Shown here one piece after another: positions 1-43,869 of a stretch of 43,869 nt of DNA (positions within the stretch are counted from its first letter, which is position 1; the number at the start of each line of letters is the position of its first letter). The notes beneath the pieces were generated by a model. The model was not told where the DNA came from. It searched no databases and saw only the letters and a program-made list of their open reading frames with translations. The stretch comes from a virus, in UHGV virus genome UHGV-0210493; one strand, 5' to 3'. Made by a program: the position numbers and the translations under genes.

Positions 1-15
1 ATAGATTTTCTTCAT
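1..15 (-). CDS. 5' end (MKKIY...) of a small membrane-protein ORF that runs off the window start; continues in-frame at 43702..43869 if the sequence is circular
   Basis: RC shows RBS AAGGAGGAG (plus 22-30), then ATG (plus 13-15), open to position 1. Confidence 0.4.
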
Positions 16-130
16 GCTGACTCCTCCTTGAAATACCGATCAATCAAAGCTAGTGCTTCTTCTTTTGTTGAGACGGTATGCTGCATTTTCGATCCACTAT
101 CTTCCTCAACTGATATAGTGACTGACTTAA

Positions 131-562
131 TCATTTCCCCAACTCCCCTACTTTTTGATCCGTATACTGCCGTAATTCGCTCACACGCTGTTCTAACTGT
201 TCCTTGTCGTTTTGCACTGTTGATAGTTGTTGGCGCAAGCTATCGGCTTCCTGTTGCTTTGTAGCGATCTCCTGTTGCTTTTGTTCGATTTCTCGTTGCT
301 TGGCTTCAATTTCCTTCTGCTTGTCCGATTTGATTTGTTCAATTTCAGCTTTCAACTGTTCTTGTGTGCGAGTGTTGTTGGATAGCTGCGATTCGAGTTC
401 TGACACACGTTGCGATTTGGTTTGTCCGTATTGTAGGACTGTGTTGAAGTTTGCCTTGATCGTGTCCAAATCTTGAAATGCGTTGCTTGCTGCGTAGCCG
501 ATAACGCCGCTACCTAGTGCTAGTCCGATGATTGCTGTTGTTTTTGCTAGTTTGTTTTTCAA
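131..562 (-). CDS. membrane-anchored coiled-coil protein (hypothetical)
   Basis: N-terminal hydrophobic segment followed by a long Q/E/K-rich heptad region; ORF track. Confidence 0.55.
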   Translation of the reverse strand: MKNKLAKTTAIIGLALGSGVIGYAASNAFQDLDTIKANFNTVLQYGQTKSQRVSELESQLSNNTRTQEQLKAEIEQIKSDKQKEIEAKQREIEQKQQEIATKQQEADSLRQQLSTVQNDKEQLEQRVSELRQYTDQKVGELGK

Positions 563-580
563 TGTGATTTCTCCTTTGGT

Positions 581-691
581 TTAATTTTTTTCATAATGAA
601 TCCCAACGTTTTCAATAACTAATTTCCCTGCTTCTGATTCAAATACAATTTTCTTCTTTCCGTTTTCCTCAAAGTATTTAACTGTTGCCAT
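581..691 (-). CDS. small hypothetical protein (36 aa)
   Basis: ATG preceded by GGAGGAAATAAT RBS; not in ORF track (<60 aa). Confidence 0.3.
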   Translation of the reverse strand: MATVKYFEENGKKKIVFESEAGKLVIENVGIHYEKN

Positions 692-715
692 ATTATTTCC
701 TCCTTCCGCGTGGGG

Positions 716-892
716 TTATTTGTCTAAATACAATTCCGACAAACCAAGCAAGTCGGCGATAAAATAAAGATGTTCTTTCGTCAAATTTTGAATGTCATGA
801 ACAGTTGCTGGTTTGCCATCAACTTTTATTCCCTTTGCTTCTGCGATTTCGATAGCAGCTTTCAAAGCGTCTTTTACGTTTTCGTGTTCCAT
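716..892 (-). CDS. small hypothetical protein (58 aa; start moved to internal Met)
   Basis: GAAGGAGGAG RBS precedes MEHENVK...; the upstream part of the track ORF lacks an RBS. Confidence 0.5.
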   Translation of the reverse strand: MEHENVKDALKAAIEIAEAKGIKVDGKPATVHDIQNLTKEHLYFIADLLGLSELYLDK

Positions 893-1053
893 TATTTCTC
901 CTCCTTCATCATCTTCAAAACCGATTGAACAGCTTTTTTCTGAACTTCCAAAGGAATCTTTTCCCCTTCTTTCATGTGAGTGCCATCTTGCCATACACAA
1001 TGAACTTTGAAACCATTAGGATAGATTGTGGTTGTCATTTTGGTTCCTCCTTT

Positions 1054-1803
1054 TTATCTAGCTAATTCATCTGCAAAACTTTCGATGAAAGCTTTGCCTT
1101 TAGCTGTCCATTTTTGCTTGTCTGAAGTTTTACCTTTACCCCTATATCCTTTATTTTGGTACTTAGCATATAAATGCCATTTGAACCCCTTACTCATTCG
1201 CTGCGGATAGACAATACCTAACTCGTGAAGCTTCTTACAGAAAAGATAGACGCCAGGACCGCCGCTATAACCAAACTGACTTGCGATTTCTTCTGTTGTG
1301 TAAAGCACATCTGTTTTGATTTGTTCCAAAACGCCTTGTTCAAAATCTTGTTGATTCAGCTGTGCTTTCAACTTCTCGTTTTCTTCCACAGTGTCAGCTA
1401 ATTGCCGTAATGCACTTGCGTAGTTTTGAGGTAATGAAAGTTTCGGCTGTTTCAACTCTTGTTCCATTTGATTGAATTGAGCGATATATTGAAGTTTGAA
1501 TTTCGTTGCCTTTTCGCCTTGATACCCCATGACTAACAATGTCCAGCCGTCCTTGTTCATGTAGATCATTGGGTATCTGCGTTTGTTGCCTTCGGCTTGG
1601 TAAGAATCTTCCAAAAACATTGATGTATCAACAGAGCGCAAATCTGCGCTTTCTAAATCCTTCTTAATTTCAACCTTTTTTATATCGCTTCTGAGATTTC
1701 TAATATCACGCATGACTTCTTTGTGGTTTTTCTCAAATGTCTCAGCAACTTGCAAACTCGTTGTAACTGGTTGAGCGTTTTTGATTTGTACTAAATTTTT
1801 CAT
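1054..1803 (-). CDS. Rha-family phage regulatory protein / antirepressor
   Basis: N-terminus MKNLVQIKNAQPVTTSLQVAETFEKNHKEVMRDIRNL matches the Rha (ORF6N) signature; C-terminal KilA-C/ORF6C-like half. Confidence 0.7.
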   Translation of the reverse strand: MKNLVQIKNAQPVTTSLQVAETFEKNHKEVMRDIRNLRSDIKKVEIKKDLESADLRSVDTSMFLEDSYQAEGNKRRYPMIYMNKDGWTLLVMGYQGEKATKFKLQYIAQFNQMEQELKQPKLSLPQNYASALRQLADTVEENEKLKAQLNQQDFEQGVLEQIKTDVLYTTEEIASQFGYSGGPGVYLFCKKLHELGIVYPQRMSKGFKWHLYAKYQNKGYRGKGKTSDKQKWTAKGKAFIESFADELAR

Positions 1804-1850
1804 TTTTTACATTCCTTTCTTTGGTATAATTTCCCTGCTTATAAAAGTTA

Positions 1851-1871
1851 TATATGATTTAAAATCATATA
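1851..1871. promoter_or_regulatory. operator O1: 21-bp perfect palindrome TATATGATTT-A-AAATCATATA upstream of the antirepressor gene
   Basis: Palindrome read directly; same ATGATTTAAAATCAT core as 2137..2151 and 2238..2252. Confidence 0.6.
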
Positions 1872-1884
1872 TAGAATAAAAAAA

Positions 1885-2097
1885 TTAAGCTTCTTGCTTT
1901 TCTTTTCGTTCAATACCTAAAATATCATCGCTAGAAACCCCAAAAAACATAGCTAGCTTAACAATGTTTTCTGCATTCATAGATAAAGGATTGTTTTCCC
2001 AGTTGCTAATTGACGTTTGAGTTGTACCGATTTTTTCTGCCAACTCTCTTTGCGACATTTTGCCTTTTCTTGCTCTTAATTCTGCGATTCCCACCAT
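1885..2097 (-). CDS. Cro-like XRE-family HTH regulator
   Basis: 70 aa; SQRELAEKIGTTQTSISNWENN HTH motif; divergent from the cI-like gene. Confidence 0.75.
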   Translation of the reverse strand: MVGIAELRARKGKMSQRELAEKIGTTQTSISNWENNPLSMNAENIVKLAMFFGVSSDDILGIERKEKQEA

Positions 2098-2128
2098 AAT
2101 TGTTTCCTCCTTTCTTTATGTTGATTAC

Positions 2129-2157
2129 ACTATAACATGATTTAAAATCATATTCAA
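2129..2157 (-). promoter_or_regulatory. leftward promoter for cro-like gene (-35 TTGAAT, 17 bp, -10 TATAGT on minus strand), overlapping operator O2
   Basis: Hexamers and spacing read from the reverse complement. Confidence 0.5.
2137..2151. promoter_or_regulatory. operator O2: ATGATTT-A-AAATCAT
   Basis: 15-bp palindrome between the cro-like and cI-like genes. Confidence 0.6.
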
Positions 2158-2236
2158 GTAAAATATATGATTTATTGTCATATTTTTTTTATTACTATAT
2201 ATATGCCTTATTTAAAAAAATATTTTTCGTTTTAAC

Positions 2237-2264
2237 TTGATTTAAAATCATATTATGATATAAT
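2237..2264 (+). promoter_or_regulatory. rightward promoter for cI-like gene (-35 TTGATT, 16 bp, -10 TATAAT), overlapping operator O3 (2238..2252, TTGATTTAAAATCAT)
   Basis: Near-consensus sigma-A hexamers about 30 bp upstream of RBS AAAGGAGG and the ATG at 2293. Confidence 0.55.
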
Positions 2265-2292
2265 ATTCTTATCAAGAAAGGAGGTAATTTTA

Positions 2293-3006
2293 ATGGAAAG
2301 CATAGGTCAAAGAATTAGAAATTTGCGAGAAATGAAAAATATGACACAAACAGAATTATCTCAATCTTTAGGAATGAAAACTTACACAACTGTTTCAAAG
2401 TGGGAAAGTGATGATAATTTCCCCAAAGGAAGAGACTTAAAGAAATTATCTGAATTATTCGGGGTTAGCTCTGATTATCTTTTAGGTCTTAATACAAATA
2501 AAAATGTTACTTCAATTGAAACAATCTACAATCAATTAGAAAAACCAAGACAAACAAAAGTCTACAACTTTGCTGAACAGCAACTTGAAGAACAAAACAG
2601 TAAAGTGGTTCAATTCCCTGTTCAAAATAACCATGAAGAGGTGCAAGCTTACCTATCAGCTGGTACTGGTATTTTAAACTATTATGAAGCTGATAAAGAT
2701 ATAGCGGAAGTTCCTGCAGATGCACCAGAACATGATTGGATATTTAAAATTGTCGGCGATTCTATGAAGCCGTTGTTTGATACTGGTGATATCGTGTATG
2801 TGGATGAGTTCAAACAAGGCATAGATACTATACAAAACGGTAGAATTTATGTAGTTGAGGTTGACGGAGAAGCTTATATAAAGAAAGTCTATGTATACGA
2901 AGAAACAAAAACGCTTAGATTGGTTTCCCTTAACAAAGATTATATGGATTTGCTATTTAGATTTGAGGATTCGGATATTAAGTTTATTGGTCGTGTCATA
3001 ATTTGA
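2293..3006 (+). CDS. cI/LexA-like prophage repressor (N-terminal HTH_XRE, C-terminal S24 peptidase)
   Basis: N-terminal QTELSQSLGMKTYTTVSKWE HTH; C-terminal GDSM...K S24 serine/lysine dyad motifs. Confidence 0.85.
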   Translation: MESIGQRIRNLREMKNMTQTELSQSLGMKTYTTVSKWESDDNFPKGRDLKKLSELFGVSSDYLLGLNTNKNVTSIETIYNQLEKPRQTKVYNFAEQQLEEQNSKVVQFPVQNNHEEVQAYLSAGTGILNYYEADKDIAEVPADAPEHDWIFKIVGDSMKPLFDTGDIVYVDEFKQGIDTIQNGRIYVVEVDGEAYIKKVYVYEETKTLRLVSLNKDYMDLLFRFEDSDIKFIGRVII

Positions 3007-3064
3007 TCATTGCCAATATTGTTATTCGCCATTTGATCACTATTTAAAAAAAGGAGATGTAAAA

Positions 3065-3622
3065 ATGAAAAAGTACTTAATTATAATATCTGTTTTGTCG
3101 GTATGTTTAATCGCTGTTGCTTGTGGTTTTGCTTATACTTCCTTTACCATCACAGAACAAAGAGAGAACAATCACGTCTTGAGCAAGAGCTTAACAACCG
3201 CTAAATCTGAAATCAATGAAATGAAAAATGAGGTTGACGAAAAGAAAAAAAGCATTTCAGAACTCGAATCACAAATAAAAAAACTCGAAAAGGAAATTAA
3301 AGAAAATGATAGTAACGAAGTAGCATACAATGAAGAAACTGATGATTCGTTGCAAGTTGCCACTCAAAATGAAACACCTGATAATAATTTTTCATCTGAT
3401 AGCGTAGCGTCGGATTCAGCCAATAACACGGAAAAAACGGCCTCTTCAGCCGAAGAGCAAGTGGTTGTTGATACGCCGAAAAATGTGGAATATACTGGAG
3501 AGCCGTTTGCGGAATTTGCTGCAAAATACGGAATGACTGTCGAAGAATTAGCTCAAATGAATAACTTTTCCGATCCTAGTCAAATGATATTGATGAAGGG
3601 ACAAACCGTAACTGTCAAATAA
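3065..3622 (+). CDS. lipoprotein with coiled-coil and C-terminal LysM-like domain
   Basis: Signal peptide with lipobox LIAVAC-G; E/K-rich coiled coil; C-terminal YTGEPFAEFAAKYGMTVEELAQMN...GQTV LysM-like. Confidence 0.7.
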   Translation: MKKYLIIISVLSVCLIAVACGFAYTSFTITEQRENNHVLSKSLTTAKSEINEMKNEVDEKKKSISELESQIKKLEKEIKENDSNEVAYNEETDDSLQVATQNETPDNNFSSDSVASDSANNTEKTASSAEEQVVVDTPKNVEYTGEPFAEFAAKYGMTVEELAQMNNFSDPSQMILMKGQTVTVK

Positions 3623-3655
3623 ATAATTAATTTTTAATTATTAGGAGTTGATACA

Positions 3656-5056
3656 ATGAAAAAAGCGGGCTTATATATTCGAGTTTCCACTCCTCAACAA
3701 GAAAAAGAAGGCTACTCAATCGAAGCGCAAACGGAAAAACTCAACGCTTACGCAATAGCAAAAGATTATAAAGTGTTCAAGACCTATACAGATGCAGCCT
3801 TTTCTGGCGCTAAACTTGAACGGCCGGCGCTTAATGAAATGATCGAAGATATCGAAAACAATAAAATAGATGTCGTCATCGTTTACAAGCTTGACCGACT
3901 TTCTCGTAGCCAAAAGAACACTATGTATTTGATCGAAGATGTGTTTCTCAAAAATAATGTTGATTTCATCAGCATGCAAGAAAGTTTTGATACTACCACC
4001 TCTTTCGGTCGTGCAATGATCGGAATTCTTTCAGTTTTCGCCCAATTGGAGCGTGATAACATTACAGAACGCATGTCAATGGGGAAACTTGAACGTGTGA
4101 AACGTGGCTATTACATGGGTGGCGGTAATGTTCCATTTGGATATGAGTACAATCAAATTACAGGCGAATTAGAAATACAAGAAACACAAGCATTAGCTGT
4201 TAAGCGAATGTTTGAACTTTTTTTAAACGGACAAGCGATAAATAAGATTGTTTCTACATTGAAAAAAGAATTCCCTGTTTTTGAAGATAGCTTCATGGAC
4301 TCTACCGTCAGAAGAAGGCTTCAATCTCATTATTATTGCGGGAAACAGAAATATCAAAACAAAATATACGATGCTAAACACGAACCTATCGTTTCTACAA
4401 AAGACTTCAACAAAGCGCAGCGTTTAATTAGCAATAGACCTCACAGCAATGCGTTTAACCACAGTTATTTATTTTCGGGGCTCATTATATGCCACAAGTG
4501 CGGAAAGCCTTACAATGGATATGAGAGCGTTAGAACCGCCAACGGGAAAAAATATAAACATAAGTATTATCGTTGCTCGTGCAGGACTTACAAGCATAAG
4601 CAAAAATACGGTTGGGCTTGTTCAGGTAAATCTTATCGATGCGATTTTTTGGACGCAGCAATTATGAGTGAAATAAAAAAAAGAGCAGAAAATTCTAAGT
4701 TTGCATTAAAAGAAGATAATAACGAAGTAGATAATAAACCTATCATTAGAGAAATCGCCCGACTTAACGCTCAGCAATCAAAGCTATTAGATTTGTATCT
4801 ATCAGATAAAATATCCACAAATATCTTAGATAATAAAACCGATGAGCTTAAAGAGAAAATAGAAAAATTAGAATTACAGTTGAATCAGACGGTGAGTAAA
4901 AAAGATAAAGAAGAGTTTGAAAAATCATTAGAAGAGTTAGTTGATAAATTTGAAGAATTGGATTTTTCTACCAGACGGAGCTTGATAGAAAATATTATTG
5001 AGAAGATCGAGGTTGTTGACGATGAAATTACTATATACTTTTATGTGACCATTTAA
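3656..5056 (+). CDS. int: large serine recombinase (phage integrase)
   Basis: N-terminal resolvase catalytic domain (GLYIRVSTPQQ, active-site Ser), recombinase domain, Cys-rich zinc ribbon (CHKCG...CSC...C), C-terminal coiled coil. Confidence 0.9.
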   Translation: MKKAGLYIRVSTPQQEKEGYSIEAQTEKLNAYAIAKDYKVFKTYTDAAFSGAKLERPALNEMIEDIENNKIDVVIVYKLDRLSRSQKNTMYLIEDVFLKNNVDFISMQESFDTTTSFGRAMIGILSVFAQLERDNITERMSMGKLERVKRGYYMGGGNVPFGYEYNQITGELEIQETQALAVKRMFELFLNGQAINKIVSTLKKEFPVFEDSFMDSTVRRRLQSHYYCGKQKYQNKIYDAKHEPIVSTKDFNKAQRLISNRPHSNAFNHSYLFSGLIICHKCGKPYNGYESVRTANGKKYKHKYYRCSCRTYKHKQKYGWACSGKSYRCDFLDAAIMSEIKKRAENSKFALKEDNNEVDNKPIIREIARLNAQQSKLLDLYLSDKISTNILDNKTDELKEKIEKLELQLNQTVSKKDKEEFEKSLEELVDKFEELDFSTRRSLIENIIEKIEVVDDEITIYFYVTI

Positions 5057-5090
5057 GCAATCACTTGCATGTTTGGTTATTTGGACACGT

Positions 5091-5130
5091 AAAAAAGCCC
5101 CCTACTCAAAAGAGTAAGGGGTGTTTGTTT
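5091..5130 (+). terminator. rho-independent terminator downstream of int
   Basis: GCCCCCTACTC / GAGTAAGGGG hairpin followed by TGTTTGTTT. Confidence 0.5.
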
Positions 5131-5154
5131 ACCACGGAAGCTTGTTGTTGTTCA
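5129..5154. repeat. 26-bp direct repeat copy 1 (TTACCACGGAAGCTTGTTGTTGTTCA), duplicate of the endolysin 3' end
   Basis: Exact match to 5561..5586. Confidence 0.85.
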
Positions 5155-5252
5155 TGATATGACATATTTCATTATAATAGGTTAGCACACACCTGAATCT
5201 GTCTGATATACTATATATACCAAAAGAATAGAACTTGTGAACATTAACTCGG

Positions 5253-5489
5253 TTATGTCTCGAAGTTCTGTAGTTTTAAATATTCAATTGCTTCACCATC
5301 TAATTGGAAAAAATGAATATACTCACCATCCGATATATCTACTAGTGGTTTTCCGCTTAATAGGTGGTTTAATAATTCTTTTGTGATATTAGGTTCTGAG
5401 CAGAATACCGAACTCATGAAATTAGTTTGAGGTATATCGAATATTTCTTCTGCATTTTCGATTGGAATTATATAGGAAGGAGCTGTCAT
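5253..5489 (-). CDS. small acidic hypothetical protein (78 aa, about 13 D/E vs 3 K), moron between lysis cassette and int
   Basis: ORF track; flanked by the 26-bp direct repeats and followed by a hairpin terminator at 5530..5560. Confidence 0.5.
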   Translation of the reverse strand: MTAPSYIIPIENAEEIFDIPQTNFMSSVFCSEPNITKELLNHLLSGKPLVDISDGEYIHFFQLDGEAIEYLKLQNFET

Positions 5490-5560
5490 ATTATCACCTC
5501 ATTTAAACTTGTAAAAATAGATCGAAAAGACAAGCCGCTTAAAATTTAGCGGCTTTTTGC

Positions 5561-5586
5561 TTACCACGGAAGCTTGTTGTTGTTCA
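5561..5586. repeat. 26-bp direct repeat copy 2 (encodes the endolysin C-terminus ...NNNKLPW*)
   Basis: Exact match to 5129..5154. Confidence 0.85.
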
Positions 5587-6481
5587 ATGCTACTTGCAAT
5601 GATTTGACCATGTTAGAAACAGGGCTGATAACTCCATCAACCGTTGTCTTCAAGGCTCGTTGCATAGCTTTAATCATTTCTGTACCGCACAACCCATCGA
5701 TCGCACCTTTGTATAAACCTTTCGCTTTCAACCTTTTCTGCCATTTACGAATCAACGTTGATCCTTTTAGCGTATTATCGAATTGCGCCGCATAAAGGTT
5801 CTTGTTGCACGCCTGCCGGTATTGGTGACTGATTTCATCATCTGGCGTAATCCCCTCATATTTCATTGCTTTATTGGCAGTGCTTGGTCCAAACATGCCG
5901 TCTTCTTGGATTTTATTGGTATTTGGTTTTACAGAAGGTGTACTAGGTTTGACTGTTGAATTTGATGATCCAGAATTATTGTTTGATGTGCTGTCTCCGT
6001 TGTAATATTTTTTGATTTGATCCACGAAATATTGTTTGATAGCTGCTACACCTTTTCCATGCAAATCCCACGCTCTGTGAGGACACGATGTAGAACTCAA
6101 CTCACGATGTAACGGAAACACGGCTGAAGCGGGATTCAAACCGTATTTTTTACATAACTCGGCAGCTAACTTAAATGCTTTTTGCTCATTTGCAAGATAC
6201 GTGGATTCATTCCCCATGGATTGACATACTTCAATCCCCAAGTAATTAGCATTGCCTTTGCTGTTACCTGTATGCCAAGCCTTGTTGCTATCCTTCTCAG
6301 CTTGGTATGTTCCATCGCTAGCAACATAGTAATGAGCAAATCCTAAAGAAGGAGTATGGCTTTCTAGCCAGTTTTTATAAAATGCAGCAGTCGCACCTTG
6401 GCTTCCGGCATCATTATGCAAAACGATTGCTGTCGGGTTTGATCCACGAGCACCCGCAATTCCTGAATAACTTACTACCAT
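5561..6481 (-). CDS. endolysin: N-acetylmuramoyl-L-alanine amidase (Amidase_2/PGRP) with C-terminal peptidoglycan-binding domain
   Basis: Amidase_2-like catalytic region (HNDAGS..., CPHRAW); C-terminal PG_binding_1-like repeat (GLYKGAIDGLCGTEMIKA). Confidence 0.85.
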   Translation of the reverse strand: MVVSYSGIAGARGSNPTAIVLHNDAGSQGATAAFYKNWLESHTPSLGFAHYYVASDGTYQAEKDSNKAWHTGNSKGNANYLGIEVCQSMGNESTYLANEQKAFKLAAELCKKYGLNPASAVFPLHRELSSTSCPHRAWDLHGKGVAAIKQYFVDQIKKYYNGDSTSNNNSGSSNSTVKPSTPSVKPNTNKIQEDGMFGPSTANKAMKYEGITPDDEISHQYRQACNKNLYAAQFDNTLKGSTLIRKWQKRLKAKGLYKGAIDGLCGTEMIKAMQRALKTTVDGVISPVSNMVKSLQVALNNNKLPW

Positions 6482-6790
6482 TTACTCCACCTCCACTAAT
6501 TTGTGATTTGGCAATGACAACATTTGACCTTCTAGTTCAATCTTGGTAAAGATTTTATTCGATCTTAAAACTTTGTATTTTCCTGTTAAGTAAAAGAAAT
6601 CACCAACTTGAAATCCGTCAAATTCTTTAGGTAGTCCATCCGAGGTAACCTCTTTAAAACCATTTTCTTCGTATCGATCGACCGTTTCTGTTTCCCCTTT
6701 TTCGAAGGGATCTAACTGGACATATTCTTCTCCAACTTCTTTGACTTGTAACTTTCCGAGTACAGTTACATATGAGCCTTCTTTAAACAT
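6482..6790 (-). CDS. hypothetical beta-rich protein between holin and endolysin
   Basis: ORF track; stop abuts the amidase start. Confidence 0.5.
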   Translation of the reverse strand: MFKEGSYVTVLGKLQVKEVGEEYVQLDPFEKGETETVDRYEENGFKEVTSDGLPKEFDGFQVGDFFYLTGKYKVLRSNKIFTKIELEGQMLSLPNHKLVEVE

Positions 6791-6831
6791 TATTCTTCCT
6801 CCTTCAGATATAGAAAAGGAGCAGCCAATGG

Positions 6832-7068
6832 CTACTCCTTCTTTTCTGTGAACTCTTGACCATCGCCATAATCAGTTGAATTGTAATTATTGCTAGATAC
6901 ACCAAGTACTACACCAGCAAATGCGGTGACCAATGAGATCAGCCCCACAATTTTCGTTGCGTCAAAACCATATAAAGTTGCGATTCCAGCAATCAAGACT
7001 GCTAATGCTGGCGACCATTGTGTAATCACCGTTTTTGCAAAATCATATTGTTTATTAGTTAATTTCAT
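6832..7068 (-). CDS. holin
   Basis: 78 aa; two hydrophobic TM segments; charged C-terminal tail; immediately upstream of the endolysin cassette. Confidence 0.7.
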   Translation of the reverse strand: MKLTNKQYDFAKTVITQWSPALAVLIAGIATLYGFDATKIVGLISLVTAFAGVVLGVSSNNYNSTDYGDGQEFTEKKE

Positions 7069-7079
7069 GATATTTCCTC

Positions 7080-7574
7080 CTAATGTTCATCAATTTCTTT
7101 TTGCTGCAAAATACCTTCATCACGTACACTTAAATTAGATACCTTGGCACGCAATGTATCACCTGTTCCATTTCCACCTAGATTCTTATAGGCTTCAAAT
7201 AGATAATCAAAGTTGTTCAACTCCCCAACAGTGATATACCCACGCTTGATGTATTCATCAGCTTTGTTCCATATTTGATTATGGAGTGAAGCCTTCTCAG
7301 CCTTGACGATTTTCTGGCTTCTAATTTCAGCCATTGCCTGATATTCCTCTACATTTTTTAGGCGTTTGTCTTGGTCGGTATTCGCCGTTTCTAAGGCTGT
7401 GATTGTTTGCTCCCTAAGCTCATTCTCTGCCCTTTTAGCTTTAACTAGCTTAGTGACCCATGTACCGACCCGCCAAAGAGTAGCCAACAGTCCACTGCCA
7501 AATGCCGCTGCCCAAAAGCTGTTAATTTCCAAAAACTCTTTCATTCTAATTTCCCCCAACTGAACATATGCCAC
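7080..7574 (-). CDS. membrane-anchored coiled-coil protein (alternative start at 7544 with GGGGGA RBS)
   Basis: N-terminal TM (FWAAAFGSGLLATLW) then coiled coil; position suggests lysis-associated or accessory role. Confidence 0.5.
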   Translation of the reverse strand: MAYVQLGEIRMKEFLEINSFWAAAFGSGLLATLWRVGTWVTKLVKAKRAENELREQTITALETANTDQDKRLKNVEEYQAMAEIRSQKIVKAEKASLHNQIWNKADEYIKRGYITVGELNNFDYLFEAYKNLGGNGTGDTLRAKVSNLSVRDEGILQQKEIDEH

Positions 7575-7627
7575 CTGCTTTCATATAAATAAAAAACAAT
7601 CAACTATGAAGTTGATTGTTTTAGGTA

Positions 7628-16032: not shown

Positions 16033-18747
16033 CTAAAATTGCATGTTTAAGTTAATGCCATTGCCTTGAGCCTGACTAATGTCATCAACAAATTTAGAAA
16101 ACTCACTATCTCCAATTCGAACATTGAAAACAGCTGGCTTGTTATTGGTTCCATAGCTGACTTCATGTTGCACCTGTGTTTGAATTTGGCTATTAACTGC
16201 CGAAATTCGGTTTCCAATGTCCATGTTTGATGCTTTATCAGCTAATGTAGAGGATGCTTTGTCCACGTATTTTGAACCGTCAAGCATACCTTCTGCTAAA
16301 CCTTGCGAAGTGAACATACCTAATTCAGCCATCACACGTGAAGGAGAATGGATATTCAATACATCTTTGATTTTTCCGGTAATAGATCCAGCAACATCTT
16401 TGACTGCATTAACTACATCATCAATCTTGCTTCTGATTCCATTTACTAATCCATCAATGATATCTTTCCCGATTTGCAATAGGTCAATTTGTCTGATAGT
16501 GTCAAAGGTTTCTTTTACTCTATCTACGGCATTTGAAACACCGGTTTTCATGTCTTCCCACGCTTGCGCTGCGCCGTCTACAATGCTCTTCGCTGTATTA
16601 ATGACAGCATTCTTGGTATTTTCCCAAGCAGTCGTGACACCGTCTTTGATCGCATTCCACATGTTGATTGTGTTTGTCTTAATAGACTCCCACAGATCAA
16701 TAAAGAATTGCTTCACGCTATTCCAAGTGTCGATCGCCCCTTGTTTCATGCTTTCCCATGTTTCAGATAACCATGTTTTTAAGGCGTTCCAAGCGTCAAT
16801 TGTGCCTTGTTTGATATTGGCCCATGTTTCAACAAAGAAAGCTACAATACTGTTAAATGTATCAATCGCAATCGTTTGAATCGTTGTCCATATATAAGCT
16901 AGTGCTGCTTTAATACCATTCCAGATATTTAAGAACGCCATCTGAGTATTAGTTAAGAAGCTATCAAAAATCGCTTGAATGGAAGCCCAGATGTTCGCTG
17001 CTGCAGTTTGAATGTTGTTCCATACGCCTATCATGTTATTCTTAGCTTCTTCCCAGCCACCTGAGATTAAAGAAGTCACGAATAACACTGGAGCTAGAAT
17101 AACATTTTTCATAATTTCAAATATCTGACCAGCGATCTTCACTAAATTTGTCCAAAGTGTTTTCAGGAAAAAGCTCATATGGATAAACGCATTTCGAACA
17201 CCGTACACAAGCGTTCCGAAACGGCTCATGATTCCATCTGCAATACCTTTAACGATAGAAGTAACTGTTGATTTAATCCCGTTCCATAAGTCTGAGAACC
17301 ACTGTGTGATCCCATCCCAAACCGAAACGATATTATCTACGCCATTACTAAAAGCTTGCTTTGTCCCTTGCCACATATCACTAGCTGAATCTTTGATACC
17401 TTGCCATAGGTCTGCAAACCATTGCTTGGTATTCTGCCATCCCTTTTTGACGCTATCTACTGCTTGTTTACTCCCTTCAATCAAACCATCCCATGCATTT
17501 GAAAAGAATTCCGTCATTCCATTCCAAGCAGAAACGATCCAATCAACAGCAGCGCCAACAACACTTTGAATTCCTTCCCAAAGACCAATCCAGAAATTTC
17601 TAAAGCCTTCGCTTGTATTCCAAAGATAGATGAATCCTGCTACAAGAGCGATAACCGCCGCTATAACTAGTCCGATTGGGTTTAAGTTCATTAGGACGTT
17701 CATCATTTTTTGAGCGCCATTGTATAGCTCAACTGCTTTTCTGGCAGTACCCATGACACCTTGGTAGATACTTATATATCCTACTACTGCCATGATTAGC
17801 GGTAAGAAAGGTTTAATCGTGTCCCACAGAGTTGCCAAAAAGCTAATTGCCGGTGGAATGCTGTCAGTGATAGCTTTGAAAGCTACGTTTACCGCTCCTT
17901 TGATCTTGTCAAAGTTTTCAGCAATCGATCCAAGCCCAGCGTCTTGCATTCCTTCATCAATCGCTGTGATAACATTGGCCAAACCTTTTACAACAGCTGT
18001 CTTGATGTTTGCAAAGGAAGTCCTGATACCAGCCGAGTTCTTTTGAGCTAATTCAGCAAAACCGCCGACACCTTCGTTCAGCTCGATTAAGCGACTGTTA
18101 AAATCATCAAAAGTAATGTCGCCTTTTTTCAGAGCAGCATATAAGTCATTCGCTGAGTTGACACCTTGATCACTAAAGGATTTCGATACTTTATCCATCG
18201 CAATAGGCATGGTTTCAAGTAAAGAGCGCCAAGACTGAAGATCGACTTCTCCTTTTGAGAGCATTTGTTGGTATTGTTGCGCCCCACGACTTGCATCAGC
18301 TGCAGAAGCACCACTGGCCAAGAAAGCATTGTTTAAGGCTACTGCTGTGTCTGTCCCTTTTTGCAAATCACCAGTTGAAATAGCTAGCTGTTGAGCGCTA
18401 GATACGATTTCATCTAAACTTGTTGGCAATCCGTCTATTCCGTCTGTCAGTTTGTTCATTGACTTGTCGACTTCTTCGGCGGAATAACCTAACGCTTGCA
18501 TAACAACCGGGTATTTGTTCAATGTGTCGAAACGATCAATCGCACCGCCTAATGAACTAGTAACTAAGCCGATAGCTGAATCCACTAATTTAAAAACCCC
18601 GATACCTTTGGCGATATCGAGGATAGAAGTATTCGTTTTTTGAGTGCTGCTATCTAAGTTGTTCATCGAACTATCAGCATTCTTCATGGTAGAAGAAAAA
18701 TTCTTGTCGACAGCCGAAAGAATCGCTTCAACGCTATATGATTCCAT
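16033..18747 (-). CDS. tail tape measure protein
   Basis: 904 aa; alpha-helical with W/F-periodic repeats; follows the chaperone pair. Confidence 0.85.
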   Translation of the reverse strand: MESYSVEAILSAVDKNFSSTMKNADSSMNNLDSSTQKTNTSILDIAKGIGVFKLVDSAIGLVTSSLGGAIDRFDTLNKYPVVMQALGYSAEEVDKSMNKLTDGIDGLPTSLDEIVSSAQQLAISTGDLQKGTDTAVALNNAFLASGASAADASRGAQQYQQMLSKGEVDLQSWRSLLETMPIAMDKVSKSFSDQGVNSANDLYAALKKGDITFDDFNSRLIELNEGVGGFAELAQKNSAGIRTSFANIKTAVVKGLANVITAIDEGMQDAGLGSIAENFDKIKGAVNVAFKAITDSIPPAISFLATLWDTIKPFLPLIMAVVGYISIYQGVMGTARKAVELYNGAQKMMNVLMNLNPIGLVIAAVIALVAGFIYLWNTSEGFRNFWIGLWEGIQSVVGAAVDWIVSAWNGMTEFFSNAWDGLIEGSKQAVDSVKKGWQNTKQWFADLWQGIKDSASDMWQGTKQAFSNGVDNIVSVWDGITQWFSDLWNGIKSTVTSIVKGIADGIMSRFGTLVYGVRNAFIHMSFFLKTLWTNLVKIAGQIFEIMKNVILAPVLFVTSLISGGWEEAKNNMIGVWNNIQTAAANIWASIQAIFDSFLTNTQMAFLNIWNGIKAALAYIWTTIQTIAIDTFNSIVAFFVETWANIKQGTIDAWNALKTWLSETWESMKQGAIDTWNSVKQFFIDLWESIKTNTINMWNAIKDGVTTAWENTKNAVINTAKSIVDGAAQAWEDMKTGVSNAVDRVKETFDTIRQIDLLQIGKDIIDGLVNGIRSKIDDVVNAVKDVAGSITGKIKDVLNIHSPSRVMAELGMFTSQGLAEGMLDGSKYVDKASSTLADKASNMDIGNRISAVNSQIQTQVQHEVSYGTNNKPAVFNVRIGDSEFSKFVDDISQAQGNGINLNMQF

Positions 18748-18763
18748 AGTTTTCCTCCTTTCC

Positions 18764-19141
18764 TCAGGAGTTTACAAATCTCGGTACTTTTTCATCCTTG
18801 CCCAAGATTTTGTTTTCAAGTTTTTCCTTGTTAAAGAATTTTTCGAAGGTGTCAAATAAAGGAACCTCGTATTTACCACGTTTTTTAGTAGCTTTAACTT
18901 GATTATTCGCCCATGCTTGGTAATGAATAAGCTCTTGTTCGTCTAACCTTTTGAGACGATAAGCAATAAGCCTTGTTTCGTATTCCGCCATTGTCATTCG
19001 ATCAATATCTAAAAAATCAGTAATCCCGAGATAACGCAGACAGTTTATCTGGACAGTGGCATAAAAGTCTTCTTCTACTTGCTTTCCTTGATTCTGTTTT
19101 CGATCGTTAGTGTTTTTTTCTTTGTAAATTCCGACTTTTTT
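18764..19141 (-). CDS. -1 frameshift extension (gpT-like) of the tail assembly chaperone; fused to 19075..19422 via slippery A_AAA_AAG
   Basis: -1 frame is open from the heptamer (plus 19135..19141) through to 18764. Confidence 0.6.
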   Translation of the reverse strand, partial: KKVGIYKEKNTNDRKQNQGKQVEEDFYATVQINCLRYLGITDFLDIDRMTMAEYETRLIAYRLKRLDEQELIHYQAWANNQVKATKKRGKYEVPLFDTFEKFFNKEKLENKILGKDEKVPRFVNS

Positions 19142-19422
19142 AATTCTTCTAGTACCAAATCAAAGAGTTTATCCGAGCCGATTTCACCAACTAGGGCAAT
19201 CAAATCTTTTTCTGCTACTCGTGGTGACTCTGTTGCATTTGCTACTTTTAACATTTCAATCAAAGTCTCGATATCTTCGTTAAAGAAATTCACTAGCGTT
19301 GAATCTAAGCCAAGCTTCATTGTCATACCTTGCTCTACAACGGAATATCTACGGTTCATTTCACGGATAAACCCAAATCCAAAAATAAAGCTATACTCTT
19401 TGTCGTTAATAGTTAGTTCCAT
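19075..19422 (-). CDS. tail assembly chaperone (gpG-like)
   Basis: 115 aa acidic protein directly upstream of the tape measure. Confidence 0.7.
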   Translation of the reverse strand: MELTINDKEYSFIFGFGFIREMNRRYSVVEQGMTMKLGLDSTLVNFFNEDIETLIEMLKVANATESPRVAEKDLIALVGEIGSDKLFDLVLEELKKSEFTKKKTLTIENRIKESK

Positions 19423-19464
19423 TTATTCATCCTCCTAAAAATAAAAGCACTCAATTAAGAGTGC

Positions 19465-19971
19465 TTAGCCTGCTGGTGTTTGTTTTGTTGTGTCTACAAA
19501 TGCATACTGAACTTCATTTTGTTGTTCGGCCGTTAAGGTTGCATAACCATCTTGATGAATCATTTGTACGGCGTATTCCAATGAAACTTCAACATTATCT
19601 TCGGCAGAAGCTGTTTCTTCGTAGCTTGAGATATACACTTGCATATATTTAGCTGCAAATTTCCCTGTATCGCCTTCTTGTGGTTCGAGTTTGTCAATGA
19701 TCCATGTTTCCACCAATTTGTTGTTCATAAATGCATCGTAAAGCATTTTTAGTGTTTTGCTGCCACGTTCATATAAAGCGGTAGAGCTGAAATCATATTC
19801 AACCGCCCCTACATTTTGTGCAGTGCCATCTTTAGTTTCGGTAGCATCTGTACTGCGTGACATACCGAATGTATGCTCGGTTTGATAAGTAACAGTTTTG
19901 GCATCTTCTTCGGCTTGCTTTTCCAAGTCCCGATAGACCAAAATGACGTCAATACCTTTTTTTAGTGACAT
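19465..19971 (-). CDS. major tail protein
   Basis: 168 aa; position upstream of the chaperones. Confidence 0.7.
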   Translation of the reverse strand: MSLKKGIDVILVYRDLEKQAEEDAKTVTYQTEHTFGMSRSTDATETKDGTAQNVGAVEYDFSSTALYERGSKTLKMLYDAFMNNKLVETWIIDKLEPQEGDTGKFAAKYMQVYISSYEETASAEDNVEVSLEYAVQMIHQDGYATLTAEQQNEVQYAFVDTTKQTPAG

Positions 19972-20367
19972 TTAAATTCCTCCTATTAATCTAAAATTCA
20001 ATTCAATAATCGCTCTTTTAAGCGGTGTGTTTGTGCTTGTGTCTGTTACCGTCTGTATGTCGCTTGCATTGGTGTCTAGCGTCCATGAATATCCGTCAGA
20101 TGTATTTACTTGCATCGCTTGCTCAAACAAAGCAGACGCCATTTCAGACACCTGTTTTCGCTTTGTATGCAATCCCCATACAGAAATCACGATCACGACA
20201 TTTCCCAAGACATGAGACTTGTTGGTGGAATGAAGTGTTTGAGTGTCTTCAAATTCTACAAACGGGTAGCTAGTAGAACTCGCTGGTTTGCAGTCGTAGG
20301 TTTGATACCCCAATGCAATCGATCGTTTAAACATCTCATCAAAGATTGATTGTTCTCTAGTCTTCAT
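19972..20367 (-). CDS. tail completion / neck protein
   Basis: Synteny. Confidence 0.5.
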   Translation of the reverse strand: MKTREQSIFDEMFKRSIALGYQTYDCKPASSTSYPFVEFEDTQTLHSTNKSHVLGNVVIVISVWGLHTKRKQVSEMASALFEQAMQVNTSDGYSWTLDTNASDIQTVTDTSTNTPLKRAIIELNFRLIGGI

Positions 20368-20709
20368 CTATTCCACCAACTTATCCATATCAGATTTAAA
20401 CTGCGCCTTCTGCTTATTGAAAGCTGGTCGCATAAATGGTTGAGCTGATTGGAATCTTGTTCCGTACTCCAAATAAGGAGCGTAATCTGCGGTAGGTTTC
20501 ACCTTTCCTGTTAAACCGCCATCGCTCAAATCCATAGTTATTGATCGTCTCAAGTTACCAGTATCGACTGGCGCTTTACGTTGTGCGCCTTGTGTCAATT
20601 CGGTTGTATTCTGTTTGACGATCTGCTTCACATCTTTCATATTTGCATTAGACTTGAGTTTCATCGTCAATTTGCTAACACCTTTGAGAGAAACATTCCT
20701 TCTAGCCAC
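20368..20709 (-). CDS. HK97 gp10-family head-tail joining protein
   Basis: MARRNVSLKG...GNLRRSI pattern typical of the gp10 family. Confidence 0.65.
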   Translation of the reverse strand: MARRNVSLKGVSKLTMKLKSNANMKDVKQIVKQNTTELTQGAQRKAPVDTGNLRRSITMDLSDGGLTGKVKPTADYAPYLEYGTRFQSAQPFMRPAFNKQKAQFKSDMDKLVE

Positions 20710-21031
20710 CAGAAGCCACCTCCTGGACGATAAAAGTGTTTTTCAGCCGAAGGTTACGCTCAGTGATAATCTCGAACTTCTCCGTTTTGCTCCTTAGTTT
20801 GTTGAAGATTAAAACGTAATCCCACTCCTTGGTATAGGGTCGAAGTAAACGAATAACTTTTGCGCCTTGCTTAATATCTCCGAACAAAACTTTCGAGCGA
20901 TCAGTTCCCAAATCAGTTACATTAGCAAGCTTGATTTTTTCGTCTAAAGTCGGTTCTACATGCTCCCCTAACTCTGGATCATAATAGCCATCTTTTTCGA
21001 TAACGAAAGTTACTTCTGTGTCATATCTCAT
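20702..21031 (-). CDS. head closure / head-tail adaptor
   Basis: Synteny. Confidence 0.5.
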   Translation of the reverse strand: MRYDTEVTFVIEKDGYYDPELGEHVEPTLDEKIKLANVTDLGTDRSKVLFGDIKQGAKVIRLLRPYTKEWDYVLIFNKLRSKTEKFEIITERNLRLKNTFIVQEVASGG

Positions 21032-21366
21032 AGGAACCTAGCCACCCCTCTACGAGGAACGCTATTTTCCCTTTGCTTCTCTTTATATGCTGAAATGTCA
21101 TCTTCAAACTCATCTAAAAGCTTTCCGTAGGAGATTGACTCACCTTCTTGTCCATACGAGCTCATACCTTCGTTACCCTTGCGGTTGAATCGCTTGATAG
21201 TACATTCGACCACGATATAGTTTAAAGCCGTAGGAACACTCTCTAAGAAGCCTAAACGCACACATAGTTGGCTTGAGATTCGTTTGATAAAGTCAGTTAG
21301 TTGTTTATCGAGTTCTTCGTTATCAACTTCGAGCGATCGCTTCACTTCTTCTAAGGTTTCGTCCAT
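21028..21366 (-). CDS. head-tail connector (gp6-like)
   Basis: Synteny downstream of the capsid gene. Confidence 0.55.
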   Translation of the reverse strand: MDETLEEVKRSLEVDNEELDKQLTDFIKRISSQLCVRLGFLESVPTALNYIVVECTIKRFNRKGNEGMSSYGQEGESISYGKLLDEFEDDISAYKEKQRENSVPRRGVARFL

Positions 21367-21405
21367 GACTGCCTCCTTTCAAAAATAAAAAGGCTAGTCG
21401 GAGGA

Positions 21406-21612
21406 CTAACCTTTCTTTTTAGTTGATTTAGCTGATTTCTTAACTTGCTCTTTCTCTGCCTTAATCGGTTCTAAGAATCCTCCGCCAAACGCTTCAAGAT
21501 TTTTCTCAATTTCATCAAAGCGCTCTTTGTTCAAATCAATCTCTTGACCAACTTTATAAGTTTCTTTCGTGTGAACATCAATGAAAACTTTAGCTACTTT
21601 ATATTTGGCCAT
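21406..21612 (-). CDS. small hypothetical protein
   Basis: ORF track. Confidence 0.4.
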   Translation of the reverse strand: MAKYKVAKVFIDVHTKETYKVGQEIDLNKERFDEIEKNLEAFGGGFLEPIKAEKEQVKKSAKSTKKKG

Positions 21613-21622
21613 AGAGGATCAC

Positions 21623-22630
21623 CTACCCTTCTGCTAATACAGTTGCTTGGAACACGTTGTCCGCTTCAGGGAAGCTAGGAAGTGCAGTACCAGCTGCTTT
21701 TGTCCATGTTCCAACAGGGTCAAGATTTGATTCATAAACCATTGCAAAAATGTTTCCAACTTGATAATCATTAGTACCACCAGATAATAGCCGAGATTCT
21801 TCTGGCGTTACACCGAAAATAGATTCGCCCGGATTTTCATCACCGAACATGACAAGTTTATTTTCTGGGAAGTAGCGCTCTTTGACCAACACGCCTTGAG
21901 CATTTTCTTTATAGTACTTAGCATCGTATGTTGCGATTACTGGCAAACCAAATTGTTGTAACAACTGATTTAATGTTCCAGCTGTTGGCAGCAATCCAGC
22001 ATCTTTGAAGTAAGCTTTGATACCAGCATTTTGCAAAATAGCATTACGCACTTTAGTCGAAGTTAAGATCCGAGTTGGTGTAGTATCTAGCGTACCTGCC
22101 CATGTAGTTAATAATCCGATAACATCGGTAGAAGAAGCAGCGAAATCAACGGTAGCTTTGTGTTCTGCCGGAACACCATAATCAACAACTAGATCCAATC
22201 CGTTTTCATCTAATGTTACGGTTCCGTTTGCCAATACTTCCATACGCATTTTTTCAACACGTGCATTGACAGAAGAAACCATTGAAAATACATCGTTATA
22301 TACTTCATTTTCCAAAAATGCTTGTTCTTCAGCAGTACGAGGATTACGCAATGCAATCAAGTCTTTTTCTTTCAACTGAATTTTGCGTTTGATAAAAGCT
22401 AATTCTTGAGCGCTCCGAGAAGCCACACGAGATGCAATTTCTGCCTCAGTATCAAATGCATGTACGCTTGCGATCGTCGGAATACGAGTGCCTGCTTTTA
22501 AAATATCAAATTCAAGTCCTTGCACCTTTCGTGCTGGAAAAAGTGTTTCACCCAACAAAGCGGGAGCTTGACGATTGTTTACATAGTCTAAGACGTTACG
22601 TTGTGAAAATAATTCTGCGATATTTGCCAT
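21623..22630 (-). CDS. major capsid protein (lambda gpE-like)
   Basis: 335 aa; preceded by a decoration-like gene and a scaffold gene. Confidence 0.75.
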   Translation of the reverse strand: MANIAELFSQRNVLDYVNNRQAPALLGETLFPARKVQGLEFDILKAGTRIPTIASVHAFDTEAEIASRVASRSAQELAFIKRKIQLKEKDLIALRNPRTAEEQAFLENEVYNDVFSMVSSVNARVEKMRMEVLANGTVTLDENGLDLVVDYGVPAEHKATVDFAASSTDVIGLLTTWAGTLDTTPTRILTSTKVRNAILQNAGIKAYFKDAGLLPTAGTLNQLLQQFGLPVIATYDAKYYKENAQGVLVKERYFPENKLVMFGDENPGESIFGVTPEESRLLSGGTNDYQVGNIFAMVYESNLDPVGTWTKAAGTALPSFPEADNVFQATVLAEG

Positions 22631-22654
22631 TTATTTTTTCCTCCTATATTCCTA

Positions 22655-23008
22655 TTACTGTCCGCCTGCAGCGGCTGGTAAAGCGATCATTTTTCCTGTT
22701 TCATCATAAAGTTTGATTTCACGCATTGCTGTTTGAGCAGCATCGCTTGGTTTAACTGGTAACCGTTCAATTAGAATGTGTCCATCAACAATTACACCAA
22801 CTGGCTGTGCTCCATTAGTTACATCAACATCATTGATCGTGATTCCTTCTGCCGTTGCATCGTTTGCAGGGAAGATAGAGCCCGCTGGTAAAACACCATT
22901 TGTAACTCCCGCATGAGTATCATCAACCTGTTTTGTGAATGAAATGAATTGTTGAGATTTTAGAAAATTGATTTCTTTGAATGTTTCTGATTTTTTGACA
23001 TAAACCAT
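22655..23008 (-). CDS. head decoration protein (gpD-like)
   Basis: 117 aa; G/A/V/T-rich; between scaffold and capsid. Confidence 0.5.
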   Translation of the reverse strand: MVYVKKSETFKEINFLKSQQFISFTKQVDDTHAGVTNGVLPAGSIFPANDATAEGITINDVDVTNGAQPVGVIVDGHILIERLPVKPSDAAQTAMREIKLYDETGKMIALPAAAGGQ

Positions 23009-23019
23009 TGATATTCCTC

Positions 23020-23643
23020 CTATTTAATTGCCCAAGGGTCATTCTCAGGCTTTTTCGTTTGGTTGTTTGCATTTTTTGCTAGCTGTGCACCACGAGAAAT
23101 TGTTGCGCCGTTTCCATCTAAAGGAACTTTTCCGCCAAGTCGTTTCTCGTATTCCGCTTTGATTGCTTCACGTTCCGCTTCAACAGATGCTAGATACGTC
23201 TTAACGTTGCTTGACGTGGTTTCAGCGTCTTCTGACACAATTAGTCGAAGCATTTCTTTCGTGGGCGTAGCGCCTTTCTCAGACAGCATTTCACTTGCTT
23301 GTTCCGACATCTTAGATAGCACTTCTTTACGTTCGAACTCAGCTAGTTTTGCTTCAAGTTGCTGTTTCTCGTAGTCTGCTTTCTCTTTATCGTCCATTTC
23401 GGCAAGTTTGGCAGCTTCATCTTTTTCGGCACGCCATTTTTCTTCAGCAGCAGTGACAGCTTTCTTTGTTTCAGCAGCAATCATTTTTGCTACTTCGTCA
23501 CGAGAAAATGTTTTGCCTGTTTCTTCACCCTTTGGCTTATCCTCTGGTGGTGTAGCTTTTTCCGCCGGCGGTGTATCTTGACCACCTTCTGGTTCAGCAA
23601 AGTATTGTAAGTTCATAGGCATTAATAAACGTTTTGTCTTCAT
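23020..23643 (-). CDS. scaffolding protein
   Basis: E/K/A-rich alpha-helical 207 aa upstream of capsid. Confidence 0.7.
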   Translation of the reverse strand: MKTKRLLMPMNLQYFAEPEGGQDTPPAEKATPPEDKPKGEETGKTFSRDEVAKMIAAETKKAVTAAEEKWRAEKDEAAKLAEMDDKEKADYEKQQLEAKLAEFERKEVLSKMSEQASEMLSEKGATPTKEMLRLIVSEDAETTSSNVKTYLASVEAEREAIKAEYEKRLGGKVPLDGNGATISRGAQLAKNANNQTKKPENDPWAIK

Positions 23644-23769
23644 GATTATTCCTCCACGGTTACGCCGCTACCCGATAATTTAACTAGTTACGCCAGTCAG
23701 TCGGAACAGCTTTCTCTTTAATGCCTGTAAGCAGTAAGAAGGCATAATAAAAAGCCGTTAGCGAATGGG

Positions 23770-23955
23770 CTAGCGACTTTGATTAACTTTGATATATTTG
23801 TTCTGATTTTCTTCGAAATCACACATGAACCATTCGAATGTATCTTCGGCCAGTTCTTTATTATATAAACTTTGAAACTTGACTTTAAATAAATACCAAT
23901 AGAACGGGAATCTCATTTTTATTTTTAGAGTGATTGTTTTTTTCATTGTATCCAC
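23770..23955 (-). CDS. small hypothetical protein
   Basis: ORF track. Confidence 0.35.
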   Translation of the reverse strand: MDTMKKTITLKIKMRFPFYWYLFKVKFQSLYNKELAEDTFEWFMCDFEENQNKYIKVNQSR

Positions 23956-24258
23956 CTACATAGAAGCGCTTTGGAACATGCTTTGATTCATATTGTTTTG
24001 CAAAGCTTTGAAGTACTCAGGGTTAGACTGAACCAATTCTGTTATTGATTGCACAACAGGCTCAATAACCTTTCTAGCAGCTTCATACACTTCTTTTACA
24101 ATTGGTTCTAAGACATCAATTAAATGCTGTTTAACGGCATCATAGTCTTCTTTAAATTGAGCATCATTTTGATACAAATGCAAAATTTCCTCTTTGCTTT
24201 TCCCATATGCCGTTTCTAAAAATCTGTCAGATATAACTTGAAATGAATCTTTCTCCAT
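23956..24258 (-). CDS. hypothetical protein
   Basis: ORF track. Confidence 0.45.
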   Translation of the reverse strand: MEKDSFQVISDRFLETAYGKSKEEILHLYQNDAQFKEDYDAVKQHLIDVLEPIVKEVYEAARKVIEPVVQSITELVQSNPEYFKALQNNMNQSMFQSASM

Positions 24259-24260
24259 TG

Positions 24261-25214
24261 TTATAACCCTCTTTCTTTAAGCGACTTCTCAAATGCATCA
24301 CGATCAACATAAGGTGCTATCGAACACCGACAGAATGGATGCATCGGCGCAGCATTTGTACCTGGTTCCATTTCGTCAACATCAAACGCTTTTCCGTTAA
24401 GAGGTAAGCACAAGCGACACGCTGAAGGCTCAGAAATGAATGTGTACTTTGTAATATCAGCATCCCGATAACTTCGCTCTTGGATGCCAATCTGCACTCT
24501 AGTTGTTTCCGTAACCATCAAACGCTCAGTATTGAATCGAGTGTTCTCTCTACCTTTCTCAGTAAGGAATCTCGTTAATTCAGATGCCAACTGTTTGGGG
24601 TTACGGCCCATCGTCACACTTCGGACAAGCAACTTATCCAAATCTGCTTTCAACTCTGCTTGGTACATCCAAAGCCTTTCACTGAATGTTGCAAATCCAT
24701 CTGCTCGAAACGAGCTGTTTATTACTTGCTCCACTAATTTGGCATAGCCGCTTTTAGCGATCGTCATTTCTAGGATGCCTGCTTGTCGTTGCAGTTCTTT
24801 CAAGCCAGCACTGGTAAGCTCTCCTGAGAAGTACTTGTCCATATCGTTAAACGTGGCTATCAGCTCAAGCCCGATATTCGCCTTCAGCAATTCCAATCGA
24901 TTGACACGCATTGTAAGATTGTATAGCTTCAATTCCTTGTTTGCTGTAGGTGAGAAGTCTTTCTCTTTAACATACTTCTTAGCCTTGCGAGCAAATGCTT
25001 TTACATCCATTTCGCTAGCACGTTTCATCGCTTCGCTACGAGTGATTTTCTGCCCGTTTGAAAAACTATCCCACTGTGCGTCTATCTCTTTCTGTATCGC
25101 ATCCTGTGCGTATTGCAGGCGCTTCTTGATCTCGTTCATGCGTTTCTTGTCATCTTTAATCTGTTGCTCTTGCCAAGCTTTTTCCCTTTTGATGAAGTAA
25201 TCTTGTGATTTCAC
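24261..25214 (-). CDS. head morphogenesis protein (SPP1 gp7 / Mu F family)
   Basis: C-terminal ...PMHPFCRCS motif characteristic of the gp7 family. Confidence 0.8.
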   Translation of the reverse strand: MKSQDYFIKREKAWQEQQIKDDKKRMNEIKKRLQYAQDAIQKEIDAQWDSFSNGQKITRSEAMKRASEMDVKAFARKAKKYVKEKDFSPTANKELKLYNLTMRVNRLELLKANIGLELIATFNDMDKYFSGELTSAGLKELQRQAGILEMTIAKSGYAKLVEQVINSSFRADGFATFSERLWMYQAELKADLDKLLVRSVTMGRNPKQLASELTRFLTEKGRENTRFNTERLMVTETTRVQIGIQERSYRDADITKYTFISEPSACRLCLPLNGKAFDVDEMEPGTNAAPMHPFCRCSIAPYVDRDAFEKSLKERGL

Positions 25215-25218
25215 TTAA

Positions 25219-25500
25219 TCACTCCTCGATGATTTCGTAGGTCTCAAGAAAGATATCTGGTTTGCACGGATACAATTCACCTTGAACGCCTTGCACAATG
25301 TAATCTCCTGCGTCAGCTGCCATCTTTCCTTCTAAAGTTGCGATCGTTAAAGTATTAGGTTTATCAAAGAAAATAATTCTATTGCCAATTTCATTTGTTA
25401 ACCACTCAGGTCTTTCGCTAAAAATAGCTTGTCCTGTAACTGATCTGAAACCCTCGAACTTTACAGCTTCAACTACAACTGGTCTCTTACGTGCTTTCAT
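25219..25500 (-). CDS. hypothetical protein
   Basis: ORF track. Confidence 0.45.
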   Translation of the reverse strand: MKARKRPVVVEAVKFEGFRSVTGQAIFSERPEWLTNEIGNRIIFFDKPNTLTIATLEGKMAADAGDYIVQGVQGELYPCKPDIFLETYEIIEE

Positions 25501-25512
25501 TTCTTATCCTCC

Positions 25513-25743
25513 CTACCAACTAAATCTGACTAACTCAATTTTTGCATCAATCGAATGCTTATCCTCGTAATCTTCAACAGTAAAGCCGCCATCTTGAAAC
25601 TCTTTGCGGATATCATCTGTAATGACGTCTTTGCCATAAAAAACTTCGTTGCGGCCTTTTTTCATTTCTTCAGCAATAGCATCTTTGATTTTTTCGCTAT
25701 CCTTCTTTTGATACTCGGTCATCATCTGTTCTTTTAGATTCAT
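25513..25743 (-). CDS. hypothetical acidic protein
   Basis: ORF track. Confidence 0.45.
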   Translation of the reverse strand: MNLKEQMMTEYQKKDSEKIKDAIAEEMKKGRNEVFYGKDVITDDIRKEFQDGGFTVEDYEDKHSIDAKIELVRFSW

Positions 25744-25753
25744 TATTATTACC

Positions 25754-25926
25754 TCTCAATACGCAGGAATTATATTAAGCCATAGGACAAACATTGTTAG
25801 TATTTTAATAGCCACCAAAATAAAACCAGCAACAATAACAATTGCGGAATACCATGAAGCGGTCCACTTGACGAAATCAAGAATTGAATCATAATCACGT
25901 TTGGATTTTCTCTTCACCTTCGCCAT
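25754..25926 (-). CDS. small membrane protein (56 aa)
   Basis: ATG with GGAGGATGG RBS; basic N-terminus plus one TM; not in track. Confidence 0.35.
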
Positions 25927-25930
25927 CCTC

Positions 25931-26182
25931 CTAAGAATTAGACATAGCTAAGGTCAGTTGAAAGGCTTGCTCTTCTGAGAATCCCTGTTCAATCAACTTA
26001 TCCATTAAAACTTTCAATGCAGTTGCTGTTAGTCCGTAAATGCCATCTAGATATTCCTGAAGCTTCTCAGCCGTTTCTGCAATGTCGCCTGTATTCATAT
26101 CGTCAATAGCTTCAAGTACTTGCTTCATCATCTTTTTGTTCATCTTCTTCAACCTCCGTATCAGTTTCTTTGTCACTGTCAA
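25931..26182 (-). CDS. hypothetical protein
   Basis: ORF track; overlaps the portal 3' end. Confidence 0.4.
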   Translation of the reverse strand: MTVTKKLIRRLKKMNKKMMKQVLEAIDDMNTGDIAETAEKLQEYLDGIYGLTATALKVLMDKLIEQGFSEEQAFQLTLAMSNS

Positions 26183-27731
26183 ACACGCCAGAACCAGATT
26201 GTTTCTTCAATCGCTTCAACTCTTCTTCAAACGGAACGCCAGTTAATCGTTCAGCCATTTCACACAATGTTTGATCTGATACGATGCCGACCATTCCAGC
26301 GATTACGCTCATGATTTCTTCGTCTGATTGCGGCACATTCGGCGTAAATTGAATTTGTATCTCGTTTACTTTGTTGTATAGCTGCTCTTGTTGCTTTTCA
26401 TCCGAAACAAAAAAGGCTTTGACTGTATCAATCAAGCCTTGTGGTTTATTCAATTCATCTTTGATGCTCCAAGAGTGTGTAAGCAACCGCAGACGGCGCA
26501 TAATGGCTTTCTTGACCATGCGTTCCTTGTTCTTACGATCGTTGTCTGAACCCCATCCTTTGAAACGGAATCCGATACCTGACTGGTTGGACCCGATGTT
26601 CTCGTCAGTAAAATCAATAAGAGATGTGAAGCGTAAGATATCAGCAACTGTCCGGCTGTCGTTAGCTTCCATTCCTGCAACGTCATACTCTTTTTTTAAA
26701 TAGAAAGCGTCTGGTTCGGAACCAGCTATGCTACCTTCATAAATCTTCTTGTCGCCTAATACAAGCGTTCTAGCTTGCATCATAGCTTGAAGCACTTCCA
26801 TTGGACTATTCTTGCCTGTTGGATCAACAGCGGTGTCAGGATTCCCTTTAATCACCAAGTAGGCTTCTGATGAATCTTGTTGGAAATTCGCCATTTCCGA
26901 GCGTGAAAGGTCGTATGCATCAATGGAATCCATTACATGCTCAAAATCACTTGTGCGCTCTTCGTTGTTTGTCCATTCATTGATCTGCACAGTGTCAAAA
27001 TAGCTTTGAACTGCCCCGTTTTCATCCAGTGTGGCATTTTCCAAATCATCATCTTTAGCTGTGAAGTAATAGTTGTATCCACAGTTTGTGTATAACTCGA
27101 TCCTAGTGAATGACTTATCCAAAAATTTCTCAACGAAGTAATGTACGCCGCAAATCGAGTTTCTGTCTTTTGTGTTGTCGTAAATCACAAATGTTTGCTC
27201 CGCATCAAACTTAGCTATTGTTTCTTTGCCGTATTCGTCACGTCCAACCCATTCATAAGCACGACCTAAGCCAAAGGCATCTCGGCTCATCAACTGATTA
27301 TGGTAGTCCTCGTTAGATTCACTAGCAAACCGATTAATACGTTCGACAATAACCTTATCGCCGTTATAACTAATCGGATTACCTAACAAGACACCTTGTT
27401 TAAACGACACAATAAAGTTAGCGAAATCGCTCGCTATGCGGTTGTCTGCTCTGCCATCTGGCTTGTTTGGACGCCGCTTAATGTTATTGTCTGCATTCAG
27501 ATATCGCTTTAGCTCTTTTAATCTAGGTACTTGTCTTTCACGATGATGCTTGATAAAGCCAACAATCATTTTCCACATATCTTCATGCTTGAAGTCAATA
27601 AACTCGCTGACCTCTCCTGTCTGCTGATCTAACATGTCGATTTTCGGCAACTGACTAACTGGTACCTTATAGACAAGGTTAGCTTCTTCATCAAATCGCT
27701 TTTTACCTAGAAGCTGAATATTCTGTTCCAC
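26112..27731 (-). CDS. portal protein (SPP1 gp6-like)
   Basis: 539 aa directly downstream of TerL. Confidence 0.85.
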   Translation of the reverse strand: MEQNIQLLGKKRFDEEANLVYKVPVSQLPKIDMLDQQTGEVSEFIDFKHEDMWKMIVGFIKHHRERQVPRLKELKRYLNADNNIKRRPNKPDGRADNRIASDFANFIVSFKQGVLLGNPISYNGDKVIVERINRFASESNEDYHNQLMSRDAFGLGRAYEWVGRDEYGKETIAKFDAEQTFVIYDNTKDRNSICGVHYFVEKFLDKSFTRIELYTNCGYNYYFTAKDDDLENATLDENGAVQSYFDTVQINEWTNNEERTSDFEHVMDSIDAYDLSRSEMANFQQDSSEAYLVIKGNPDTAVDPTGKNSPMEVLQAMMQARTLVLGDKKIYEGSIAGSEPDAFYLKKEYDVAGMEANDSRTVADILRFTSLIDFTDENIGSNQSGIGFRFKGWGSDNDRKNKERMVKKAIMRRLRLLTHSWSIKDELNKPQGLIDTVKAFFVSDEKQQEQLYNKVNEIQIQFTPNVPQSDEEIMSVIAGMVGIVSDQTLCEMAERLTGVPFEEELKRLKKQSGSGVFDSDKETDTEVEEDEQKDDEAST

Positions 27732-27741
27732 TGTATCACCT

Positions 27742-29154
27742 CTACAATCCTAGTTTTTTGAATGTGTCGATCGTCTTCATGACATCTATTTTTTCTGTTG
27801 TGTTCATGCTCATCGTTTCGGCGATGCCTGTTGTAGCATCTGGAGCATCGTCATGTTTGTTCTTTCCTTCTCGCTGGTATGTAGTCATTGCCTTGTAGTA
27901 ATCAGGAAACCTTGTTCTCCAATCACTCGGCATCCGTACATATTGTTCAACCCAATGGCTGTTGGAATAGATTCTCGCTTCTTTATTGGCACTTTGAAAG
28001 AAATCGGATATTGCAGCTGCACATTTCCCTTTTACTTTCTCTCTTACGGAACGAGCAAAAGACCGACCGCCGTTGTTGCGCTCGATACGTGATGTATTCA
28101 CTTTGAAGTTAATCAATTGATTTGCAACTGCGCTCTCCGTGTATTCCATTGGCTGTTGCGTATAGATGACATCTAAAACGTCCTGATAGCCATCTAGCGT
28201 TTCTCCCCAAACAATCGAACAAAGGTAGTCCTTACCAGTATCGGCAGTATCGCAATAATGCCAAATCTTCTTATAGTTAGATCTATTGCTATAAGTCTTG
28301 AACTCTCCGTACAATCTCCCTTTAATATCGATAGGCTCTTGTTGGTAGTTTGCGCTAGCGATGTCGGCACCCATTGTTTTAACTTTACGCTGGTAATCCT
28401 CAAAAGAAAGGACATCTTCACAAAGCATCCGACCGTTCTTTTCATCATATGCTTGAAAGTTAATGTGCTTAACCTTATATCCACTAAGTGGTAGTTCCTT
28501 CAATGCTCTACCTGCCAAATCATTGCTATGCCATCTAGTCATGTTGATAATAATCTTACCGTTACTCTCAAGACGGGATAGCATAGTATTTACAAACCAT
28601 TCCCAATGTTTATCCAAAACTGCAGCGTTGTTTGCTTCATCTGCATTCTTGATTACGTCATCAATGATGATGATATCTGCACCAAAACCAGTAGCTGTAC
28701 CAGTAGGCGATGTAGCCAGGTAGTTATTATAGCCATCTTCCAAACTCCAAAGATTCATTGCGCCATCGCCATATTTGATTTTTGCGTCGAATATATCGGC
28801 GTACACTATCATATCTTTGTCGGCTTTTATCTCTTGGATCGTGTTCCTCACATTCTTGGAAAATACAGTTGATAGAGTCTCATTATACGAACCAGTCATA
28901 ATCTTTTTTGTATGATCGTTACCTAGCACCCATTCAACAAATCGACCAAGCGTCAAAGATTTTCCGTGTCTGGGAGGCATATTAAGCACAAGCACGTCAT
29001 GTTCATTATCATCAAGAAACGACTGGAACTCTCCGCAAACAGAAATGAGGTACTCTCTATCGGCTTTATAGAACGCAGGCATAATCAAATGGCAATAATC
29101 GAAAAAATATCTCTTGGCCAATTCTATCTTGGCACCTAATGCAATTTTATCCAT
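27742..29154 (-). CDS. terL: terminase large subunit
   Basis: Walker A-like GKS region; C-terminal nuclease-like acidic residues; start at ATG MDKIAL (track's longer start is TTG). Confidence 0.85.
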   Translation of the reverse strand: MDKIALGAKIELAKRYFFDYCHLIMPAFYKADREYLISVCGEFQSFLDDNEHDVLVLNMPPRHGKSLTLGRFVEWVLGNDHTKKIMTGSYNETLSTVFSKNVRNTIQEIKADKDMIVYADIFDAKIKYGDGAMNLWSLEDGYNNYLATSPTGTATGFGADIIIIDDVIKNADEANNAAVLDKHWEWFVNTMLSRLESNGKIIINMTRWHSNDLAGRALKELPLSGYKVKHINFQAYDEKNGRMLCEDVLSFEDYQRKVKTMGADIASANYQQEPIDIKGRLYGEFKTYSNRSNYKKIWHYCDTADTGKDYLCSIVWGETLDGYQDVLDVIYTQQPMEYTESAVANQLINFKVNTSRIERNNGGRSFARSVREKVKGKCAAAISDFFQSANKEARIYSNSHWVEQYVRMPSDWRTRFPDYYKAMTTYQREGKNKHDDAPDATTGIAETMSMNTTEKIDVMKTIDTFKKLGL

Positions 29155-29608
29155 CCCGACTCGCCAACTTCCGCAATTCCTCTTCGGAAAGATTAGCAAA
29201 AGGATTGCTTACCGTCATGTTGCCAGATACCTCGGTTTCTTTTTTATCACGCCATTCATCTGGCTTGCGATTTTTCAACCAGAATATTTGAGCAGTAGTA
29301 TCAGGCGCTTGCTGTTTAGTGACAAATTTTGTTACTCTCATGCCATCTTCGGTCAGCTCTTGGGTAGTTTCTTTGAATTCGTATCCTAATGCTCGTTTAA
29401 GCAATGCATTCTCAACTTGCCGATCAACTACTTCTTTTCCTCTTTTTAAGGACTCCGATAACACCGAGTATTTCTTTTTCCACTCATGAAGAGTTGACTC
29501 AGCAATATTCATGTTATGTGCTACTTGTTTATCGGTAAGGCCATCACGAGCCCAACCTTCGATTTTCAATAGCCCTTCTTCAGTTAGCCACTCTGTGTAT
29601 TTTGCCAT
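29147..29608 (-). CDS. terS: terminase small subunit
   Basis: N-terminal HTH (GLTDKQVAHNMNIAESTLHEW); overlaps the terL start. Confidence 0.7.
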   Translation of the reverse strand: MAKYTEWLTEEGLLKIEGWARDGLTDKQVAHNMNIAESTLHEWKKKYSVLSESLKRGKEVVDRQVENALLKRALGYEFKETTQELTEDGMRVTKFVTKQQAPDTTAQIFWLKNRKPDEWRDKKETEVSGNMTVSNPFANLSEEELRKLASRDG

Positions 29609-29623
29609 GACCTCACCTTCTTT

Positions 29624-29938
29624 CTAAAAGTTCTTCTTAACTAGCGTTGCGCCTTCTCGCTCATATTTTTTAATGAACTCCTCAACGTTTGGTTGAGTAC
29701 GGGATACTACTGCAATAGATAACCAACAAGCTGTTAATAATCGGTTATATCCGATATCAGCATTCACATAGTTCCCACTCCATACAGGTTTAATCTCATT
29801 GCTGATCAGCTTACCCTCTTTATCCAGAATAGGGTTCTCTGTAAAGTATCTATCGTTCTCTCCCTCAATCGCCTTCTTGTATGCTTCAGCGAATTCGGGT
29901 TCTACATCAACCGTTAATAACGCTTCATAGAATTTCAT
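29624..29938 (-). CDS. hypothetical protein
   Basis: ORF track. Confidence 0.45.
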   Translation of the reverse strand: MKFYEALLTVDVEPEFAEAYKKAIEGENDRYFTENPILDKEGKLISNEIKPVWSGNYVNADIGYNRLLTACWLSIAVVSRTQPNVEEFIKKYEREGATLVKKNF

Positions 29939-30258
29939 ATGCGAGCATCTCCTGACTTAGCAAGAATACGGCCGGCAATTTCTTTGCCATTAATAGCCAT
30001 GTTTAGTTCAGATGCTTTATTTCCCCCAGTGTGAATATGATACTCTTCATTCTTTTCTACTTCTGGCGAGTATACGACTTCAAGGGCTAATTTATTAGTA
30101 ACATCATCGTATTCAACCAATTCCAGATTTATCGATTGAACTCTACTTAAGTCTAATTGCTCAAAAGCGCTAAACGCATTTCTTAACATAATTCTTTTTT
30201 CTTCGTTCACATTCCATACCTCCTTAACTTCTCTGCGATATGCGGATCGTTCTCCCAC
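29935..30258 (-). CDS. hypothetical protein
   Basis: ORF track. Confidence 0.4.
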   Translation of the reverse strand: MGERSAYRREVKEVWNVNEEKRIMLRNAFSAFEQLDLSRVQSINLELVEYDDVTNKLALEVVYSPEVEKNEEYHIHTGGNKASELNMAINGKEIAGRILAKSGDARI

Positions 30259-30422
30259 CCATGCCCAATGTATATAAGCCTATGCCGATCGATATACTCG
30301 TCACTAAACTGCTGATAACATTCAAGCAACGTGTGCTTTGGTTTCAACTCCGCTTGACGGATATTTTTATGATTTAGTATTCCTACTGATAGTTGGATGT
30401 AATAGTAATGCATATCAGTCAC
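30207..30422 (-). CDS. hypothetical protein
   Basis: ORF track. Confidence 0.4.
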   Translation of the reverse strand: MTDMHYYYIQLSVGILNHKNIRQAELKPKHTLLECYQQFSDEYIDRHRLIYIGHGWENDPHIAEKLRRYGM

Positions 30423-31654
30423 CCCAGCTCATAGATTACTTTCAGCTTGTCTGCTGAATACTCAAAGGCCTGTGTGCTCTTATAGTTCATTGTGTAACCA
30501 TTCTCCGACTCATACTGATCGTTAGGTTTTATTGTTCCTAACTGCCGATGAATAACTCCTTTAAGGTTTTGAGCTTCCATTGAGTGATAATGCCCTTGGT
30601 GAATCTCTAGCCAACTACTCTTGCTCCATACGTCTCGAAACTCGGTAGCGAAAAGCATAGGATAATCGCCTTTCTTGCCGAAGTGTCCATGAGTGAGCAT
30701 AATGCCTACATTTTCTAGCTGATATGCGATCCTTGGCAGGTTGTGTTTGTTTACCGTTACTTGTGGATAGAGTGTTTCTAAGTACATTAGGAACAAATAC
30801 TCAAAGTCACTGTGATTACCACTGGCAAATTCAATCCGCACCTCTGAGCTTTTTCTTAAAGATTCATCGATCAGCGTAATGAAGAATGTTTTAGCCAACT
30901 CAATTGCTTCGACCATATCCACATCTTCGAGTTGAGTACCTTTGATTGTTTGGCTTGCCTTCATAGCGTTTGAGTGAAAGATGTCACCCAACACCTCTAT
31001 GACGATTGTCTTATAGCCTTTATTTATGATTGCTAATACATCGGATAGATAGGTTTCAAACTTTCGTTCCGACAAAATAGGGAAATGCAAATCAGCCAAC
31101 GGTATGACTAGATTGCACTTCCCTTTGGTAATTGGTTGAATTGTAATCGGCTTAGTACTTTGCAGCAATTTCGTAGCCAACGTTTGAATGCTCTTTGTCG
31201 CCCTCGGCTTAACAACTATCTTTGATTGATAAAGCTGTATAAGTCCATCTACTTGGTTGTTCTGTTCCCAGATGTTGTTAGTTGCTTGGACCAGTTCCCA
31301 ATTTTCGGGATCGTATCCGTGTGCTTGTAATACATAATCAGGATTCTTTGACTGTTCTTCAGTCATACGTAACTTGATAAGATTAGTCTGAGTACCATCT
31401 GATTTAATTTCTGTAGACACTACATTCTTCTTAGCCTTATCTGTTTGCTTAACACGCATATTCTTTTCGCTCGGTGGCAACTTCAACCTAGCGCGCTTAC
31501 TTCTAACGCTTGGCCATGAAAACTCTTTGCCGAACTCCTCTGACAGCATAGGCGCTATCTCTATATTTGTTAGTCCTTCATTTGCCAATTCCGACAATCG
31601 TTTGACTTGCTGTTCCGTCCATTTAGTAATGTCTGCCACCTCGCTTTTCTGCAA
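30419..31654 (-). CDS. HTH-domain + calcineurin-like metallophosphoesterase fusion protein
   Basis: Motifs DLH, GDIFH, GNHSD, THGH, GHYH in the C-terminal half; N-terminal TerS/sigma-r4-like HTH; annotated start is TTG. Confidence 0.7.
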   Translation of the reverse strand: MQKSEVADITKWTEQQVKRLSELANEGLTNIEIAPMLSEEFGKEFSWPSVRSKRARLKLPPSEKNMRVKQTDKAKKNVVSTEIKSDGTQTNLIKLRMTEEQSKNPDYVLQAHGYDPENWELVQATNNIWEQNNQVDGLIQLYQSKIVVKPRATKSIQTLATKLLQSTKPITIQPITKGKCNLVIPLADLHFPILSERKFETYLSDVLAIINKGYKTIVIEVLGDIFHSNAMKASQTIKGTQLEDVDMVEAIELAKTFFITLIDESLRKSSEVRIEFASGNHSDFEYLFLMYLETLYPQVTVNKHNLPRIAYQLENVGIMLTHGHFGKKGDYPMLFATEFRDVWSKSSWLEIHQGHYHSMEAQNLKGVIHRQLGTIKPNDQYESENGYTMNYKSTQAFEYSADKLKVIYELG

Positions 31655-31681
31655 AATAAAAAGCCACTCGCAATGAGTGAC
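31653..31681 (-). terminator. rho-independent terminator (minus strand) downstream of the tRNA, abutting the phosphoesterase start
   Basis: GTCACTC-ATTGC-GAGTGGC hairpin followed by TTTTTATTTT on the minus strand. Confidence 0.5.
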
Positions 31682-31765
31682 TTCGATATGTACGTCCCCG
31701 CTTGGGACACATTGCTAAGAGGTGTGCGAGGTTCTATCAGTTTTTTGGGATTACTGTGAACCCTA

Positions 31766-31838
31766 TTGACGTGACCGGACTCGAACCGGCGACCTCTTGG
31801 CTATTCACCAAACGCTCTGGCCGCTGAGCTACACGCCA
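31766..31838 (-). tRNA. tRNA with atypical anticodon loop (nominal anticodon AAU with G33; assignment uncertain)
   Basis: Cloverleaf by hand: acceptor TGGCGTG/CACGTCA, D-arm GCTC-AGCGGCCA-GAGC, T-arm GCCGG-TTCGAGT-CCGGT, anticodon stem TTTGG/CCAAG with loop TGAATAG; no encoded CCA. Confidence 0.7.
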
Positions 31839-31942
31839 CGACTTATAAAGAATACAATTAGGGTGGTACGGATTATCAGTCCGATCATATTACGTCCGAC
31901 TTAACTAGTATGCGGAATCAACCTAATGTTTCTAATGCGTTA

Positions 31943-32034
31943 TGTCACTGGCAAGGATTTGCACCTTGCATGGCACCTAAGTCCCTAAAATCGGAATGCC
32001 TTTCTGAAGCGTCTACCTATTCCGCCACAGTGAC
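31943..32034 (-). ncRNA. type-II (Leu-like) tRNA-like element / degenerate tRNA
   Basis: Perfect 7-bp acceptor GTCACTG/CAGTGAC; U8 G9; D-arm GCG-GAATAGGTAGA-CGC almost identical to bacterial tRNA-Leu; T-arm-like GCAAGG-TGCAAAT-CCTTGC; no canonical anticodon arm found. Confidence 0.4.
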
Positions 32035-32152
32035 TATCGCCCACAGAATAATTTTTACGTATCAAAAGGAGGTTGAATGCCGTTGTGCTTGTGGGCGATA
32101 TCTGATAATACTAATTTACCACGTTTTTAGACCTCGAAAGTTTGAAAATCGT

Positions 32153-32566
32153 TTAAATATCAAGGCTTCTATCCAATTCCTCAAAGAATTTGTCTCTTAA
32201 AGTGAATGCTTTATTCCTACCGCACTTGATAACTAGATTGTCAACTAAACCTTGCATCGTATACTGAGGAAATCGTTTGATATACAACTCTCGAATGATC
32301 GTCTCAGTGTCACTGCCGCACTCATCGAGAAGCTCTTGTACAATCTGCTTATTGCGTTTCAAACGCCGAATCTGTTTATCCGTCTCGATGGTCCACAATG
32401 TACCGAACATCAAATCGCTGTCGCTTCTTGTTCCCTTGATATCCCCATTAACATCCTCTTCTCGATACGGAACCCGAATCTCTTCTTCAAGCTTTCTGAC
32501 GTACTTATCCGTATCTCGGTAATCTTTCAACACTGCCTTGACTCGTTCAACACGCCATTTCTCCAA
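32153..32566 (-). CDS. ArpU-family late transcriptional regulator
   Basis: 137 aa; sigma-like regulator typical upstream of packaging genes in Firmicutes phages. Confidence 0.7.
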   Translation of the reverse strand: MEKWRVERVKAVLKDYRDTDKYVRKLEEEIRVPYREEDVNGDIKGTRSDSDLMFGTLWTIETDKQIRRLKRNKQIVQELLDECGSDTETIIRELYIKRFPQYTMQGLVDNLVIKCGRNKAFTLRDKFFEELDRSLDI

Positions 32567-32603
32567 TCACTTGCCCTCCCTGTTTGTCTACATATTATTA
32601 CGT

Positions 32604-32939
32604 TTAAATAAACATCATCACAATCCAACCAATGAGCATAAACATTAAATTGATTGATAAAACTCTTATAAAGCTACTCAAAATCGTTTCATTCTCATTG
32701 TTGGGTTGTTTCTGCATAACGATAAAGCTCACTACCACGTCTAATCCTGTTGCTTGTCCCCAAGTCAAAAGAGGCAGCCCGAACGTTTGAGGGATAACCC
32801 CATTCCAAAGGAACATAACGACATATCCCCCAAATGCGATTGAGAACCCTAAAACCGCAAACGCTCCAATCATTTTCAAAAACGCTACAGCAGCTTCGCC
32901 TATTACATCTTTTTCTTCATTCATTAAATTTTCTCCCAT
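32604..32939 (-). CDS. small membrane protein
   Basis: Three hydrophobic segments; ORF track. Confidence 0.45.
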   Translation of the reverse strand: MGENLMNEEKDVIGEAAVAFLKMIGAFAVLGFSIAFGGYVVMFLWNGVIPQTFGLPLLTWGQATGLDVVVSFIVMQKQPNNENETILSSFIRVLSINLMFMLIGWIVMMFI

Positions 32940-33072
32940 TCATTTGTTTTTTGACTTTCCTCAAACTTTTCTTTGGCAATGTCTTGCTTCTCATTTTCAT
33001 CTAATTCTTTACCGAAAATCACACTTGCAAATACCGCCGCTATTACAGCTACAAATATCAAAACCGCTTCTG

Positions 33073-33273
33073 TCATTTTTGTGCCTTCTCAATTTCCCGC
33101 TCTAGCCATTCATCTTTCTTTGCTAGCAAGGCGCCTTCTTTGGAGTAATATTCATCGATCAACCTTGCTGGATTTTCTTTGGTTCCCTCACCTTCATACG
33201 AAACAACATGAATAACTTCCATCATTTTAACTTGTCGAACATGATTTGATTTTTTAGGTATTTTCATGGTCAC
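33073..33273 (-). CDS. hypothetical protein
   Basis: ORF track. Confidence 0.4.
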   Translation of the reverse strand: MTMKIPKKSNHVRQVKMMEVIHVVSYEGEGTKENPARLIDEYYSKEGALLAKKDEWLEREIEKAQK

Positions 33274-33509
33274 CCTCCACTTTCCATCGCATCCCTAACT
33301 AACGGATCATTGATAATAATCTTGTACTTCATCTGCTCATGCTGCAGCTGCTGTTCTAGCTGCTCAATTTGTTTCTGCTGGTCCACTATTGTATAGGATA
33401 GCCAACTCAAGCCTGCGATCGTCAGCAGCACTATGATGATTGCTTGGCTAGTTTTCATTGGCTTGCTCCAGCAGGTTTGGGTTCTCCCAAAAATTACCAA
33501 TGACTTCAT
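33270..33509 (-). CDS. small membrane / coiled-coil protein
   Basis: ORF track; TM plus QQLQ-rich region. Confidence 0.4.
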   Translation of the reverse strand: MKSLVIFGRTQTCWSKPMKTSQAIIIVLLTIAGLSWLSYTIVDQQKQIEQLEQQLQHEQMKYKIIINDPLVRDAMESGG

Positions 33510-33858
33510 GATTAGTTGTTACATCGTAACTCTCACCTGTATTCCTATGACCTAATCTATAATCGCTTTTCTTTTTTACAACTACAAAGCCAGCTTCTTG
33601 TTGAAGATACGCAACATATCCAACATTACCATATTGATTCACTAAAATATCCCCCTCGAAAATCTCCACGCCGTTCTTGTCTTTCAAGCCAGTGGATTGC
33701 ATGAGGACTACTTCTTTAAACCAATACCACTCGCTGTCGTTTTCAATTTTGAGACTAACCATACTTCTGCTTAAATCAATTTGTAGCACATCATGCATTG
33801 TTTTTGTTTCGGTTAAAAACGCTCTAAATTTCGGTACCATTTTGTCCCTCCTGTTCAA
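33448..33858 (-). CDS. YopX-family protein
   Basis: LMQSTGLKDKNGVEIFEGDIL matches the conserved YopX core. Confidence 0.7.
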   Translation of the reverse strand: MNRRDKMVPKFRAFLTETKTMHDVLQIDLSRSMVSLKIENDSEWYWFKEVVLMQSTGLKDKNGVEIFEGDILVNQYGNVGYVAYLQQEAGFVVVKKKSDYRLGHRNTGESYDVTTNHEVIGNFWENPNLLEQANEN

Positions 33859-34036
33859 TCAAACGAATAGCGGGCCCACAAGCAAACTCATTATTAAATC
33901 TGTAAATATTTTTCCTCACAGAATCCAGATCTTCTTCTTTAATTTCTTGATTCATTTTGTATGAAAAATTTGCCCAATCATTAAAAGAATCAAGCCATCC
34001 TTGTTCCTCATTGTCAGTGGTAATGATATATTTCAT
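33824..34036 (-). CDS. hypothetical protein
   Basis: ORF track. Confidence 0.4.
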   Translation of the reverse strand: MKYIITTDNEEQGWLDSFNDWANFSYKMNQEIKEEDLDSVRKNIYRFNNEFACGPAIRLIEQEGQNGTEI

Positions 34037-34075
34037 TCTTATCCCTCCTGTTTCACTGGTGTGTGTAATTTTGCA

Positions 34076-34249
34076 TCAACCATTTCCATTTTGGAAATAG
34101 TTCAATCTTGCTTTCAATTCTTCCAAATCCATTTCAGCATAGCTTCTATTTCCGTGCCATTGTCTGATAAACTCTTGATCGTTGGTTTCTAATGCTCTTT
34201 CAATTGCAGCAATTTTATTTTTTATTATCTTTTCGCTTGTTTTGCTCAT
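34076..34249 (-). CDS. small hypothetical protein (57 aa)
   Basis: AAAGGAGTATGG RBS + ATG; flanked by 18-bp repeats; not in track. Confidence 0.35.
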   Translation of the reverse strand: MSKTSEKIIKNKIAAIERALETNDQEFIRQWHGNRSYAEMDLEELKARLNYFQNGNG

Positions 34250-34462
34250 CTACCATACTCCTTTGGTATTTTCCATTTTGGAAATAGCCATTTCGTTATC
34301 GCTGACGATTGCGGAATTACTTCTTCCTAATTTCATATTTAATTTCATTTGCATGGATCCACATGGATGTCAGCAACCCGAAGAAAATCGAAAAATCGGC
34401 GTTTCCTCCAAATAAGTATCTGTTAACTCCATATACAACACATCCCCCAACAAAGGCTGCCA

Positions 34463-34801
34463 TCACTCTTCCTCCTGTTTCAAAGCCTGCAATACCTGTA
34501 ATATTTCCTGATCTGTAAAAGATTTGATATTAGACTTAGTCGTAAATCTTTGACCGAGAACCCAGATTAAACCGAGCATGTTTTTATCTTTTTGAGATTC
34601 TTTAATCTCCCTCAGGTCTTCCAAAAGTAGCTTCTGATTATTGTTGAGTTGCGGTTGTTTTAACATTTCAACAGCTTTATTAAATTCACTAGCGGTATAG
34701 CTTTTCCCATCAACTATTATTGACGGTTCAATATCTATACTTTTTAAAGTCGCACCACTGATTGTACCTGCAGTTATTTTGTATTCTTCACTCACATTCA
34801 T
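34463..34801 (-). CDS. hypothetical protein
   Basis: ORF track. Confidence 0.45.
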   Translation of the reverse strand: MNVSEEYKITAGTISGATLKSIDIEPSIIVDGKSYTASEFNKAVEMLKQPQLNNNQKLLLEDLREIKESQKDKNMLGLIWVLGQRFTTKSNIKSFTDQEILQVLQALKQEEE

Positions 34802-34834
34802 TCCTCGCTTTCTGCTATTTCGTCGGATAGTGGA

Positions 34835-35242
34835 CTAGTCGTAATAGCTCTCCAAAATCTTCCCAACCTCTTCCCCGTTAACAAAAACGGATAAAACACT
34901 GAAATAATAATCCCCATTTCCATTGTCTGCTCTCAGTTGTGCTTGGGCGATAGGATTTTGATCATGCATTACTACTAATTTTGCAACCATCTGGGTTTCG
35001 CCCCAGTCTTCCTCTTCTTTTTTCACGTCAACTAACTGCACATCAGTTATAAGGCCGTCAGCTTTAGCTGTTTCCCATGTGCCGTCAGCAGAAGCACAAC
35101 AATCTGAATCAGTACATTCAAAATTGATGGTTGTGCCATCTACTAAGACTAGACTATTGTTTGATAGTTCATTGATTCTTTTCATCAAAACTTTCTCTTT
35201 TAGTTTTTCAATTGTATCTTTGTGATATTCCATTGAAATCAT
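34835..35242 (-). CDS. hypothetical acidic protein
   Basis: ORF track. Confidence 0.45.
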   Translation of the reverse strand: MISMEYHKDTIEKLKEKVLMKRINELSNNSLVLVDGTTINFECTDSDCCASADGTWETAKADGLITDVQLVDVKKEEEDWGETQMVAKLVVMHDQNPIAQAQLRADNGNGDYYFSVLSVFVNGEEVGKILESYYD

Positions 35243-35256
35243 TCCTCTCTAGTTGG

Positions 35257-35478
35257 TTATTTTGGTGGATCACTTACTAACTCATAATCTTTTTTGCTGA
35301 AAAAGTAATAGTCTTGCACCTTGTACAATCCATTGTCTTGAAAAACTCCCGCCTTTTCAGGATCATCTGTCAGAACAGACCAAGAATCTGTCACATACCG
35401 CCATGGCTGCCATGGTTTAAGCAAAGGTTTCACTAATACTCTAACTTTTGGTGTGGCCATCACTGCGCTCCTTCCCAA
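35257..35478 (-). CDS. hypothetical protein
   Basis: ORF track. Confidence 0.4.
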   Translation of the reverse strand: MGRSAVMATPKVRVLVKPLLKPWQPWRYVTDSWSVLTDDPEKAGVFQDNGLYKVQDYYFFSKKDYELVSDPPK

Positions 35479-35711
35479 GTTTGTAATTTTGGTGAATTAC
35501 TGACTTCATTTTTAAGACCGTGCTTCATAAAAGCTAACCTTGTTTCTAATCGCTTAATGATGTAGTTATTGATACTAGTAAAGTTTTCATAGATGAATTC
35601 TTCTTCTTCGGAACCCTCTTCTACTTCACACTCACCTAAATAGTCTTCAGGATAAATATCCGATTTGCTCTTTTTCAACATTTCTTCGATAAGCTCGACA
35701 TCAATTTTCAT
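35460..35711 (-). CDS. hypothetical protein (start moved to MKIDVE with GGAGGAAAAATT RBS)
   Basis: Internal Met with strong RBS; removes an 88-nt overlap. Confidence 0.45.
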   Translation of the reverse strand: MKIDVELIEEMLKKSKSDIYPEDYLGECEVEEGSEEEEFIYENFTSINNYIIKRLETRLAFMKHGLKNEVSNSPKLQTWEGAQ

Positions 35712-35743
35712 AATTTTTCCTCCTAGTTTGTAATATCTTCCGA

Positions 35744-36058
35744 TTACTGACTCAATATCTCGACCGTTGCACCTGCGAAATTGCCTTTCTTCAAAGGTAT
35801 CTGCAATCTGCATGCTCGATCCAAAGTCCATTTGTTCAGCCCTGACATCTCTGCAGCTTCACGCTGTGTGCTGAATTCTTTGACTTCACCATCTGGAAAA
35901 GTAAATCTGACTGGCGTTGAGTTGTATCTATTCTGCTTTGGTCGATCGTAACTCTTTCCCCACAAAGCCTTTCTCAAAACTCTGATTTCGTCTTCGTCAG
36001 CACCTGGAGTATTAACTAACTTTTCCAACCGATATAAATCTTCTTTGTTAGCCATCAT
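35744..36058 (-). CDS. hypothetical protein with possible C-terminal HTH
   Basis: STQREAAEMSGLNKWTLDRA HTH-like segment. Confidence 0.4.
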   Translation of the reverse strand: MMANKEDLYRLEKLVNTPGADEDEIRVLRKALWGKSYDRPKQNRYNSTPVRFTFPDGEVKEFSTQREAAEMSGLNKWTLDRACRLQIPLKKGNFAGATVEILSQ

Positions 36059-36288
36059 TCCACCCTCTTCATATCTCGCAATCTAACAACTGTCCGATCA
36101 CTACCAAACGTCACAATAGCTGAGTTCTCAAGCACTTTGACACACACTGCTTTAAAAGGTTTTGTAAAACGTTCGGTCACGCACCAATATTCGATGCATG
36201 CTTTTACTCTCCGTTGCTTTCTGACTATACGTGGCGGTGGGCTATACTTACCGTCTTGCACTCTTGTTACTGTGTCTGCTAGTTTCAT
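36055..36288 (-). CDS. hypothetical protein
   Basis: ORF track. Confidence 0.4.
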   Translation of the reverse strand: MKLADTVTRVQDGKYSPPPRIVRKQRRVKACIEYWCVTERFTKPFKAVCVKVLENSAIVTFGSDRTVVRLRDMKRVE

Positions 36289-36896
36289 TTGTCTTCCTCC
36301 AATTCTAGCGACTCTTTTTTGGCTAATAATCTAAAATTAGAATAAAAATAGTCGAGGTCATTGTCAGGACCACCTTCATCATCCACTGAATAAAATTCGT
36401 CTTTTATCCCATTCACAAGAAGCACACCACTCTCACTAACTGATTCAACAATATAAATTTTCGCTTCGTGCTTGCCTTTTCTAATAACTAAATCGCCTTG
36501 AGATAAAGGGAAAACGGGAAGTTTCTCCACTTCATAGCCATCTTTCATACGGATAAGCGTTTCAATCGAATTATTATCCGAATGTGCAAACCAACCTATA
36601 AACTCATCAGAATAATGCTTATACCCAGCTTCTTTGATTGAGTGAGCAACAGCTTCATAAATCGCAAAAGTCAAATCATCATTATTTTTTTCAAACCAAT
36701 CAGCCGCAATTTGTGGCACTGTCACTTTTGGTTGTTCGTCAAATTCTTCAATCCAAGTTTCAACTTCTACATAGGCATTACGTCGACCTCGGTCGTAATC
36801 TGTATCTTTACTTCGGTACGATAATATTCGATTTAATTCTGATTGAGCGCTTGATCTTGCCGCTGCAACTTTTTCAGTCAATTCTCGTTTGTTCAT
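36285..36896 (-). CDS. hypothetical phage protein (start at MNKRELTEK)
   Basis: RBS GGAGCGGAGGAG before the internal ATG. Confidence 0.45.
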   Translation of the reverse strand: MNKRELTEKVAAARSSAQSELNRILSYRSKDTDYDRGRRNAYVEVETWIEEFDEQPKVTVPQIAADWFEKNNDDLTFAIYEAVAHSIKEAGYKHYSDEFIGWFAHSDNNSIETLIRMKDGYEVEKLPVFPLSQGDLVIRKGKHEAKIYIVESVSESGVLLVNGIKDEFYSVDDEGGPDNDLDYFYSNFRLLAKKESLELEEDK

Positions 36897-37034
36897 CTTT
36901 ACTCCTCCGCTCCATTTATTCACAAATCCATTTTTCACGAAAATCAAATCGCCTTTGCACGCTCCGAACGATTTTTAGTTGTGCTATTAACTCTTTATCT
37001 GATAGTTTGCGTATGCTTTCTTGTGTCGGTGTCA

Positions 37035-37376
37035 TTAAAAACCCCACCCTACTATTTTTTCTTCCACGATCATCAGTGCATCCATTGCACTTCTAGCAAT
37101 GCCGTGAACAATGCCGTCTTTTTGCAATACTTTATGAAAGGTAATTTGTTCTGGTCTTGCTTTGCCTTTTGCGTTCTTTACTTCGATATAGAAAACAGTT
37201 TGATCGTTCGGATTGTAGCCATAAATATCAAAATGTCCTTTTGGCAACAGCTTAATCACGCCACCAGAATCTGTTCTAACTTTGCCGGCATTCGTGCGAA
37301 AAGCTTTATAGCCTTTTTTCGACAATTCGATTAGTATTTCGTTTTGGATTGATTGTTCAGATTGCATTTTTATCAC
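37035..37376 (-). CDS. VRR-NUC domain nuclease
   Basis: ENxxL...G...R.N.G...D...IEVK...G.RPEQ pattern of VRR-NUC. Confidence 0.7.
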   Translation of the reverse strand: MIKMQSEQSIQNEILIELSKKGYKAFRTNAGKVRTDSGGVIKLLPKGHFDIYGYNPNDQTVFYIEVKNAKGKARPEQITFHKVLQKDGIVHGIARSAMDALMIVEEKIVGWGF

Positions 37377-37632
37377 CTGCCATTAATTGATTCCAATAAG
37401 CATCAATTTCTGTAGCGCGTTTAACTTTGTTTTTTGAACGTTTTTTTCTTACGCAACCACATGATGATGTATTGCCTGAAGTTAGATTTCCACCTAACAC
37501 TACCCTTTCATTTCCACATTCGCATTTACATAGCCATTTAGATTGTTTAGTTTTCTTATCAACACTATCCAATCTAATTACAGTAAGATGATCAAAAACT
37601 TCCCCAACTAGATCAATTCTTTTTCTGCTCAT
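37357..37632 (-). CDS. zinc-ribbon protein (CxC...CGC)
   Basis: WLCKCECGNE...SCGC cysteine cluster. Confidence 0.45.
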   Translation of the reverse strand: MSRKRIDLVGEVFDHLTVIRLDSVDKKTKQSKWLCKCECGNERVVLGGNLTSGNTSSCGCVRKKRSKNKVKRATEIDAYWNQLMAGDKNAI

Positions 37633-37950
37633 TTGGCACCTCCTAAAAGTGAATAGTCAGTCTAAACTATTCACCCACCTTCGTGCTTACTCCCCCAAGG
37701 GATATAGCGTTATAAGGTGAACAGTAGTGCATAGTTTGACCCAAATCCCTATTCTTTTCTTTATTTTTTATTTATTTAATTAACTACTTTTTTATTTACT
37801 CTTTTATATTAACTATTCACTACTATTCACTTTATATAAAAAAAGTAATATAAATATAGTAATAGCAAGGGTTTGAGGGAGTGAATAGTTGAGTTCTAAA
37901 CTATGCACTTACCCTTCACTACTATGCACTTTTCTGATAATTGGTATAGA
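37633..37950. other. putative origin of replication: 8 or more copies of the 9-mer GTGAATAGT / ACTATTCAC (variants GTGCATAGT, GTGAACAGT) flanking a >80% AT core
   Basis: Iterons at 37649-57, 37666-74, 37709-17, 37721-29, 37812-20, 37822-30, 37881-89, 37900-08, 37921-29; AT-rich 37750-37860; directly downstream of the primase gene. Confidence 0.55.
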
Positions 37951-40278
37951 CTAATTAAACAAATTTCGAATTCCAATATTTTCGTAAGGCTGACTTTCCT
38001 CAATTAAATCTATACCTTCGTACATAATTCCTTGGTTAGTTTTCTTTTTGTTAAATTTGTTACTCATTTCTTTACCGAATTTCGTACTATTCATTTCGTA
38101 CTGACCATTTTCATTGGCCCAAGTTTTGTACGCTTGATAAAAATCTTTAGCTTTTACTCGCTTATTTATCCCTCTCTCACAACAATCATTGATAAATGCT
38201 GCAGTTACGTCCATTTCTTCTCGATATTCTTTTGAAGCATCCTCAACGATTTTTGGTCGTTTCAAACCTTCTCTCTGCCACATCAGACAACCTTCTACTA
38301 TCCAATTCAAAATTCCGACTGATTCACGCTTAAGTTTGTATTTAAGGTTCTTGTCTTTCTTGTGATCAGGAATCTGTATGGTAAAAGGGATTAAATTCAT
38401 TCTTCGCCATATACCGTCATCCGTACCTCGTATGATCGGTTTGTGGTTAGTTGCTAACCAAAGCTTGAATTCTGGTGTAAATTCAAATTCTTTCCCGTAT
38501 AAAAAGCGAGCAGTTACTTTGTCTCCGCCAGTCAACTGCTTGACCAAACCCTCATCCATTCTCACACCTTCATTGGGTTCGGATGATGTTACTAATCGAG
38601 CGCCTTTCAAACGTGCAATATCTGTATTAGCTCCACCATTTGCTTTTCTAACCATAATCGTGTCTGCTTGCATGTTTGTCGCATAGCTGCCCATGATATA
38701 TGAGATAGTATCTAGAAACACAGATTTACCATTGCTACCAGCGCCGAACAGCACGAACATACTCTGCTCTCTTGTGGACCCAGTGAGTGAGTAGCCAACT
38801 GCCTTTTGAACATATCTAATCAACTCTTGGTCGTTATCAAATATTTGATTTAAAAATTCAGTCCATTGCGGCGCATCGATTTTATCTGTATATTCAATAT
38901 TTGCTATTCGTGTAAACTTTTTGTCTATGTTGTGTTCGTGCAATACTCCGCTAATCAAATCTAAATATCCATTTTGTGTATTTAGAAGTGTTGTGTCGCT
39001 ATCAAATTCATCTGGTAAAACCGATACACGGTGCATGATTTGTTCTCTCATAGCTTTCTTTGCAGAATTTCCACGGGAACGCTTGATGTGTTTCCTAAAG
39101 GCTTCTTCAATTTTTTCTGGATCTTCACAGTCGGCAGGGATATAAACTTTCTCATTTTTCATCATGTCAACTGTGGTATCAATCATTTTTGATATTTCAC
39201 CTGTATCATCAATCTTCCAACTCTTGCCATCGTAGAAATAAAACTCTTTATTAATGTATGAGTATCTGACTAAGGTTCCATACACATCCATAAATCTTTC
39301 TGCATTCCCGGTGTCATCATAGGAGTAGAATTTGTCTTCTTTCTTTTCTTCAAACTCTTTAATGAAAATTCTGAAACCATGCGACTGGCTAGGCGTATAG
39401 GTATTTTCACATTCATGGATTGCTTTGTTTAATAAGTTTCCGCCGTATGTTGAATTTGGTGGTCTACGTTCGTCATACTTTTGTCTAAATAAAGACGAAT
39501 CTCTGAAAATGCTGTCCATTTTTTCAAAGTCTCTACCGGTCCAGAATGCTAACATGTTTGCAAAAGCAATATCTGCTTCGGATTGAGAGTCGTAAAAAGC
39601 TTCCCAGCCGCCTTCCATAAAAACCTTGAATTTTGCGCCCTGTTTGCTTTCGTATGCTTTTTGGACTATTTCTGATTCTGATAGGTCTATTTTCGATTCT
39701 GAGACGTTTTGATTGTTAAATCGGACAATCTTATCATCTCCAATATATCGGTTGTATAGCAGTTTTAGAGTGGTTTCTGATGGTTCAATGACTTGGTTAT
39801 ATTTGCGATCGACAGTATTGCCTGTCATAACGAAAAATCTACCCGAATCATACATTTCAACATTGCCTTTTCTACGCCTGTGACCAGGCAGCTTTCCTTT
39901 ACAGATAATGTGGATACCATTGCCAGATTGAGAATATTCAGCATAAGATTTAATCGATGTTACAAACTCGTACATCATATTTGTTTCAATATCGCCTTGT
40001 AAATATCGTTGAATTTCACCTTCGATATTATCAATGTCAATTCCGAAGTAAGGTTTTTTGAAATAAAAACCTAATCCATTACAGTTATATTTTTCTATTG
40101 CAGAGAGTGCGGTCTGATAATCAGACCACGTACTCTCATCATTTGATTTACCATTGTTTCCAGTGTGTGGATCGACTGGTATTTTGGTGTGTTTTTTTCT
40201 TTCTTCGTTCCATACCAATCGATATACACACCACTGTTTTTGCTGCTTTAGTTCTTCTGGAATGTGTTCATATGCCAC
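37951..40278 (-). CDS. bifunctional primase-polymerase / D5-type NTPase (P4-alpha-like replication protein)
   Basis: N-terminal prim-pol domain; central D5_N/primase-C region; Walker A LFGAGSNGKS; GTG start with AAGGGAG RBS. Confidence 0.85.
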   Translation of the reverse strand: MAYEHIPEELKQQKQWCVYRLVWNEERKKHTKIPVDPHTGNNGKSNDESTWSDYQTALSAIEKYNCNGLGFYFKKPYFGIDIDNIEGEIQRYLQGDIETNMMYEFVTSIKSYAEYSQSGNGIHIICKGKLPGHRRRKGNVEMYDSGRFFVMTGNTVDRKYNQVIEPSETTLKLLYNRYIGDDKIVRFNNQNVSESKIDLSESEIVQKAYESKQGAKFKVFMEGGWEAFYDSQSEADIAFANMLAFWTGRDFEKMDSIFRDSSLFRQKYDERRPPNSTYGGNLLNKAIHECENTYTPSQSHGFRIFIKEFEEKKEDKFYSYDDTGNAERFMDVYGTLVRYSYINKEFYFYDGKSWKIDDTGEISKMIDTTVDMMKNEKVYIPADCEDPEKIEEAFRKHIKRSRGNSAKKAMREQIMHRVSVLPDEFDSDTTLLNTQNGYLDLISGVLHEHNIDKKFTRIANIEYTDKIDAPQWTEFLNQIFDNDQELIRYVQKAVGYSLTGSTREQSMFVLFGAGSNGKSVFLDTISYIMGSYATNMQADTIMVRKANGGANTDIARLKGARLVTSSEPNEGVRMDEGLVKQLTGGDKVTARFLYGKEFEFTPEFKLWLATNHKPIIRGTDDGIWRRMNLIPFTIQIPDHKKDKNLKYKLKRESVGILNWIVEGCLMWQREGLKRPKIVEDASKEYREEMDVTAAFINDCCERGINKRVKAKDFYQAYKTWANENGQYEMNSTKFGKEMSNKFNKKKTNQGIMYEGIDLIEESQPYENIGIRNLFN

Positions 40279-40298
40279 ACACTTTCAACTCCCTTTAA

Positions 40299-40808
40299 TT
40301 AGAATGGCAAATCATCATCATTGATCTCGATGCTGCTGCCTGAGAAATCATTTGGTTTACTGCTATCTTTGAATTGGTGTTGAATATTTGGGAAAGCCGA
40401 CTGTTCCCACCGTTTTACATTCAAGTTGTCATAGATTACGCCTTGTGCATTTGGCTCAGATTTTTCATTTTTAACCGTTACTTTCGCTGTCTTCAAAACG
40501 AAGTCTTGCATTAAATCATCAATGCTTGAATAGGATTTGTTTTCCTGTAGTTGGAATGCCCAACCGAGGGTGTTGAACATTTGGAAATTGTATTTGCCAG
40601 TATCTTTCTTCTTCCAAATCTTATGAAAAATGTGTTGGTTTTGATGTTTTTGTTGCACGTCGTTACGAATGATTAAGTCTAACTCCATATACTCAGAGCC
40701 GCCTTTAGTTGCGTCCTCTTTCACGATATTTACGATCACTTCATAAACTCCGTCTGTAATTCCGCCGCCTTCAAATTTGTCGTTAAAGTCTAAGTTAAAT
40801 CCTGTCAT
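40299..40808 (-). CDS. DUF669-like putative ssDNA-binding protein with SSB-type acidic tail (…INDDDLPF)
   Basis: C-terminal DDDLPF motif; position between Sak4-like ATPase/helicase and primase. Confidence 0.5.
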   Translation of the reverse strand: MTGFNLDFNDKFEGGGITDGVYEVIVNIVKEDATKGGSEYMELDLIIRNDVQQKHQNQHIFHKIWKKKDTGKYNFQMFNTLGWAFQLQENKSYSSIDDLMQDFVLKTAKVTVKNEKSEPNAQGVIYDNLNVKRWEQSAFPNIQHQFKDSSKPNDFSGSSIEINDDDLPF

Positions 40809-40831
40809 AGTTAATTACCTCTTTCTGTTTT

Positions 40832-42172
40832 TTATAGTAGGTTTAGTCTTTTGGCTTGAAAGAATGCCCAACCTTTTTTATAACCTCTAGCATCAGCCAT
40901 TTTGTATAAATCGCTGACACTCTCAGCTTCTTCTGGTTCCATTGCTGCATACTTTCCTGTATCTAGATTGATTTTTATTTCTTGTAGTTCCGCACTTTCG
41001 ATTGTTTCAAGGTTTGCAGAACGCTCTTCTTTCGGTATCTCATGCCCACAATAAGGACAAATATTTCCAACTTCACTTGCATAGGTGCCGAAGCAATTAG
41101 GGCATTCCTTGATAGGAATAACGTCCTCTTTCTTTCGGCTTTTTTTACTTGCCAAGCTCCATTGCCTTGGCATATCCGGCAAACCATGCTCGTTCACGTT
41201 CCCGACATGATCAATGATTGTAGATATTTTATTTGGCTTGTAGCGCATCCCTCTCATGGCTTGCTGGATGAATAGAGAGAGCGACTTGGTGGGCCTTAGC
41301 ATTATCACCGTTGAGCAATCTGGTACATCGAAGCCCTCTCCGATCAAATCAACATTTGTCAGAATTTGAATATCGTGATTACGAAACTTTTCAATAATCA
41401 AATCACGTTCCTGTTTATTCGTTTTCCCGTCAATATGTGCCGCTTGGTATCCAGCTTCAATAAATAAATCTCTTGTCTTTTCACTTGATTCAATACTGTG
41501 GCAATATACGATCGCTTGCTCACCTTCCGCTAGTTTCTTGTAGTGTTTGATAACGTCACCGTATATAGCTTTTTGTTCCAATGCTTTATCTATACTGCCT
41601 TTTGAGAATTCAGACATAGAATTCATTTTTAAAACTGAAGTATCGATCAACGCTGGTGCATAGTATTTAAATGGAGTTAGTCGTTTATTTTCAATCAACC
41701 ATTTAACTGATACTCCCTCTATCAACAAATCGTTGACATCTCCCAAACCGCTACCGTTTAATCTGACTGGTGTTGCGGTAAAGCCTATTCGTTGGACATC
41801 TGAATAATATTCATAGATTTTCTTATAACTACTTGCCAAGCTATGGTGATTTTCATCCGTTATGATCAGCTTAGGTTTCTTTATTTTTCCTAGCTTTCTC
41901 ACGATCGTTTGAACCATTCCGAAAACAACAAATCTCATATCCACGCCATGTGTTTCAAAAGTATTCCTTATTTGGTCAATTAGTTCTTTCCTATGAACCA
42001 AGAACAAAACGTGATTGCCTTTTAAAGTCGTCTTACGAGCGATCTCTGCAATCACTACACTTTTGCCCGAACCGCATGGCGAAACAATACAAGGAGCACG
42101 ATAGCCATTGATAAAAGACTCTCTAGCCCTCTTTATCAAATCTTCCTGATAGTCGTATAATTCAAAGGTCAA
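40832..42172 (-). CDS. SF2 DEAD/DEAH-box helicase with C-terminal zinc ribbon
   Basis: Walker A SPCGSGKS; DENHH (DExH); helicase C motifs; CPNC...CPYC. Confidence 0.8.
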   Translation of the reverse strand: MTFELYDYQEDLIKRARESFINGYRAPCIVSPCGSGKSVVIAEIARKTTLKGNHVLFLVHRKELIDQIRNTFETHGVDMRFVVFGMVQTIVRKLGKIKKPKLIITDENHHSLASSYKKIYEYYSDVQRIGFTATPVRLNGSGLGDVNDLLIEGVSVKWLIENKRLTPFKYYAPALIDTSVLKMNSMSEFSKGSIDKALEQKAIYGDVIKHYKKLAEGEQAIVYCHSIESSEKTRDLFIEAGYQAAHIDGKTNKQERDLIIEKFRNHDIQILTNVDLIGEGFDVPDCSTVIMLRPTKSLSLFIQQAMRGMRYKPNKISTIIDHVGNVNEHGLPDMPRQWSLASKKSRKKEDVIPIKECPNCFGTYASEVGNICPYCGHEIPKEERSANLETIESAELQEIKINLDTGKYAAMEPEEAESVSDLYKMADARGYKKGWAFFQAKRLNLL

Positions 42173-42849
42173 TCATCATCACTTCCGATTTTGAAGATAT
42201 TTTCCTGAAGGCAACCTTCTCTGTGGTCCAATTGATTTTTTGCGAATGTTCCATTTGATTTTTGAAGAATGAATCCACGTTGCTTGGTTTCAGGATTTCG
42301 AACCAGCCTAGCCACCAATGGAATGATTCCCATAATATGATTGACTACTTTCTCTCTGATGTCTGGCAAGAATTGATTGTATAGTTGCCCGCTTTCTAAT
42401 TGGATTTGTCTGGTCGTTTCCCAAGCCGTATAAACTACATTCGTATTTAATGCATTGAATGTGGATATCAGTTCAATCAAGTGTGTATCAAACACCCCAT
42501 AATGCTGAAGCTCTGGTTGACCTGATTTTGTGTGTTTGCCTTTTTCCATAAACCAGAGTTTTTGATAGTGGCTTAGATTATCCAAAACAATATTGTCATA
42601 GTCATCAATGTGAGCTTTCGCATATCCGTAAAACTCGATCATTTCTTTTGCTACATTTGTTGGATCAATTTCCACAACATTGATATTCTCAATACCAGCT
42701 AACACTCTTGATGTACCATCAATATCTAAAACGAGCGTTTTACCTTCTAAATATTTAAGTGTTGTTGTTTTTCCTGCTCCCGGCTCTGCGTAAATCATTA
42801 TTTTGAAACGATCACTTTTCTTCATTTCACTTGCTTTTTGGATTTTCAT
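42169..42849 (-). CDS. AAA_24 family ATPase (Sak4-like single-strand annealing / recombination ATPase)
   Basis: KIMIYAEPGAGKTT Walker A near the N-terminus; 226 aa size typical of Sak4. Confidence 0.7.
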   Translation of the reverse strand: MKIQKASEMKKSDRFKIMIYAEPGAGKTTTLKYLEGKTLVLDIDGTSRVLAGIENINVVEIDPTNVAKEMIEFYGYAKAHIDDYDNIVLDNLSHYQKLWFMEKGKHTKSGQPELQHYGVFDTHLIELISTFNALNTNVVYTAWETTRQIQLESGQLYNQFLPDIREKVVNHIMGIIPLVARLVRNPETKQRGFILQKSNGTFAKNQLDHREGCLQENIFKIGSDDD

Positions 42850-43319
42850 CAGCGTATCCTCAAACTTTCCGATTGCTTGATTTCGACACCAGGAACATCT
42901 TCTTCTGCTTTCTTGATTGCTGTTTTATCAAAATCGATAGTTATTTTTTTGAATTTATCTGGTATCAATGTTTCGTCAATAATCTCGACGCTAGGTTGGT
43001 TTTTTTGAATGTTGAAACTAAATAAATCTGTTTTAAATTTCGTTTTGCCAATTTCTACCATTGCATTTTGTAAGCTTAATTTCATTCGCTTGACGTTATT
43101 GTCGACTGCTTGTTTACGCTCTTTCATTCGCTTGATTTCTTCATCAAATGCTTTGCTTGAAGCTTCTTGATTGCGGATCAACTTAGCATAACCGTCTGCT
43201 TTTTCTTCAATAGCTAGGTCAATTGATTCTAACGTGTCAATAATCGCTGTATTTTCAGAATCATATTCCAACATATCTGCGACCTGGTTAAATGCACCAG
43301 TTAATTCATATAGTTTCAC
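42849..43319 (-). CDS. Sipho_Gp157-family protein
   Basis: MKLYELTGAF... start and size typical of Gp157 proteins found next to Sak4. Confidence 0.55.
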   Translation of the reverse strand: MKLYELTGAFNQVADMLEYDSENTAIIDTLESIDLAIEEKADGYAKLIRNQEASSKAFDEEIKRMKERKQAVDNNVKRMKLSLQNAMVEIGKTKFKTDLFSFNIQKNQPSVEIIDETLIPDKFKKITIDFDKTAIKKAEEDVPGVEIKQSESLRIR

Positions 43320-43556
43320 TCAAAGGACCTCCTTCAATTTCTCAATTACTTGCTCTAACCCTTGAATCAGTTCTTCTCGACCAAATTCAGCTGATTCTTC
43401 GATAGTTTCAAATTGCGTGCGGACATCCTCGTCGTCGCTGTCCTGATAAACACCTACTCGATCGTTCTTCTTATCAATATCGAAGACGATTGATCCATAA
43501 GGTTTGTATGCGTCAATTAGATGAATACGCCCGATTGTGTCAATAGCTATTCTCAT
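43320..43556 (-). CDS. hypothetical protein
   Basis: ORF track. Confidence 0.45.
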   Translation of the reverse strand: MRIAIDTIGRIHLIDAYKPYGSIVFDIDKKNDRVGVYQDSDDEDVRTQFETIEESAEFGREELIQGLEQVIEKLKEVL

Positions 43557-43591
43557 GGTATAATCTCCTTAGATGAATTTTTGTTAAGACT

Positions 43592-43705
43592 CTATGCTTG
43601 CCGGCCGGAGTCTTTTTTTGCGTCCATTTTTGCTTGTGCTTCATAGTAAATTTCTTTCCAGTCAAGTGTGCGATAGTATAGATCAAGTACTTCTGCTCTG
43701 GTCAT
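43592..43705 (-). CDS. small hypothetical protein (37 aa)
   Basis: ATG overlaps the upstream stop (ATGA coupling). Confidence 0.3.
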   Translation of the reverse strand: MTRAEVLDLYYRTLDWKEIYYEAQAKMDAKKDSGRQA

Positions 43706-43869
43706 TTCTTCACCGTCCTTGATCGTAATTCAAATACTGCTTCGTCATAGATCATTAGCAGTAACATTGCGACACAAGGGAATCCGATGACTAGCCACGT
43801 TGGTGGTTCTGATGAAATCAATGCTCCCAATGCGAAGATGACAAGAACAAATGTTGTGCGTCTGATCCA
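43702..43869 (-). CDS. C-terminal part of a small membrane protein whose 5' end lies beyond the window end (matches 1..15 if circular)
   Basis: Open frame to the window edge; hydrophobic TFVLVIFALGALI...GFPCVAMLLLMIY. Confidence 0.45.
   Translation of the reverse strand, partial: WIRRTTFVLVIFALGALISSEPPTWLVIGFPCVAMLLLMIYDEAVFELRSRTVKK

Follow-up and report, generated by a model that had tools for sequence, protein, structure and literature searches.

The ends of virus genome UHGV-0210493 meet inside an early gene: a circularly assembled temperate siphovirus genome

Gene content and order

The DNA analyzed here, the whole 43,869-nucleotide stretch of UHGV-0210493 (hereafter the window), encodes all the modules of a temperate siphovirus: lysogeny, replication, packaging, head, tail and lysis. 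Among the ORFs examined there were no host genes and no bacterial flank. The annotated features, with the basis of each, are:

1-15, minus strand: 5' end (ATG and four codons) of a split gene for a 60-aa protein; called as one gene in a Logan contig
12-562, minus strand: early ORFs of 143 aa (562-131) and 40 aa (134-12); phrog_5105
1054-2097, minus strand: cro-like HTH repressor (1885-2097) and Rha/KilAC antirepressor (1054-1803); domain search
2133-2266: cI/cro intergenic switch region; two copies of a 34-nt operator-like repeat
2293-3006, plus strand: cI-type repressor with HTH_3 and a Peptidase_S24 self-cleavage domain; domain search
3656-5056, plus strand: large serine integrase with Resolvase, Recombinase and Zn-ribbon domains; domain search
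5050-5100: attP region; homology break against an E. gallinarum prophage
5561-7068, minus strand: lysis module, with Amidase_2 endolysin (5561-6481), a 102-aa ORF and a Dp-1-type holin (6832-7068); domain search
9066-10031, plus strand: Acyl_transf_3 acyltransferase, encoded opposite to the surrounding tail/lysis genes; domain search
10073-19971, minus strand: tail module; profile matches
10073-12379, minus strand: BppU_N/beta-helix receptor-binding protein (tail module)
12382-15243, minus strand: Tal with lysozyme and M23 domains (tail module)
15240-16022, minus strand: Dit (tail module)
16033-18747, minus strand: tape measure (tail module)
16130-16159: true closure point of the source assembly; 30 nt found at both ends of contig SRR8653138_13
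18764-19422, minus strand: tail chaperones (tail module)
19465-19971, minus strand: tail tube (tail module)
21623-27731, minus strand: head module; domain search
21623-22630, minus strand: major capsid protein (head module)
23020-23643, minus strand: DUF4355 scaffold (head module)
24261-25214, minus strand: MuF-like minor head protein (head module)
26112-27731, minus strand: SPP1 Gp6-like portal (head module)
27742-29154, minus strand: terminase large subunit (TerL), 470 aa from the ATG at 29154; 83% identity to TP901-1 TerL
29147-29608, minus strand: terminase small subunit (TerS) with HTH N-terminus; domain search, PHROGs
31766-31838, minus strand: tRNA-Ile(AAT) with G instead of U at position 33
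31943-32034, minus strand: tRNA-like element, 92 nt
37951-43556, minus strand: replication module; profile matches
37951-40278, minus strand: D5-type primase-polymerase (replication module)
40299-40808, minus strand: DUF669 (replication module)
40832-42172, minus strand: SF2 helicase (replication module)
42169-42849, minus strand: AAA_24 (replication module)
42849-43319, minus strand: Sipho_Gp157 (replication module)
43320-43556, minus strand: 78-aa ORF (replication module)
43702-43869, minus strand: 3' part of the split 60-aa membrane-protein gene (55 codons and TGA); homologues and gene calls

The original prediction had noted that the cro and Rha genes point towards position 1 on the minus strand, with the replication genes on the same strand at the far end. 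This is the arrangement found (replication genes 43319 to 37951), and it supports a gene order that closes only as a circle. The completeness of the modules in the 43,869-nt circle likewise agrees with the proposal that a whole siphovirus genome is present. The 34-nt repeat of the cI/cro region contains the palindrome ATGATTTAAAATCAT, and its position suggests that the pair acts as a switch element. The acyltransferase gene is probably a lysogenic-conversion moron.

The least ordinary item of the window is a tRNA cassette (32034-31766, minus strand), in which an unannotated 92-nt element (32034-31943) is followed 105 nt downstream by the tRNA-Ile(AAT) with G33. In the element, a perfect acceptor stem, a D-like arm and a T arm are combined with a central domain that does not resemble tRNA. 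Other Enterococcus phages, large Schiekvirus phages among them, and viral contigs have the same 5' and 3' ends around central domains of four sizes (total lengths of 52, 92, 130 and 160 nt), and most copies have a genuine tRNA gene within a few hundred nucleotides. The elements may be decayed tRNA genes; that they represent an undescribed functional phage RNA, for instance a decoy or substitute against host defences that target tRNA, is a speculative and rather unlikely reading.

The window ends join within a conserved early gene

Read on the minus strand, positions 15 to 1 give ATG AAG AAA ATC TAT, with AAGGAGG a few nucleotides upstream, and the same frame carries on from 43869 to 43702, where it stops at TGA. 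The in-frame join that had been predicted is thus confirmed by reading the sequence. The joined product is MKKIYWIRRTTFVLVIFALGALISSEPPTWLVIGFPCVAMLLLMIYDEAVFELRSRTVKK, a protein of 60 aa with two hydrophobic stretches (around residues 10-26 and 29-46 on the Kyte-Doolittle scale), in keeping with the two-TM membrane protein originally envisaged. Judged by base composition only, the probability that a frame in the right register stays open over this length by chance is about 0.005, an estimate that is secondary because the join itself is proven: a 400-nt query spanning 43869|1 matched exactly inside the Logan contig SRR8653138_13, where a single 60-aa gene is called across the window join (contig positions 6178-6360).

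Contigs from other runs tell the same story. The junction 43869|1 is crossed in one piece by six Logan/ENA contigs (about 97% identity) and by one IMG/VR contig (96.7%), and the 60-aa gene is called in four of the six, with 56-57 of 60 residues identical to the joined ORF. Intact homologues of the protein share 89-95% identity with it. Its matches among PHROGs were weak (phrog_1270 and phrog_1592, both of unknown function). The split gene starts at an ATG that shares the bases ATGA with the stop of the 40-aa ORF before it, and its own stop overlaps the ATG of a 37-aa ORF (43705-43592); the 143-aa, 40-aa and split 60-aa genes are linked by ATGA overlaps into a single operon that runs across the window ends, and the first two adjoin the 60-aa gene also in the contigs of other runs. 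Together these data support the split ORF as a real, conserved gene. GC skew is unbroken over the ends.

The window ends are not terminally redundant: direct matches between the first and last 2 kb reach 16 nt at most, and the longest one is not terminal.

Assembly closure

The contig SRR8653138_13 (43,899 nt) is base for base the window rotated to start at 16130, followed by a 30-nt repeat of 16130-16159. Its start is at a place unrelated to the window ends, in the tape-measure gene, and the closure 30-mer, single copy in the window, falls within the tape-measure ORF, which is intact. The name of an ENA record suggests a link between the run SRR8653138 and the Liang 2020 infant virome. We take the Logan assemblies to have been built with k=31. 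A contig overlap of 30 nt is k-1, as a circular path usually leaves behind when k=31, and the source contig matches circular de Bruijn contigs in all respects (k-1 terminal overlap, arbitrary start), a textbook case. The contig closes on itself without bacterial flank, so that the bacterial chromosome that might have been expected on both sides of an integrated element was not seen.

Since SRR8653138_13 and the window derive from the same assembly or the same reads, their agreement is not independent proof of closure, which therefore rests on the 30-nt overlap and on non-identical relatives. The latter are the contigs crossing 43869|1 and, at the other break point, eight IMG/VR contigs of other samples (about 95% identity) that span 16130-16159. 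This evidence supports the window ends as adjacent in the real replicon and the window as a complete, circularly closed genome. The in-frame join marks where the circle was opened, and neither circularity nor pac packaging gains independent evidence from it.

Packaging type

TerL has the Pfam domains Terminase_6N/6C and is 83% identical to that of TP901-1 over 449 aa, which places it in a clade whose characterized members are headful packagers. For TP901-1 itself, headful packaging was reportedly demonstrated by Christiansen and colleagues in 1994. The protein is also about 80% identical to the TerLs of the S. thermophilus phages 9873 and CHPC926, whose structural modules are P335-like (PMC5311409), and pac-dependent packaging is expected of TP901-1-type terminases (PMC9865981). 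The terminase type thus suggests pac/headful packaging with circularly permuted virion DNA. The circular permutation of the original prediction holds for the record, where one linear record is a rotation of the other; for the virion DNA, terminase type makes it likely.

A second, unlikely reading accepts the complete circular assembly and holds that the virion DNA has fixed ends (cos or short direct terminal repeats) and is not circularly permuted, the circle then being a product of concatemers, of end ligation or of DNA replicating in the sample. The sequence holds nothing that would show physical termini, and an HK97-type TerL together with HNH, a pairing typical of cos packaging, is what the close relatives of the early region have, which indicates that packaging modules have been exchanged in this group. 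TerS, moreover, resembles that of TP901-1 in the last 29 residues only; its DNA-binding part is unrelated, so the pac site is not transferable from TP901-1. Fixed ends, however, fit poorly with the TP901-1-like TerL, its Terminase_6N/6C domains and the SPP1-like portal, and the 30-nt overlap, being k-1, is no biological terminal repeat. In the relatives with HK97-type TerL, the terminase-adjacent position is occupied by an HNH gene, and HNH is associated with cos packaging in S. thermophilus phages (PMC5601072), whereas here a scan of three ORFs upstream of terS (104, 107 and 411 aa) found no HNH domain (a further 71-aa ORF near terS, 30207-30422, was checked against PHROGs only).

Relatives and mosaic structure

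The genome is mosaic, and each known phage matches it at most in part. With TP901-1 (P335 group, temperate, pac-type) it shares, besides TerL, an SPP1-like portal, a BppU_N baseplate protein, a large serine integrase and the order TerS-TerL-portal-head-tail-lysis of a temperate siphovirus. TP901-1, however, infects another host genus (Lactococcus), has a genome of 37.7 kb against 43.9 kb here, and gives no nucleotide-level match in the replication and lysogeny modules; the portals are only 24% identical, the TerS proteins are unrelated save for the C-terminal 29 residues, and a 137-aa ORF without similarity to the late activator Alt stands in its place.

The replication/early region, on both sides of the join, is about 92% identical at the nucleotide level to phiEG37K (LC625742.1, E. 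gallinarum), in identical order and orientation. That phage differs at the join itself, where 1,027 nt carrying other ORFs stand in place of the window's 269 nt with the 60-aa gene; its integrase gene has 1,146 nt against 1,401 nt here, its genome is 37 kb, and we found no nucleotide match beyond the early/replication region. Homologues of 131-577 and 42847-43635, which flank the window ends, are adjacent and co-oriented in phiEG37K, in one ENA contig and in prophages of two NCBI assemblies (contigs of 0.31 and 3.2 Mb). The packaging, head and tail genes are collinear with those of EH-TP1 (PQ571301.1, an antibiotic-induced phage of Enterococcus hirae) at about 81-83% nucleotide identity, with no nucleotide match found beyond this module; the structural region also resembles IMG/VR contigs at about 95%.

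Such mosaicism might be taken as a mark of misassembly, either a chimera of two co-occurring Enterococcus phages formed through shared sequence or a false closure at a repeat, since the early part resembles phiEG37K and the structural part EH-TP1 and the IMG/VR contigs. We consider this very improbable. An ENA scaffold from a different sample (SHAO19-1_SAMEA5618116; 43,685 nt) is 99.7% identical over 21624-31672, a span that includes the joint of early and late modules; one IMG/VR contig connects lysis and tail genes; independent contigs cross both closure points; the window has no exact repeat of at least 31 nt able to confuse a k=31 graph; and all ORFs at the joins are intact.

Integration site and host

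The integrase (466 aa; PF00239, PF07508 and PF13408) has the domain layout and length (about 450-500 aa) of large serine integrases. Homology to a related prophage in E. gallinarum CP050816.1 ends at window position 5075, 19 nt past the int stop. Past this break CP050816.1 continues with host DNA, an aldo/keto-reductase gene and then the pur operon, whereas the window continues with phage DNA (the lysis genes); contigs from other samples stop within one base of the same boundary. The crossover between phage and host is thus at about 5070-5076, and in the host the aldo/keto-reductase gene is targeted at its 3' end. With phage DNA on either side of 5075, the attP is intact and the window represents an excised form and not a prophage cut-out.

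The 90%-identity cluster of the integrase includes NCBI entries named E. gallinarum, E. casseliflavus and E. innesii, several of them on contigs of 0.1-3.4 Mb, which points to the Enterococcus gallinarum/casseliflavus group as host. Among GTDB species representatives there was no close prophage relative over the whole genome and no match to a junction 28-mer, and the integrase matched there at 67% at best. GenBank already has an entry with the identical integrase sequence (DAG72997.1, "MAG TPA: integrase [Caudoviricetes sp.]").

That the phage is temperate, as seen from its integrase, its cI-type repressor and the relatives integrated in Enterococcus chromosomes, speaks for a window cut in silico from a chromosome, with att sites or arbitrary cuts as its ends and bacterial DNA continuing outside. 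This reading nevertheless has a negligible probability and is refuted by the exact join in SRR8653138_13, its 30-nt closure without bacterial flank and the attP boundary (5050-5100 flanked by phage DNA, where the related prophage turns to host DNA at 5075), the window ends lying inside one early-operon gene some 5 kb from the integration site.

Interpretation

The window is very probably the complete genome of an uncultivated temperate Enterococcus siphovirus, excised, assembled as a circle and opened arbitrarily, with pac headful packaging as the most likely mechanism. The circle was assembled closed and then written linearly from an arbitrary point in a small early gene, which is why the ends join in frame. 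Starting from the cI/cro switch, the minus strand reads through cro, Rha and the small early ORFs including the split 60-aa gene, then the replication module and late-region ORFs, the tRNA cassette, TerS, TerL, portal, head, tail and holin/endolysin, ending at attP, where it meets the plus-strand serine integrase and cI genes. The integrase is predicted to insert the phage at the 3' end of the host aldo/keto-reductase gene, beside purD. Concatemers would most likely be packaged by a pac-initiated headful mechanism, giving terminally redundant, circularly permuted virion DNA that would naturally assemble as a circle.

The circularity of the window is real but ordinary, a known kind of case without further novel reading, and it raises no new question. 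In practice, the window is to be handled as a circle with the 60-aa gene annotated across its ends, the natural coordinate origins being attP (about 5075) or terS and not position 1. It adds one more mosaic temperate Enterococcus phage, combining TP901-1-type packaging, a phiEG37K-like early region and a serine integrase that targets an aldo/keto-reductase gene, and is useful for cataloguing and host assignment.

Circular closure of the assembly

The original prediction held that the two ends of the window join in frame inside a gene, and the minus-strand frame is indeed unbroken from an ATG at position 15 to a TGA at 43702. Preceded by AAGGAGG, positions 15→1 read ATG AAG AAA ATC TAT, and 43869→43702 keep this frame up to the TGA stop. 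The joined product has 60 aa and two hydrophobic stretches (residues ~10-26 and ~29-46). Since ATGA stop/start overlaps chain this gene to the 143-, 40- and 37-aa ORFs around it, the cut that made the window ends falls inside an operon.

Small ORFs of the ATGA-overlap chain
562-131, minus strand: small ORF, 143 aa
134-12, minus strand: small ORF, 40 aa
15-1 plus 43869-43702, minus strand: split ORF, 60 aa
43705-43592, minus strand: small ORF, 37 aa

An exact-protein match of the integrase located the public Logan contig SRR8653138_13, which was read as four overlapping pieces. This contig (43,899 nt) is base-for-base identical to the window, rotated to 16130, and then carries a second copy of 16130-16159. 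It passes uninterrupted across the join of the window ends (43869|1, the end-join), where one 60-aa gene is called. Intact 60-aa homologues of the joined protein are present in the protein database (identity 92-95%).

The 30-mer at 16130-16159 occurs once in the genome, and no exact repeats of at least 31 nt were found anywhere in the window, nor was there terminal redundancy of the window ends, a check that had been proposed with the prediction. Logan assemblies use k=31, and in a de Bruijn assembly with this k a circular path produces contig ends identical over 30 nt. The window is thus the same assembly as SRR8653138_13, except that the overlap has been removed and the start shifted. The in-frame end-join follows from this and is not independent proof of circularity; the true closure point is 16130-16159, which lies within the tape-measure gene and leaves its frame of 904 codons intact.

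Support from other samples

Both break points are crossed by contigs from other samples, whose sequences are similar but not identical to the window. Six Logan/ENA contigs span the end-join in a single alignment (~97% identity), four of which have the 60-aa gene called across it (56-57/60 residues identical to the joined ORF), and one IMG/VR contig covers it with 96.7% identity over 869 nt. Over 16130-16159, eight IMG/VR contigs align continuously (~95% identity). The adjacency of the ends, for which contig support had been asked, is thus continuous both in SRR8653138_13 and in contigs of other origin. Homologues of 131-577 and 42847-43635 adjoin and are co-oriented in phage phiEG37K, in prophages of two NCBI assemblies and in one ENA contig, with only a variable small-ORF cassette between them. 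GC skew is unbroken over the window ends.

The stretch with the split gene (43606-43869 plus 1-5) is itself a variable cassette slot between conserved flanks. The same slot holds 1,027 nt with 254-aa and 45-aa ORFs in phiEG37K (L001, 6286-7312), and ~1 kb with other small ORFs in the prophages of the two NCBI genome assemblies (L010, 2399-3414, compared).

The genome is mosaic, with an early region ~92% identical to that of phiEG37K and a structural region ~81-83% identical to that of the Enterococcus hirae phage EH-TP1. That this mosaic is a chimera of the assembly is ruled out by the ENA scaffold SHAO19-1_SAMEA5618116 (43,685 nt), which is 99.7% identical over 21624-31672, through the joint of the early and late modules. 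Among GTDB species-representative genomes we found neither an exact match to the junction 28-mer nor a whole-genome close prophage; the top match of the serine integrase there was 67% identical (E. faecalis), with no further synteny. Three exact-protein look-ups from 34.4-35.8 kb gave no match, probably because of differing gene-call starts, and the region was recovered through a 91-aa ORF. The window is neither ct40X5 nor ctCNj1, two metagenomic phages of 'Vespunovirus', since it agrees with them neither in length nor in tape-measure size.

Integration site and excised form

The window's own integrase is GenBank DAG72997.1 ("MAG TPA: integrase [Caudoviricetes sp.]"). Named members of its 90%-identity cluster belong to E. 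gallinarum, E. casseliflavus and E. innesii, and several of them lie on contigs 0.1-3.4 Mb long. E. gallinarum CP050816.1 matches the window at 97% to the end of the integrase gene, and similarity stops at window position 5075, 19 nt past the integrase stop codon. Beyond this boundary CP050816.1 continues with an aldo/keto-reductase gene and then the pur operon. The host target is the 3' end of the aldo/keto-reductase gene adjoining purD (L017, the CP050816.1 locus, 11398-12264); once the phage has integrated, the last ~7 codons of this host gene and its stop codon are phage-derived.

A prophage cut out of a chromosome is excluded, since at 5075 the window continues into phage DNA (a 78-aa ORF and the endolysin gene) where CP050816.1 turns to host sequence. 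attP is therefore intact, and the window is the excised form. Short contigs from other samples stop within one base of the 5075 boundary, a pattern that a branch in the assembly graph would produce.

Genome content

The circle is the complete genome of a temperate siphovirus, with lysogeny, replication, packaging, head, tail and lysis modules all present; a complete phage genome had been predicted.

Main features of the genome
3656-5056: large serine integrase (lysogeny)
2293-3006: cI repressor, S24-type (lysogeny)
1885-2097: cro (lysogeny)
1054-1803: Rha/KilAC antirepressor (lysogeny)
cI/cro intergenic region: operator-like repeats (switch)
43319-37951: Gp157, AAA_24, SF2 helicase, DUF669, D5-type primase-polymerase (replication)
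tRNA module: one tRNA gene
Packaging module: TerS, TerL, SPP1-type portal
Head module: MuF-like protein, scaffold, major capsid protein
Tail module: tail tube, chaperones, tape measure, Dit; Tal with lysozyme and M23 domains; BppU_N/beta-helix receptor-binding protein
Lysis module: holin, amidase endolysin
9066-10031, plus strand: Acyl_transf_3 acyltransferase, opposite in strand to the tail/lysis region around it (probable moron)

The acyltransferase lies in a low-GC stretch (0.305) and is probably a lysogenic-conversion moron, a putative modifier of cell-wall polysaccharide. Between cI and the integrase, a 185-aa ORF (3065-3622, plus strand) gave coiled-coil, membrane and LysM-like matches, all weak; its position is typical of prophage-expressed exclusion or defence genes, and in relatives the slot is filled differently, by an ORF of 147 aa or a gene for a bPH_3/SHOCT protein of 168 aa. 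The 78-aa ORF (5253-5489), which sits between the endolysin 3' end and attP, is flanked by the two copies of a 36-nt direct repeat (5119-5154 and 5551-5586; 92% identity). This arrangement suggests that recombination at a duplicated lysin 3' end brought in a small cassette.

The tRNA-Ile (31766-31838, minus strand) has anticodon AAT and a G at position 33 (loop UGAAUAG). U is near-universal at this position of tRNAs, and in bacterial systems a tRNA-Ile(AAT) with G33 is unusual as a decoder. A tRNA-like element of 92 nt (32034-31943, minus strand) lies 105 nt upstream. Its 7-bp acceptor stem is perfect, and D-like and T arms are present around a central domain that is non-tRNA and has no recognisable anticodon arm. 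Rfam and standard ARAGORN gave no match, and ARAGORN called it only at a relaxed threshold. The record of phage EG-TP1 opens with an unannotated copy that is 97.8% identical. In phiFL2A, Schiekvirus phage 113 and eight IMG/VR contigs, these 5' and 3' ends stand around varying centres, making elements of 52, 92, 130 or 160 nt in total; in seven of the 11 copies examined, a genuine tRNA gene begins 105-121 nt downstream. In the closest relative, the 99.7%-identical SHAO19-1 scaffold, other DNA takes the place of the entire tRNA cassette (31673-32008).

Packaging

Over 449 aa, TerL shares 83% identity with that of the Lactococcus phage TP901-1; it is also ~80% identical to the TerLs of two S. thermophilus phages with P335-like structural modules, 9873 and CHPC926. 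For TP901-1, Christiansen et al. reportedly demonstrated headful packaging and a pac region in 1994. Several reviews yielded no statement of TP901-1 headful packaging; the link between TP901-1-type TerLs and pac was found only in PMC9865981, where pac-dependent packaging is expected for such terminases. The portal is SPP1-like, and no HNH domain was found in the scanned ORFs beside the terminase genes, whereas relatives sharing the early region but carrying an HK97-type TerL have an HNH gene; in S. thermophilus phages, HNH accompanies cos packaging (PMC5601072). A sequence search of TerL against solved structures gave no match. Headful packaging of this phage is judged quite likely.

TerS has only its C-terminal 29 residues in common with that of TP901-1, which would fit a conserved TerL-docking tail carrying a different DNA-recognition domain; if so, the pac site would differ as well. 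The description "circularly permuted" stands for the record, the two linear records being rotations of one circle; for virion DNA we only infer it. The end-join itself gives no evidence on packaging and should not be so read.

Implications for annotation

The end-join is confirmed and its interpretation supported; the feature is ordinary. The window is a circular assembly that is complete and was linearised at an arbitrary point. The 60-aa gene should be annotated across the window ends, with the coordinate origin set at attP (~5075) or at terS.

What the first reader, a model, noticed from the sequence alone, without database searches (positions are those of the whole stretch)
3065..3622. Lipoprotein encoded between repressor and integrase: superinfection-exclusion candidate
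It has a signal peptide with lipobox (LIAVAC|G), a coiled coil, and a C-terminal LysM-like peptidoglycan-binding domain. It sits in the lysogeny module and is transcribed with cI and int. This is the position occupied by Ltp-type Sie lipoproteins in Streptococcus/Lactococcus phages. The domain composition (coiled coil + LysM) differs from Ltp, so the mechanism, if any, could be different.
Basis: partly seen in the sequence, partly recalled or inferred. Interest (0 to 1): 0.55.

Follow-up and report, generated by a model that had tools for sequence, protein, structure and literature searches.

The report
Prophage membrane-tethered coiled-coil LysM protein
A small gene between the repressor and integrase of an Enterococcus temperate phage encodes a membrane-tethered coiled-coil protein ending in a LysM (cell-wall-binding type) domain. 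It is a real, conserved and very rare protein family that plausibly blocks entry of other phages, but nothing here shows that it does.

Summary
The ORF at 3065-3622 (+), 185 aa, is real. It has a strong SD. It is collinear in more than 60 near-identical sequences, always in the slot cI - X - serine integrase. dN/dS is 0.21 overall and 0.026 in the C-terminal domain.

- an N-terminal hydrophobic anchor with a lipobox-pattern Cys20;
- six unbroken heptads (residues 39-81);
- an acidic, disordered linker of about 50 aa;
- a C-terminal beta-alpha-alpha-beta LysM fold (Pfam 22.0 bits against a cutoff of 20.9; AF2 pLDDT above 92; the top Foldseek PDB hits are all LysM).

Two caveats apply. Lipidation is uncertain: distant homologues carry no Cys (TM anchor) or a textbook lipobox, so the anchor type switches within the family. 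The LysM glycan-binding motif reads GEPF instead of GDTL, and Pro at the key Thr position occurs in 0 of 582 related LysM modules.

The protein is not an Ltp-family member. It scores below threshold for the chromosomal SAG1386/EF1546 LysM family. It has no homologue in GenBank phages. The host is Enterococcus gallinarum/casseliflavus.

A 28%-identical homologue sits in the same slot next to a tyrosine integrase. That supports a lysogen-expressed envelope "cargo" gene. Superinfection exclusion is the best guess (about 0.4) and is untested.

The parts
2237..2264 (+). Promoter-like site (TTGATT-16-TATAAT, with a TG extension) upstream of the cI-like gene; candidate promoter of the cI-X-int unit
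   Evidence: It is the best-scoring + strand site, but the number of such sites in the region equals the shuffle expectation, so this is only a consensus match.
2293..3006 (+). cI/LexA-like repressor (HTH_3 + Peptidase_S24), 237 aa
   Evidence: Pfam; phrog_4. Its N-terminal DNA-binding part differs from relatives (73% identity overall), which indicates a different immunity type.
3051..3056 (+). Shine-Dalgarno AAGGAG, 8 nt upstream of the ATG of the target gene
   Evidence: invariant in 6 loci.
3065..3622 (+). Target gene, 185 aa: membrane anchor + coiled coil + disordered linker + LysM
3065..3154 (+). Residues 1-30: MKK n-region, then a 27-aa uncharged stretch. The Cys20 codon is at 3122-3124, in the lipobox-pattern context I-A-V-A-C|G. 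Either a lipoprotein signal peptide or an N-in/C-out signal anchor.
   Evidence: patterns, hydropathy; invariant in close homologues; the Cys is absent in P0023 and P0011; P0088 has a canonical lipobox.
3179..3307 (+). Residues 39-81: six unbroken heptads, with Ile/Val at a and Leu/Met at d. Predicted parallel coiled-coil stalk of about 6 nm.
   Evidence: heptad register; helix, pLDDT 90-96. The dimer state is inferred from the a/d residue types.
3320..3475 (+). Residues 86-137: acidic (net charge -11), S/T/N/D/E-rich disordered linker
   Evidence: pLDDT below 50 over residues 87-135; composition; highest dN/dS, 0.41.
3476..3619 (+). Residues 138-185: LysM-fold domain (beta-alpha-alpha-beta), with GEPF (145-148) in place of the canonical GDTL
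   Evidence: dN/dS is 0.026.
3656..5056 (+). Large serine integrase (Resolvase + Recombinase + Zn_ribbon_recom), 466 aa. It starts 33 nt after the target stop codon.
5060..5075 (.). attP core shared with attB at the 3' end of an aldo-keto reductase gene next to purD of Enterococcus gallinarum. The crossover lies within TGCAT (5066-5070).

Best explanation
Gene X is a lysogeny-operon cargo gene, probably transcribed with the repressor and the serine integrase.

Its product is exported N-in/C-out and stays tethered to the outer face of the cytoplasmic membrane. The tether is either a lipid on Cys20 or the uncleaved hydrophobic helix.

Six heptads would zip two (or a few) chains into a parallel stalk. 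Two acidic, flexible linkers of about 50 residues would then let the C-terminal LysM domains reach into the peptidoglycan. The result would be a bivalent membrane-to-wall tether.

The most likely purpose is to protect the lysogen at the envelope level against incoming phages (superinfection exclusion). It would interfere with the step between adsorption and DNA entry. Candidate ways of doing so are occupying or stiffening the wall-membrane interface where the tail tip must act, or masking glycan strands from the tail-associated muralytic enzyme.

Shown here: the gene, its conservation, its slot and its architecture. Inferred: export topology, oligomerisation, wall binding, expression in the lysogen and the anti-phage role.
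For: Real gene under purifying selection.

Same slot in every close relative, even though the repressor N-terminus differs and one integrase is only 61% identical while X is 86% identical.

A 28%-identical full-length homologue lies between an S24 repressor and a tyrosine integrase in an unrelated phage.

No terminator-like site in the short, conserved gaps.

Architecture.

The anchor type changes among homologues (TM only, lipobox only, or both possible) while the coiled coil, linker and LysM are kept. This suggests the N-terminus is only a tether.

Multiple LysM modules increase wall binding (PMC4083421). A coiled coil could supply that multiplicity.

Precedents:
- Ltp and lactococcal Sie proteins are membrane-tethered, sit between int and repressor, are expressed in the lysogen and block DNA injection (PMC3952083, PMC6356687).
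- A wall-bound protein, CwpV, blocks DNA injection (PMC4737114).
- T4 Sp inhibits the tail lysozyme (PMC4737114, PMC11436027).

These phages carry a tail protein with Lysozyme_like + Peptidase_M23 domains.
Against: There are no functional data of any kind.

There is no similarity to Ltp. There is no similarity to any PADLOC defence family beyond coiled-coil noise.

The Thr of the GDTL motif is Pro here. T13A costs 60-fold affinity in AtlA (PMC4083421). T47A reduced PG binding in vitro and abolished YneA's division-inhibiting activity (PMC13396833). Pro at this position occurs in 0 of 582 related LysM modules. Wall binding may therefore be weak or altered.

The LysM and coiled coil show strong purifying selection and no sign of an arms race.

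The same window carries an acyltransferase gene (9066-10031) on the lysogeny strand that could already provide adsorption-level exclusion.

One homologue (P0023) lies next to the lysis cassette rather than in a lysogeny operon.
Confidence: 0.4

Rival explanations
1. Lysogenic-conversion or wall-homeostasis factor. A phage copy of the small surface-associated LysM proteins of enterococci and streptococci (SAG1386/EF1546 type) that changes wall properties of the lysogen, such as autolysis, chain length, sensitivity to endolysin released by induced siblings, or adhesion. It would have no direct role in excluding phages.
For: The best named family is NF042931, SAG1386/EF1546 surface-associated protein: E = 2.6e-7 for the target and 1.1e-15 for P0023, aligned through to the C-terminal end of the profile. 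EF1546 is a LysM protein of unknown function (PMC4556446, PMC12502612). The LysM is under very strong purifying selection, which fits a conserved host ligand. NCBI names a cluster member in E. casseliflavus simply as a LysM peptidoglycan-binding protein.
Against: Scores are far below the family cutoff: 30.9 and 58 bits against 80. Every instance with usable context is in a phage, and none is chromosomal. No homologue was found in 185,579 species-representative genomes. The function of EF1546 itself is unknown, so this reading predicts little.
Confidence: 0.3
2. YneA-like modulator of septal peptidoglycan synthesis. A single-pass membrane protein with an extracellular LysM that docks on the divisome through its TM segment and slows division of the lysogen or of the induced cell.
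For: YneA is a single TM segment plus an extracellular LysM domain. It needs both the TM segment and PG binding, and it targets FtsW (PMC13396833). The target's TM region is nearly invariant, including GFAY after the Cys, which is also kept in P0023. The gene is adjacent to a LexA-like S24 repressor.
Against: The regulatory logic is opposite. X lies downstream of cI and is co-directional with it, so it would be expressed while the repressor is made rather than on SOS induction. A constitutive division inhibitor would be costly. X has a six-heptad coiled coil and a 50-aa linker that YneA lacks. The homologue P0088 is a plain lipoprotein with a 14-residue h-region and cannot have a TM docking helix. 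The Thr needed for YneA function is Pro here (PMC13396833). No YneA-named family appears among the 25 listed NCBIfam matches.
Confidence: 0.08
3. Lysis accessory. [quoted passage not shown]
For: There are weak PHROG hits to Rz-like spanins: phrog_89 at E = 1.7e-5 and phrog_739 at E = 6.3e-5. The P0023 homologue lies beside the lysis cassette. LysM is common in endolysins.
Against: The PHROG hits cover only the TM plus coiled-coil region and look compositional. The host is Gram-positive and has no outer membrane to span. The gene is on the lysogeny strand, opposite to the holin and endolysin at 5561-7068 (-). P0023 is convergent with the lysis genes, not co-transcribed with them.
Confidence: 0.06
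4. Chance ORF or decaying gene without function.
For: The family is very small. Apart from multi-LysM proteins that match only the C-terminal domain, just four clusters were found among about 15 billion proteins.
Against: dN/dS is 0.21 overall and 0.026 in LysM. There are no frameshifts or length changes in more than 30 sequences. The SD is conserved. The fold is confidently predicted.
Confidence: 0.01

Closest known systems
Ltp of Streptococcus thermophilus phage TP-J34 (Pfam PF07553, host cell surface-exposed lipoprotein; superinfection exclusion)
   Same: Small exported protein tethered to the outer face of the membrane. The N-terminus is of the MKK...AC type. The gene lies between the repressor and the integrase on the lysogeny strand (PMC3952083).
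   Different: No sequence or domain relationship: PF07553 scores 116 bits for Ltp and nothing for the target, and BLASTP gives E = 0.14. Ltp has two helical repeat domains and is thought to target the tape measure protein. The target has a coiled coil plus LysM. In TP-J34 the record annotates a terminator after ltp and a separate promoter for int. Neither is seen here.
SAG1386/EF1546 family surface-associated LysM proteins (NCBIfam NF042931)
   Same: Short proteins with an N-terminal anchor, a low-complexity middle and a single C-terminal LysM. This is the best named match. They occur in enterococci and streptococci.
   Different: Below the family cutoff: 30.9 bits against 80. Those proteins are chromosomal, while this one is phage-borne. 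Their function is unknown (PMC4556446, PMC12502612). Whether they have a heptad stalk was not examined.
YneA of Bacillus subtilis (SOS-induced division inhibitor: single TM + extracellular LysM)
   Same: Single N-terminal membrane segment with an extracellular LysM. The gene neighbours a LexA/cI-type S24 repressor (PMC13396833).
   Different: YneA is SOS-induced, whereas this gene is co-directional with and downstream of the repressor. YneA has no coiled coil or long linker. The Asp/Thr of GDTL required for YneA function are Glu/Pro here.
Lactococcal Sie2009-type proteins and the membrane protein/metallopeptidase pair of E. faecalis prophage pp6
   Same: Membrane-anchored products of genes between int and repressor. 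They are expressed in the lysogen and are linked to a block of DNA injection (PMC6356687, PMC4737114).
   Different: Those proteins have no LysM and no coiled coil. No homology was tested directly here, because no family model for them was available.
CwpV of Clostridioides difficile and Sp (spackle) of phage T4
   Same: Both are envelope-located proteins that stop infection after adsorption. CwpV is wall-bound and T4 Sp inhibits the tail lysozyme (PMC4737114). They are mechanistic precedents for a wall-level block.
   Different: Unrelated sequences and domains. CwpV is host-encoded and phase-variable. Sp is periplasmic in a Gram-negative host.

Membership tests
Ltp-type Sie lipoproteins (PF07553) | Ltp repeat domain(s) detectable with PF07553 | tested here: not met
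   The positive control, TP-J34 Ltp, scores 116 bits with 2 stretches. The target has no PF07553 hit among its 25 listed Pfam matches. BLASTP against Ltp gives E = 0.14.
Ltp-type Sie lipoproteins (PF07553) | Lipoprotein signal peptide with a lipobox Cys | tested here: inconclusive
   G+LPP and PS51257 patterns match at Cys20 in the target and in 22 close homologues. However, the hydrophobic stretch continues to residue 30. The homologues P0023 and P0011 lack the Cys, while P0088 has a canonical LTAC|G. No SignalP/LipoP run or lipid labelling was possible.
Ltp-type Sie lipoproteins (PF07553) | Gene in the lysogeny module between repressor and integrase, on the same strand | tested here: met
.
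Ltp-type Sie lipoproteins (PF07553) | Expressed in the prophage state and blocks DNA injection | not testable with these tools
   Needs a lysogen transcriptome plus efficiency-of-plating, adsorption and DNA-entry assays.
LysM domain (PF01476) | Score at or above the Pfam gathering threshold | tested here: met
   22.0 bits against 20.9, E = 1.6e-4, residues 152-184 matching profile positions 13-42. This is marginal. P0023 and P0011 score 20.2 bits, just below the cutoff.
LysM domain (PF01476) | beta-alpha-alpha-beta fold superimposable on solved LysM modules | tested here: met
   AF2 gives E139-142, H148-154, H159-165, E181-184 with pLDDT 92-95. The top Foldseek PDB hits are all LysM, with rmsd 1.7-2.6 A and target-normalised TM-score up to 0.75 for single-module entries. 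BFVD hits are likewise LysM.
LysM domain (PF01476) | Canonical glycan-binding residues (G-D/E-T/S-L at the start of helix 1; a hydrophobic residue before strand 2) | tested here: inconclusive
   The target has GEPF. G, E and F occur among relatives, but Pro at the Thr position occurs in 0 of 582 aligned modules. T13A in AtlA reduces affinity 60-fold (PMC4083421). One close homologue (P0007) has GESF. The hydrophobic I175/L176 are kept.
LysM domain (PF01476) | Binds peptidoglycan or GlcNAc polymers | not testable with these tools
   Needs a sacculus pull-down or ELISA with the purified domain.
SAG1386/EF1546 surface-associated protein (NF042931) | Whole-protein score at or above the curated cutoff (80 bits) | tested here: not met
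   Target 30.9 bits, P0023 58 bits, P0011 19.9 bits.
YneA-type division inhibitors | Single TM segment + extracellular LysM | tested here: met
   PMC13396833 for the YneA definition.
YneA-type division inhibitors | SOS (LexA)-repressed expression, induced on DNA damage | tested here: not met
   The gene lies 58 nt downstream of cI and is co-directional with it, with no terminator between them and no better promoter-like site of its own. This is inferred from sequence only.
YneA-type division inhibitors | Asp and Thr of GDTL, required for PG binding and activity | tested here: not met
   Glu146 and Pro147 occupy these positions; PMC13396833 section 7 for the requirement.
Rz-like spanins (phrog_89, phrog_739) | Located in the lysis cassette of a phage of a diderm host, partnered with an outer-membrane lipoprotein | tested here: not met
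   The host is Enterococcus. The gene is on the opposite strand from the holin and endolysin. The PHROG hits cover only the TM plus coiled-coil region.

The most novel reading that the evidence does not exclude
A Gram-positive counterpart of T4 Spackle that works through the substrate rather than the enzyme. A membrane-tethered coiled-coil dimer would present two atypical LysM domains that coat or cross-brace the innermost peptidoglycan. The tail-tip muralytic module of incoming siphophages (Lysozyme_like + M23) then could not open the wall, or the tape measure could not reach the membrane. This would be a new, LysM-based class of superinfection exclusion. The membrane anchor would be interchangeable (lipid or TM helix) across the family.
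Probability: 0.12. Interest if true: 0.65.

Novelty: new variant of a known kind. Interest (0 to 1): 0.38.

Why it matters
Few Sie mechanisms are known in Gram-positive phages, mainly Ltp and the Sie2009 type, and none in the literature searched here uses a peptidoglycan-binding module. If this protein excludes phages, it would add a wall-level mechanism. It would also matter for phage therapy against vanC enterococci (E. gallinarum/casseliflavus). If it does not, it is still a clean example of a phage-borne relative of the uncharacterised EF1546/SAG1386 LysM proteins, and it could give a handle on what those do. The switch between TM and lipid anchors within one small family is a neat natural experiment on how such proteins are tethered. 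As things stand this is a well-described candidate, not a discovery.

Tried and rejected
- Searches of GenBank phages with 3.5 kb of DNA around the gene and with the protein by tblastn found no match.
- A scan of the GTDB species-representative genomes with the family alignment found no relative. IMG/VR returned only the already known contig.
- Scans with P0011 and P0023 in viral and metagenome contigs found nothing. The A2 alignment was too divergent for a pattern scan.
- PADLOC gave only coiled-coil noise (JetC, LmuB and PbeC stalk regions).
- PHROGs gave weak spanin and unknown-function hits over the TM plus coiled-coil region only.
- A PDB sequence search found only LysM modules and unrelated coiled coils. 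It gave no support for the NCBI title derived from PcsB ("secreted 45 kDa protein ... CHAP"). A 185-aa protein whose segments are all accounted for has no room for a CHAP domain.
- phiEf11 ORF30 is annotated "lysM" and sits next to int/attP (PMC12540744). It is a lipoprotein, but it has no detectable similarity to the target or to P0023.
- The composition profile shows no GC anomaly that would mark a recent foreign insertion.
- The AFDB50 fold library was not available.
- The contig carrying P0011 is only 1.3 kb, so it gives no context.
Full report

The window has an ATG ORF at 3065..3622 (+) of 185 aa. AAGGAG lies at 3051-3056, 8 nt before the start codon.

It lies 58 nt after a cI/LexA-like gene (2293-3006; HTH_3 at 47 bits, Peptidase_S24 at 76 bits). 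It lies 33 nt before a large serine integrase (3656-5056; Resolvase, Recombinase, Zn_ribbon_recom).

On the other strand are a Cro-like HTH gene (1885-2097) and a Rha/ANT antirepressor (1054-1803). The region is therefore a classical divergent lysogeny switch.

A consensus scan finds no + strand terminator-like hairpin in either gap. It finds a good promoter-like site with a TG extension at 2237-2264, in front of cI. The number of promoter-like sites in the region is no higher than in shuffles, so that site is only a lead.

Both gaps, including the SD sequences, are conserved in five related loci.

**2. Is it a gene?**

A search of 5.8 billion protein clusters found only seven clusters, 85-92% identical, all exactly 185 aa. 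The window's own protein sits in a 31-member cluster.

In every contig with enough context the order is S24 repressor - X - serine integrase.

Nei-Gojobori estimates over six loci give these dN/dS values:

| Region | Residues | dN/dS |
|---|---|---|
| Whole gene | 1-185 | 0.21 |
| N-terminus | 1-30 | 0.16 |
| Coiled coil | 31-85 | 0.16 |
| Linker | 86-137 | 0.41 |
| LysM | 138-185 | 0.026 |

This is a protein-coding gene whose C-terminal domain is under very strong constraint.

X travels somewhat independently of its neighbours. The repressor of the window is only 73% identical to those of the relatives, differing in the N-terminal DNA-binding part. In locus L011 the integrase is only 61% identical while X is 86% identical.

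**3. Host**

Loci L005 and L006 are integrated prophages. Directly after the integrase come an aldo-keto reductase gene and purD, purH, purN and purM. The PurD protein is 100% identical to that of Enterococcus gallinarum NBRC 100675. A cluster member is annotated in E. casseliflavus.

Comparing the phage form (window), the prophage junction (L005) and the empty site (L013) places the attP core at about 5060-5075. The crossover lies within TGCAT at 5066-5070.

**4. Architecture**

- *Anchor.* The N-terminus reads MKK, then 27 uncharged residues (4-30). Cys20 sits in I-A-V-A-C|G and satisfies both the G+LPP and PS51257 lipobox patterns, in the target and in all 22 close homologues tested.
- *Coiled coil.* A single heptad register places L43, I50, V57, I64, I71 and I78 at a, and L39, A46, M53, K60, L67 and L74 at d. 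That is 11 of 16 hydrophobic a/d positions, against 0-6 in the other registers. AF2 gives one continuous helix over 2-87 with pLDDT 90-96 across 41-80. Beta-branched residues at a with Leu at d are the classical signature of parallel dimers. That rests on established knowledge and is an inference here, not a result.
- *Linker.* Residues 87-135 are predicted disordered (pLDDT below 50). They are rich in S, T, N, D and E, with net charge -11.
- *LysM.* Residues 139-184 fold as beta-alpha-alpha-beta with pLDDT 92-95. Pfam LysM scores 22.0 bits against a cutoff of 20.9. The top ~20 Foldseek hits in the PDB are all LysM modules (rmsd 1.7-2.6 A, probability 0.9-1.0, target-normalised TM-score up to 0.75 for single-module entries). 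Hits in the viral structure library are LysM modules of endolysins.

**5. Two caveats on that description**

*Lipidation.* An exhaustive profile search of 1.84 billion representatives found about 320 proteins. Nearly all are multi-LysM proteins that match only the C-terminal domain. A few are collinear over the full length. Pairwise BLASTP confirms three of them as full-length homologues:

| Homologue | Length | E-value | Anchor |
|---|---|---|---|
| P0011 | 175 aa | 7e-22 | No Cys at the aligned position |
| P0023 | 183 aa | 7e-21 | G-G-G where the target has A-C-G, followed by the same GFAYTS; it can only be TM-anchored |
| P0088 | 173 aa | 4e-14 | Textbook signal peptide (MKKHLILAIAVLALTAC|GNSEE) with a 14-residue h-region; it can only be a lipoprotein |

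The family keeps coiled coil, linker and LysM but swaps the anchor. For the target both anchors are possible, and sequence alone does not decide. Either way the topology is N-in/C-out, tethered to the outer face of the membrane.

*The LysM ligand site.* In alignments to solved LysM modules the target's G145-E-P-F148 occupies the place of the canonical G-D-T-L. I aligned 582 LysM modules from the 149 best-scoring proteins to the target's domain. The third position was T, S or N in 539 of them and was never P.

In E. faecalis AtlA, T13A lowers affinity 60-fold, and L14A and I39A lower it 80-fold (PMC4083421). In B. subtilis YneA, D46A and T47A each abolished division inhibition and reduced PG binding in vitro (PMC13396833).

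One close homologue has GESF. The distant homologues have GEHL, GSNM and GGDF. The fold is LysM, but wall binding should not be taken for granted. It may be weak, compensated by avidity, or directed at something else.

**6. What it is not**

- *Not Ltp.* TP-J34 Ltp, used as a positive control, scores 116 bits on PF07553. The target has no such hit, and BLASTP of the two gives E = 0.14.
- *Not a known defence family.* PADLOC returns only matches to the coiled-coil stalks of SMC-like proteins.
- *Not a spanin.* The PHROG spanin hits (E about 1e-5) cover only the TM plus coiled-coil region. The host has no outer membrane, and the gene is on the strand opposite to the lysis cassette (holin 6832-7068, endolysin 5561-6481).
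- *Not PcsB/CHAP.* The title attached to this protein in NCBI nr ("secreted 45 kDa protein ... CHAP") appears to be borrowed from the PcsB structure entry and probably reflects a coiled-coil match. No such hit appears in a PDB sequence search.
- *Not in GenBank phage genomes.* There is no DNA or protein match.

The nearest named family is NCBIfam NF042931, "SAG1386/EF1546 family surface-associated protein". The target scores 30.9 bits and P0023 scores 58 bits. Both are below the 80-bit cutoff. EF1546 is a chromosomal E. faecalis LysM protein of unknown function (PMC4556446, PMC12502612).

**7. The slot**

- In TP-J34 the record annotates cI-homologue, orf3, ltp and int on one strand. [quoted passage not shown]
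- In E. faecalis V583 prophage 6, the membrane-protein and metallopeptidase genes between int and repressor are constitutively expressed and resemble lactococcal Sie loci (PMC6356687).
- In Brochothrix phage BL3, whose serine integrase is 47% identical to the one here, the slot holds a DUF4064 polytopic membrane protein and a TM + DUF4352 protein.
- The distant homologue P0088 lies between an S24 repressor (plus a TPR-like 154-aa gene) and a tyrosine integrase.

The association of this protein family with the repressor-integrase slot has therefore survived a change of integrase class.

The exception is P0023. It lies convergent to the endolysin of an Enterococcus-type phage, at a contig end. 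That is the other classical location of conversion genes.

**8. Mechanism**

*Shown:* a conserved gene; the lysogeny-strand position without intervening terminators; the four-part architecture.

*Inferred:*
- It is co-transcribed with cI, so the protein is present in the lysogen. Constitutive expression of a serine integrase is harmless, because excision needs a directionality factor (established knowledge).
- It is exported N-in/C-out and membrane-tethered.
- The heptads make a parallel dimer.
- The acidic linkers let two LysM domains reach the wall. Multiple LysM modules increase binding (PMC4083421), and dimerisation could supply that multiplicity to a single, atypical module.

*Function:* I favour envelope-level protection against incoming phages, at about 0.4. 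The reasons are the slot and the tethered-outside topology shared with Ltp and the Sie2009 type. A wall-bound protein (CwpV) and a tail-lysozyme inhibitor (T4 Sp) show that the wall step can be targeted (PMC4737114). These phages carry a Lysozyme_like + M23 tail protein (12382-15243) that must open the wall.

*Against this reading:*
- There are no functional data.
- There is no arms-race signature; the domains are under purifying selection.
- The LysM site is atypical.
- A second candidate exclusion gene is present in the same window, an Acyl_transf_3 gene on the lysogeny strand.

*Rivals:*
- A wall-homeostasis or conversion factor of the EF1546 type (0.3).
- A YneA-like inhibitor of septal synthesis (0.08). 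The regulatory logic is wrong, the homologue P0088 has no TM helix, and the key Thr is missing.
- A lysis accessory (0.06).
- A chance ORF (0.01).

**9. Novelty and verdict**

The kind of thing is known: a membrane-tethered cargo protein in the repressor-integrase slot of a Gram-positive temperate phage. This particular family and its anchor + coiled coil + LysM composition have not been described in that role. The literature searches found no LysM-based Sie.

The family is very rare and appears restricted to a few phage lineages. I rate it a new variant of a known kind, with moderate interest (0.38). It is a sound, cheap-to-test candidate rather than a surprise.

Noticed in passing
window 9066-10031 (+) and 7628-8923 (-): A 321-aa Acyl_transf_3 family acyltransferase gene sits on the lysogeny strand. 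Next to it is a 431-aa polytopic membrane protein with no Pfam hit. Both are inserted between the lysis cassette and the BppU/tail genes. Relatives L001, L003 and L009 have no such genes at this position. This is a candidate surface-polysaccharide modification (receptor-masking) conversion module, and arguably a stronger exclusion candidate than the finding itself.
   Followed up: partly
window 5060-5075; L005 7996-8011; L013 ~5175-5190: The attP core is ATCACTTGCATGTTTG and the attB core is ATCACCTGCATATTTG. The crossover lies within TGCAT. The phage integrates into the 3' end of an aldo-keto reductase gene beside purD in Enterococcus gallinarum. The integrase stop codon is 4 nt from the core.
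   Followed up: yes
window 131-562 (-): A second small protein with an N-terminal hydrophobic segment and a long coiled coil (143 aa). It matches phrog_5105 (unknown function) at E = 5e-40 and lies in the early region. A 143-aa gene is present at the same place in all relatives looked at.
   Followed up: no
P0023 / P0011 / P0088 versus window 3065-3154: The anchor switches within one small family. P0088 has a canonical lipobox with a short h-region. P0023 and P0011 have no Cys at all. The target group has both a lipobox pattern and a TM-length hydrophobic stretch.
   Followed up: yes
L011 2879-4255 versus window 3656-5056: In this relative the serine integrase is only 61% identical, while the adjacent gene X is 86% identical and the C-terminal half of cI is nearly the same. 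This indicates a mosaic joint at or just after the X/int boundary.
   Followed up: partly
window 3065-3622 (database name): The identical protein is in NCBI nr as DAG73027.1, titled 'SECRETED 45 KDA PROTEIN CYCLE, PEPTIDOGLYCAN, CHAP, CELL'. This looks like a PDB-title transfer (apparently from the PcsB entry), probably via the coiled coil. There is no CHAP domain, so the name is misleading.
   Followed up: partly
window 3622-3642: A perfect A/T-only palindrome (AATAATTAA-TTT-TTAATTATT) lies between the stop codon of X and the SD of int. A 1-nt deletion breaks it in 3 of 6 related loci, so it is probably not functional.
   Followed up: partly
L100 (phiEf11) 7721-8302 (-): ORF30 of Enterococcus phage phiEf11 is annotated 'endolysin; lysM motif' and lies next to attP/int. 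It is a lipoprotein (LLLLTAC|T) with an S/T-rich linker. It shows no detectable similarity to the target or to P0023. It is another example of a lipoprotein gene beside int in enterococcal phages.
   Followed up: partly
L094 6512-6976 (+): In the phage carrying the homologue P0088, a 154-aa TPR-like protein with no signal sequence lies between the repressor and P0088. It is absent from the enterococcal group.
   Followed up: no

What the first reader, a model, noticed from the sequence alone, without database searches (positions are those of the whole stretch)
5057..5600. Moron flanked by a 26-bp duplication of the endolysin 3' end, carrying a very acidic 78-aa ORF
The last 26 bp of the amidase gene including its stop (5561..5586, minus-strand NNNKLPW*) are repeated exactly at 5129..5154. 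The two copies bracket the 5253..5489 ORF (net charge about -10) and a hairpin terminator. This looks like an insertion that duplicated the target, or a recombination scar. A small, highly acidic protein in a moron slot next to int is a classic profile for DNA-mimic or anti-defence proteins, or an immunity protein. The serine-integrase attP is expected somewhere in 5057..5252 (an 11-bp palindrome ATATGACATAT lies at about 5157..5167) but cannot be fixed from sequence alone.
Basis: seen in the sequence. Interest (0 to 1): 0.55.

Follow-up and report, generated by a model that had tools for sequence, protein, structure and literature searches.

The report
Decayed accessory cassette with recombination scar
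The 26-bp repeat is a leftover copy of the lysin gene's end, marking where a small accessory gene cassette was recombined in between the lysis genes and the phage attachment site; this is ordinary phage mosaicism, but the acidic 78-aa gene turns out to be the surviving half of a conserved, uncharacterised two-gene module.

Summary
An exact 26-bp direct repeat (5129-5154 / 5561-5586) brackets a real 78-aa acidic gene (5253-5489, minus strand; net charge -10).

- **Insertion.** Related phages have the "empty" arrangement, with the lysin stop codon followed directly by terminator T1. Others carry the cassette with the same right-hand junction. Copy 1 is therefore a non-coding vestige of a lysin 3' end left at a recombination junction. 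It is not a transposon target duplication.
- **attP.** It lies outside the cassette, between the integrase stop and T1, with the crossover at about 5060-5077. It is not at the 5157-5167 palindrome.
- **A partner gene.** ORF78 (phrog_9771) is normally paired head-to-head with a ~250-aa protein (phrog_7805) in Lactobacillales temperate phages. In this window the partner has been deleted, leaving about 21 nt of its 3' end (5500-5520) and its terminator T2.
- **Status of ORF78.** The orphan is still under purifying selection and was recently exchanged between phages.
- **Function.** Unknown. There is no fold or sequence match to DNA mimics, anti-CRISPRs or defence families. My best guess, at low confidence, is that ORF78 binds or regulates the partner protein.

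This is a new member of a known kind and of modest interest.

The parts
3656..5056 (+). Large serine integrase, 466 aa. It converges on the late operon.
   Evidence: Resolvase + Recombinase + Zn_ribbon_recom domains; phrog_95.
5045..5100 (.). attP region. Approximate extent, inferred. The crossover lies within about 5060-5077.
   Evidence: L049 (integrase 98% identical) is identical to the window/L048 phage form up to ...CATATTTGCT. It then continues into an interrupted aldo/keto reductase gene instead of TTATTTGGACACG...T1.
5098..5121 (.). T1, a strong bidirectional terminator that ends the late operon and int. It is the conserved right-hand boundary of the lysis module.
   Evidence: 10-bp stem, -18.2 kcal/mol, U6 tail, z = -5.3. 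It directly follows the lysin stop codon in L009, L010, L011 and L048.
5129..5154 (-). Non-coding vestige of a lysin 3' end (copy 1 of the 26-bp repeat). This is the recombination scar.
   Evidence: Exact repeat. The same junction CATATCA|TGAA occurs in L008 and L013; the L044 vestige is degenerate and the L003 vestige truncated. In empty-site phages this sequence is contiguous with the live lysin gene.
5155..5252 (-). 3' flank of ORF78 that travels with the gene. It contains the non-conserved palindrome at 5157-5167.
   Evidence: Alignments with L003-L007, L008, L013 and L044.
5253..5489 (-). ORF78: a 78-aa acidic protein, phrog_9771. It is the orphaned member of a head-to-head gene pair.
   Evidence: Full-length phrog_9771 match, E = 8e-30. 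Homologues in phages J-1, PL-1, PLE2 and BH1 and in Companilactobacillus and Limosilactobacillus genomes. pN/pS 0.04-0.17. AF2 pLDDT 82.
5494..5500 (-). Ribosome-binding site GAGGTGA of ORF78.
   Evidence: Read from the sequence. Conserved in L003, L008, L013 and L044.
5500..5520 (+). Vestige of the deleted partner gene (phrog_7805): its last codons and stop, CATTTAAACTTGTAAAAATAG, compared with ...CAT TTT AAA CTT GTA AAA TAG (..HFKLVK*) in L013 and L044.
   Evidence: alignment of the window with L013 and L044. The partner is absent from the whole window by tblastn.
5532..5555 (.). T2, a bidirectional terminator shared by the lysin and the lost partner gene. It is weak in the lysin-to-ORF78 direction.
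   Evidence: 8-bp stem, -13.2 kcal/mol, tail GUCUUUUCG on the minus strand and CUUUUUGCUU on the plus strand. It lies between the lysin and the partner gene in L013 and L044.
5561..6481 (-). Endolysin (Amidase_2 + PG_binding_1). Its last 26 nt, 5561-5586, are copy 2 of the repeat.

Best explanation
**Shown**

The ancestral layout in this phage group is lysin stop codon, then terminator T1, then attP, then integrase. A roughly 1.2-kb accessory cassette was recombined in between the lysin stop codon and T1. It consisted of terminator T2, a ~250-aa gene on the opposite strand, the 78-aa gene head-to-head with it, and a 3' flank.

The right-hand joint fell 26 nt inside a lysin gene's 3' end. That left a non-coding vestige (5129-5154) glued to T1. 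Because the live lysin has the same ending, the result reads as a direct repeat. In the lineage of this window the ~250-aa gene was later deleted at a short TCAT microhomology. That deletion left about 21 nt of the gene's 3' end (5500-5520) and T2.

attP lies outside the cassette, between the int stop codon and T1.

**Inferred**
- The first joint was an illegitimate or microhomology-mediated crossover between two related phages.
- The cassette is now gained, lost and patched by homologous recombination through the lysin end and T1. That would keep the vestige similar to the live copy.
- ORF78 in this window is probably transcribed by read-through of the weak T2 from the late (lysis) operon.

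**Function (low confidence, about 0.25)**

ORF78 is a small acidic binding partner or regulator of the phrog_7805 protein. As an orphan it may neutralise phrog_7805-type proteins made by other prophages.
For: - **Empty sites.** L009, L010 and L011 have ...AACAACAACAAGCTTCCGTGGTAA followed directly by ACAAATACCCC and T1. L048, with an integrase 97% identical to the window's, has T1 directly after an unrelated lysin type.
- **Filled sites.** L008 and L013 share the vestige junction CATATCA|TGAA. L044 carries a degenerate vestige and L003 a truncated one.
- **A second scar of the same kind.** In L044 a 29-nt type-1 lysin vestige follows the stop codon of a type-2 lysin.
- **Pairing.** The 251-aa neighbour in L044 and L013 is homologous to PLE2_25 and J1_25 (26% identity over 221 aa, E = 1e-24; both phrog_7805). 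The two genes lie head-to-head with start codons 4-22 nt apart across J-1-like phages and Companilactobacillus and Limosilactobacillus prophages. All 26 IMG/VR loci of the Lactobacillales-type partner subfamily carry an ORF78 homologue next to it, though in L054 it is a pseudogene.
- **Deletion of the partner.** The window has no partner gene. It retains the partner's terminal codons, and T2 terminates better on the partner's strand.
- **ORF78 is live.** pN/pS is 0.04-0.17, including between two orphan copies. A 300-bp tract (5226-5525) is 100% identical to L008 inside flanks that are about 80-94% identical, which indicates recent exchange.
- **Composition.** The cassette is 31.8% GC; the window is 38.2%.
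- **attP.** L049 diverges from the phage form after ...CATATTTGCT into an aldo/keto reductase gene cut at Pfam profile position 252 of 291.
- **Order of decay.** The partner is frameshifted in L067, L070 and L098 while ORF78 is intact. ORF78 occurs without the partner in at least four lineages.
Against: - **Direction of gain versus loss.** Empty sites could also arise from filled ones by deletion between the two repeats, so individual lineages cannot be polarised.
- **Small sample.** Only five distinct filled genomes were found. The way the vestige tracks the live copy's synonymous variants is unexplained (gene conversion or repeated patch recombination), and it fails in L044.
- **No promoter.** No convincing promoter for ORF78 was found in the window or in paired loci; all scans were at or below chance.
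- **Against the functional guess.** The head-to-head arrangement is not the usual toxin-antitoxin operon layout. L054 has an intact partner with a decayed ORF78. Twenty-eight more distant phrog_7805-like genes stand alone. Nothing is known about either protein: there is no family, PDB or fold match.
Confidence: 0.75

Rival explanations
1. First reader's reading. ORF78 is a stand-alone anti-defence protein, a DNA mimic of the Ocr/ArdA kind or an anti-CRISPR. It would be carried on a moron whose insertion duplicated 26 bp of target.
For: The protein is small and very acidic (net charge -10.3, pI 4.1). It sits in the accessory slot next to attP and int. It is present in some relatives and absent in others.
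Against: - It matches no PADLOC, Pfam or NCBIfam family.
- Family members range from -0.3 to -11 in net charge.
- The most conserved segment is the LLSGKPLVD.SDGEYIH motif (G46, D51, D54, E56 and H59 invariant), not a general acidic surface.
- No HTH (aca-like) gene lies next to it.
- There is no transposase and no significant terminal inverted repeat.
- The gene is normally paired with a 250-aa gene.
Confidence: 0.08
2. ORF78 has a late-cycle function of its own, unrelated to the phrog_7805 gene. It could be a lysis-timing or lysin-associated accessory factor. That would explain why it survives alone directly downstream of the lysin and is read through from the late operon.
For: In the window, L008 and L003 it follows the lysin on the same strand behind a weak terminator. 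The orphan copies are under purifying selection.
Against: In J-1-like, Companilactobacillus and Limosilactobacillus phages the homologue sits in the lysogeny module between int and cI, far from the lysin. Pairing with phrog_7805 is the conserved feature; proximity to the lysin is not.
Confidence: 0.2
3. The second copy of the 26-mer is kept because it is functional. It might be part of T1's upstream context, a regulatory RNA element, or an arm of attP. On this view it is not a passive scar.
For: The copy is exact in the window and tracks the live copy's synonymous variants in L008, L013 and L003.
Against: The vestige is truncated to CCATGGTAA in L003 and is degenerate in L044, with the cassette otherwise intact. 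T1 folds without it. The att breakpoint lies on the other side of T1. No Rfam match reaches threshold.
Confidence: 0.05
4. The filled arrangement is the older state in this clade, and the empty relatives are secondary losses by homologous deletion between the two direct repeats.
For: Recombination between the 26-bp repeats would regenerate lysin-TAA-T1 exactly, as seen in L010 and L011.
Against: A partial non-coding copy of a coding sequence cannot be primordial, so lysin-T1 must have existed first. L048 has T1 directly after an unrelated lysin type with no vestige. This rival concerns the polarity of individual lineages only and is compatible with the main explanation.
Confidence: 0.3

Closest known systems
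Morons of temperate phages (Juhala/Hendrix sense; from my own knowledge)
   Same: Extra genes wedged between conserved neighbours, bounded by terminators. They are present or absent among close relatives and have lower GC than the surrounding genome (31.8% against 38.2%). They sit in the attP-proximal accessory slot.
   Different: No convincing promoter of its own in this copy. The cassette was originally two head-to-head genes and is now half-deleted.
Mosaic-junction scars from illegitimate recombination in phage genomes (Hendrix, Pedulla, Brussow comparative genomics; from my own knowledge)
   Same: A gene fragment is stranded at a module boundary. The joints sit at short microhomologies: CAAGTAG in L044, and TCAT at the partner deletion.
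   Different: The vestige stays nearly identical to the live gene end in several genomes. That suggests ongoing conversion or patch recombination rather than free decay.
Phage-encoded orphan antidotes to toxin or abortive-infection proteins, for example T4 Dmd against RnlA/LsoA (from my own knowledge; a resemblance in how it might work only)
   Same: A small acidic protein that outlives its larger partner gene, is exchanged between phages, and is kept under purifying selection.
   Different: The partner is not shown to be toxic or defensive. The genes are divergent rather than co-transcribed. One locus (L054) keeps the partner and loses ORF78.
Ocr/ArdA DNA-mimic anti-restriction proteins
   Same: Small size and strong negative charge.
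   Different: No sequence or fold similarity. The charge is not conserved across the family. The predicted fold is a compact alpha/beta domain with a conserved LLSGKPLVD.SDGEYIH core.
Accessory genes between int and cI in Lactococcus and Streptococcus temperate phages (Sie2009, Ltp; from my own knowledge)
   Same: In J-1-like phages the pair occupies the same slot, between int and the repressor.
   Different: Neither protein sequence showed an obvious signal peptide or membrane segment on reading (not tested with a predictor). No homology was detected.

Membership tests
Moron (accessory transcription unit in a temperate phage) | Present in some close relatives and absent at the same position in others | tested here: met
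   Empty sites in L009, L010, L011 and L048; filled sites in the window, L008, L013, L044 and L003.
Moron (accessory transcription unit in a temperate phage) | Own promoter upstream and terminator downstream | tested here: inconclusive
   Terminators T2 and T1 flank it. The only promoter-like site has its -10 box over the ATG. Scan counts are at or below the shuffle expectation.
Moron (accessory transcription unit in a temperate phage) | Base composition differs from the surrounding genome | tested here: met
   31.8% GC for 5155-5560; 38.2% for the window.
Transposon or insertion-sequence target-site duplication | Terminal inverted repeats and a transposase, with the duplication created on insertion | tested here: not met
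   No transposase ORF. The only inverted repeat at the ends is 11 nt with one mismatch, and I estimate about three such pairs by chance in 900 bp. The duplication is a gene-end vestige that also occurs at another junction type in L044.
DNA-mimic anti-restriction proteins (Ocr, ArdA) | Sequence or fold similarity to a known mimic | tested here: not met
DNA-mimic anti-restriction proteins (Ocr, ArdA) | Conserved, strongly negative surface | tested here: inconclusive
   The window protein has net charge -10.3, but homologues range from -0.3 to -11.3. The surface distribution was not examined.
Anti-CRISPR locus | Adjacent aca-type HTH regulator, or similarity to a known Acr | tested here: not met
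   The neighbours are the lysin, terminators and the integrase. No PDB or viral fold hit.
Known anti-phage defence systems (PADLOC) | HMM match of ORF78 or of its partner | tested here: not met
   No match for ORF78 or for the Lactobacillales-type partners. The distant partner-like proteins give only a SEC-C-tail match to PDC-S12 (E = 6.4e-07) and E2 models, plus one weak DpdC hit at E = 0.012.
Type II toxin-antitoxin pair | Two small genes co-transcribed in one operon | tested here: not met
   The genes are head-to-head on opposite strands, with start codons 4-22 nt apart.
Type II toxin-antitoxin pair | The antidote can persist without the toxin, but not the reverse | tested here: inconclusive
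   ORF78 stands alone in at least four lineages. The partner is frameshifted in L067, L070 and L098. However, L054 has an intact partner with an ORF78 pseudogene, and distant partner-like genes stand alone.
Serine-integrase attP | Phage form and integrated form diverge at a point adjacent to int | tested here: met
   L049 against L048 and the window: divergence after ...CATATTTGCT, equivalent to window positions about 5072-5077. The flank is an interrupted Aldo_ket_red gene.
Serine-integrase attP | About 50 bp with imperfect dyad symmetry around a 2-bp crossover, shown by recombination | not testable with these tools
   The best dyad is only 14 of 21 positions, centred near 5066-5067. No attB or second junction was available.

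The most novel reading that the evidence does not exclude
The phrog_7805 / phrog_9771 head-to-head pair could be a new prophage-borne two-component system of Lactobacillales phages. The ~250-aa protein would be an exclusion or abortive-infection-type effector, and the small acidic protein its antidote or switch. The orphan ORF78 in this window would then be a counter-defence gene that phages pass around by homologous recombination. The stranded lysin-end vestige and T1 would serve as portable homology arms for that exchange.
Probability: 0.2. Interest if true: 0.6.

Novelty: new member of a known kind. Interest (0 to 1): 0.35.

Why it matters
The repeat is a clean, datable example of how temperate-phage accessory cassettes are spliced in at module boundaries and then decay. 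All the intermediate states are available in public contigs: empty, full, half-deleted, and scarred at a second junction.

The analysis also places attP for this serine integrase and identifies a likely host target, an aldo/keto reductase gene.

The more useful lead is the conserved head-to-head pair of two wholly uncharacterised phage families. The pair occupies the lysogeny and accessory slot of phages from Lacticaseibacillus, Companilactobacillus and Limosilactobacillus and of the Lactobacillales phage in this window. If the pair proves to be a defence-and-antidote module, it would add a system to the phage-host arms-race catalogue for food and gut lactic acid bacteria.

Tried and rejected
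- **Nucleotide search.** Megablast of 4800-5900 against 50,697 phage records found no match.
- **Family searches, ORF78.** No Pfam, NCBIfam or PADLOC match.
- **Family searches, partner.** No meaningful match for the partner or its distant relatives. The only hits are a SEC-C tail in a few distant members and one weak DpdC hit.
- **PDB profile searches.** Both families returned only chance-level hits.
- **Spurious hits.** HMMER hits of ORF78 to 1,100-1,200-aa proteins (P0005 with RCC1 repeats, P0010 with surface repeats) are short-motif matches and were rejected.
- **Rfam.** Nothing in 4900-5800 reached a gathering score.
- **Inverted repeat.** The 11-nt pair 5154-5164 / 5484-5494 was considered as a possible element end. 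It was rejected because I estimate chance would give pairs of that length in 900 bp.
- **Promoters.** Scans of the window, L013 and J-1 gave counts at or below shuffle expectation.
- **Whole-cassette insertion.** A Campbell-type insertion of the whole cassette through the 26-mer was considered. The tract identical to L008 covers only 5226-5525, not T2 or the vestige, which points to ordinary patch recombination instead.
- **Literature.** Searches found only the J-1/PL-1 genome announcement and nothing on these genes.
- **Host.** The species-representative genome scan found the family only in Companilactobacillus and Limosilactobacillus, so the host of this window's phage was not identified.
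Full report
**1.

The 26-mer TTACCACGGAAGCTTGTTGTTGTTCA occurs exactly twice in the window, at 5129-5154 and 5561-5586. There is no further match at up to three mismatches, and no match in 100 shuffles.

Copy 2 is the last 26 nt, stop codon included, of a 306-aa endolysin (5561-6481, minus strand; Amidase_2 + PG_binding_1).

Between the copies lies a 78-aa minus-strand ORF (5253-5489). It has a GAGGTGA ribosome-binding site, net charge -10.3 and pI 4.1.

There are two terminator hairpins:
- T2 (5532-5555, -13.2 kcal/mol) lies just after the lysin stop codon.
- T1 (5098-5121, -18.2 kcal/mol, U6 tail) lies just beyond copy 1.

**2. Genome context**

The window is a complete-looking temperate siphovirus in its phage (circular) form. 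Reading rightwards it has:
- a cro-like gene (1885-2097, minus strand);
- a cI-like HTH + S24 repressor (2293-3006);
- a LysM protein (3065-3622);
- a large serine integrase (3656-5056).

The late operon arrives from the right on the minus strand. It carries a BppU-type receptor-binding protein, a Dp-1-type holin and the lysin. The finding therefore sits in the attP-proximal gap between the lysis module and int.

**3. The cassette is an insertion and copy 1 is a scar**

A pattern search for the vestige plus the foot of T1 retrieved three IMG/VR phages (L009, L010, L011). In each, a full-length lysin ending ...AACAACAACAAGCTTCC(G/A)TGGTAA runs straight into ACAAATACCCC and T1, with no ORF78.

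L048 has an integrase 97% identical to the window's. It has int, attP and T1, followed directly by the stop codon of an unrelated lysin type (...SWFLEQDVK*). Lysin-stop followed by T1 is therefore the basic arrangement.

Four other phages carry the cassette:
- L008 (= L012) and L013 both have the same right-hand junction, CATATCA|TGAA..., and the vestige fused to T1.
- L044 carries a degenerate vestige before T1.
- L003-L007 (a single phage) carries a truncated vestige, CCATGGTAA.

Two things follow. A partial, non-coding copy of a coding sequence cannot be primordial. And a single shared junction argues for one founding event: a crossover that joined the cassette's 3' flank to a point 26 nt inside a lysin gene of another genome.

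There is no transposase. The 11-nt inverted repeat near the ends is no longer than I estimate chance would give in 900 bp.

The same kind of scar occurs at another junction. In L044 the stop codon of the type-2 lysin is followed by a perfect 29-nt vestige of the type-1 lysin end and then by T2, joined at a CAAGTAG microhomology. L050 has two T1-like terminators bracketing yet another accessory stretch. This boundary is a recombination hot spot.

**4. attP is outside the cassette**

L049 (integrase 98% identical) is an integrated copy. After the int stop codon it matches the window and L048 through ...AATCACTTGCATATTTGCT. It then continues into an aldo/keto reductase gene that breaks off at Pfam profile position 252 of 291. 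The phage forms continue instead with TTATTTGGACACG and T1.

The crossover is therefore at or left of window position 5077, within about 5060-5077. attP must span roughly 5045-5100. That overlaps the end of int and the left foot of T1.

It plays no evident part.

**5. ORF78 is a real, conserved gene and half of a pair**

ORF78 matches phrog_9771 over its full length (E = 8e-30). An exhaustive HMMER search of 1.84 billion cluster representatives found only 13 hits. Eleven are proteins of 54-85 aa. The other two are spurious repeat-protein hits.

Homologues occur in Lacticaseibacillus phages J-1, PL-1, PLE2 and BH1 (47% identity). They also occur in Companilactobacillus and Limosilactobacillus genomes and in 26 IMG/VR loci.

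In L013 and L044 a 251-aa gene lies on the opposite strand, with its ATG 11 nt from the ORF78 ATG. It is homologous to PLE2_25 and J1_25, the divergent neighbour of the ORF78 homologue in those phages (26% identity over 221 aa, E = 1e-24; both phrog_7805).

A tblastn and HMM survey shows this head-to-head pair, with start codons 4-22 nt apart, in about a dozen distinct phage types. All 26 IMG/VR loci of the Lactobacillales-type partner subfamily have an ORF78 homologue beside the partner, though in L054 it is a pseudogene. Twenty-eight more distant partner-like genes (24-30% identity, from many phyla, all annotated "hypothetical") stand alone.

In J-1-like phages the pair sits between int and cI. 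In the window's group it sits on the other side of attP, after the lysin.

**6. The window carries a decayed copy**

The window has no phrog_7805 gene anywhere. Between T2 and the ORF78 ribosome-binding site it retains CATTTAAACTTGTAAAAATAG (5500-5520, plus strand). This corresponds to the partner's last codons and stop in L013 and L044 (...CAT TTT AAA CTT GTA AAA TAG..HFKLVK*).

An LVK-type C-terminus recurs in other family members, so this is native coding sequence of the partner. The partner-less state is therefore derived. It arose by a deletion between TCAT microhomologies at the partner's start and end.

L008 and L003 share the same deletion joint.

T2 has a better U-tract on the partner's strand than on the lysin's strand. 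This fits T2 having arrived with the cassette as the partner's terminator.

**7. The orphan is still maintained and is mobile**

Pairwise pN/pS among five versions is 0.04-0.17. The comparison between two orphan copies (window and L003) gives 0.16.

Against L008, positions 5226-5525 are 300/300 identical. The flanks are much less similar:

| Segment compared with L008 | Identity |
|---|---|
| Lysin C-terminal domain | about 82-94% |
| T2 | about 80% |
| 3' flank and vestige | 90-94% |
| Lysin catalytic domain | unrelated |
| Everything beyond T1 | unrelated |

. That pattern indicates a recent patch of homologous exchange centred on ORF78.

**8. How ORF78 is expressed is not settled**

The only promoter-like site (TTTACA, 16 nt, TG-n-TAATAT) places its -10 box over the ATG. 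Its -35 box lies in the partner vestige. It therefore cannot produce a translatable full-length message. Scans of paired loci gave nothing above chance.

The simplest inference is read-through of the weak T2 from the late operon.

**9. Function**

A 13-sequence alignment gave a confident AF2 model (pLDDT 82, pTM 0.61). It is a small alpha/beta domain whose best-conserved segment is LLSGKPLVD.SDGEYIH.

The searches found nothing:
- no Foldseek match with E <= 1e-3 in PDB or BFVD;
- no PDB sequence match;
- no Pfam, NCBIfam or PADLOC family.

The partner is equally anonymous.

The DNA-mimic idea gains nothing beyond the charge, and the charge is not conserved in the family (-0.3 to -11).

The strongest functional clue is the conserved pairing together with the pattern of decay:
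- the partner is frameshifted in L067, L070 and L098 while ORF78 is intact;
- ORF78 stands alone in at least four lineages;
- there is one counter-example, L054, where the partner is intact and ORF78 is decayed.

I therefore commit, at roughly 0.25, to ORF78 being a binding partner or regulator of the phrog_7805 protein. As an orphan it could neutralise such proteins made by other prophages. The main alternative, at about 0.2, is an independent late-cycle role.

**10. Unexplained**

The vestige tracks the synonymous variants of the live lysin end within each genome:

| Genome | Live lysin end | Vestige |
|---|---|---|
| Window | AAC AAG CTT CCG | identical |
| L008 | AAT AAG CTG CCG | same, plus two changes at its 5' edge |
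| L013 | AAC AAT AAT AAG CTT CCG | one mismatch |
| L003 | ...CCA TGG TAA | CCA retained; vestige truncated to CCATGGTAA |
| L044 | unrelated (type-2) lysin | degenerate |

Three explanations are possible: gene conversion between the copies, repeated patch recombination with co-circulating empty-site phages, or loss-and-regain cycles through the repeats. With five genomes this cannot be resolved.

**11. Verdict**

The attP guess is right in interval but wrong in detail. The DNA-mimic idea is unsupported.

This is a new example of a well-known process, and interest is modest (0.35). It is lifted slightly by the previously unnoticed conserved gene pair.

Noticed in passing
window 7628-8923 (-) and 9066-10031 (+): A 431-aa polytopic membrane protein with no Pfam hit and an Acyl_transf_3 acyltransferase lie between the lysis genes and the BppU/beta-helix receptor-binding protein. 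They look like a second accessory insert inside the late region, possibly modifying the cell envelope.
   Followed up: partly
window 3065-3622 (+): A protein with an N-terminal hydrophobic segment, a coiled coil and a LysM domain lies between the cI-like repressor and int. Larger LysM relatives (389-390 aa) lie just beyond T1 in L013 and L044.
   Followed up: partly
L049 4399-5204: A 98%-identical serine integrase is integrated inside an aldo/keto reductase gene. The Pfam profile match stops at position 252 of 291, and the ORF runs into phage DNA as ...WILRHPANMQVIT*. This is a likely attB target for this integrase group.
   Followed up: partly
L044 930-1000: The stop codon of an unrelated (type-2) lysin is followed by a perfect 29-nt vestige of the type-1 lysin end (CATTGAACAACAACAAGCTTCCGTGGTAA) and then T2. 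The joint is at a CAAGTAG microhomology, a second scar of the same kind.
   Followed up: yes
L050 4372-5204: In a phage with a 59%-identical integrase, two T1-like terminators bracket another accessory stretch between int and the lysin. That stretch shares a short segment with the region downstream of T1 in L013.
   Followed up: no
L013 4231-4989 and L044 1020-1778 (partner gene); J-1 J1_25, PLE2_25: phrog_7805 proteins share invariant or near-invariant motifs (WWNG, N.DGG.H.D, R..VHE). They match no Pfam, NCBIfam, PADLOC or PDB entry. Distant ~210-aa relatives are widespread as single 'hypothetical' genes in Acinetobacter, Vibrio, Stenotrophomonas and others. Some of these have a SEC-C zinc-binding tail.
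   Followed up: partly
window 5253-5489 (protein residues 40-64): The motif LLSGKPLVDISDGEYIHFFQLD gives HMMER hits to single blades of an RCC1-repeat protein (P0005, 6 stretches). This is probably a short beta-hairpin resemblance rather than homology.
   Followed up: no
L054 2200-2500: The ORF78 homologue is disrupted by a stop codon and a frameshift while its phrog_7805 neighbour is intact. This is the single counter-example to 'the partner decays first'.
   Followed up: partly

Follow-up and report, generated by a model that had tools for sequence, protein, structure and literature searches.

A tRNA-shaped gene with a rewritten anticodon arm belongs to a mosaic of tRNA-like modules in the late-operon leader of an Enterococcus phage

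Phage tRNA genes have usually been read as codon supplements and, more recently, as replacements for tRNAs that host defences have cut. There are also tRNA shapes that do not decode. In plant mitochondria the t-elements, built like a tRNA acceptor and T-arm, guide RNase P and RNase Z to their cutting sites within longer RNAs. The TMER vtRNAs of MHV68, the mascRNA of MALAT1, the tRNA-like domain of tmRNA and the bacterial YrlA Y-RNAs (PMC4201824) are likewise tRNA-shaped, non-decoding and linked to other RNA modules, and they are recognised by tRNA-processing enzymes. Phage tRNA-Lys(UUU) has been described acting against bacterial defences, as in T5 against PARIS (PMC11464382, PMC10264068, PMC11555353). 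These anti-defence tRNAs, whose changes are centred on the anticodon arm, still have U33, a loop of 7 nt and a functional anticodon, and they lie in arrays of large lytic phages. GOLLD and ROOL are large ncRNAs of phages and prophages found near tRNA islands, and the GOLLD linker sometimes carries tRNAs (PMC12286853, PMC5737381).

The gene discussed here comes from virus genome UHGV-0210493, a stretch of 43,869 nucleotides (the window) that is a complete temperate Enterococcus siphophage. Like the anti-defence tRNAs it is phage-borne with changes centred on the anticodon arm, and it shares its body and acceptor with the canonical tRNA-Lys(UUU) of sister phages. Unlike them, which still decode, it has lost both U33 and UUU, many of its relatives lack the arm entirely, and it is a single gene in a temperate late leader. 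With the t-elements it shares an acceptor, T-arm and elbow that are kept while the anticodon arm is dispensable, a place inside a longer structured transcript, and a CCA-less A73|U74 junction that would fit an RNase Z site. It differs from them in its bacterial and viral setting, in the intrinsic terminator that separates it from the downstream mRNA, and in that its processing is only predicted. Its termini are at the acceptor stem, unlike those of YrlA, and although the window has G3.U70, which in tmRNA is the alanine identity pair, the family as a whole does not conserve it. GOLLD and ROOL resemble the locus in having Lactobacillales phage and prophage hosts and a long structured non-coding region with tRNA or tRNA-like genes and both variable and conserved parts. 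Their Rfam models gave no match to the window or to more than 30 related loci at gathering or permissive (E<=1-10) thresholds. TMER, mascRNA, tmRNA and YrlA had no sequence or Rfam match to the locus, and a search for any Rfam family covering the whole leader found none.

By its sequence this is a real tRNA-shaped RNA gene. ARAGORN calls a 73-nt cloverleaf on the minus strand (31838..31766) as tRNA-Ile(aat) with the anticodon at position 34. RF00005 matches it over model positions 1-71 of 71 with 52.3 bits (gathering score 29; E=1.6e-8 across the whole window), and our custom covariance model, R1, scores it at 101.8 bits. Read 5' to 3' the RNA is UGGCGUG UA GCUC AGCGGCCA GAGC G UUUGG UGAAUAG CCAAG AGGUC GCCGG UUCGAGU CCGGU CACGUCA A. 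It has the 7-bp acceptor of a canonical tRNA, with a single wobble at G3.U70, a D-arm with G18G19, and a UUCRA-type T-loop, UUCGAGU. A preliminary description, made from the sequence, gave the coordinates exactly without stating the strand, and its good cloverleaf is confirmed by ARAGORN and RF00005.

The anticodon loop is the unusual part. It reads U32-G33-A34-A35-U36-A37-G38. U33 is needed for the anticodon U-turn, and we know of no use of an AAU anticodon in bacteria. The preliminary description had already pointed to the G at 33 and the nominal AAU, and allowed that a mis-registered fold might hide a standard loop with U33. We looked for such a fold by covariance-model alignment and that was not the outcome. 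The near-identical copy in locus L020, with the loop UGGAUAG, matches the consensus CUuauAA column by column, and because this confirms the register, position 33 of our gene is G (window base 31806). Among 62 other distinct tRNAs in the loci collected for comparison N33 is U in 61, C in one and G in none, and N32 is a pyrimidine in all of them. The minimum free energy fold closes U32.G38 to give a 6-bp stem and a 5-nt loop, which agrees with the loop collapse proposed earlier. A GNR(N)A-type pentaloop is another possible reading of the hairpin with G33.

The G3.U70 pair together with A73 raised the idea of an alanine identity (charging by AlaRS, a tmRNA-like function, or a Fem/Bpp cell-wall tRNA). 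We reject this as a feature of the family; over 19 members the 3:70 pair is G-C in 12, G.U in 5 and A-U in 2.

The gene does not stand alone. It forms one module, which we call module B, of a bigger mosaic locus of tRNA-like parts that occupies the late-operon leader, about 450 nt that run from an ArpU-type late activator gene to the packaging genes (Table 1). Homologues of the ArpU-like gene in EG-TP1 and IME197 are annotated as transcriptional activator or ArpU family. In phiFL2A experimentally defined ArpU-bound repeats lie directly after arpU (PMC3753634), upstream of the equivalent tRNA-like region, and by analogy the element at 32105..32113 may be the -10 of an ArpU-dependent late promoter. 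A sigma-70 scan did not pick up this putative -10, nor did it find a sigma-70-type promoter for the tRNA on its strand.

Table 1. Coordinates of the parts of the late-leader locus in the window
Feature	Coordinates	Strand	Basis or remark
ArpU-type late transcriptional regulator gene	32153..32566	-	phrog_36, E=4e-15; upstream boundary of the locus
Putative -10 element TAGTATTAT of an ArpU-dependent late promoter	32105..32113	-	sequence and analogy with phiFL2A
5'-proximal leader hairpin, 10-bp stem AUCGCCCACA / UGUGGGCGAU, loop with CCUCCUUUU	32036..32099	-	sequence
Module A, unannotated tRNA-Leu-like scaffold	31943..32034	-	cloverleaf-like predicted fold; just upstream of module B
Spacer S1, 104 nt, between modules A and B	31839..31942	-	alignment; kept together with V1 in most copies
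tRNA-like gene, module B variant V1	31766..31838	-	73-nt cloverleaf, A73, U at 74, CCA not encoded; ARAGORN, RF00005, R1
Rewritten anticodon arm UUUGG-UGAAUAG-CCAAG	31796..31812	-	loop 31807..31801; G33 = 31806; nominal anticodon AAU 31805..31803
3' trailer motif UAGGGUUCACAGUAAUCCCA, right after A73	31746..31765	-	kept as TAGGGTTYAYAGTWATCCC after nearly all module B variants
Trailer hairpin CCUCGC...GCGGGG	31696..31731	-	conserved with the tRNA in L004-L007
Intrinsic terminator, 10-bp stem and U-tract, directly before the first late gene	31653..31684	-	terminator search; in nearly all related loci
First late ORF, phrog_704, 411 aa	30419..31654	-	downstream boundary; terS then terL

The 5'-proximal hairpin of this leader belongs to about 120 nt kept in all related loci. 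Conservation of spacer S1 is seen in the alignment and in L019 and L020, and the spacer is missing from L005, where an HNH cassette precedes the tRNA. The trailer hairpin is only weakly like the abiF RNA motif, with a match that is not significant (RF03085 at 19.1 bits, gathering score 37, E=1.2). The first late ORF probably starts at the GTG at 31639, and its protein has no Pfam or PDB match. Module B itself is dispensable: the leader of the closest isolate, phiEG37K, is only 223 nt long and holds no tRNA-like module, and several IMG/VR relatives lack module B as well. The sole intrinsic terminator (31684-31653) lies 82 nt past the 3' end of the tRNA. It had been described as the gene's own, but it is kept in relatives without the tRNA, whatever cassettes are present, and therefore it belongs to the entire leader.

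The ancestry of module B is best seen in its orthologues. They share one slot, 165-660 nt downstream of module A, and have the acceptor UGRCGUG/CACGUYA, A73 and U74, and in several loci (L071/L116, L108, L072, L081/L091, L067/L073/L111, L133 and L147) the slot holds a canonical tRNA-Lys(UUU). The window differs from the closest of these (L071/L116) at 10 of the 17 positions of the anticodon arm and at 8 of the 57 elsewhere (Fisher p=5e-4), and the variable loop and T-stem are identical. The canonical arm is CCUGA-CUUUUAA-UCAGG, and double changes at 28:42 and 31:39 keep the window arm paired. When the two canonical Lys types are compared there are 13 differences in the 57 body positions and only one in the 7 of the loop. 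The main LysRS determinants are U35 and the rest of the anticodon. The gene thus has the slot, acceptor, A73 and homologous body of the tRNA-Lys(UUU) lineage without the YUUUUAA loop; the loop is UGAAUAG, and so it is a derivative of that lineage and not a functional tRNA-Lys. The rewritten arm may have been acquired through recombination import.

An ancestry in tRNA-Ile(GAU) was downgraded because these canonical Lys(UUU) orthologues match the gene in acceptor and body. The window has no CUGAUAA-type loop, GAU occurs only in L020, which also has G33, and the body is nearer to the Lys copies. Three hints had pointed toward Ile: that GAU loop, an Ile-like arm (CUUGA-CUGAUAA-UCAAG) that Lactobacillus phage Lb has in the syntenic slot, and an Ile(UAU) tRNA from a Gemmataceae MAG that shares its D and T arms with our gene.

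Across the family the anticodon arm is what changes. On one acceptor we find the loops CUUUUAA, UUUUUAA, UUUUCAA (IME197), UUUUUUAA, UGAAUAG, UGGAUAG and GUCGAUA, and other orthologues have an 8-nt loop, a 6-nt deletion in the arm, or no arm at all within 45-69 nt (remnants of 69, 64, 59 and 45 nt). A bacterial-type anticodon is not conserved; the slot reads UUU, UUC, AAU, GAU or CGA, or is armless. Pairwise identity among orthologues is 0.15 in the anticodon loop and 0.37 in the anticodon stem, compared with 0.77 in the acceptor, 0.90 in the T-loop and 1.00 at N73. The acceptor, T-arm, A73 and U74 are present in all orthologues listed and none encodes CCA. The anticodon loop is the least conserved portion of module B and varied anticodons sit on one acceptor, so the specialised decoder suggested in the preliminary description is unlikely. 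Such a decoder would be a tRNA-Ile(AAU or IAU), or some other non-standard tRNA that tolerates G33, used for AUU decoding or for recoding in late proteins. The complete cloverleaf, the 5-bp anticodon stem, the nominal 7-nt loop, A37 and the good D and T arms would suit it, AUU is the commonest Ile codon of the phage (418/871), and the anticodon of the L020 copy, GAU, is the one that bacteria normally use for Ile. Codon usage proved uninformative for AUU decoding. But this reading has to accept G33, seen in none of the control tRNAs, where U33 is required, as well as the predicted collapse of the loop, a body that is tRNA-Lys and not tRNA-Ile, and a position 34 that is A or G among near-identical copies in a loop that is unconserved as a whole. 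To our knowledge no A34 Ile tRNA occurs in bacteria. We consider a working decoder very improbable.

The upper half of the tRNA behaves quite differently from the anticodon arm. We aligned the short variants with the covariance model, MAFFT having mis-registered them. In this alignment 93.8% of the cells at paired positions are paired and 13 pairs have changed on both sides; none of 500 shuffles paired as highly, and slid controls reached about 45%. Some of this stem covariation could be older than the loss of the arm and inherited from different functional tRNA-Lys ancestors. Of 14 distinct intervals ascertained by their flanks only, 13 have both an intact acceptor and an intact T-arm, and about 4 have a canonical anticodon arm. 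Acceptor, T-arm and elbow are retained over at least six independent structural variants, although the independent lineages behind this are few, about six. The acceptor and T-arm are thus kept independently of the anticodon arm, as expected of a processing handle. Disabled forms outnumber canonical forms by about 4:1 in distinct sequences.

The V1 form persists, and in that it speaks for the handle: it is found in 7 contigs, next to no fewer than 4 different flanking cassettes, and four of its five stem substitutions preserve pairing. On the other side, some copies carry changes that would weaken a functional tRNA fold (G19->U in L007, a U6.U67 mismatch in L020), and among V1 copies the flanking spacers are conserved about as much as the tRNA, so conservation within V1 is no evidence of constraint.

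Since related phages keep just the upper half of the tRNA shape, that half is probably what is used. We believe the gene is an anticodon-disabled descendant of phage tRNA-Lys(UUU) whose upper half serves as a handle, and we put the probability of this at roughly 0.55. The main rival is a plain pseudogene, a tRNA-Lys(UUU) under relaxed selection that erodes neutrally and does nothing, with the arm-less relatives as later stages; selection might have relaxed in a host without a tRNA-Lys-targeting nuclease, for example, or where AAA codons are not limiting. The preliminary description also allowed for a decaying gene, and this is right as far as the Lys(UUU) anticodon arm goes, which is disabled. 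The series does look graded, from canonical Lys through point mutants (IME197), the 8-nt loop and the 6-nt deletion to remnants. The close relatives without module B, the V1 copies with G19->U or an acceptor mismatch, and the failure of V1 to be more conserved than its own flanks all fit erosion as well. However, uniform decay would not keep the acceptor, T-arm and elbow through so many variants. The changes are not spread evenly but cluster in the anticodon arm, by the comparison with L071/L116 given above and likewise in IME197, where both of its only two changes sit in that arm. Two double compensatory changes maintain the V1 stem. At least four independent deletions took the anticodon arm yet left untouched the acceptor and T-arm, together about 42% of the gene, and the top half survives in nearly all of the intervals found by flanks alone. 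The excess of disabled forms is unexpected for junk in size-constrained phage genomes, and A73, U74 and the absence of CCA hold in 21 of 21 variants. We find the pseudogene explanation doubtful, and yet it is the one to be taken most seriously against the handle.

The ends of the module are those of a processed RNA at the sequence level. There is no CCA after the discriminator, which is the hallmark of an RNase Z substrate, in any of the 21 module B variants; U74 is present in all of them and in 27/27 module A variants. U74 reportedly favours RNase Z (Pellegrini et al. 2003), and we give its frequency purely as an observation. In Bacillus and Streptococcus, RNase Z trims precursors that lack CCA by cutting behind the discriminator, and these precursors are also substrates of RNase P (PMC1874595, PMC8549757).

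We propose the following sequence of events for the handle. The gene would be transcribed within the late leader of about 450 nt rather than from a private promoter. It would be excised as a CCA-less Firmicute tRNA, with RNase P cutting at the 5' end, RNase Z cutting between A73 and U74, and CCA then added. The product would not decode; the U-turn nucleotide is lost, the loop can collapse to 5 nt, the anticodon determinants of LysRS are gone, and the orthologues show that the arm is free to change or vanish. The comparative data suggest that selection maintains the top half, which is the acceptor, T-arm and D/T elbow. The least certain step is the last, in which the top half would act as a tRNA-shaped handle. 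In the simplest form of this idea it would punctuate the structured late-leader RNA as a signal for processing and stability, much as t-elements do; alternatively, it may be a tRNA mimic that titrates a host factor for tRNA acceptor ends or elbows. Because an intrinsic terminator separates the tRNA from the late genes, it is not obvious how the tRNA would take part in maturing the late mRNA. The dispensability of module B, seen in phiEG37K and the several IMG/VR relatives, counts against the handle.

A quite different use of the RNA would be as a decoy or inhibitor of a host defence that targets tRNAs, in which an uncleavable loop or action at the acceptor end titrates a nuclease or toxin late in infection. 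On this account the phage tRNA-Lys(UUU) ancestor stood in for, or shielded, the host tRNA-Lys cut by an anticodon nuclease, and it can be added that G33 and A34 flank the PrrC-type cut position. Many abortive-infection systems are triggered by phage late proteins, and the RNA would be co-expressed with late proteins. The preliminary description had also raised a decoy, and the descent from tRNA-Lys(UUU) makes the idea somewhat more plausible. tRNA-Lys(UUU) is a documented target of defence nucleases, phage tRNA-Lys variants neutralise PARIS (PMC11464382), and phage tRNAs evade retron effectors and anticodon nucleases (PMC11555353, PMC10264068). The anticodon arm is the focus of change in several lineages, G33 has recurred in a second sub-lineage (loops UGUUAGA and UGUCAGA in L125/L128/L130/L136), and mosaic, cassette-like loci are typical of counter-defence. 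The trouble is that arm-less members cannot mimic an anticodon loop, that late expression is late for counter-defence, and that UGAAUAG is like no host anticodon loop we could name. The phage genome itself yielded no defence nuclease or cognate system, and no tRNA-repair, tRNA-modifying or defence genes. We regard a decoy as improbable.

We give almost no credence to the idea that the locus acts as DNA, as an attP core, a cos or pac site or some other recombination or packaging signal. tRNA genes are frequent integration sites of temperate phages, the locus lies just upstream of terS, and the EG-TP1 record begins 57 nt from module A. Yet the compensatory base-pair changes point to selection on RNA structure, and the element is absent or highly variable in phages with the same packaging genes. 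An attP in a tRNA gene in particular was rejected: it would be a partial 3' copy beside a tyrosine integrase, whereas this phage has a whole tRNA and, about 27 kb away at 3656-5056, a serine recombinase as its integrase.

The value of this slot is that one Lys(UUU) lineage can be traced from a canonical decoder through an anticodon-disabled cloverleaf to a 45-nt acceptor/T-arm minihelix, with the top half there throughout. If its retention is functional, this would be a bacterial-virus counterpart of the tRNA-like handles and mimics of mitochondria, herpesviruses and lncRNAs, and since phiFL2A and IME197 are cultured it would be a concrete and genetically tractable system. There is also a practical consequence. 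tRNA finders either miss elements of the module B type or assign them misleading isotypes (Ile, Glu, Ser, 'Stop', 'SeC'), and the public records we examined carry no annotation of the tRNA-like modules, so phage tRNA censuses and codon-usage arguments are affected.

Module A, the Leu-like scaffold, has the acceptor GUCACUG/CAGUGAC, a class-II-type D-arm GCGGAAUAGGUAGACGC, the T-arm CAAGG-UGCAAAU-CCUUG and A73, and a 40-nt insert (31969-32008) replaces the anticodon and variable arms; neither ARAGORN nor Rfam calls it. Its 5' motif occurs in more than 120 IMG/VR contigs. The 25 distinct versions that we count carry between them no fewer than 14 unrelated, hypervariable inserts, which range from 0 to 85 nt. 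The structure z-scores of the inserts are negative in 12 of 14 and below -2 in only two, which is suggestive of structure without being decisive. A search within the phage for antisense targets of the inserts, arm, spacer and trailer found only a 13-nt match to the module A insert at 11165-11177, which we treat as chance (E about 0.02 in a small search).

Taking the two modules together, one could suppose that the leaders of Enterococcus and apparently some Lactobacillus phages are an expression site for natural tRNA scaffolds with exchangeable central RNA payloads. The top halves would provide RNase P/RNase Z maturation and stability, the payloads, such as the module A inserts and the rewritten arms of the Lys module, would be decoys, aptamers or inhibitors of tRNA-targeting defences, and cassette exchange in an arms race would diversify them. 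We think this unlikely as a whole. Apart from this, the Leu-like scaffold is also present in large lytic Schiekviruses.

The only tRNA that ARAGORN calls in the window is labelled tRNA-Ile(aat), and it lies inside a gap of about 500 nt between the ArpU-type regulator gene and the first late ORF. Rfam also calls a tRNA here, with an RF00005 match of 52.3 bits (E=1.6e-8) that covers the whole model length. In its own sense the RNA reads UGGCGUG-UA-GCUC-AGCGGCCA-GAGC-G-UUUGG-UGAAUAG-CCAAG-AGGUC-GCCGG-UUCGAGU-CCGGU-CACGUCA-A. The preliminary description had folded this by hand as a good cloverleaf with an odd anticodon loop, and that fold holds: the D and T arms are good, the one acceptor wobble is G3.U70, G33 and the nominal AAU anticodon are both present, and the predicted fold pairs U32 with G38 to leave a 5-nt loop. 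The register is upheld by a near-identical copy on a metagenome contig (L020, loop UGGAUAG): aligned to the tRNA consensus one column at a time, it has a G facing the consensus U33. At that position the 62 other distinct tRNAs in the fetched loci have U in 61 cases, C in one and G in none. The location given earlier was right, though the strand, minus, had to be added. The terminator that had been assigned to the gene itself lies 82 nt downstream and is common to the larger locus; no sigma-70-type promoter was found ahead of the tRNA on the same strand.

Features of the window and of related loci (handles beginning with L are fetched loci or contigs)
Sequence	Feature	Coordinates	Strand	Remark
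Window	Anti-repressor	1054-1803	-	
Window	CI-like repressor	2293-3006	+	
Window	Serine integrase	3656-5056	+	
Window	Endolysin	5561-6481	-	
Window	Acyl_transf_3 gene	9066-10031	+	Pfam E=2e-15
Window	Tail gene	10073-12379		complementarity at 11165-11177
Window	Major head protein	21623-22630	-	
Window	Portal	26112-27731	-	
Window	terL	27742-29199	-	
Window	terS	29147-29608	-	
Window	First late ORF	30419-31654		phrog_704
Window	Mechanical start of late ORF	31619-31654	-	TTG at 31654
Window	Terminator	31684-31653		
Window	Trailer hairpin	31696-31731	-	
Window	tRNA (module B)	31766-31838	-	
Window	Module A	31943-32034	-	
Window	Leader hairpin	32036-32099	-	10 bp
Window	ArpU-type late regulator gene	32153-32566		phrog_36
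Window	Primase	37951-40278	-	
Window	Helicase	40832-42172	-	
L056 (IME197)	Module B	1652-1725		
L125	Module B, disrupted arm	4686-4761		
L002 (vB_Edu_21C1)	Leu-like scaffold	1501-1636		
L138	tRNA-Lys(UUU)	10409-10481		
L138	tRNA-Gln(UUG)	10610-10682		
L030	HNH_3 ORF	2307-2816		169 aa, Pfam E=5e-8
L030	Non-coding cassette	2900-3290		
L024	Non-coding cassette	3290-3560		
L042	Non-coding cassette	1210-1440		
L019	Non-coding cassette	470-660		
L039	'tRNA-Ser(cga)'	1411-1498		
L021 (Lb)	58-nt tRNA-like RNA, arm-less	2295-2352		47 bits
L021 (Lb)	tRNA-Ile(GAU)-like D/anticodon/T unit	2492-2549		canonical CUGAUAA loop, no acceptor stem
L021 (Lb)	Leu-like scaffold, large insert	about 2620-2760		

The relatives of this gene, which we call module B, tell more than the gene does alone. 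A covariance model built from window-type copies and the phiFL2A orthologue found orthologues in most syntenic loci, and many more were recovered among the contigs from a scan with module A, a neighbouring Leu-like scaffold (>120 contigs among the matches listed). Every one is found downstream of module A, at a distance of 165-660 nt, and carries the acceptor UGRCGUG/CACGUYA; A73 is present in 20 of 21, U74 in all and an encoded CCA in none. Several are canonical tRNA-Lys(UUU) genes with the loop CUUUUAA or UUUUUAA (L071/L116, L108, L072, L081/L091, L067/L073/L111, L133, L147). The unannotated copy in IME197 (loop UUUUCAA, RF00005 58.8 bits) is called tRNA-Glu(UUC) by ARAGORN, but it is a gene of tRNA-Lys(UUU) type. 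It differs from L108 at two nucleotides only, A31->G and U36->C, each within the anticodon arm; since its D-arm is not Glu-like, the call is probably misleading. Exact copies of the window's anticodon arm occur on four IMG/VR contigs, and none of the sequenced phage isolates has this form. Besides L020 there is one other close variant, L019 (NZ_JAVRBF010000076.1, 'Streptomyces sp. P17'), a 34-kb contig at ~5x coverage and 39.7% GC that carries the Enterococcus-phage leader and a G33 tRNA; it is a low-GC phage contaminant within a Streptomyces assembly.

Against the canonical Lys(UUU) gene of L071/L116, the window tRNA has changes at 10 of the 17 anticodon-arm positions and at 8 of 57 elsewhere (Fisher p=5e-4), four of the eight being in the D-loop; no change falls in the variable loop AGGUC or the T-stem GCCGG/CCGGU. 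The five arm pairs are kept through double changes at 28:42 (C-G to U-A) and 31:39 (A-U to G-C). When the two canonical Lys types are set against each other, 13 of 57 positions in the body are changed but only 1 of 7 in the loop, the pattern expected for working tRNAs. Across five cloverleaf-type orthologues the mean pairwise identity is 0.15 in the anticodon loop, 0.37 in the anticodon stem, 0.38 in the variable loop, 0.71 in the T-stem, 0.77 in the acceptor, 0.90 in the T-loop and 1.00 at positions 8-9 and 73. The gene is therefore not an isoleucine tRNA; it derives from a tRNA-Lys(UUU) whose anticodon arm has been rewritten into a non-canonical one. U33 forms the U-turn of the anticodon loop, and the main LysRS determinants are U35 and the anticodon. 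Having lost U33 and the UUU anticodon, the RNA should have neither a normal anticodon loop nor LysRS recognition.

The window form belongs to a series of variants. Another has the loop GUCGAUA, one has an 8-nt loop, one a 6-nt arm deletion, and arm-less forms measure 69, 64, 59 and 45 nt. A Lys-derived sub-lineage with disrupted arms (L125/L128/L156/L136/L130) has the loops UGUUAGA and UGUCAGA, so G recurs at position 33; ARAGORN labels its members 'tRNA-Stop(tta)' or 'tRNA-SeC(tca)', and they are almost certainly not real suppressor tRNAs.

The main rival explanation is neutral decay. Some window-type copies carry lesions (G19->U in L007, U6.U67 in L020), and the whole module is dispensable in close relatives such as phiEG37K. 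When 20 family members (19 distinct) are aligned by structure, standard pairs fill 93.8% of cells, against 80% when shuffled and ~45% with partners slid, and 13 of 21 pairs have changes on both sides; the observed values were reached in 0 of 500 shuffles. Part of this covariation may be older than the loss of the arm. The anticodon helix is missing from about half of the rows. The search model behind this first sample required an acceptor and T-arm, so members were ascertained again by the conserved flanks only (leader hairpin GAGGGUAGCUCCCUC-AAGU and trailer UAGGGUUYAYAGUWAUCCC). The acceptor and T-arm are then intact in 13 of 14 distinct intervals, the 14th being mis-anchored with its module intact, and a canonical anticodon arm is found in only about 4 of 14. 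The arm has therefore been lost by at least four independent deletions that spared the top half. These deletions, together with a ratio of disabled to canonical forms of ~4:1 among distinct sequences, argue that something other than decoding keeps the acceptor, T-arm and elbow in place, though the independent lineages are few, about six.

Three 7-nt direct repeats that lie upstream of the late promoter are the demonstrated binding site of ArpU in phage phiFL2A (PMC3753634). The repeats (TTGGCGG x3) stand directly after arpU in the phiFL2A sequence, upstream of the equivalent ~750-nt tRNA-like region, and the tRNA-bearing gap in the window phage would therefore most likely serve as the late transcript's 5' leader. 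RNase P, RNase Z and the CCA-adding enzyme recognise precisely the part of module B that is retained. In Bacillus and streptococci, RNase Z cleaves CCA-less precursors immediately 3' of the discriminator, and where the leader is long RNase P can act before it (PMC1874595, PMC8549757). Given this behaviour and the CCA-less U74 members, we propose that the RNA would be excised from the late leader in the manner of a tRNA, to become a tRNA-shaped handle. It might be a processing and stability signal punctuating a structured leader, a role we liken to plant-mitochondrial t-elements, mascRNA and herpesvirus TMERs, or a mimic titrating a host factor that acts on tRNA acceptor ends. The preliminary description had suggested a decoy for host anticodon nucleases, and that idea becomes more concrete with tRNA-Lys(UUU) as the ancestor, since defence nucleases are known to target this tRNA and can be neutralised by phage tRNAs (PMC11464382, PMC10264068, PMC11555353). 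Members without the arm cannot, however, act as anticodon-loop decoys, and a search of the window phage for a defence or tRNA-repair gene found none.

The known kind that we rate behind the gene is a phage tRNA or tRNA-like RNA, and we believe it matters mainly through the family pattern and the hypervariable scaffold beside it. In that unannotated scaffold, module A, a constant acceptor GUCACUG/CAGUGAC, a D-arm of tRNA-Leu type and a T-arm hairpin surround a hypervariable centre that stands in place of the anticodon and variable arms. Its 25 distinct versions contain no fewer than 14 unrelated inserts, 0-85 nt long, the D-loop type co-varies with the T-loop type, and the 5' motif occurs in >120 IMG/VR contigs among the matches listed. 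Neither ARAGORN nor Rfam calls module A in the window. A 13-nt exact complementarity between its insert (CAUUCCGAUUUUA) and the mRNA of a tail gene is borderline significant in a small search, and we treat it as chance. The same scaffold with a ~78-nt insert occurs in Enterococcus phage vB_Edu_21C1 (Schiekvirus), a 150-kb virulent phage, within a tRNA cluster and starting 2 nt past the tmRNA 3' end. Other Schiekviruses match as well (phiSHEF16, 113, ZJGS2, EFP01, EfV12-phi1), and every Schiekvirus record examined lacks an annotation for it. In one phage (L138) the genes that come after the Leu-like module are a canonical tRNA-Lys(UUU) and a canonical tRNA-Gln(UUG), whose acceptors are unrelated. 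The tRNAs that carry xm5s2U34 are those for Lys(UUU), Gln(UUG) and Glu(UUC), a class that several anticodon nucleases target.

The leader as a whole is a mosaic. BLAST comparison with 25 IMG/VR phages whose regulator gene is 69-99% identical to the window's shows common ends and variable cassettes between them, with intergenic lengths of about 100 to 1085 nt; two of the cassette types, modules A and B, are tRNA-shaped. The common 5' end of ~120 nt includes the conserved long-range hairpin, which lies at the presumed 5' end of the late leader and whose loop contains the anti-Shine-Dalgarno-like CCUCCUUUU; the common 3' end is the terminator and the beginning of the late ORF. The mechanical TTG start of this 411-aa ORF overlaps the terminator U-tract, and a GTG at 31639, after GAGG and kept in relatives, is the more likely start. 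The trailer hairpin matches the abiF RNA motif weakly and below threshold (RF03085, 19 bits, E=1.2), probably by chance. In L030 and L005 an HNH_3 endonuclease ORF with its own terminator is inserted within the Leu-like module, cutting it off after GTCACTGTGGCGGAA; it resembles a homing endonuclease of the free-standing kind and is a possible driver of the mosaicism. Longer leaders hold extra conserved non-coding cassettes of ~200-390 nt (for example ...GUGUAGGUUGCUUUUUUYAGAUGUUAACUGCCUAGUUGCAG...), which match no Rfam family and may be additional structured RNAs. The 'tRNA-Ser(cga)' that ARAGORN calls in the same slot of L039 contains two tandem T-arm-like hairpins, GGCGGUUCGAUCCCGCU and GGCGGUUCGAUUCCGCC, and is a further oddity derived from a tRNA.

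Apart from tRNA, no Rfam family was found at the leader locus, GOLLD and ROOL included, both of which share with it a phage and prophage habitat and an association with tRNA islands (PMC12286853, PMC5737381). In the literature searched we found no account of tRNA-like modules in the leader between ArpU and terS; such accounts may exist elsewhere. The regulator-terS gap of Lactobacillus phage Lb holds three tRNA-like pieces, all unannotated, and the phenomenon therefore extends beyond Enterococcus.

The window represents the complete, circularly permuted genome of a temperate Enterococcus siphophage, and the nearest isolate is E. hirae phage EH-TP1, at ~82% identity across the structural genes. 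The opposite-strand acyltransferase gene between its lysis and tail genes is a moron-type candidate for lysogenic conversion via surface-polysaccharide acylation.

Follow-up and report, generated by a model that had tools for sequence, protein, structure and literature searches.

A recurrent tRNA-Leu-like element without an anticodon arm in phage tRNA and non-coding RNA clusters

MALAT1/mascRNA and the tRNA-miRNA (TMER) precursors of MHV68 contain tRNA-like modules for 3'-end processing. The C4 RNA of P1/P7 and the CI RNA of P4, known from Proteobacteria, are phage immunity RNAs processed by RNase P, in which variable loops set the specificity and which act in cis by antisense pairing to nearby targets. 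In YrlA, the 5' and 3' ends of the RNA itself form a stem at the position of the anticodon stem. RNase P, RNase Z and the CCA-adding enzyme read the tRNA elbow and measure along the stack of T-arm and acceptor stem (PMC4810234). ROOL and GOLLD have been reported to lie often near tRNAs, with which they are possibly co-transcribed (PMC5737381), and RliG is abundant in Listeria lysogens, where its region is highly expressed while most phage genes are silent (PMC7397523).

Here we analyse a tRNA-like element (TLE) located in UHGV virus genome UHGV-0210493, an Enterococcus phage sequence of 43,869 nt that is hereafter referred to as the window. The order along the minus strand is rinA, a -10-like box, a leader hairpin, the TLE, a tRNA gene, a terminator-like hairpin and then terS, terL and portal (Table 1). 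A preliminary description had proposed a type-II tRNA scaffold at this site, with a perfect 7-bp acceptor stem and A73, U8 G9, a D-arm nearly identical to that of tRNA-Leu and a T-arm-like hairpin, lacking a canonical anticodon stem-loop and preceded by an 11-bp inverted repeat with a 44-nt loop. The scaffold, its acceptor stem and U8 G9 are exact on the minus strand, the D-arm and the T-arm-like hairpin are present and the inverted repeat is 100% complementary, its arms being 44 nt apart. All of the elbow tertiary pairs U8-A14, G19-C56, U54-A58 and G53-C61 are found in the window copy. The minimum-free-energy (MFE) structure of the 92-nt element matches the described fold (-31.4 kcal/mol, z = -2.38; equalled by 3 of 200 shuffles), and the whole 314-nt gap (31839..32152) is not unusually structured compared with shuffles (z = -0.75). 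An anticodon arm, that is, a 5-bp stem with a 7-nt loop placed 1 nt past the D-stem, is absent from the sequence and from the MFE fold alike. What follows the D-stem is an insert of 37 nt, made up of an 8-nt linker and a 29-nt hairpin that adjoins the T-arm. The preliminary description had taken TTCAGAA at this place for a remnant of the Leu anticodon loop, an idea that fails because the linker at that position varies across the family.

Table 1. Features of the TLE and its surroundings in the window
Feature	Position	Strand	Basis
RinA-family late-gene transcriptional activator	32153..32566	minus	NCBIfam TIGR01636 phage_rinA, 66.1 bits (cut-off 31.9); phrog_36 transcriptional regulator
Promoter-like extended -10, TGGTAAATT, just upstream of leader hairpin	32113..32121	minus	read from sequence
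Leader hairpin, 11-bp perfect inverted repeat, TATCGCCCACA / TGTGGGCGATA	32035..32100 (arms 32100..32090 / 32045..32035)	minus	repeat search
TLE, 92 nt	31943..32034	minus	sequence and MFE fold
Acceptor stem, 7 bp, GTCACTG / CAGTGAC	32034..32028 / 31950..31944	minus	sequence
U8 G9 of TLE	32027..32026	minus	sequence
D-arm of TLE, GCG-GAATAGGTAGA-CGC	32025..32009	minus	sequence
Linker of TLE, 8 nt, UUCAGAAA	32008..32001	minus	sequence
Extra (variable-arm) hairpin of TLE, 29 nt	32000..31972	minus	fold
A47 U48 of TLE	31971..31970	minus	sequence
T-arm, GCAAGG-TGCAAAT-CCTTGC (6-bp T-stem, UGCAAAU loop)	31969..31951	minus	sequence
Discriminator A of TLE	31943	minus	sequence
Spacer between TLE and tRNA, 104 nt	31839..31942	minus	no Rfam match
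Downstream co-oriented tRNA-Ile(AAU)	31766..31838	minus	ARAGORN; Rfam tRNA, 52.3 bits
Intrinsic-terminator-like hairpin with U-run, between tRNA and next ORF	31660..31684	minus	terminator scan

Standard annotation tools do not recover the element. ARAGORN called no tRNA at 32034..31943 and only the neighbouring tRNA (31838..31766) in the window, and a scan against Rfam 15, at the gathering threshold and at E <= 10, likewise found only that tRNA and placed the TLE in no family. A covariance model derived from the family matched the window solely at the TLE, in two halves of 29.1 and 27.1 bits, with the next score at 9.5 bits; a single core model cannot span the insert, and its use here is limited to excluding a second copy in the window. 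The window copy is 97.8% identical to that of Enterococcus phage EG-TP1, and the copies at loci L006 and L015 are identical.

Upstream, the stop codon of rinA is located 118 nt from the TLE. Relatives have TAAAAT or TATAAA at the position of the -10-like box, and L025 has a perfect TATAAT. A sigma-70 consensus scan of the window did not report this extended -10, and we infer from its sequence that it could be the start of a small-RNA transcription unit. The loop of the leader hairpin contains CCUCC, and its 3' arm directly adjoins G1 of the TLE. Arms and loop are kept in at least 10 Enterococcus-phage loci (L006, L010, L014-16, L019, L021, L023, L025 and L026); the inverted repeat is confined to one Enterococcus-phage subgroup and lies outside the family core. 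A small plus-strand ORF antisense to this hairpin (Shine-Dalgarno sequence, ATG, 17 aa) was rejected as a gene, since an 8-nt insertion in L006 and L010 breaks the conservation of its frame.

On the downstream side, the spacer holds AUUCCGC (31918..31912), the complement of GCGGAAU in the D-arm. The tRNA-Ile(AAU) call involves a non-canonical anticodon loop, UGAAUAG, and the relatives of this tRNA have the acceptor and T-arm in common and differ in their anticodons. The terminator-like hairpin, a 10-pair stem followed by TTATTTT, recurs after the TLE region in L027 and is possibly the 3' end of a transcription unit comprising the leader hairpin, the TLE and the tRNA.

Pattern scans of IMG/VR contigs, GenBank phages and prophages identified hundreds of TLE copies, in phages of Enterococcus, Listeria, Paenibacillus, Bacillus, Geobacillus and gut Clostridia and in metagenome-assembled genomes assigned to other phyla. 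A 25-nt 3' pattern that included the Enterococcus-specific acceptor had no match among species representatives, after which a pattern of the T-arm only yielded 51 loci. The apparent invariance of the T-arm is an artefact of its use as a query, which was corrected by a D-arm-anchored scan; the covariation analyses below are based on 78 cores anchored on the T-arm and 55 cores anchored on the D-arm only. When the window and 59 related loci were scanned against Rfam, the TLE itself was assigned to no family; one relative with a different arm, L010, just reached the threshold of the tRNA model (29.8 bits, threshold 29). The GenBank phage records that were checked had no RNA annotation at the TLE sites; most were without any feature there, and in a few a hypothetical-protein or 'gp' feature overlapped the element. 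No published description of the family was found in the open-access literature, either by topic or by the literal D-arm and T-arm sequences, and the family is large and apparently undescribed.

The architecture common to the copies is a 7-bp acceptor stem, a Leu-type D-arm, U48, a 6-bp T-stem and a hypervariable arm. The acceptor stem covaries freely across the family, and the D-arm is nearly invariant. Among the 78 T-arm-anchored cores, 98.5% of the cells were paired, compared with 25-46% in slid registers, and double changes were observed at all seven acceptor pairs and at two of the three D-stem pairs. The covariation score was 0.503 versus 0.134 in shuffles, and none of 500 shuffles reached the observed value. 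The 55 D-arm-anchored cores gave similar figures (98.8% paired; covariation 0.686 versus 0.155), with covariation at five of the six T-stem pairs. This includes the extra sixth pair, which is GC in 49 cores, AU in 3 and CG in 1 and by which the stack of acceptor and T-stem is extended to 13 bp. The T-loop reads UGCAAAU, with G55, in the window and most relatives, unlike the U54-U55-C56 loop of canonical tRNAs; a minority has UUCAAAU or UUCGAUU. Little or no variation is seen at the nucleotides of the tertiary interactions: A15, G18, G19 and A20a are conserved, and all 55 D-arm-anchored cores have U48, as do all 78 T-arm-anchored ones, where it was part of the search pattern. Position 3:70 is C-G in the window and UA, CG or AU across the family. 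In MFE folds of 106 unique elements, the full acceptor stem formed in 83 and the T-arm in 97. The strongest argument against a chance fold is this conservation, since hundreds of phage loci show the same fold and have compensatory changes in it.

Changes within the stems gave G.U combinations more often than A.C (26 versus 7), an asymmetry that indicates an RNA encoded on the TLE strand, and the element is co-oriented with the neighbouring genes at 171 of 184 loci. One of the two options put forward in the preliminary description, a tRNA-like RNA that is functional and shares a transcript with the tRNA downstream, is supported by the covariation, the G.U bias, the co-orientation and the location in arrays. 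The suggested kinship to tRNA-Leu also held up: genuine phage tRNA-Leu genes contain the same D-arm 20-mer, and the junction of AU and T-stem matches that of a phage tRNA-Leu. The closing stem of the extra arm stops just before AU and the T-stem, as does the variable arm of a phage tRNA-Leu. On this sequence evidence, the TLE is derived from class-II tRNA-Leu.

Across the family, TLE copies are usually located in phage arrays of tRNAs and non-coding RNAs at the early-late junction, and the ORFs upstream mostly encode activators of the ArpU, RinA or sigma-70 region 4 type. The 3' end of ROOL is often situated 10-13 nt upstream of the TLE. At Listeria loci, the Rfam rliG model (RF02415) matches immediately upstream, adjoining or overlapping the 5' part of the TLE, and in two of these loci the last 41-45 nt or so of the model overlap the acceptor and D-arm; the window has no match to this covariance model. 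At L150, an abiF motif lies 13 nt upstream of the TLE and a tRNA lies just downstream. The element is placed within tRNA arrays in lytic Schiekvirus phages and directly downstream of the phage tmRNA gene in Enterococcus phage 113.

The reading that we favour, with a probability of roughly 0.5, is that the TLE is a functional, translation-inert tRNA mimic that RNase P, RNase Z and the CCA enzyme recognise and that acts as a processing or scaffold module. The family keeps the features that tRNA-processing enzymes read, namely the 7-bp acceptor stacked on the T-arm and the elbow between D-loop and T-loop (U8-A14, A15-U48, G18G19, G19-C56 and U54-A58), and lacks or alters what decoding needs, in that the anticodon arm is gone, the T-stem has 6 bp, position 55 is usually G, the discriminator is free and CCA is unencoded. 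That neither ARAGORN nor Rfam calls the window copy a tRNA likewise speaks against use in translation. The TLE would be transcribed jointly with its neighbours, which in the window are the leader hairpin upstream and the tRNA downstream, and in other phages ROOL, rliG or an abiF motif on the upstream side. RNase P would cut at the 5' end and RNase Z at the 3' end, so that the element, as translation-inert punctuation, would fix the ends of the adjoining RNAs and itself be released as a stable tRNA-shaped RNA, with the lineage-specific extra arm riding on the scaffold as cargo.

Processing is suggested by the shape of the element. We count in its favour the adjacency to ROOL, rliG, abiF and tRNA arrays, together with the reduced copies in the viable phages phiFL2A and IME197, in which nothing but a small D hairpin is left besides the acceptor and T-arm. 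Several observations fit less well. The 13-bp stack deviates from the 12 bp measured by RNase P and the CCA enzyme, and in the window the leader hairpin reaches position -1, so that RNase P would meet no single-stranded leader on the 5' side. Ordinary tRNAs could equally act as punctuation, and this role alone does not explain the large, partly conserved arms of most copies, nor why G55 and the Leu-type D-loop are so strictly retained. In phi10403S, virion production was unimpaired by a deletion of the annotated rliG that may or may not have included the TLE (PMC7397523), which also counts against the mechanism.

More tentatively, phages across Bacillota and beyond may share a universal, translation-inert tRNA-Leu chassis with interchangeable structured RNA domains, matured by host enzymes, in which the hypervariable arm would be the active part, diversified in an arms race, and which would also mature large neighbouring RNAs such as ROOL and RliG. 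The parts of such a chassis would be the acceptor, the Leu D-arm, the 6-bp T-stem and the G55 T-loop. Maturation and stability of the RNA would be due to RNase P, RNase Z and the CCA enzyme of the host, and the arm, which might act as a decoy against host defence or regulate a particular phage, would be exchanged by recombination in the conserved arms. Nature would then have its own version of the engineered 'tRNA scaffold'.

It is possible, if rather doubtful, that the effector is the tRNA-shaped RNA itself once excised, and that the arm gives it specificity in the manner of the C4 and CI RNAs. It could titrate a host defence protein that binds tRNAs, as a decoy or sponge, or could be a regulator of the immunity type, with the conserved core supplying processing, stability and an elbow handle. 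The arm occupies the site of the anticodon and variable arms, ranges from 0 to about 250 nt across the family and is lineage-specific, being the 29-nt hairpin in the window. The 144 unique elements fall into at least 92 BLAST-distinct arm classes, and within one host genus a given acceptor is joined to many arms. Some classes are conserved with compensatory changes across distant hosts (Listeria, Paenibacillus and a Fusobacterium-labelled contig), and arms are on average more structured than shuffles (mean z = -0.66, p = 6e-9). An effector would also agree with the occurrence of TLEs in temperate and virulent phages of one host, and the high expression of the adjoining RliG in Listeria lysogens would suit a function in immunity or anti-defence (PMC7397523). 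On the other hand, complementarity of the arms to the flanking 2.5 kb was not in excess (mean 8.36 versus 8.21 nt, p = 0.15), and the best complement of the arm in the window, 13 nt inside a tail-fibre-like ORF, was equalled in 2.5% of shuffles and is probably due to chance. The arm-less copies of phiFL2A and IME197 likewise tell against an effector, and no partner protein or target was found for the arm. Pairing between linker and arm, examined as a pseudoknot, showed a weak excess (5.68 versus 5.46 bp, p = 0.01), and one Listeria class was at most suggestive of it on visual inspection. Hammerhead-like CUGAUG/GAAA strings in the phiFL2A spacer were dropped, having no support in Rfam.

That the TLE, once extended with CCA, would be charged or bound by the host LeuRS, and would titrate this enzyme or donate or sequester leucine, is improbable. 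The bacterial LeuRS identity set includes A73, A15-U48, G18G19, A20a and G18:U55 (PMC9976931); the pair G18:U55 matters for leucylation, and a change of A73 to C in a minimal tRNA-Leu abolishes it. Most of these elements are present in the window copy, which has A73, A15-U48, G18G19 and A20a along with U8-A14, G19-C56 and U54-A58. However, position 55 is G in the window and most relatives, where the G18:U55 pair is missing, and the 13-bp stack is non-canonical. Among 88 acceptor types, the discriminator is A in 45, U in 28, G in 10 and C in 5, it switches between A and U even among near-identical Enterococcus copies, and CCA is encoded in only one. With the discriminator variable and CCA unencoded, leucylation is unlikely as a function shared by the family.

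We consider it very improbable that the conserved segment is a signal at the DNA level, whether for late transcription (promoter or operator), for packaging (cos/pac), as a recombination linker between early and late modules or as the remnant of an integration site. Such a role would fit the position with the late activator gene on one side and the packaging genes on the other, the location near the record ends of some phage genomes, and the few loci that hold only the 3' half of the TLE, as att-site remnants do. It would also fit the arms, which copies appear to have exchanged through recombination within the conserved D and T segments. But the conserved positions are those of the tRNA tertiary interactions, the stems covary and the wobble-compatible changes are strand-asymmetric. 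Moreover, virulent 150-kb phages have the TLE inside tRNA arrays, far from the packaging genes, and the families of the adjoining activator and terminase vary between phages.

A decoding tRNA-Leu gene interrupted by a removable, intron-like insert has still less to recommend it. The L010-type arm starts like a Leu anticodon stem, with the L010 element just reaching the Rfam tRNA threshold, and some inserts, at 220-250 nt, have the size of tRNA-Leu group I introns; yet these inserts had no group I intron match even at E <= 0.5, inserts of 0-39 nt are too short for self-splicing, the anticodon stem-loop is absent in the window copy and most classes, and removal of the insert still leaves no anticodon arm. 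Least credible is a functionless, decaying tRNA-Leu pseudogene, the other option of the preliminary description, which would agree with the missing anticodon arm and the failure of tRNA finders but is refuted because the same core is conserved in hundreds of copies in phages of several phyla, with compensatory substitutions in all three stems and invariant tertiary-interaction nucleotides.

If the favoured reading of a translation-inert tRNA mimic is true, a large and widespread family of phage RNAs has been overlooked by current annotation, tRNA finders and Rfam 15. The TLE would offer a testable link to orphan phage non-coding RNAs such as ROOL, GOLLD and drum, which are found 'near tRNAs' for unexplained reasons, and if it matures or anchors these RNAs or RliG, their biogenesis becomes experimentally tractable. 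Viewed as a natural minimal tRNA, it would indicate which parts can be stripped (anticodon arm, U55, 12-bp stack and fixed discriminator) and which are retained (elbow and acceptor), with a bearing on substrate discrimination by RNase P, RNase Z, the CCA enzyme, LeuRS and EF-Tu. Since a small sample already contains at least 92 classes of the hypervariable arm, new functional RNA domains could be sought there, and the arm might serve to mark phage-host specificity groups.

Compared with known systems, ROOL, GOLLD, drum and the rliG, abiF and mcrA motifs occur in the same phage and prophage clusters of tRNAs and non-coding RNAs as the TLE, which directly adjoins several of them, but they are neighbours and not homologues, and none of their Rfam models fits the TLE except for the overlap of roughly 41 nt with the 3' end of rliG. 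YrlA (RF02553) is also a non-coding RNA that mimics the acceptor and the D and T elbow of tRNA and is found in some phages, but the topology of the TLE is different; the YrlA model did not match the TLE, and gave a weak score elsewhere in L009 (27.6 bits, threshold 69). With the C4 and CI RNAs the TLE would share small size, tRNA-like ends formed from a longer phage transcript and a conserved scaffold with variable loops, whereas sequence and fold are unrelated and the TLE arms have no excess of nearby complementarity.

MALAT1/mascRNA and the TMER precursors are similar in being non-translational tRNA-shaped modules that adjoin a non-coding RNA, where cuts by RNase P and RNase Z set the ends of the neighbour; the TLE, correspondingly, has ROOL, rliG, an abiF motif or the leader hairpin 0-13 nt upstream. 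These systems differ in being eukaryotic or herpesviral and unrelated in sequence, and the TLE, for which processing is only inferred, carries a large internal arm. The tRNA-like domain of tmRNA (RF00023) has the same strand topology, running from the acceptor 5' strand through the D region, an insert from the variable-arm side and the T-arm to the acceptor 3' strand, and it too is without an anticodon arm. Unlike tmRNA, the TLE has a full D-stem, lacks the G3.U70 alanine identity pair and has an insert of only 37 nt in the window, with no tag reading frame or pseudoknot evident at first sight, and the Rfam tmRNA model did not match it. From class-II tRNA-Leu the TLE differs in the absent anticodon arm, the T-stem of 6 rather than 5 bp, the prevalence of G55 over U55, a discriminator that is not fixed as A73, the hypervariable arm and in being missed by the Rfam tRNA model and ARAGORN. 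The two have in common the 7-bp acceptor, U8, the D-stem G10-C25/C11-G24/G12-C23, the long Leu-type D-loop (A14 A15 ... G18 G19 U20 A20a), the pairs A15-U48, G19-C56, U54-A58 and G53-C61, and a hairpin at the site of the variable arm followed by AU and the T-stem.

All genes around the tRNA-like element are on the minus strand (see table), and the element occupies part of a 314-nt gap that directly follows the rinA gene and precedes a tRNA gene. A check of the sequence and the repeat found the contents of this gap, including the perfect inverted repeat, to be exactly as the preliminary description had placed them. Read 5' to 3', the element is composed of GUCACUG / UG / GCG-GAAUAGGUAGA-CGC / UUCAGAAA / a 29-nt hairpin / AU / GCAAGG-UGCAAAU-CCUUGC / CAGUGAC / A. 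Its minimum-free-energy fold is the clover-like shape described (-31.4 kcal/mol, z = -2.38); the gap as a whole showed no unusual structure (folding z = -0.75). ARAGORN made no call at the element, and Rfam 15 gave no match even at E <= 10. At the position of the -10-like box, the sequence in relatives is TAAAAT, TATAAA or TATAAT. The box and the terminator-like hairpin 3' of the tRNA, taken in combination, suggest a compact unit of promoter, hairpin, element, tRNA and terminator.

Features around the tRNA-like element in the window
Feature	Position	Strand	Remarks
RinA-family late activator gene	32566..32153	-	TIGR01636, 66 bits
-10-like box TGGTAAATT	32121..32113	-	just 5' of leader hairpin
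Leader hairpin (11-bp inverted repeat)	32100..32090 / 32045..32035	-	44-nt loop
tRNA-like element	32034..31943	-	92 nt, immediately 3' of inverted repeat
tRNA	31838..31766	-	ARAGORN and Rfam, 52 bits
Terminator-like hairpin	31684..31660	-	terminator scan; 3' of tRNA
Exonuclease-like ORF, then terS, terL, portal	downstream of terminator-like hairpin	-	

The conserved 44 nt of the leader-hairpin loop (32046..32089) contain the anti-Shine-Dalgarno-like CAACCUCCUUUUGA, whose sense-strand CCUCC may be the functional feature. The opposite strand offers a strong Shine-Dalgarno sequence and ATG for a 17-aa ORF, a candidate that we rejected as two of the related loci that were fetched have an 8-nt insertion that disrupts the frame (L006 and L010; L-numbers denote such loci). 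The spacer 3' of the element contains AUUCCGC (31912..31918), complementary to GCGGAAU of the D-arm (32019..32025), and the variable arm likewise contains AUUCCG, so that alternative pairings unfolding the D-arm are possible.

The downstream tRNA has an odd anticodon loop, UGAAUAG (G33, anticodon AAU). Its relatives (L002 2651..2725; L003 2652..2725; L005, L011, L017, L018, L022) share nearly the same acceptor (UGGCGUG/CACGCCA) and T-arm but differ in their anticodon loops, which include Lys-UUU, Glu-UUC one base change away, Arg-ACG and, in some, 8-nt UUUUUUAA loops that ARAGORN could not assign. This looks like one phage tRNA scaffold with an anticodon that is being switched. The 13 nt just 3' of the tRNA (ACCUCUUAGCAAU, minus strand; 31711..31723) are 85% complementary to its 3' anticodon-stem and variable region (31792..31804), and are overlapped by a weak abiF-motif match (19 bits, E = 1.3).

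Searches beyond the window place the element in a very large family. A BLAST search of GenBank phages recovered the whole element in Enterococcus phage EG-TP1 (97.8% identity), and an exact copy of its 3' 34 nt in each of phiFL2A/B, IME197 and three lytic Schiekvirus phages of 150 kb; none of these sites has an annotated feature. The matched loci have the same acceptor, D-arm and T-arm and wholly different middles, of 37 nt in the window and about 76 nt in Enterococcus phage 113; in phiFL2A and IME197 the middle is absent, giving a 52-nt mini version. Exact-pattern scans found the two Enterococcus-specific halves in 13 and 28 IMG/VR contigs, the T-arm alone in at least 120 IMG/VR contigs and the D-arm alone in at least 120 contigs, and the T-arm pattern in 51 contigs among one-genome-per-species bacterial assemblies. 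The hosts named were Enterococcus, Listeria (phages PSA, B025, B054, P70, LP-101, vB_LmoS_188 and others), Paenibacillus, Bacillus, Geobacillus, Anoxybacillus, Exiguobacterium, Leuconostoc, Lachnospiraceae and other Clostridia. MAG contigs labelled Fusobacterium, Saccharibacteria, Gracilibacteria, Minisyncoccia, Bacteroidales and Proteobacteria, some of which may be wrongly binned, carried copies in phage-like gene contexts (Erf, SSB, YopX, HNH and terS-like ORFs). A copy was accepted only with acceptor complementarity of at least 6/7, as in 137 of the 147 loci; the others were mostly cut by contig ends or had no 5' half. Lone 3' halves (T-arm and 3' acceptor strand) in L074, L083/L119, L116, L164 and L174 resemble displaced gene ends from integration into tRNA genes.

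For analysis of the core, sequences were aligned after excision of the variable middle, in one set of 78 anchored on the T-arm and another of 55 anchored on the D-arm alone. In the T-arm-anchored set, 98.5% of stem cells were paired, as against just 25-46% in slid registers, and changes on both sides were seen at 7/7 acceptor pairs and 2/3 D-stem pairs, with a covariation score of 0.503 versus 0.134 in shuffles, reached by none of 500. The T-arm appeared invariant in this set because it was the search pattern; in the D-arm-anchored set, five of its six stem pairs covaried, including the outermost sixth pair (GC 49, AU 3, CG 1), and the score was 0.686 versus 0.155. The family signature is a free-sequence 7-bp acceptor stem, U8 G9, a Leu-type D-arm GCGGAAUAGGUAGACGC, the variable region, A/C, U48 (U in 55/55 D-arm-anchored cores) and a 6-bp T-stem with a loop that is usually UGCAAAU (G55), more rarely UUCAAAU, UGCAGAU or UUCGAUU. 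The canonical tertiary partners are all there: U8-A14, A15-U48, G18G19, G19-C56, U54-A58 and G53-C61. Non-Watson-Crick cells were more often G.U (26) than A.C (7), and 171 of 184 copies were co-oriented with the flanking ORFs, which argues that the element is an RNA, read from the minus strand in the window, and not a DNA palindrome. Three copies (L159, L189, L192) carry a second insertion within the D-loop, of the form GGAAUAG[...]AAUAG-UAGACGC. A short AAUAG repeat borders it, which gives the impression that a small segment, mobile or arising by expansion, has come in between G18 and G19.

The D-arm 20-mer was shared with genuine phage tRNA-Leu genes in 3 of 20 sampled D-arm matches, and these genes have a 5-bp T-stem, UUCGA-type loops and Rfam calls. 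Phage 113 has a tRNA-Leu(UAA) whose variable arm leads into AU and the T-stem, and in the element the closing stem of the insert likewise stops just before AU and the T-stem, so that the insert sits in the variable-arm position and a short linker replaces the anticodon arm. We did not retain the earlier proposal that UUCAGAA is an anticodon-loop remnant, since the linker at that position is not conserved across the family.

The arms, of 0 to about 250 nt, fell into at least 92 BLAST-distinct classes in 144 unique elements. The acceptor is constant within a host genus (GUCACUG in E. faecalis phages, AUACUCG in Listeria, GAUGUGG in six Paenibacillus species) while the arms vary, and the same arm also occurs with different acceptors, which suggests that recombination within the conserved D and T segments exchanges the arms. 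Arms folded better on average than dinucleotide shuffles (mean z = -0.66, p = 6e-9). One 150-nt class, common to a Listeria phage, a Paenibacillus prophage and a Fusobacterium-labelled contig, has compensatory changes at four closing-stem pairs and a conserved internal motif; in the window class, the sole variant, EG-TP1, turns a G-C pair into G.U. Arms are thus not junk in every case, yet phiFL2A and IME197 can do without them. Some arms among those of L021/L026, L036, L043, L063, L069, L092, L157 and L192 hold canonical T-arm-like hairpins of their own (e.g. ACGGUUCGAAUCCGU), and that of L157 seems to contain a nested, degenerate tRNA-like fold. The inner hairpin loop of the Listeria class occurs in either orientation, AAACGUAUGU or ACAUACGUUU, on identical stems (L045 versus L052/L123), suggesting DNA-level inversion of a near-palindromic hairpin.

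Across the family, most of the closest upstream ORFs with the same orientation encode late-gene activators of the ArpU (TIGR01637), RinA (TIGR01636) or sigma-70 region 4 type, and the downstream ORFs include terS, HNH endonucleases and, as in the window, an exonuclease-like protein. Copies are located in clusters with other RNA genes, and most of the loci sampled have tRNAs at distances of no more than a few hundred nt. The ROOL 3' end is 10-13 nt upstream in L042, L047, L078 and L113, the rliG model abuts the element in Listeria (its last ~41-45 nt overlapping the 5' part in two loci) with the mcrA motif 90-150 nt downstream, an abiF motif (41 bits) is 13 nt upstream in a Faecalibacterium contig (L150) with a tRNA just downstream, and drum RNA is 115 nt downstream in L218. 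The ROOL copies, on several Enterococcus-type phage contigs, are full-length (261-263 bits; L042 667..1248, L078 709..1287, L047, L113), and ROOL is on the same fetched locus in L013, L118 and L249. In phage 113 three features precede the element: a tmRNA, then a homing-endonuclease gene and then, directly abutting it, a short duplicate of the 3' end of the tmRNA. The tmRNA gene (Rfam, 127 bits) and an oppositely oriented 'group I intron endonuclease' gene (L004 1244..2400), followed by the 35-nt duplicate of the tmRNA-like T-arm and 3' end, look as if a homing-endonuclease gene had been inserted at the 3' end of the tmRNA. In phiFL2A (L002 2190..2270) and IME197 (L003), a 10-bp stem GUCACUUGCA/UGCAAGUGAC located 5' of the mini element begins and ends like the acceptor stem (GUCACU...AGUGAC + A). 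Within this stem lies a terminator-like SD/anti-SD hairpin, and the whole may be a degenerate second copy.

The elbow and the T/acceptor stack are the parts of a tRNA recognized by RNase P, RNase Z and the CCA-adding enzyme (PMC4810234), and every retained feature of the element is one that these enzymes read. All features that decoding or a fixed amino-acid identity requires are missing or altered (no anticodon arm, 13-bp stack, G55); the discriminator is A in 45 of 88 acceptor types and CCA is encoded in one of 88. The most reduced natural copies are just an acceptor/T minihelix with a small D hairpin, and for many copies the distance to another structured RNA is 0-13 nt. The kept and lost features, the reduced copies and this adjacency favor a translation-inert tRNA mimic, a reading to which we give a probability of roughly one half. 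Host tRNA-processing enzymes would cut the element out, its excision would set the upstream RNA's 3' terminus and the 5' terminus of what follows, and the excised element would persist as a stable tRNA-shaped RNA bearing a lineage-specific arm.

The main rival, in which the molecule exists for the sake of its arm and the arm serves as a decoy or determines specificity, we regard as less likely; searches of the flanks and the window for antisense targets found none to support it. A 13-nt perfect complement to the window arm (UAAAAUCGGAAUG; 11165..11177, minus strand), within a 768-aa tail-fibre-like ORF, is probably due to chance, with 2.5% of shuffled arms matching as well. Leucylation is possible for the window copy, which has A73 and most LeuRS identity elements, and an anticodon-less tRNA-Leu can be charged (PMC9976931), but as a family function it is unlikely, given G55 and the variable discriminator. 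Roles at the DNA level, a real tRNA that contains an intron, and a tRNA pseudogene are each unlikely.

Rfam 15 has no family for the element, and the GenBank phage records checked annotate no RNA at its sites; most list nothing there, and in a few it is overlapped by a hypothetical-protein or 'gp' feature. Open-access papers, searched also with the literal D-arm and T-arm sequences, gave no description, so that a prior description elsewhere is possible. In prophages, tRNAs are often found close to GOLLD and ROOL, for which co-transcription is considered possible (PMC5737381), and RliG, of unknown function, is highly expressed in phi10403S lysogens and not needed for virion production (PMC7397523). 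In this open-access literature, neither the architecture of the element nor its wide occurrence nor its position next to ROOL and RliG appears to have been described, while tRNA mimicry as a concept is well known.

Follow-up and report, generated by a model that had tools for sequence, protein, structure and literature searches.

The window, by which we mean the whole 43,869-bp stretch of DNA analysed here, is a complete temperate siphovirus prophage of Enterococcus, with genes for a serine integrase, an endolysin, tail proteins, a tape measure protein, the major head protein, a portal and the large terminase (TerL). Within it, a 318-bp gap at 37633-37950 separates two minus-strand genes, one encoding a 775-aa primase-helicase (37951-40278) and the other a 91-aa protein (37357-37632), and because the primase is read from the minus strand the gap lies downstream of it. 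On the upstream side of the gap, the minus strand encodes Gam-like, Sak4-like annealase, SNF2/DEAD helicase and DUF669 single-strand-binding proteins together with the primase-helicase. A first-pass annotation had described the gap as a putative iteron-bearing replication origin that follows the prim-pol/D5 gene and lacks coding potential; we found the same placement and no ORF of ≥40 aa inside 37633-37950.

The closest deposited phage was phiEG37K of Enterococcus gallinarum (complete genome), whose primase is 99% identical to that of the window and whose intergenic region is 92% identical. Local alignment with phiEG37K lost identity just beyond the RBS of the next gene, which global alignment traced to the extra 91-aa ORF in the window, with identity resuming in the gene beyond. 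This ORF (minus strand) resembles an internal part of an HNH endonuclease (phrog_374, E=3e-20, profile positions 191-257 of 617), as though a truncated homing endonuclease had been inserted at the margin of the putative origin. In phiEG37K, which lacks the ORF, the origin region directly adjoins the next gene, a VRR-NUC/Holliday-junction-resolvase-like gene with homology to window positions 37035-37376. Extra DNA was also seen in a related viral contig (L016), ~260-500 nt past the primase stop and before the next shared gene; a small helix-turn-helix protein resembling XRE seems to be encoded there. The junction holding these two pieces of extra DNA may be an insertion hot spot.

Searching the window for the degenerate 9-mer GTGMAYAGT gave 10 matches, 9 of them within the 281 bp of 37649-37929; dinucleotide shuffles contained 0.88 matches on average and 4 at most, and none of 100 shuffles reached 10. 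When one mismatch to GTGAATAGT was allowed over the whole window, the frequency was no higher than chance, indicating that the signal is the local cluster. The sole match outside the gap, GTGCATAGT at 41656-41664 (+), lies within the gene for the SNF2/DEAD helicase and can be explained by chance. The nine clustered sites are located at 37649-57(+), 37666-74(-), 37717-25(+), 37727-35(+), 37812-20(-), 37822-30(-), 37881-89(+), 37900-08(-) and 37921-29(-), which confirmed the at least nine iterons in direct and inverted orientation reported at first pass, and our analysis added a tenth, degenerate copy, GTGAAGGGT, at 37911-19(-). The repeat unit is 9 bp long and is conserved over at least 8-9 positions.

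Read in primase sense, the ten iterons begin 21 nt past the primase stop codon with a proximal cluster (37881-37929) of three minus-strand copies spaced 10-11 bp apart, GTGCATAGT (37921-29), GTGAAGGGT (37911-19) and GTGCATAGT (37900-08), followed by one inverted GTGAATAGT (+, 37881-89). Next come a conserved box A (CAAACCCTTGCTAT), a T-rich run, a tandem pair of GTGAATAGT on the minus strand (37812-37830, 10-bp spacing), a 74-bp A-rich stretch and a pair of inverted copies, GTGAACAGT and GTGCATAGT, in tandem on the plus strand (37717-37735, again with 10-bp spacing). The array is completed by a conserved box B (CCCTTGGGGGAGTAAG) and a distal palindromic pair (37649-37674), in which GTGAATAGT (+, 37649-57) and its reverse complement (37666-74) are separated by an 8-bp spacer and which abuts the RBS of the next gene. 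The two tandem pairs face each other across the AT-rich segment 37738-37811, the plus-strand pair flanking it on one side and forming a 26-nt inverted repeat, 88% complementary, with 37811-37836. Both the two tandem pairs and the two inverted pairs (spacers of 8 and 10 bp) of the first-pass annotation were thereby recovered.

Between the repeats the DNA is exceptionally AT-rich. Positions 37750-37860 are 87.4% AT, and no other 100-bp duplex in the window is as unstable as 37761-37861, whose nearest-neighbour dG of -97.1 is 4.7 s.d. from the window mean (-128.4, s.d. 6.7). The main AT-rich stretch, the presumed DNA unwinding element, spans 37738-37811 (82% AT, or 90% over 37750-37811; T-rich on the plus strand), and a second stretch at 37831-37865 (91% AT, A-rich on the plus strand) forms a partial inverted repeat with 37783-37812. 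The AT content of more than 80% previously assigned to the core therefore holds, but the core is not simply flanked by iterons, as it is split by the pair at 37812-37830. Cumulative GC skew, suggested earlier as a check on the origin, showed no inflection at 37.8 kb: skew is negative, with a cumulative curve that declines almost monotonically over the region and the ~30 kb before it, and since all genes lie on one strand this analysis was uninformative on the origin. An Rfam search of the region matched no RNA family.

The position of the gap directly upstream of the next same-strand ORF, and the fact that AT-rich DNA with repeats is also typical of promoters, would suit an explanation in which the repeats serve a promoter for the downstream genes, as its operators or activator sites, rather than an origin. 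A scan for sigma-70-like promoters and terminators found none on the coding strand, and the single weak promoter-like match, on the opposite (+) strand at 37831-37860, is fewer than in shuffled sequences (1 vs 3.6). Furthermore, the motif is absent from the other intergenic regions of the prophage, the one extra copy being that inside the helicase gene; the gene downstream varies (the HNH-like ORF is absent in phiEG37K), whereas the repeats remain tied to the 3' end of the primase gene; and in phages A2 and phiadh the syntenic regions bear an origin annotation. We therefore consider promoter sites a very improbable explanation, and the late-regulator promoter array that had been named as the alternative in the first-pass annotation found no support.

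To place the gap among its relatives, we used the primase as a tblastn query, which yielded 87 phage records covering most of the protein, and compared the layout in 29 relatives (genomes and viral contigs), taking from each the final 1.5 kb of the primase gene and the 1.2 kb that follow it. Nearly all relatives that have a full-length homologue and a low-GC genome possess a gap of 180-440 bp whose elements are placed in the same way, and the succession of repeats, AT-rich stretch and repeats was common to ~25 relatives, in spite of at least eight different iteron sequences: GTGMATAGT, GGGATAGT/GGGAGGGT, GGATAGTT/GGACAGTT, TGACGGAT, ACGGGAGGA, TGTATACC, TGGGAGGG, TATGCAGG and others. The exceptions were two relatives without clear iterons (L009 and L034) and one with a gap of just 130 bp (L031). 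Many of the iterons have a common 3' half (ATAGTT or AGGGTT) and a divergent 5' half. At the syntenic place, Listeria phage PSA carries GGTGGATAGTT/GGTGGAGGGTT repeats, and Bacillus phage phi105 carries a perfect 16-nt inverted repeat, TGTTACTTTTGTTACT, around an AT-rich core. A search of the plasmid database gave a single match, and a distant one, to a Vagococcus replicon in which the module is the same and the iterons are of the GGGATAGT type.

Two of these records deserve separate comment. The Vagococcus replicon (L045; NZ_CP093385.1, Vagococcus sp. CY52-2, a 78.9-kb circular 'plasmid') has TTAGGGATAGT/TTAGGGAGGGT iterons at 3456-3737 and the gene order helicase, DUF669, primase, gap and VRR-NUC, as in the window, and may be a phage-plasmid or an unintegrated phage; the resistance prediction 'OXA-641' in this record concerns a hypothetical protein of 73 aa and seems spurious. 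Contig JAVEPM010000029.1 of an archaeal MAG bin, Methanolobus (L009/L032), encodes a full-length primase-helicase, 46% identical to that of the window, with no clear iteron array downstream of it, and may in fact come from a bacterial phage and have been binned wrongly.

Sites read by a co-evolving protein would be expected to keep their arrangement while their sequence changes, as these repeats do. The gap is a mosaic junction, next to which a cassette has been swapped on one side and genes have been inserted on the other, as a decayed remnant or recombination scar might be whose repeats persist by descent without present function. However, layout and copy number are kept across relatives that share 46-60% primase identity and have different iterons, which requires selection on the arrangement and leaves the notion of a functionless remnant hardly credible.

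The two boxes were conserved independently of the iterons. Box A (37862-37875, minus strand) is kept in most relatives whatever their iteron type, with an exact CC[CGT]TTG core at +46 to +79 in ~20 of the 29 and near-variants in others, while box B (37686-37701, minus strand) was found in relatives with other iterons, namely L008, L016, L017, L019, L030 and A2, with the version AACCCTTGGGAGAGTAAG in phiadh. In primase sense, the boxes across relatives with different iterons read CAAACCCTTGnTAT and (A)ACCCTTGgGaGAGTAAG, and box-carrying relatives comprise L004, L008, L016-L024, L029, L030, L033, L038, L041 (A2) and L042 (phiadh). The reverse complement of box A contains AAGGGTT, that is, the 3' half of the AGGGTT iteron class. 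Together, boxes A and B could make up a second layer of the origin, as start sites or as docking sites for a conserved factor.

We then considered the protein that would read the iterons. The 775-aa product of 37951-40278 (minus strand) is the presumed origin-binding initiator; it matched the DNA primase family PHROG 1829 at E=4e-303, and Pfam resolved it into prim-pol, NrS-1-type helix-bundle, D5_N, SF3 ATPase (DUF5906) and Pox_D5 C-terminal domains. Comparison by phmmer with PriRep5 of SaPI5 (7OLA/7OM0) gave E=2e-46 over residues 5-298 and 427-757, and a profile of the C-terminal 200 aa matched 7OLA at 6e-12. An AlphaFold2 model of residues 576-775, built with 107 homologues in the alignment, had a mean pLDDT of 85, exceeding 90 over the C-terminal domain and reaching 90-97 over the part with the recognition helix and wing. 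It places a predicted recognition helix H3 at residues 731-741 (STKFGKEMSNK; 38056-38088, minus strand) and a predicted beta-hairpin wing at residues 743-758 (NKKKT-NQ-GIMYEGIDL; strands 743-747 and 750-758; 38005-38052, minus strand).

Foldseek searches with this model matched the ASFV C962R primase-helicase and SaPI5 PriRep, and the isolated domain matched the DNA-bound RFX DNA-binding domain 1DP7 (TM 0.70 on the target, rmsd 2.2 A, 72 columns), so a C-terminal winged-helix fold like those of RFX and PriRep is predicted with high confidence. The RFX winged helix reads the major groove by its wing and not by helix 3, and a reading of this style would fit a location of iteron specificity in the wing. 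In SaPI Rep proteins, iterons are recognised by a winged-helix domain within the C-terminal domain, and PriRep5 without its C-terminal domain (residues 676-790) showed altered binding of origin DNA in EMSA (PMC9371898).

A more direct connection between protein and repeats came from viral contigs that are otherwise near-identical. We compared two contigs with GTGMATAGT iterons (L014 and L001) with two that have GGGATAGT iterons (L016 and L017). Nucleotide identity between the two types was mostly 96-100%, with isolated 50-nt windows down to 84-88%, until ~100-130 nt before the primase stop; it then dropped to 32-76% up to the start of the next gene, beyond which it returned to 86-100%. In the protein, the change was limited to the last ~33 residues (KKKTNQGIMYEGIDLIEESQPYENIGIRNLFN in the window vs KKKSGGVIVYEGISLTDEFTTYENQGIRNLFN in L017). 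L016 and L017 also differ from each other within the exchanged tract, which makes them two alleles with about the same left boundary, and in both alleles the tract begins at the predicted wing. These comparisons indicated that the iterons travel with the 3' end of the primase gene and not with the downstream gene. The exchangeable specificity cassette would correspond in the window to 37633-38050 (minus strand), comprising about the last 33 primase codons (wing and C-terminal tail) and the whole intergenic origin region.

Since phages that are near-identical elsewhere have swapped this segment of the protein jointly with the iterons, the winged helix probably determines iteron specificity through its wing and tail (residues ~743-775), and from the same joint exchange we infer that the C-terminal winged helix of the primase-helicase binds the iterons. 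A search across all relatives for a simple code relating wing residues to iteron bases gave no obvious rule. The joint exchange, seen in two exchanged alleles, could partly reflect physical linkage rather than function, as the wing adjoins the iterons. Only this exchange of the wing and the iteron origin as one ~420-440-bp cassette goes beyond routine annotation; that such a portable cassette, recombining as a unit, sets replication specificity throughout this phage group is a tentative proposal to which we would give a little less than an even chance.

Three other genes of the module were considered as specificity partners and rejected. For the DUF669 gene, a divergent patch at first appeared to follow the type of iteron, until it emerged that the allele of L016 and L017 is also carried by L001 and L015, which have window-type iterons; the allele of the Sak4-like gene was without link to iteron type, L016 having that of L014; and the SNF2 helicase gene was near-identical in the three contigs compared (L014, L016 and L017). 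The replication module of these three contigs is itself mosaic upstream of the primase (locus ~1850-2570 and ~3480-3980), where L017 has a different Sak4-like allele, and the patch in the DUF669 gene is a central one of ~290 nt in two alleles that assort independently of iteron type.

These data also bear on the idea that the region is an origin whose iterons are bound by some other phage or host protein, with the primase C-terminus co-varying through adjacency only. The link of wing to iterons comes from two exchanged alleles and from adjacent sequences, and boxes A and B, being conserved, hint at contacts between the origin and at least one additional factor, both of which would suit another binder. 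Against it, iteron type among close relatives is not matched by the alleles of the DUF669, Sak4-like or SNF2 helicase genes, the exchanged tract starts right at the predicted wing in both independent alleles, and the primase has a homologue in PriRep5 of SaPI5, which binds its origin with a contribution from the C-terminal domain (PMC9371898). A different iteron-binding protein is thus unlikely in our view, if less so than promoter sites.

Taken together, the comparisons supported the origin reading of the first-pass annotation through the homology of the initiator, the annotated origins of A2 and phiadh, the kept layout and the tie between the iterons and the primase 3' end; the local enrichment of the repeats, the unstable AT-rich core and the gene content of the module point the same way. 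We conclude, with a probability of roughly 0.85 that rests on sequence and structure prediction, that 37633-37950 is the replication origin of a temperate Enterococcus siphovirus prophage, at which the primase-helicase acts as initiator and binds the iterons through its C-terminal winged helix.

In the mechanism that we propose, the 775-aa primase-helicase encoded immediately upstream would serve as the initiator, its C-terminal winged helix binding the ten 9-bp GTG[A/C]ATAGT iterons in the proximal cluster, in the tandem pairs facing each other across the 74-bp stretch of 82-90% AT, and in the distal palindromic pair. Binding on both sides would allow SF3 helicase rings to assemble and melt the AT-rich element, after which the prim-pol domain of the same protein could prime DNA synthesis. 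The SNF2-like helicase, the DUF669 single-strand-binding protein and the Sak4-like annealase may then support progression of the fork or a switch to recombination-dependent replication. This model leaves boxes A and B unexplained.

The analysis provides a well-supported origin annotation for a family of temperate phages of Enterococcus, Listeria, Lactobacillus and Vagococcus, in whose records the gap is mostly left unannotated, and it indicates a small, testable specificity determinant in which the wing of the C-terminal winged helix is paired with 9-bp iterons. If the cassette proposal is true, the cassette would define replicon-specificity types among phages of Enterococcus and other Lactobacillales and would offer a natural series pairing wing sequence with iteron sequence. 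Possible uses include phage resistance by origin titration, replicons or vectors for enterococci that are built from phages, and forecasts as to which phages or satellites in the same cell can have an initiator in common. Our general understanding of the working of phage origins is unchanged.

Among known systems, lambdoid origins have their iterons inside the initiator gene, and the lambdoid initiator recruits a separate helicase loader and host DnaB. In the window the iterons lie between genes and the candidate initiator includes a helicase of its own, so the region is not an origin of the lambda type. The window protein falls into the 'P4 family' of primases, as sources name it, and carries the Pox_D5 C-terminal domain. 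P4 alpha likewise combines primase, helicase and a C-terminal winged-helix origin-binding domain; the P4 ori is not known to lie beside the 3' end of the alpha gene and needs a second site, crr. Searches with the window protein by sequence or by fold retrieved no structure of P4 alpha. The recognition sites of the NrS-1 prim-pol, 5'-TTTGGTTA and 5'-GTG(A/G) (PMC8718748), were compared with the iteron and with boxes A and B and set aside, since the GTGA resemblance is too short to mean anything. In phage 2972, and in the majority of phages of Streptococcus, the predicted origin is located downstream of the replication module (PMC13575424); Streptococcus phage primases are distant homologues of the window protein, the 319 Streptococcus records that matched covering the primase only in part.

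The Rep-ori systems of SaPIs and other PICIs are closer, and the region would work in their manner and in that of the A2/phiadh origins. In the SaPI ori, six to twelve penta- or hexanucleotide iterons directly follow the rep ORF; the centre is AT-rich and has at least two iterons on each side, in opposite directions (PMC9371898). The window shows the same iteron number, downstream place, AT centre and opposed iterons (at least two per side), and its candidate initiator is a homologous fused primase/SF3 helicase with a predicted C-terminal winged helix, as in PriRep5 (7OLA/7OM0). It differs in having 9-bp rather than 5-6-bp iterons, in additional replication-recombination genes, and in being a full prophage with virion genes instead of a satellite island. 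Given the full-prophage carrier and the 9-bp iterons, the element is not a SaPI.

The closest counterparts are origins annotated in Lactobacillus phages. In the L. casei phage A2, the GenBank rep_origin (32208-32717 of AJ251789.2) starts at the primase stop codon and comprises three copies of ACGGGAGGAT, an AT-rich core and four copies of TCCTCCCGT (direct, then inverted), with boxes resembling A and B. The A2 module has the order NTP-binding/Sak4-like, helicase, DUF669-type single-strand-binding protein, primase and origin, as in the window, and its primase is 53% identical. A paper by Moscoso and Suarez (Virology 2000, pmid 10891412) is said to concern, by its title, the phage A2 origin. A2 differs in its iteron (ACGGGAGGAT vs GTGMATAGT), host genus and downstream gene, and its annotated origin runs into the next ORF. 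In the L. gasseri phage phiadh, the rep_origin is annotated at 13084-13469 of AJ131519.1, directly after the primase ORF771 (49% identical). Its iterons, GTGTATAGTT/GTGTAGGGTT, are nearly those of the window (GTG[A/C]ATAGT/GTGAAGGGT) and its box B, AACCCTTGGGAGAGTAAG, is almost identical; the fourth iteron base and the wing sequence differ, and more tandem copies lie on the distal side.

The window thus displays the module order with a non-coding gap after a D5/P4-type primase-helicase, an order also seen in A2, phiadh, PSA and phiEG37K. Its short direct and inverted repeats surround an AT-rich segment, as in A2 and phiadh, and the succession of proximal direct repeats, box A, tandem pair, AT core, inverted repeats, box B and distal pair is that of the A2/phiadh layout. 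Very probably, then, the region is an ordinary iteron origin of a type already mapped in related Lactobacillus phages, and on the strength of its position, module, layout and iterons near-identical to those of phiadh, we file the gap as an A2/phiadh-type phage origin, putative as to function.
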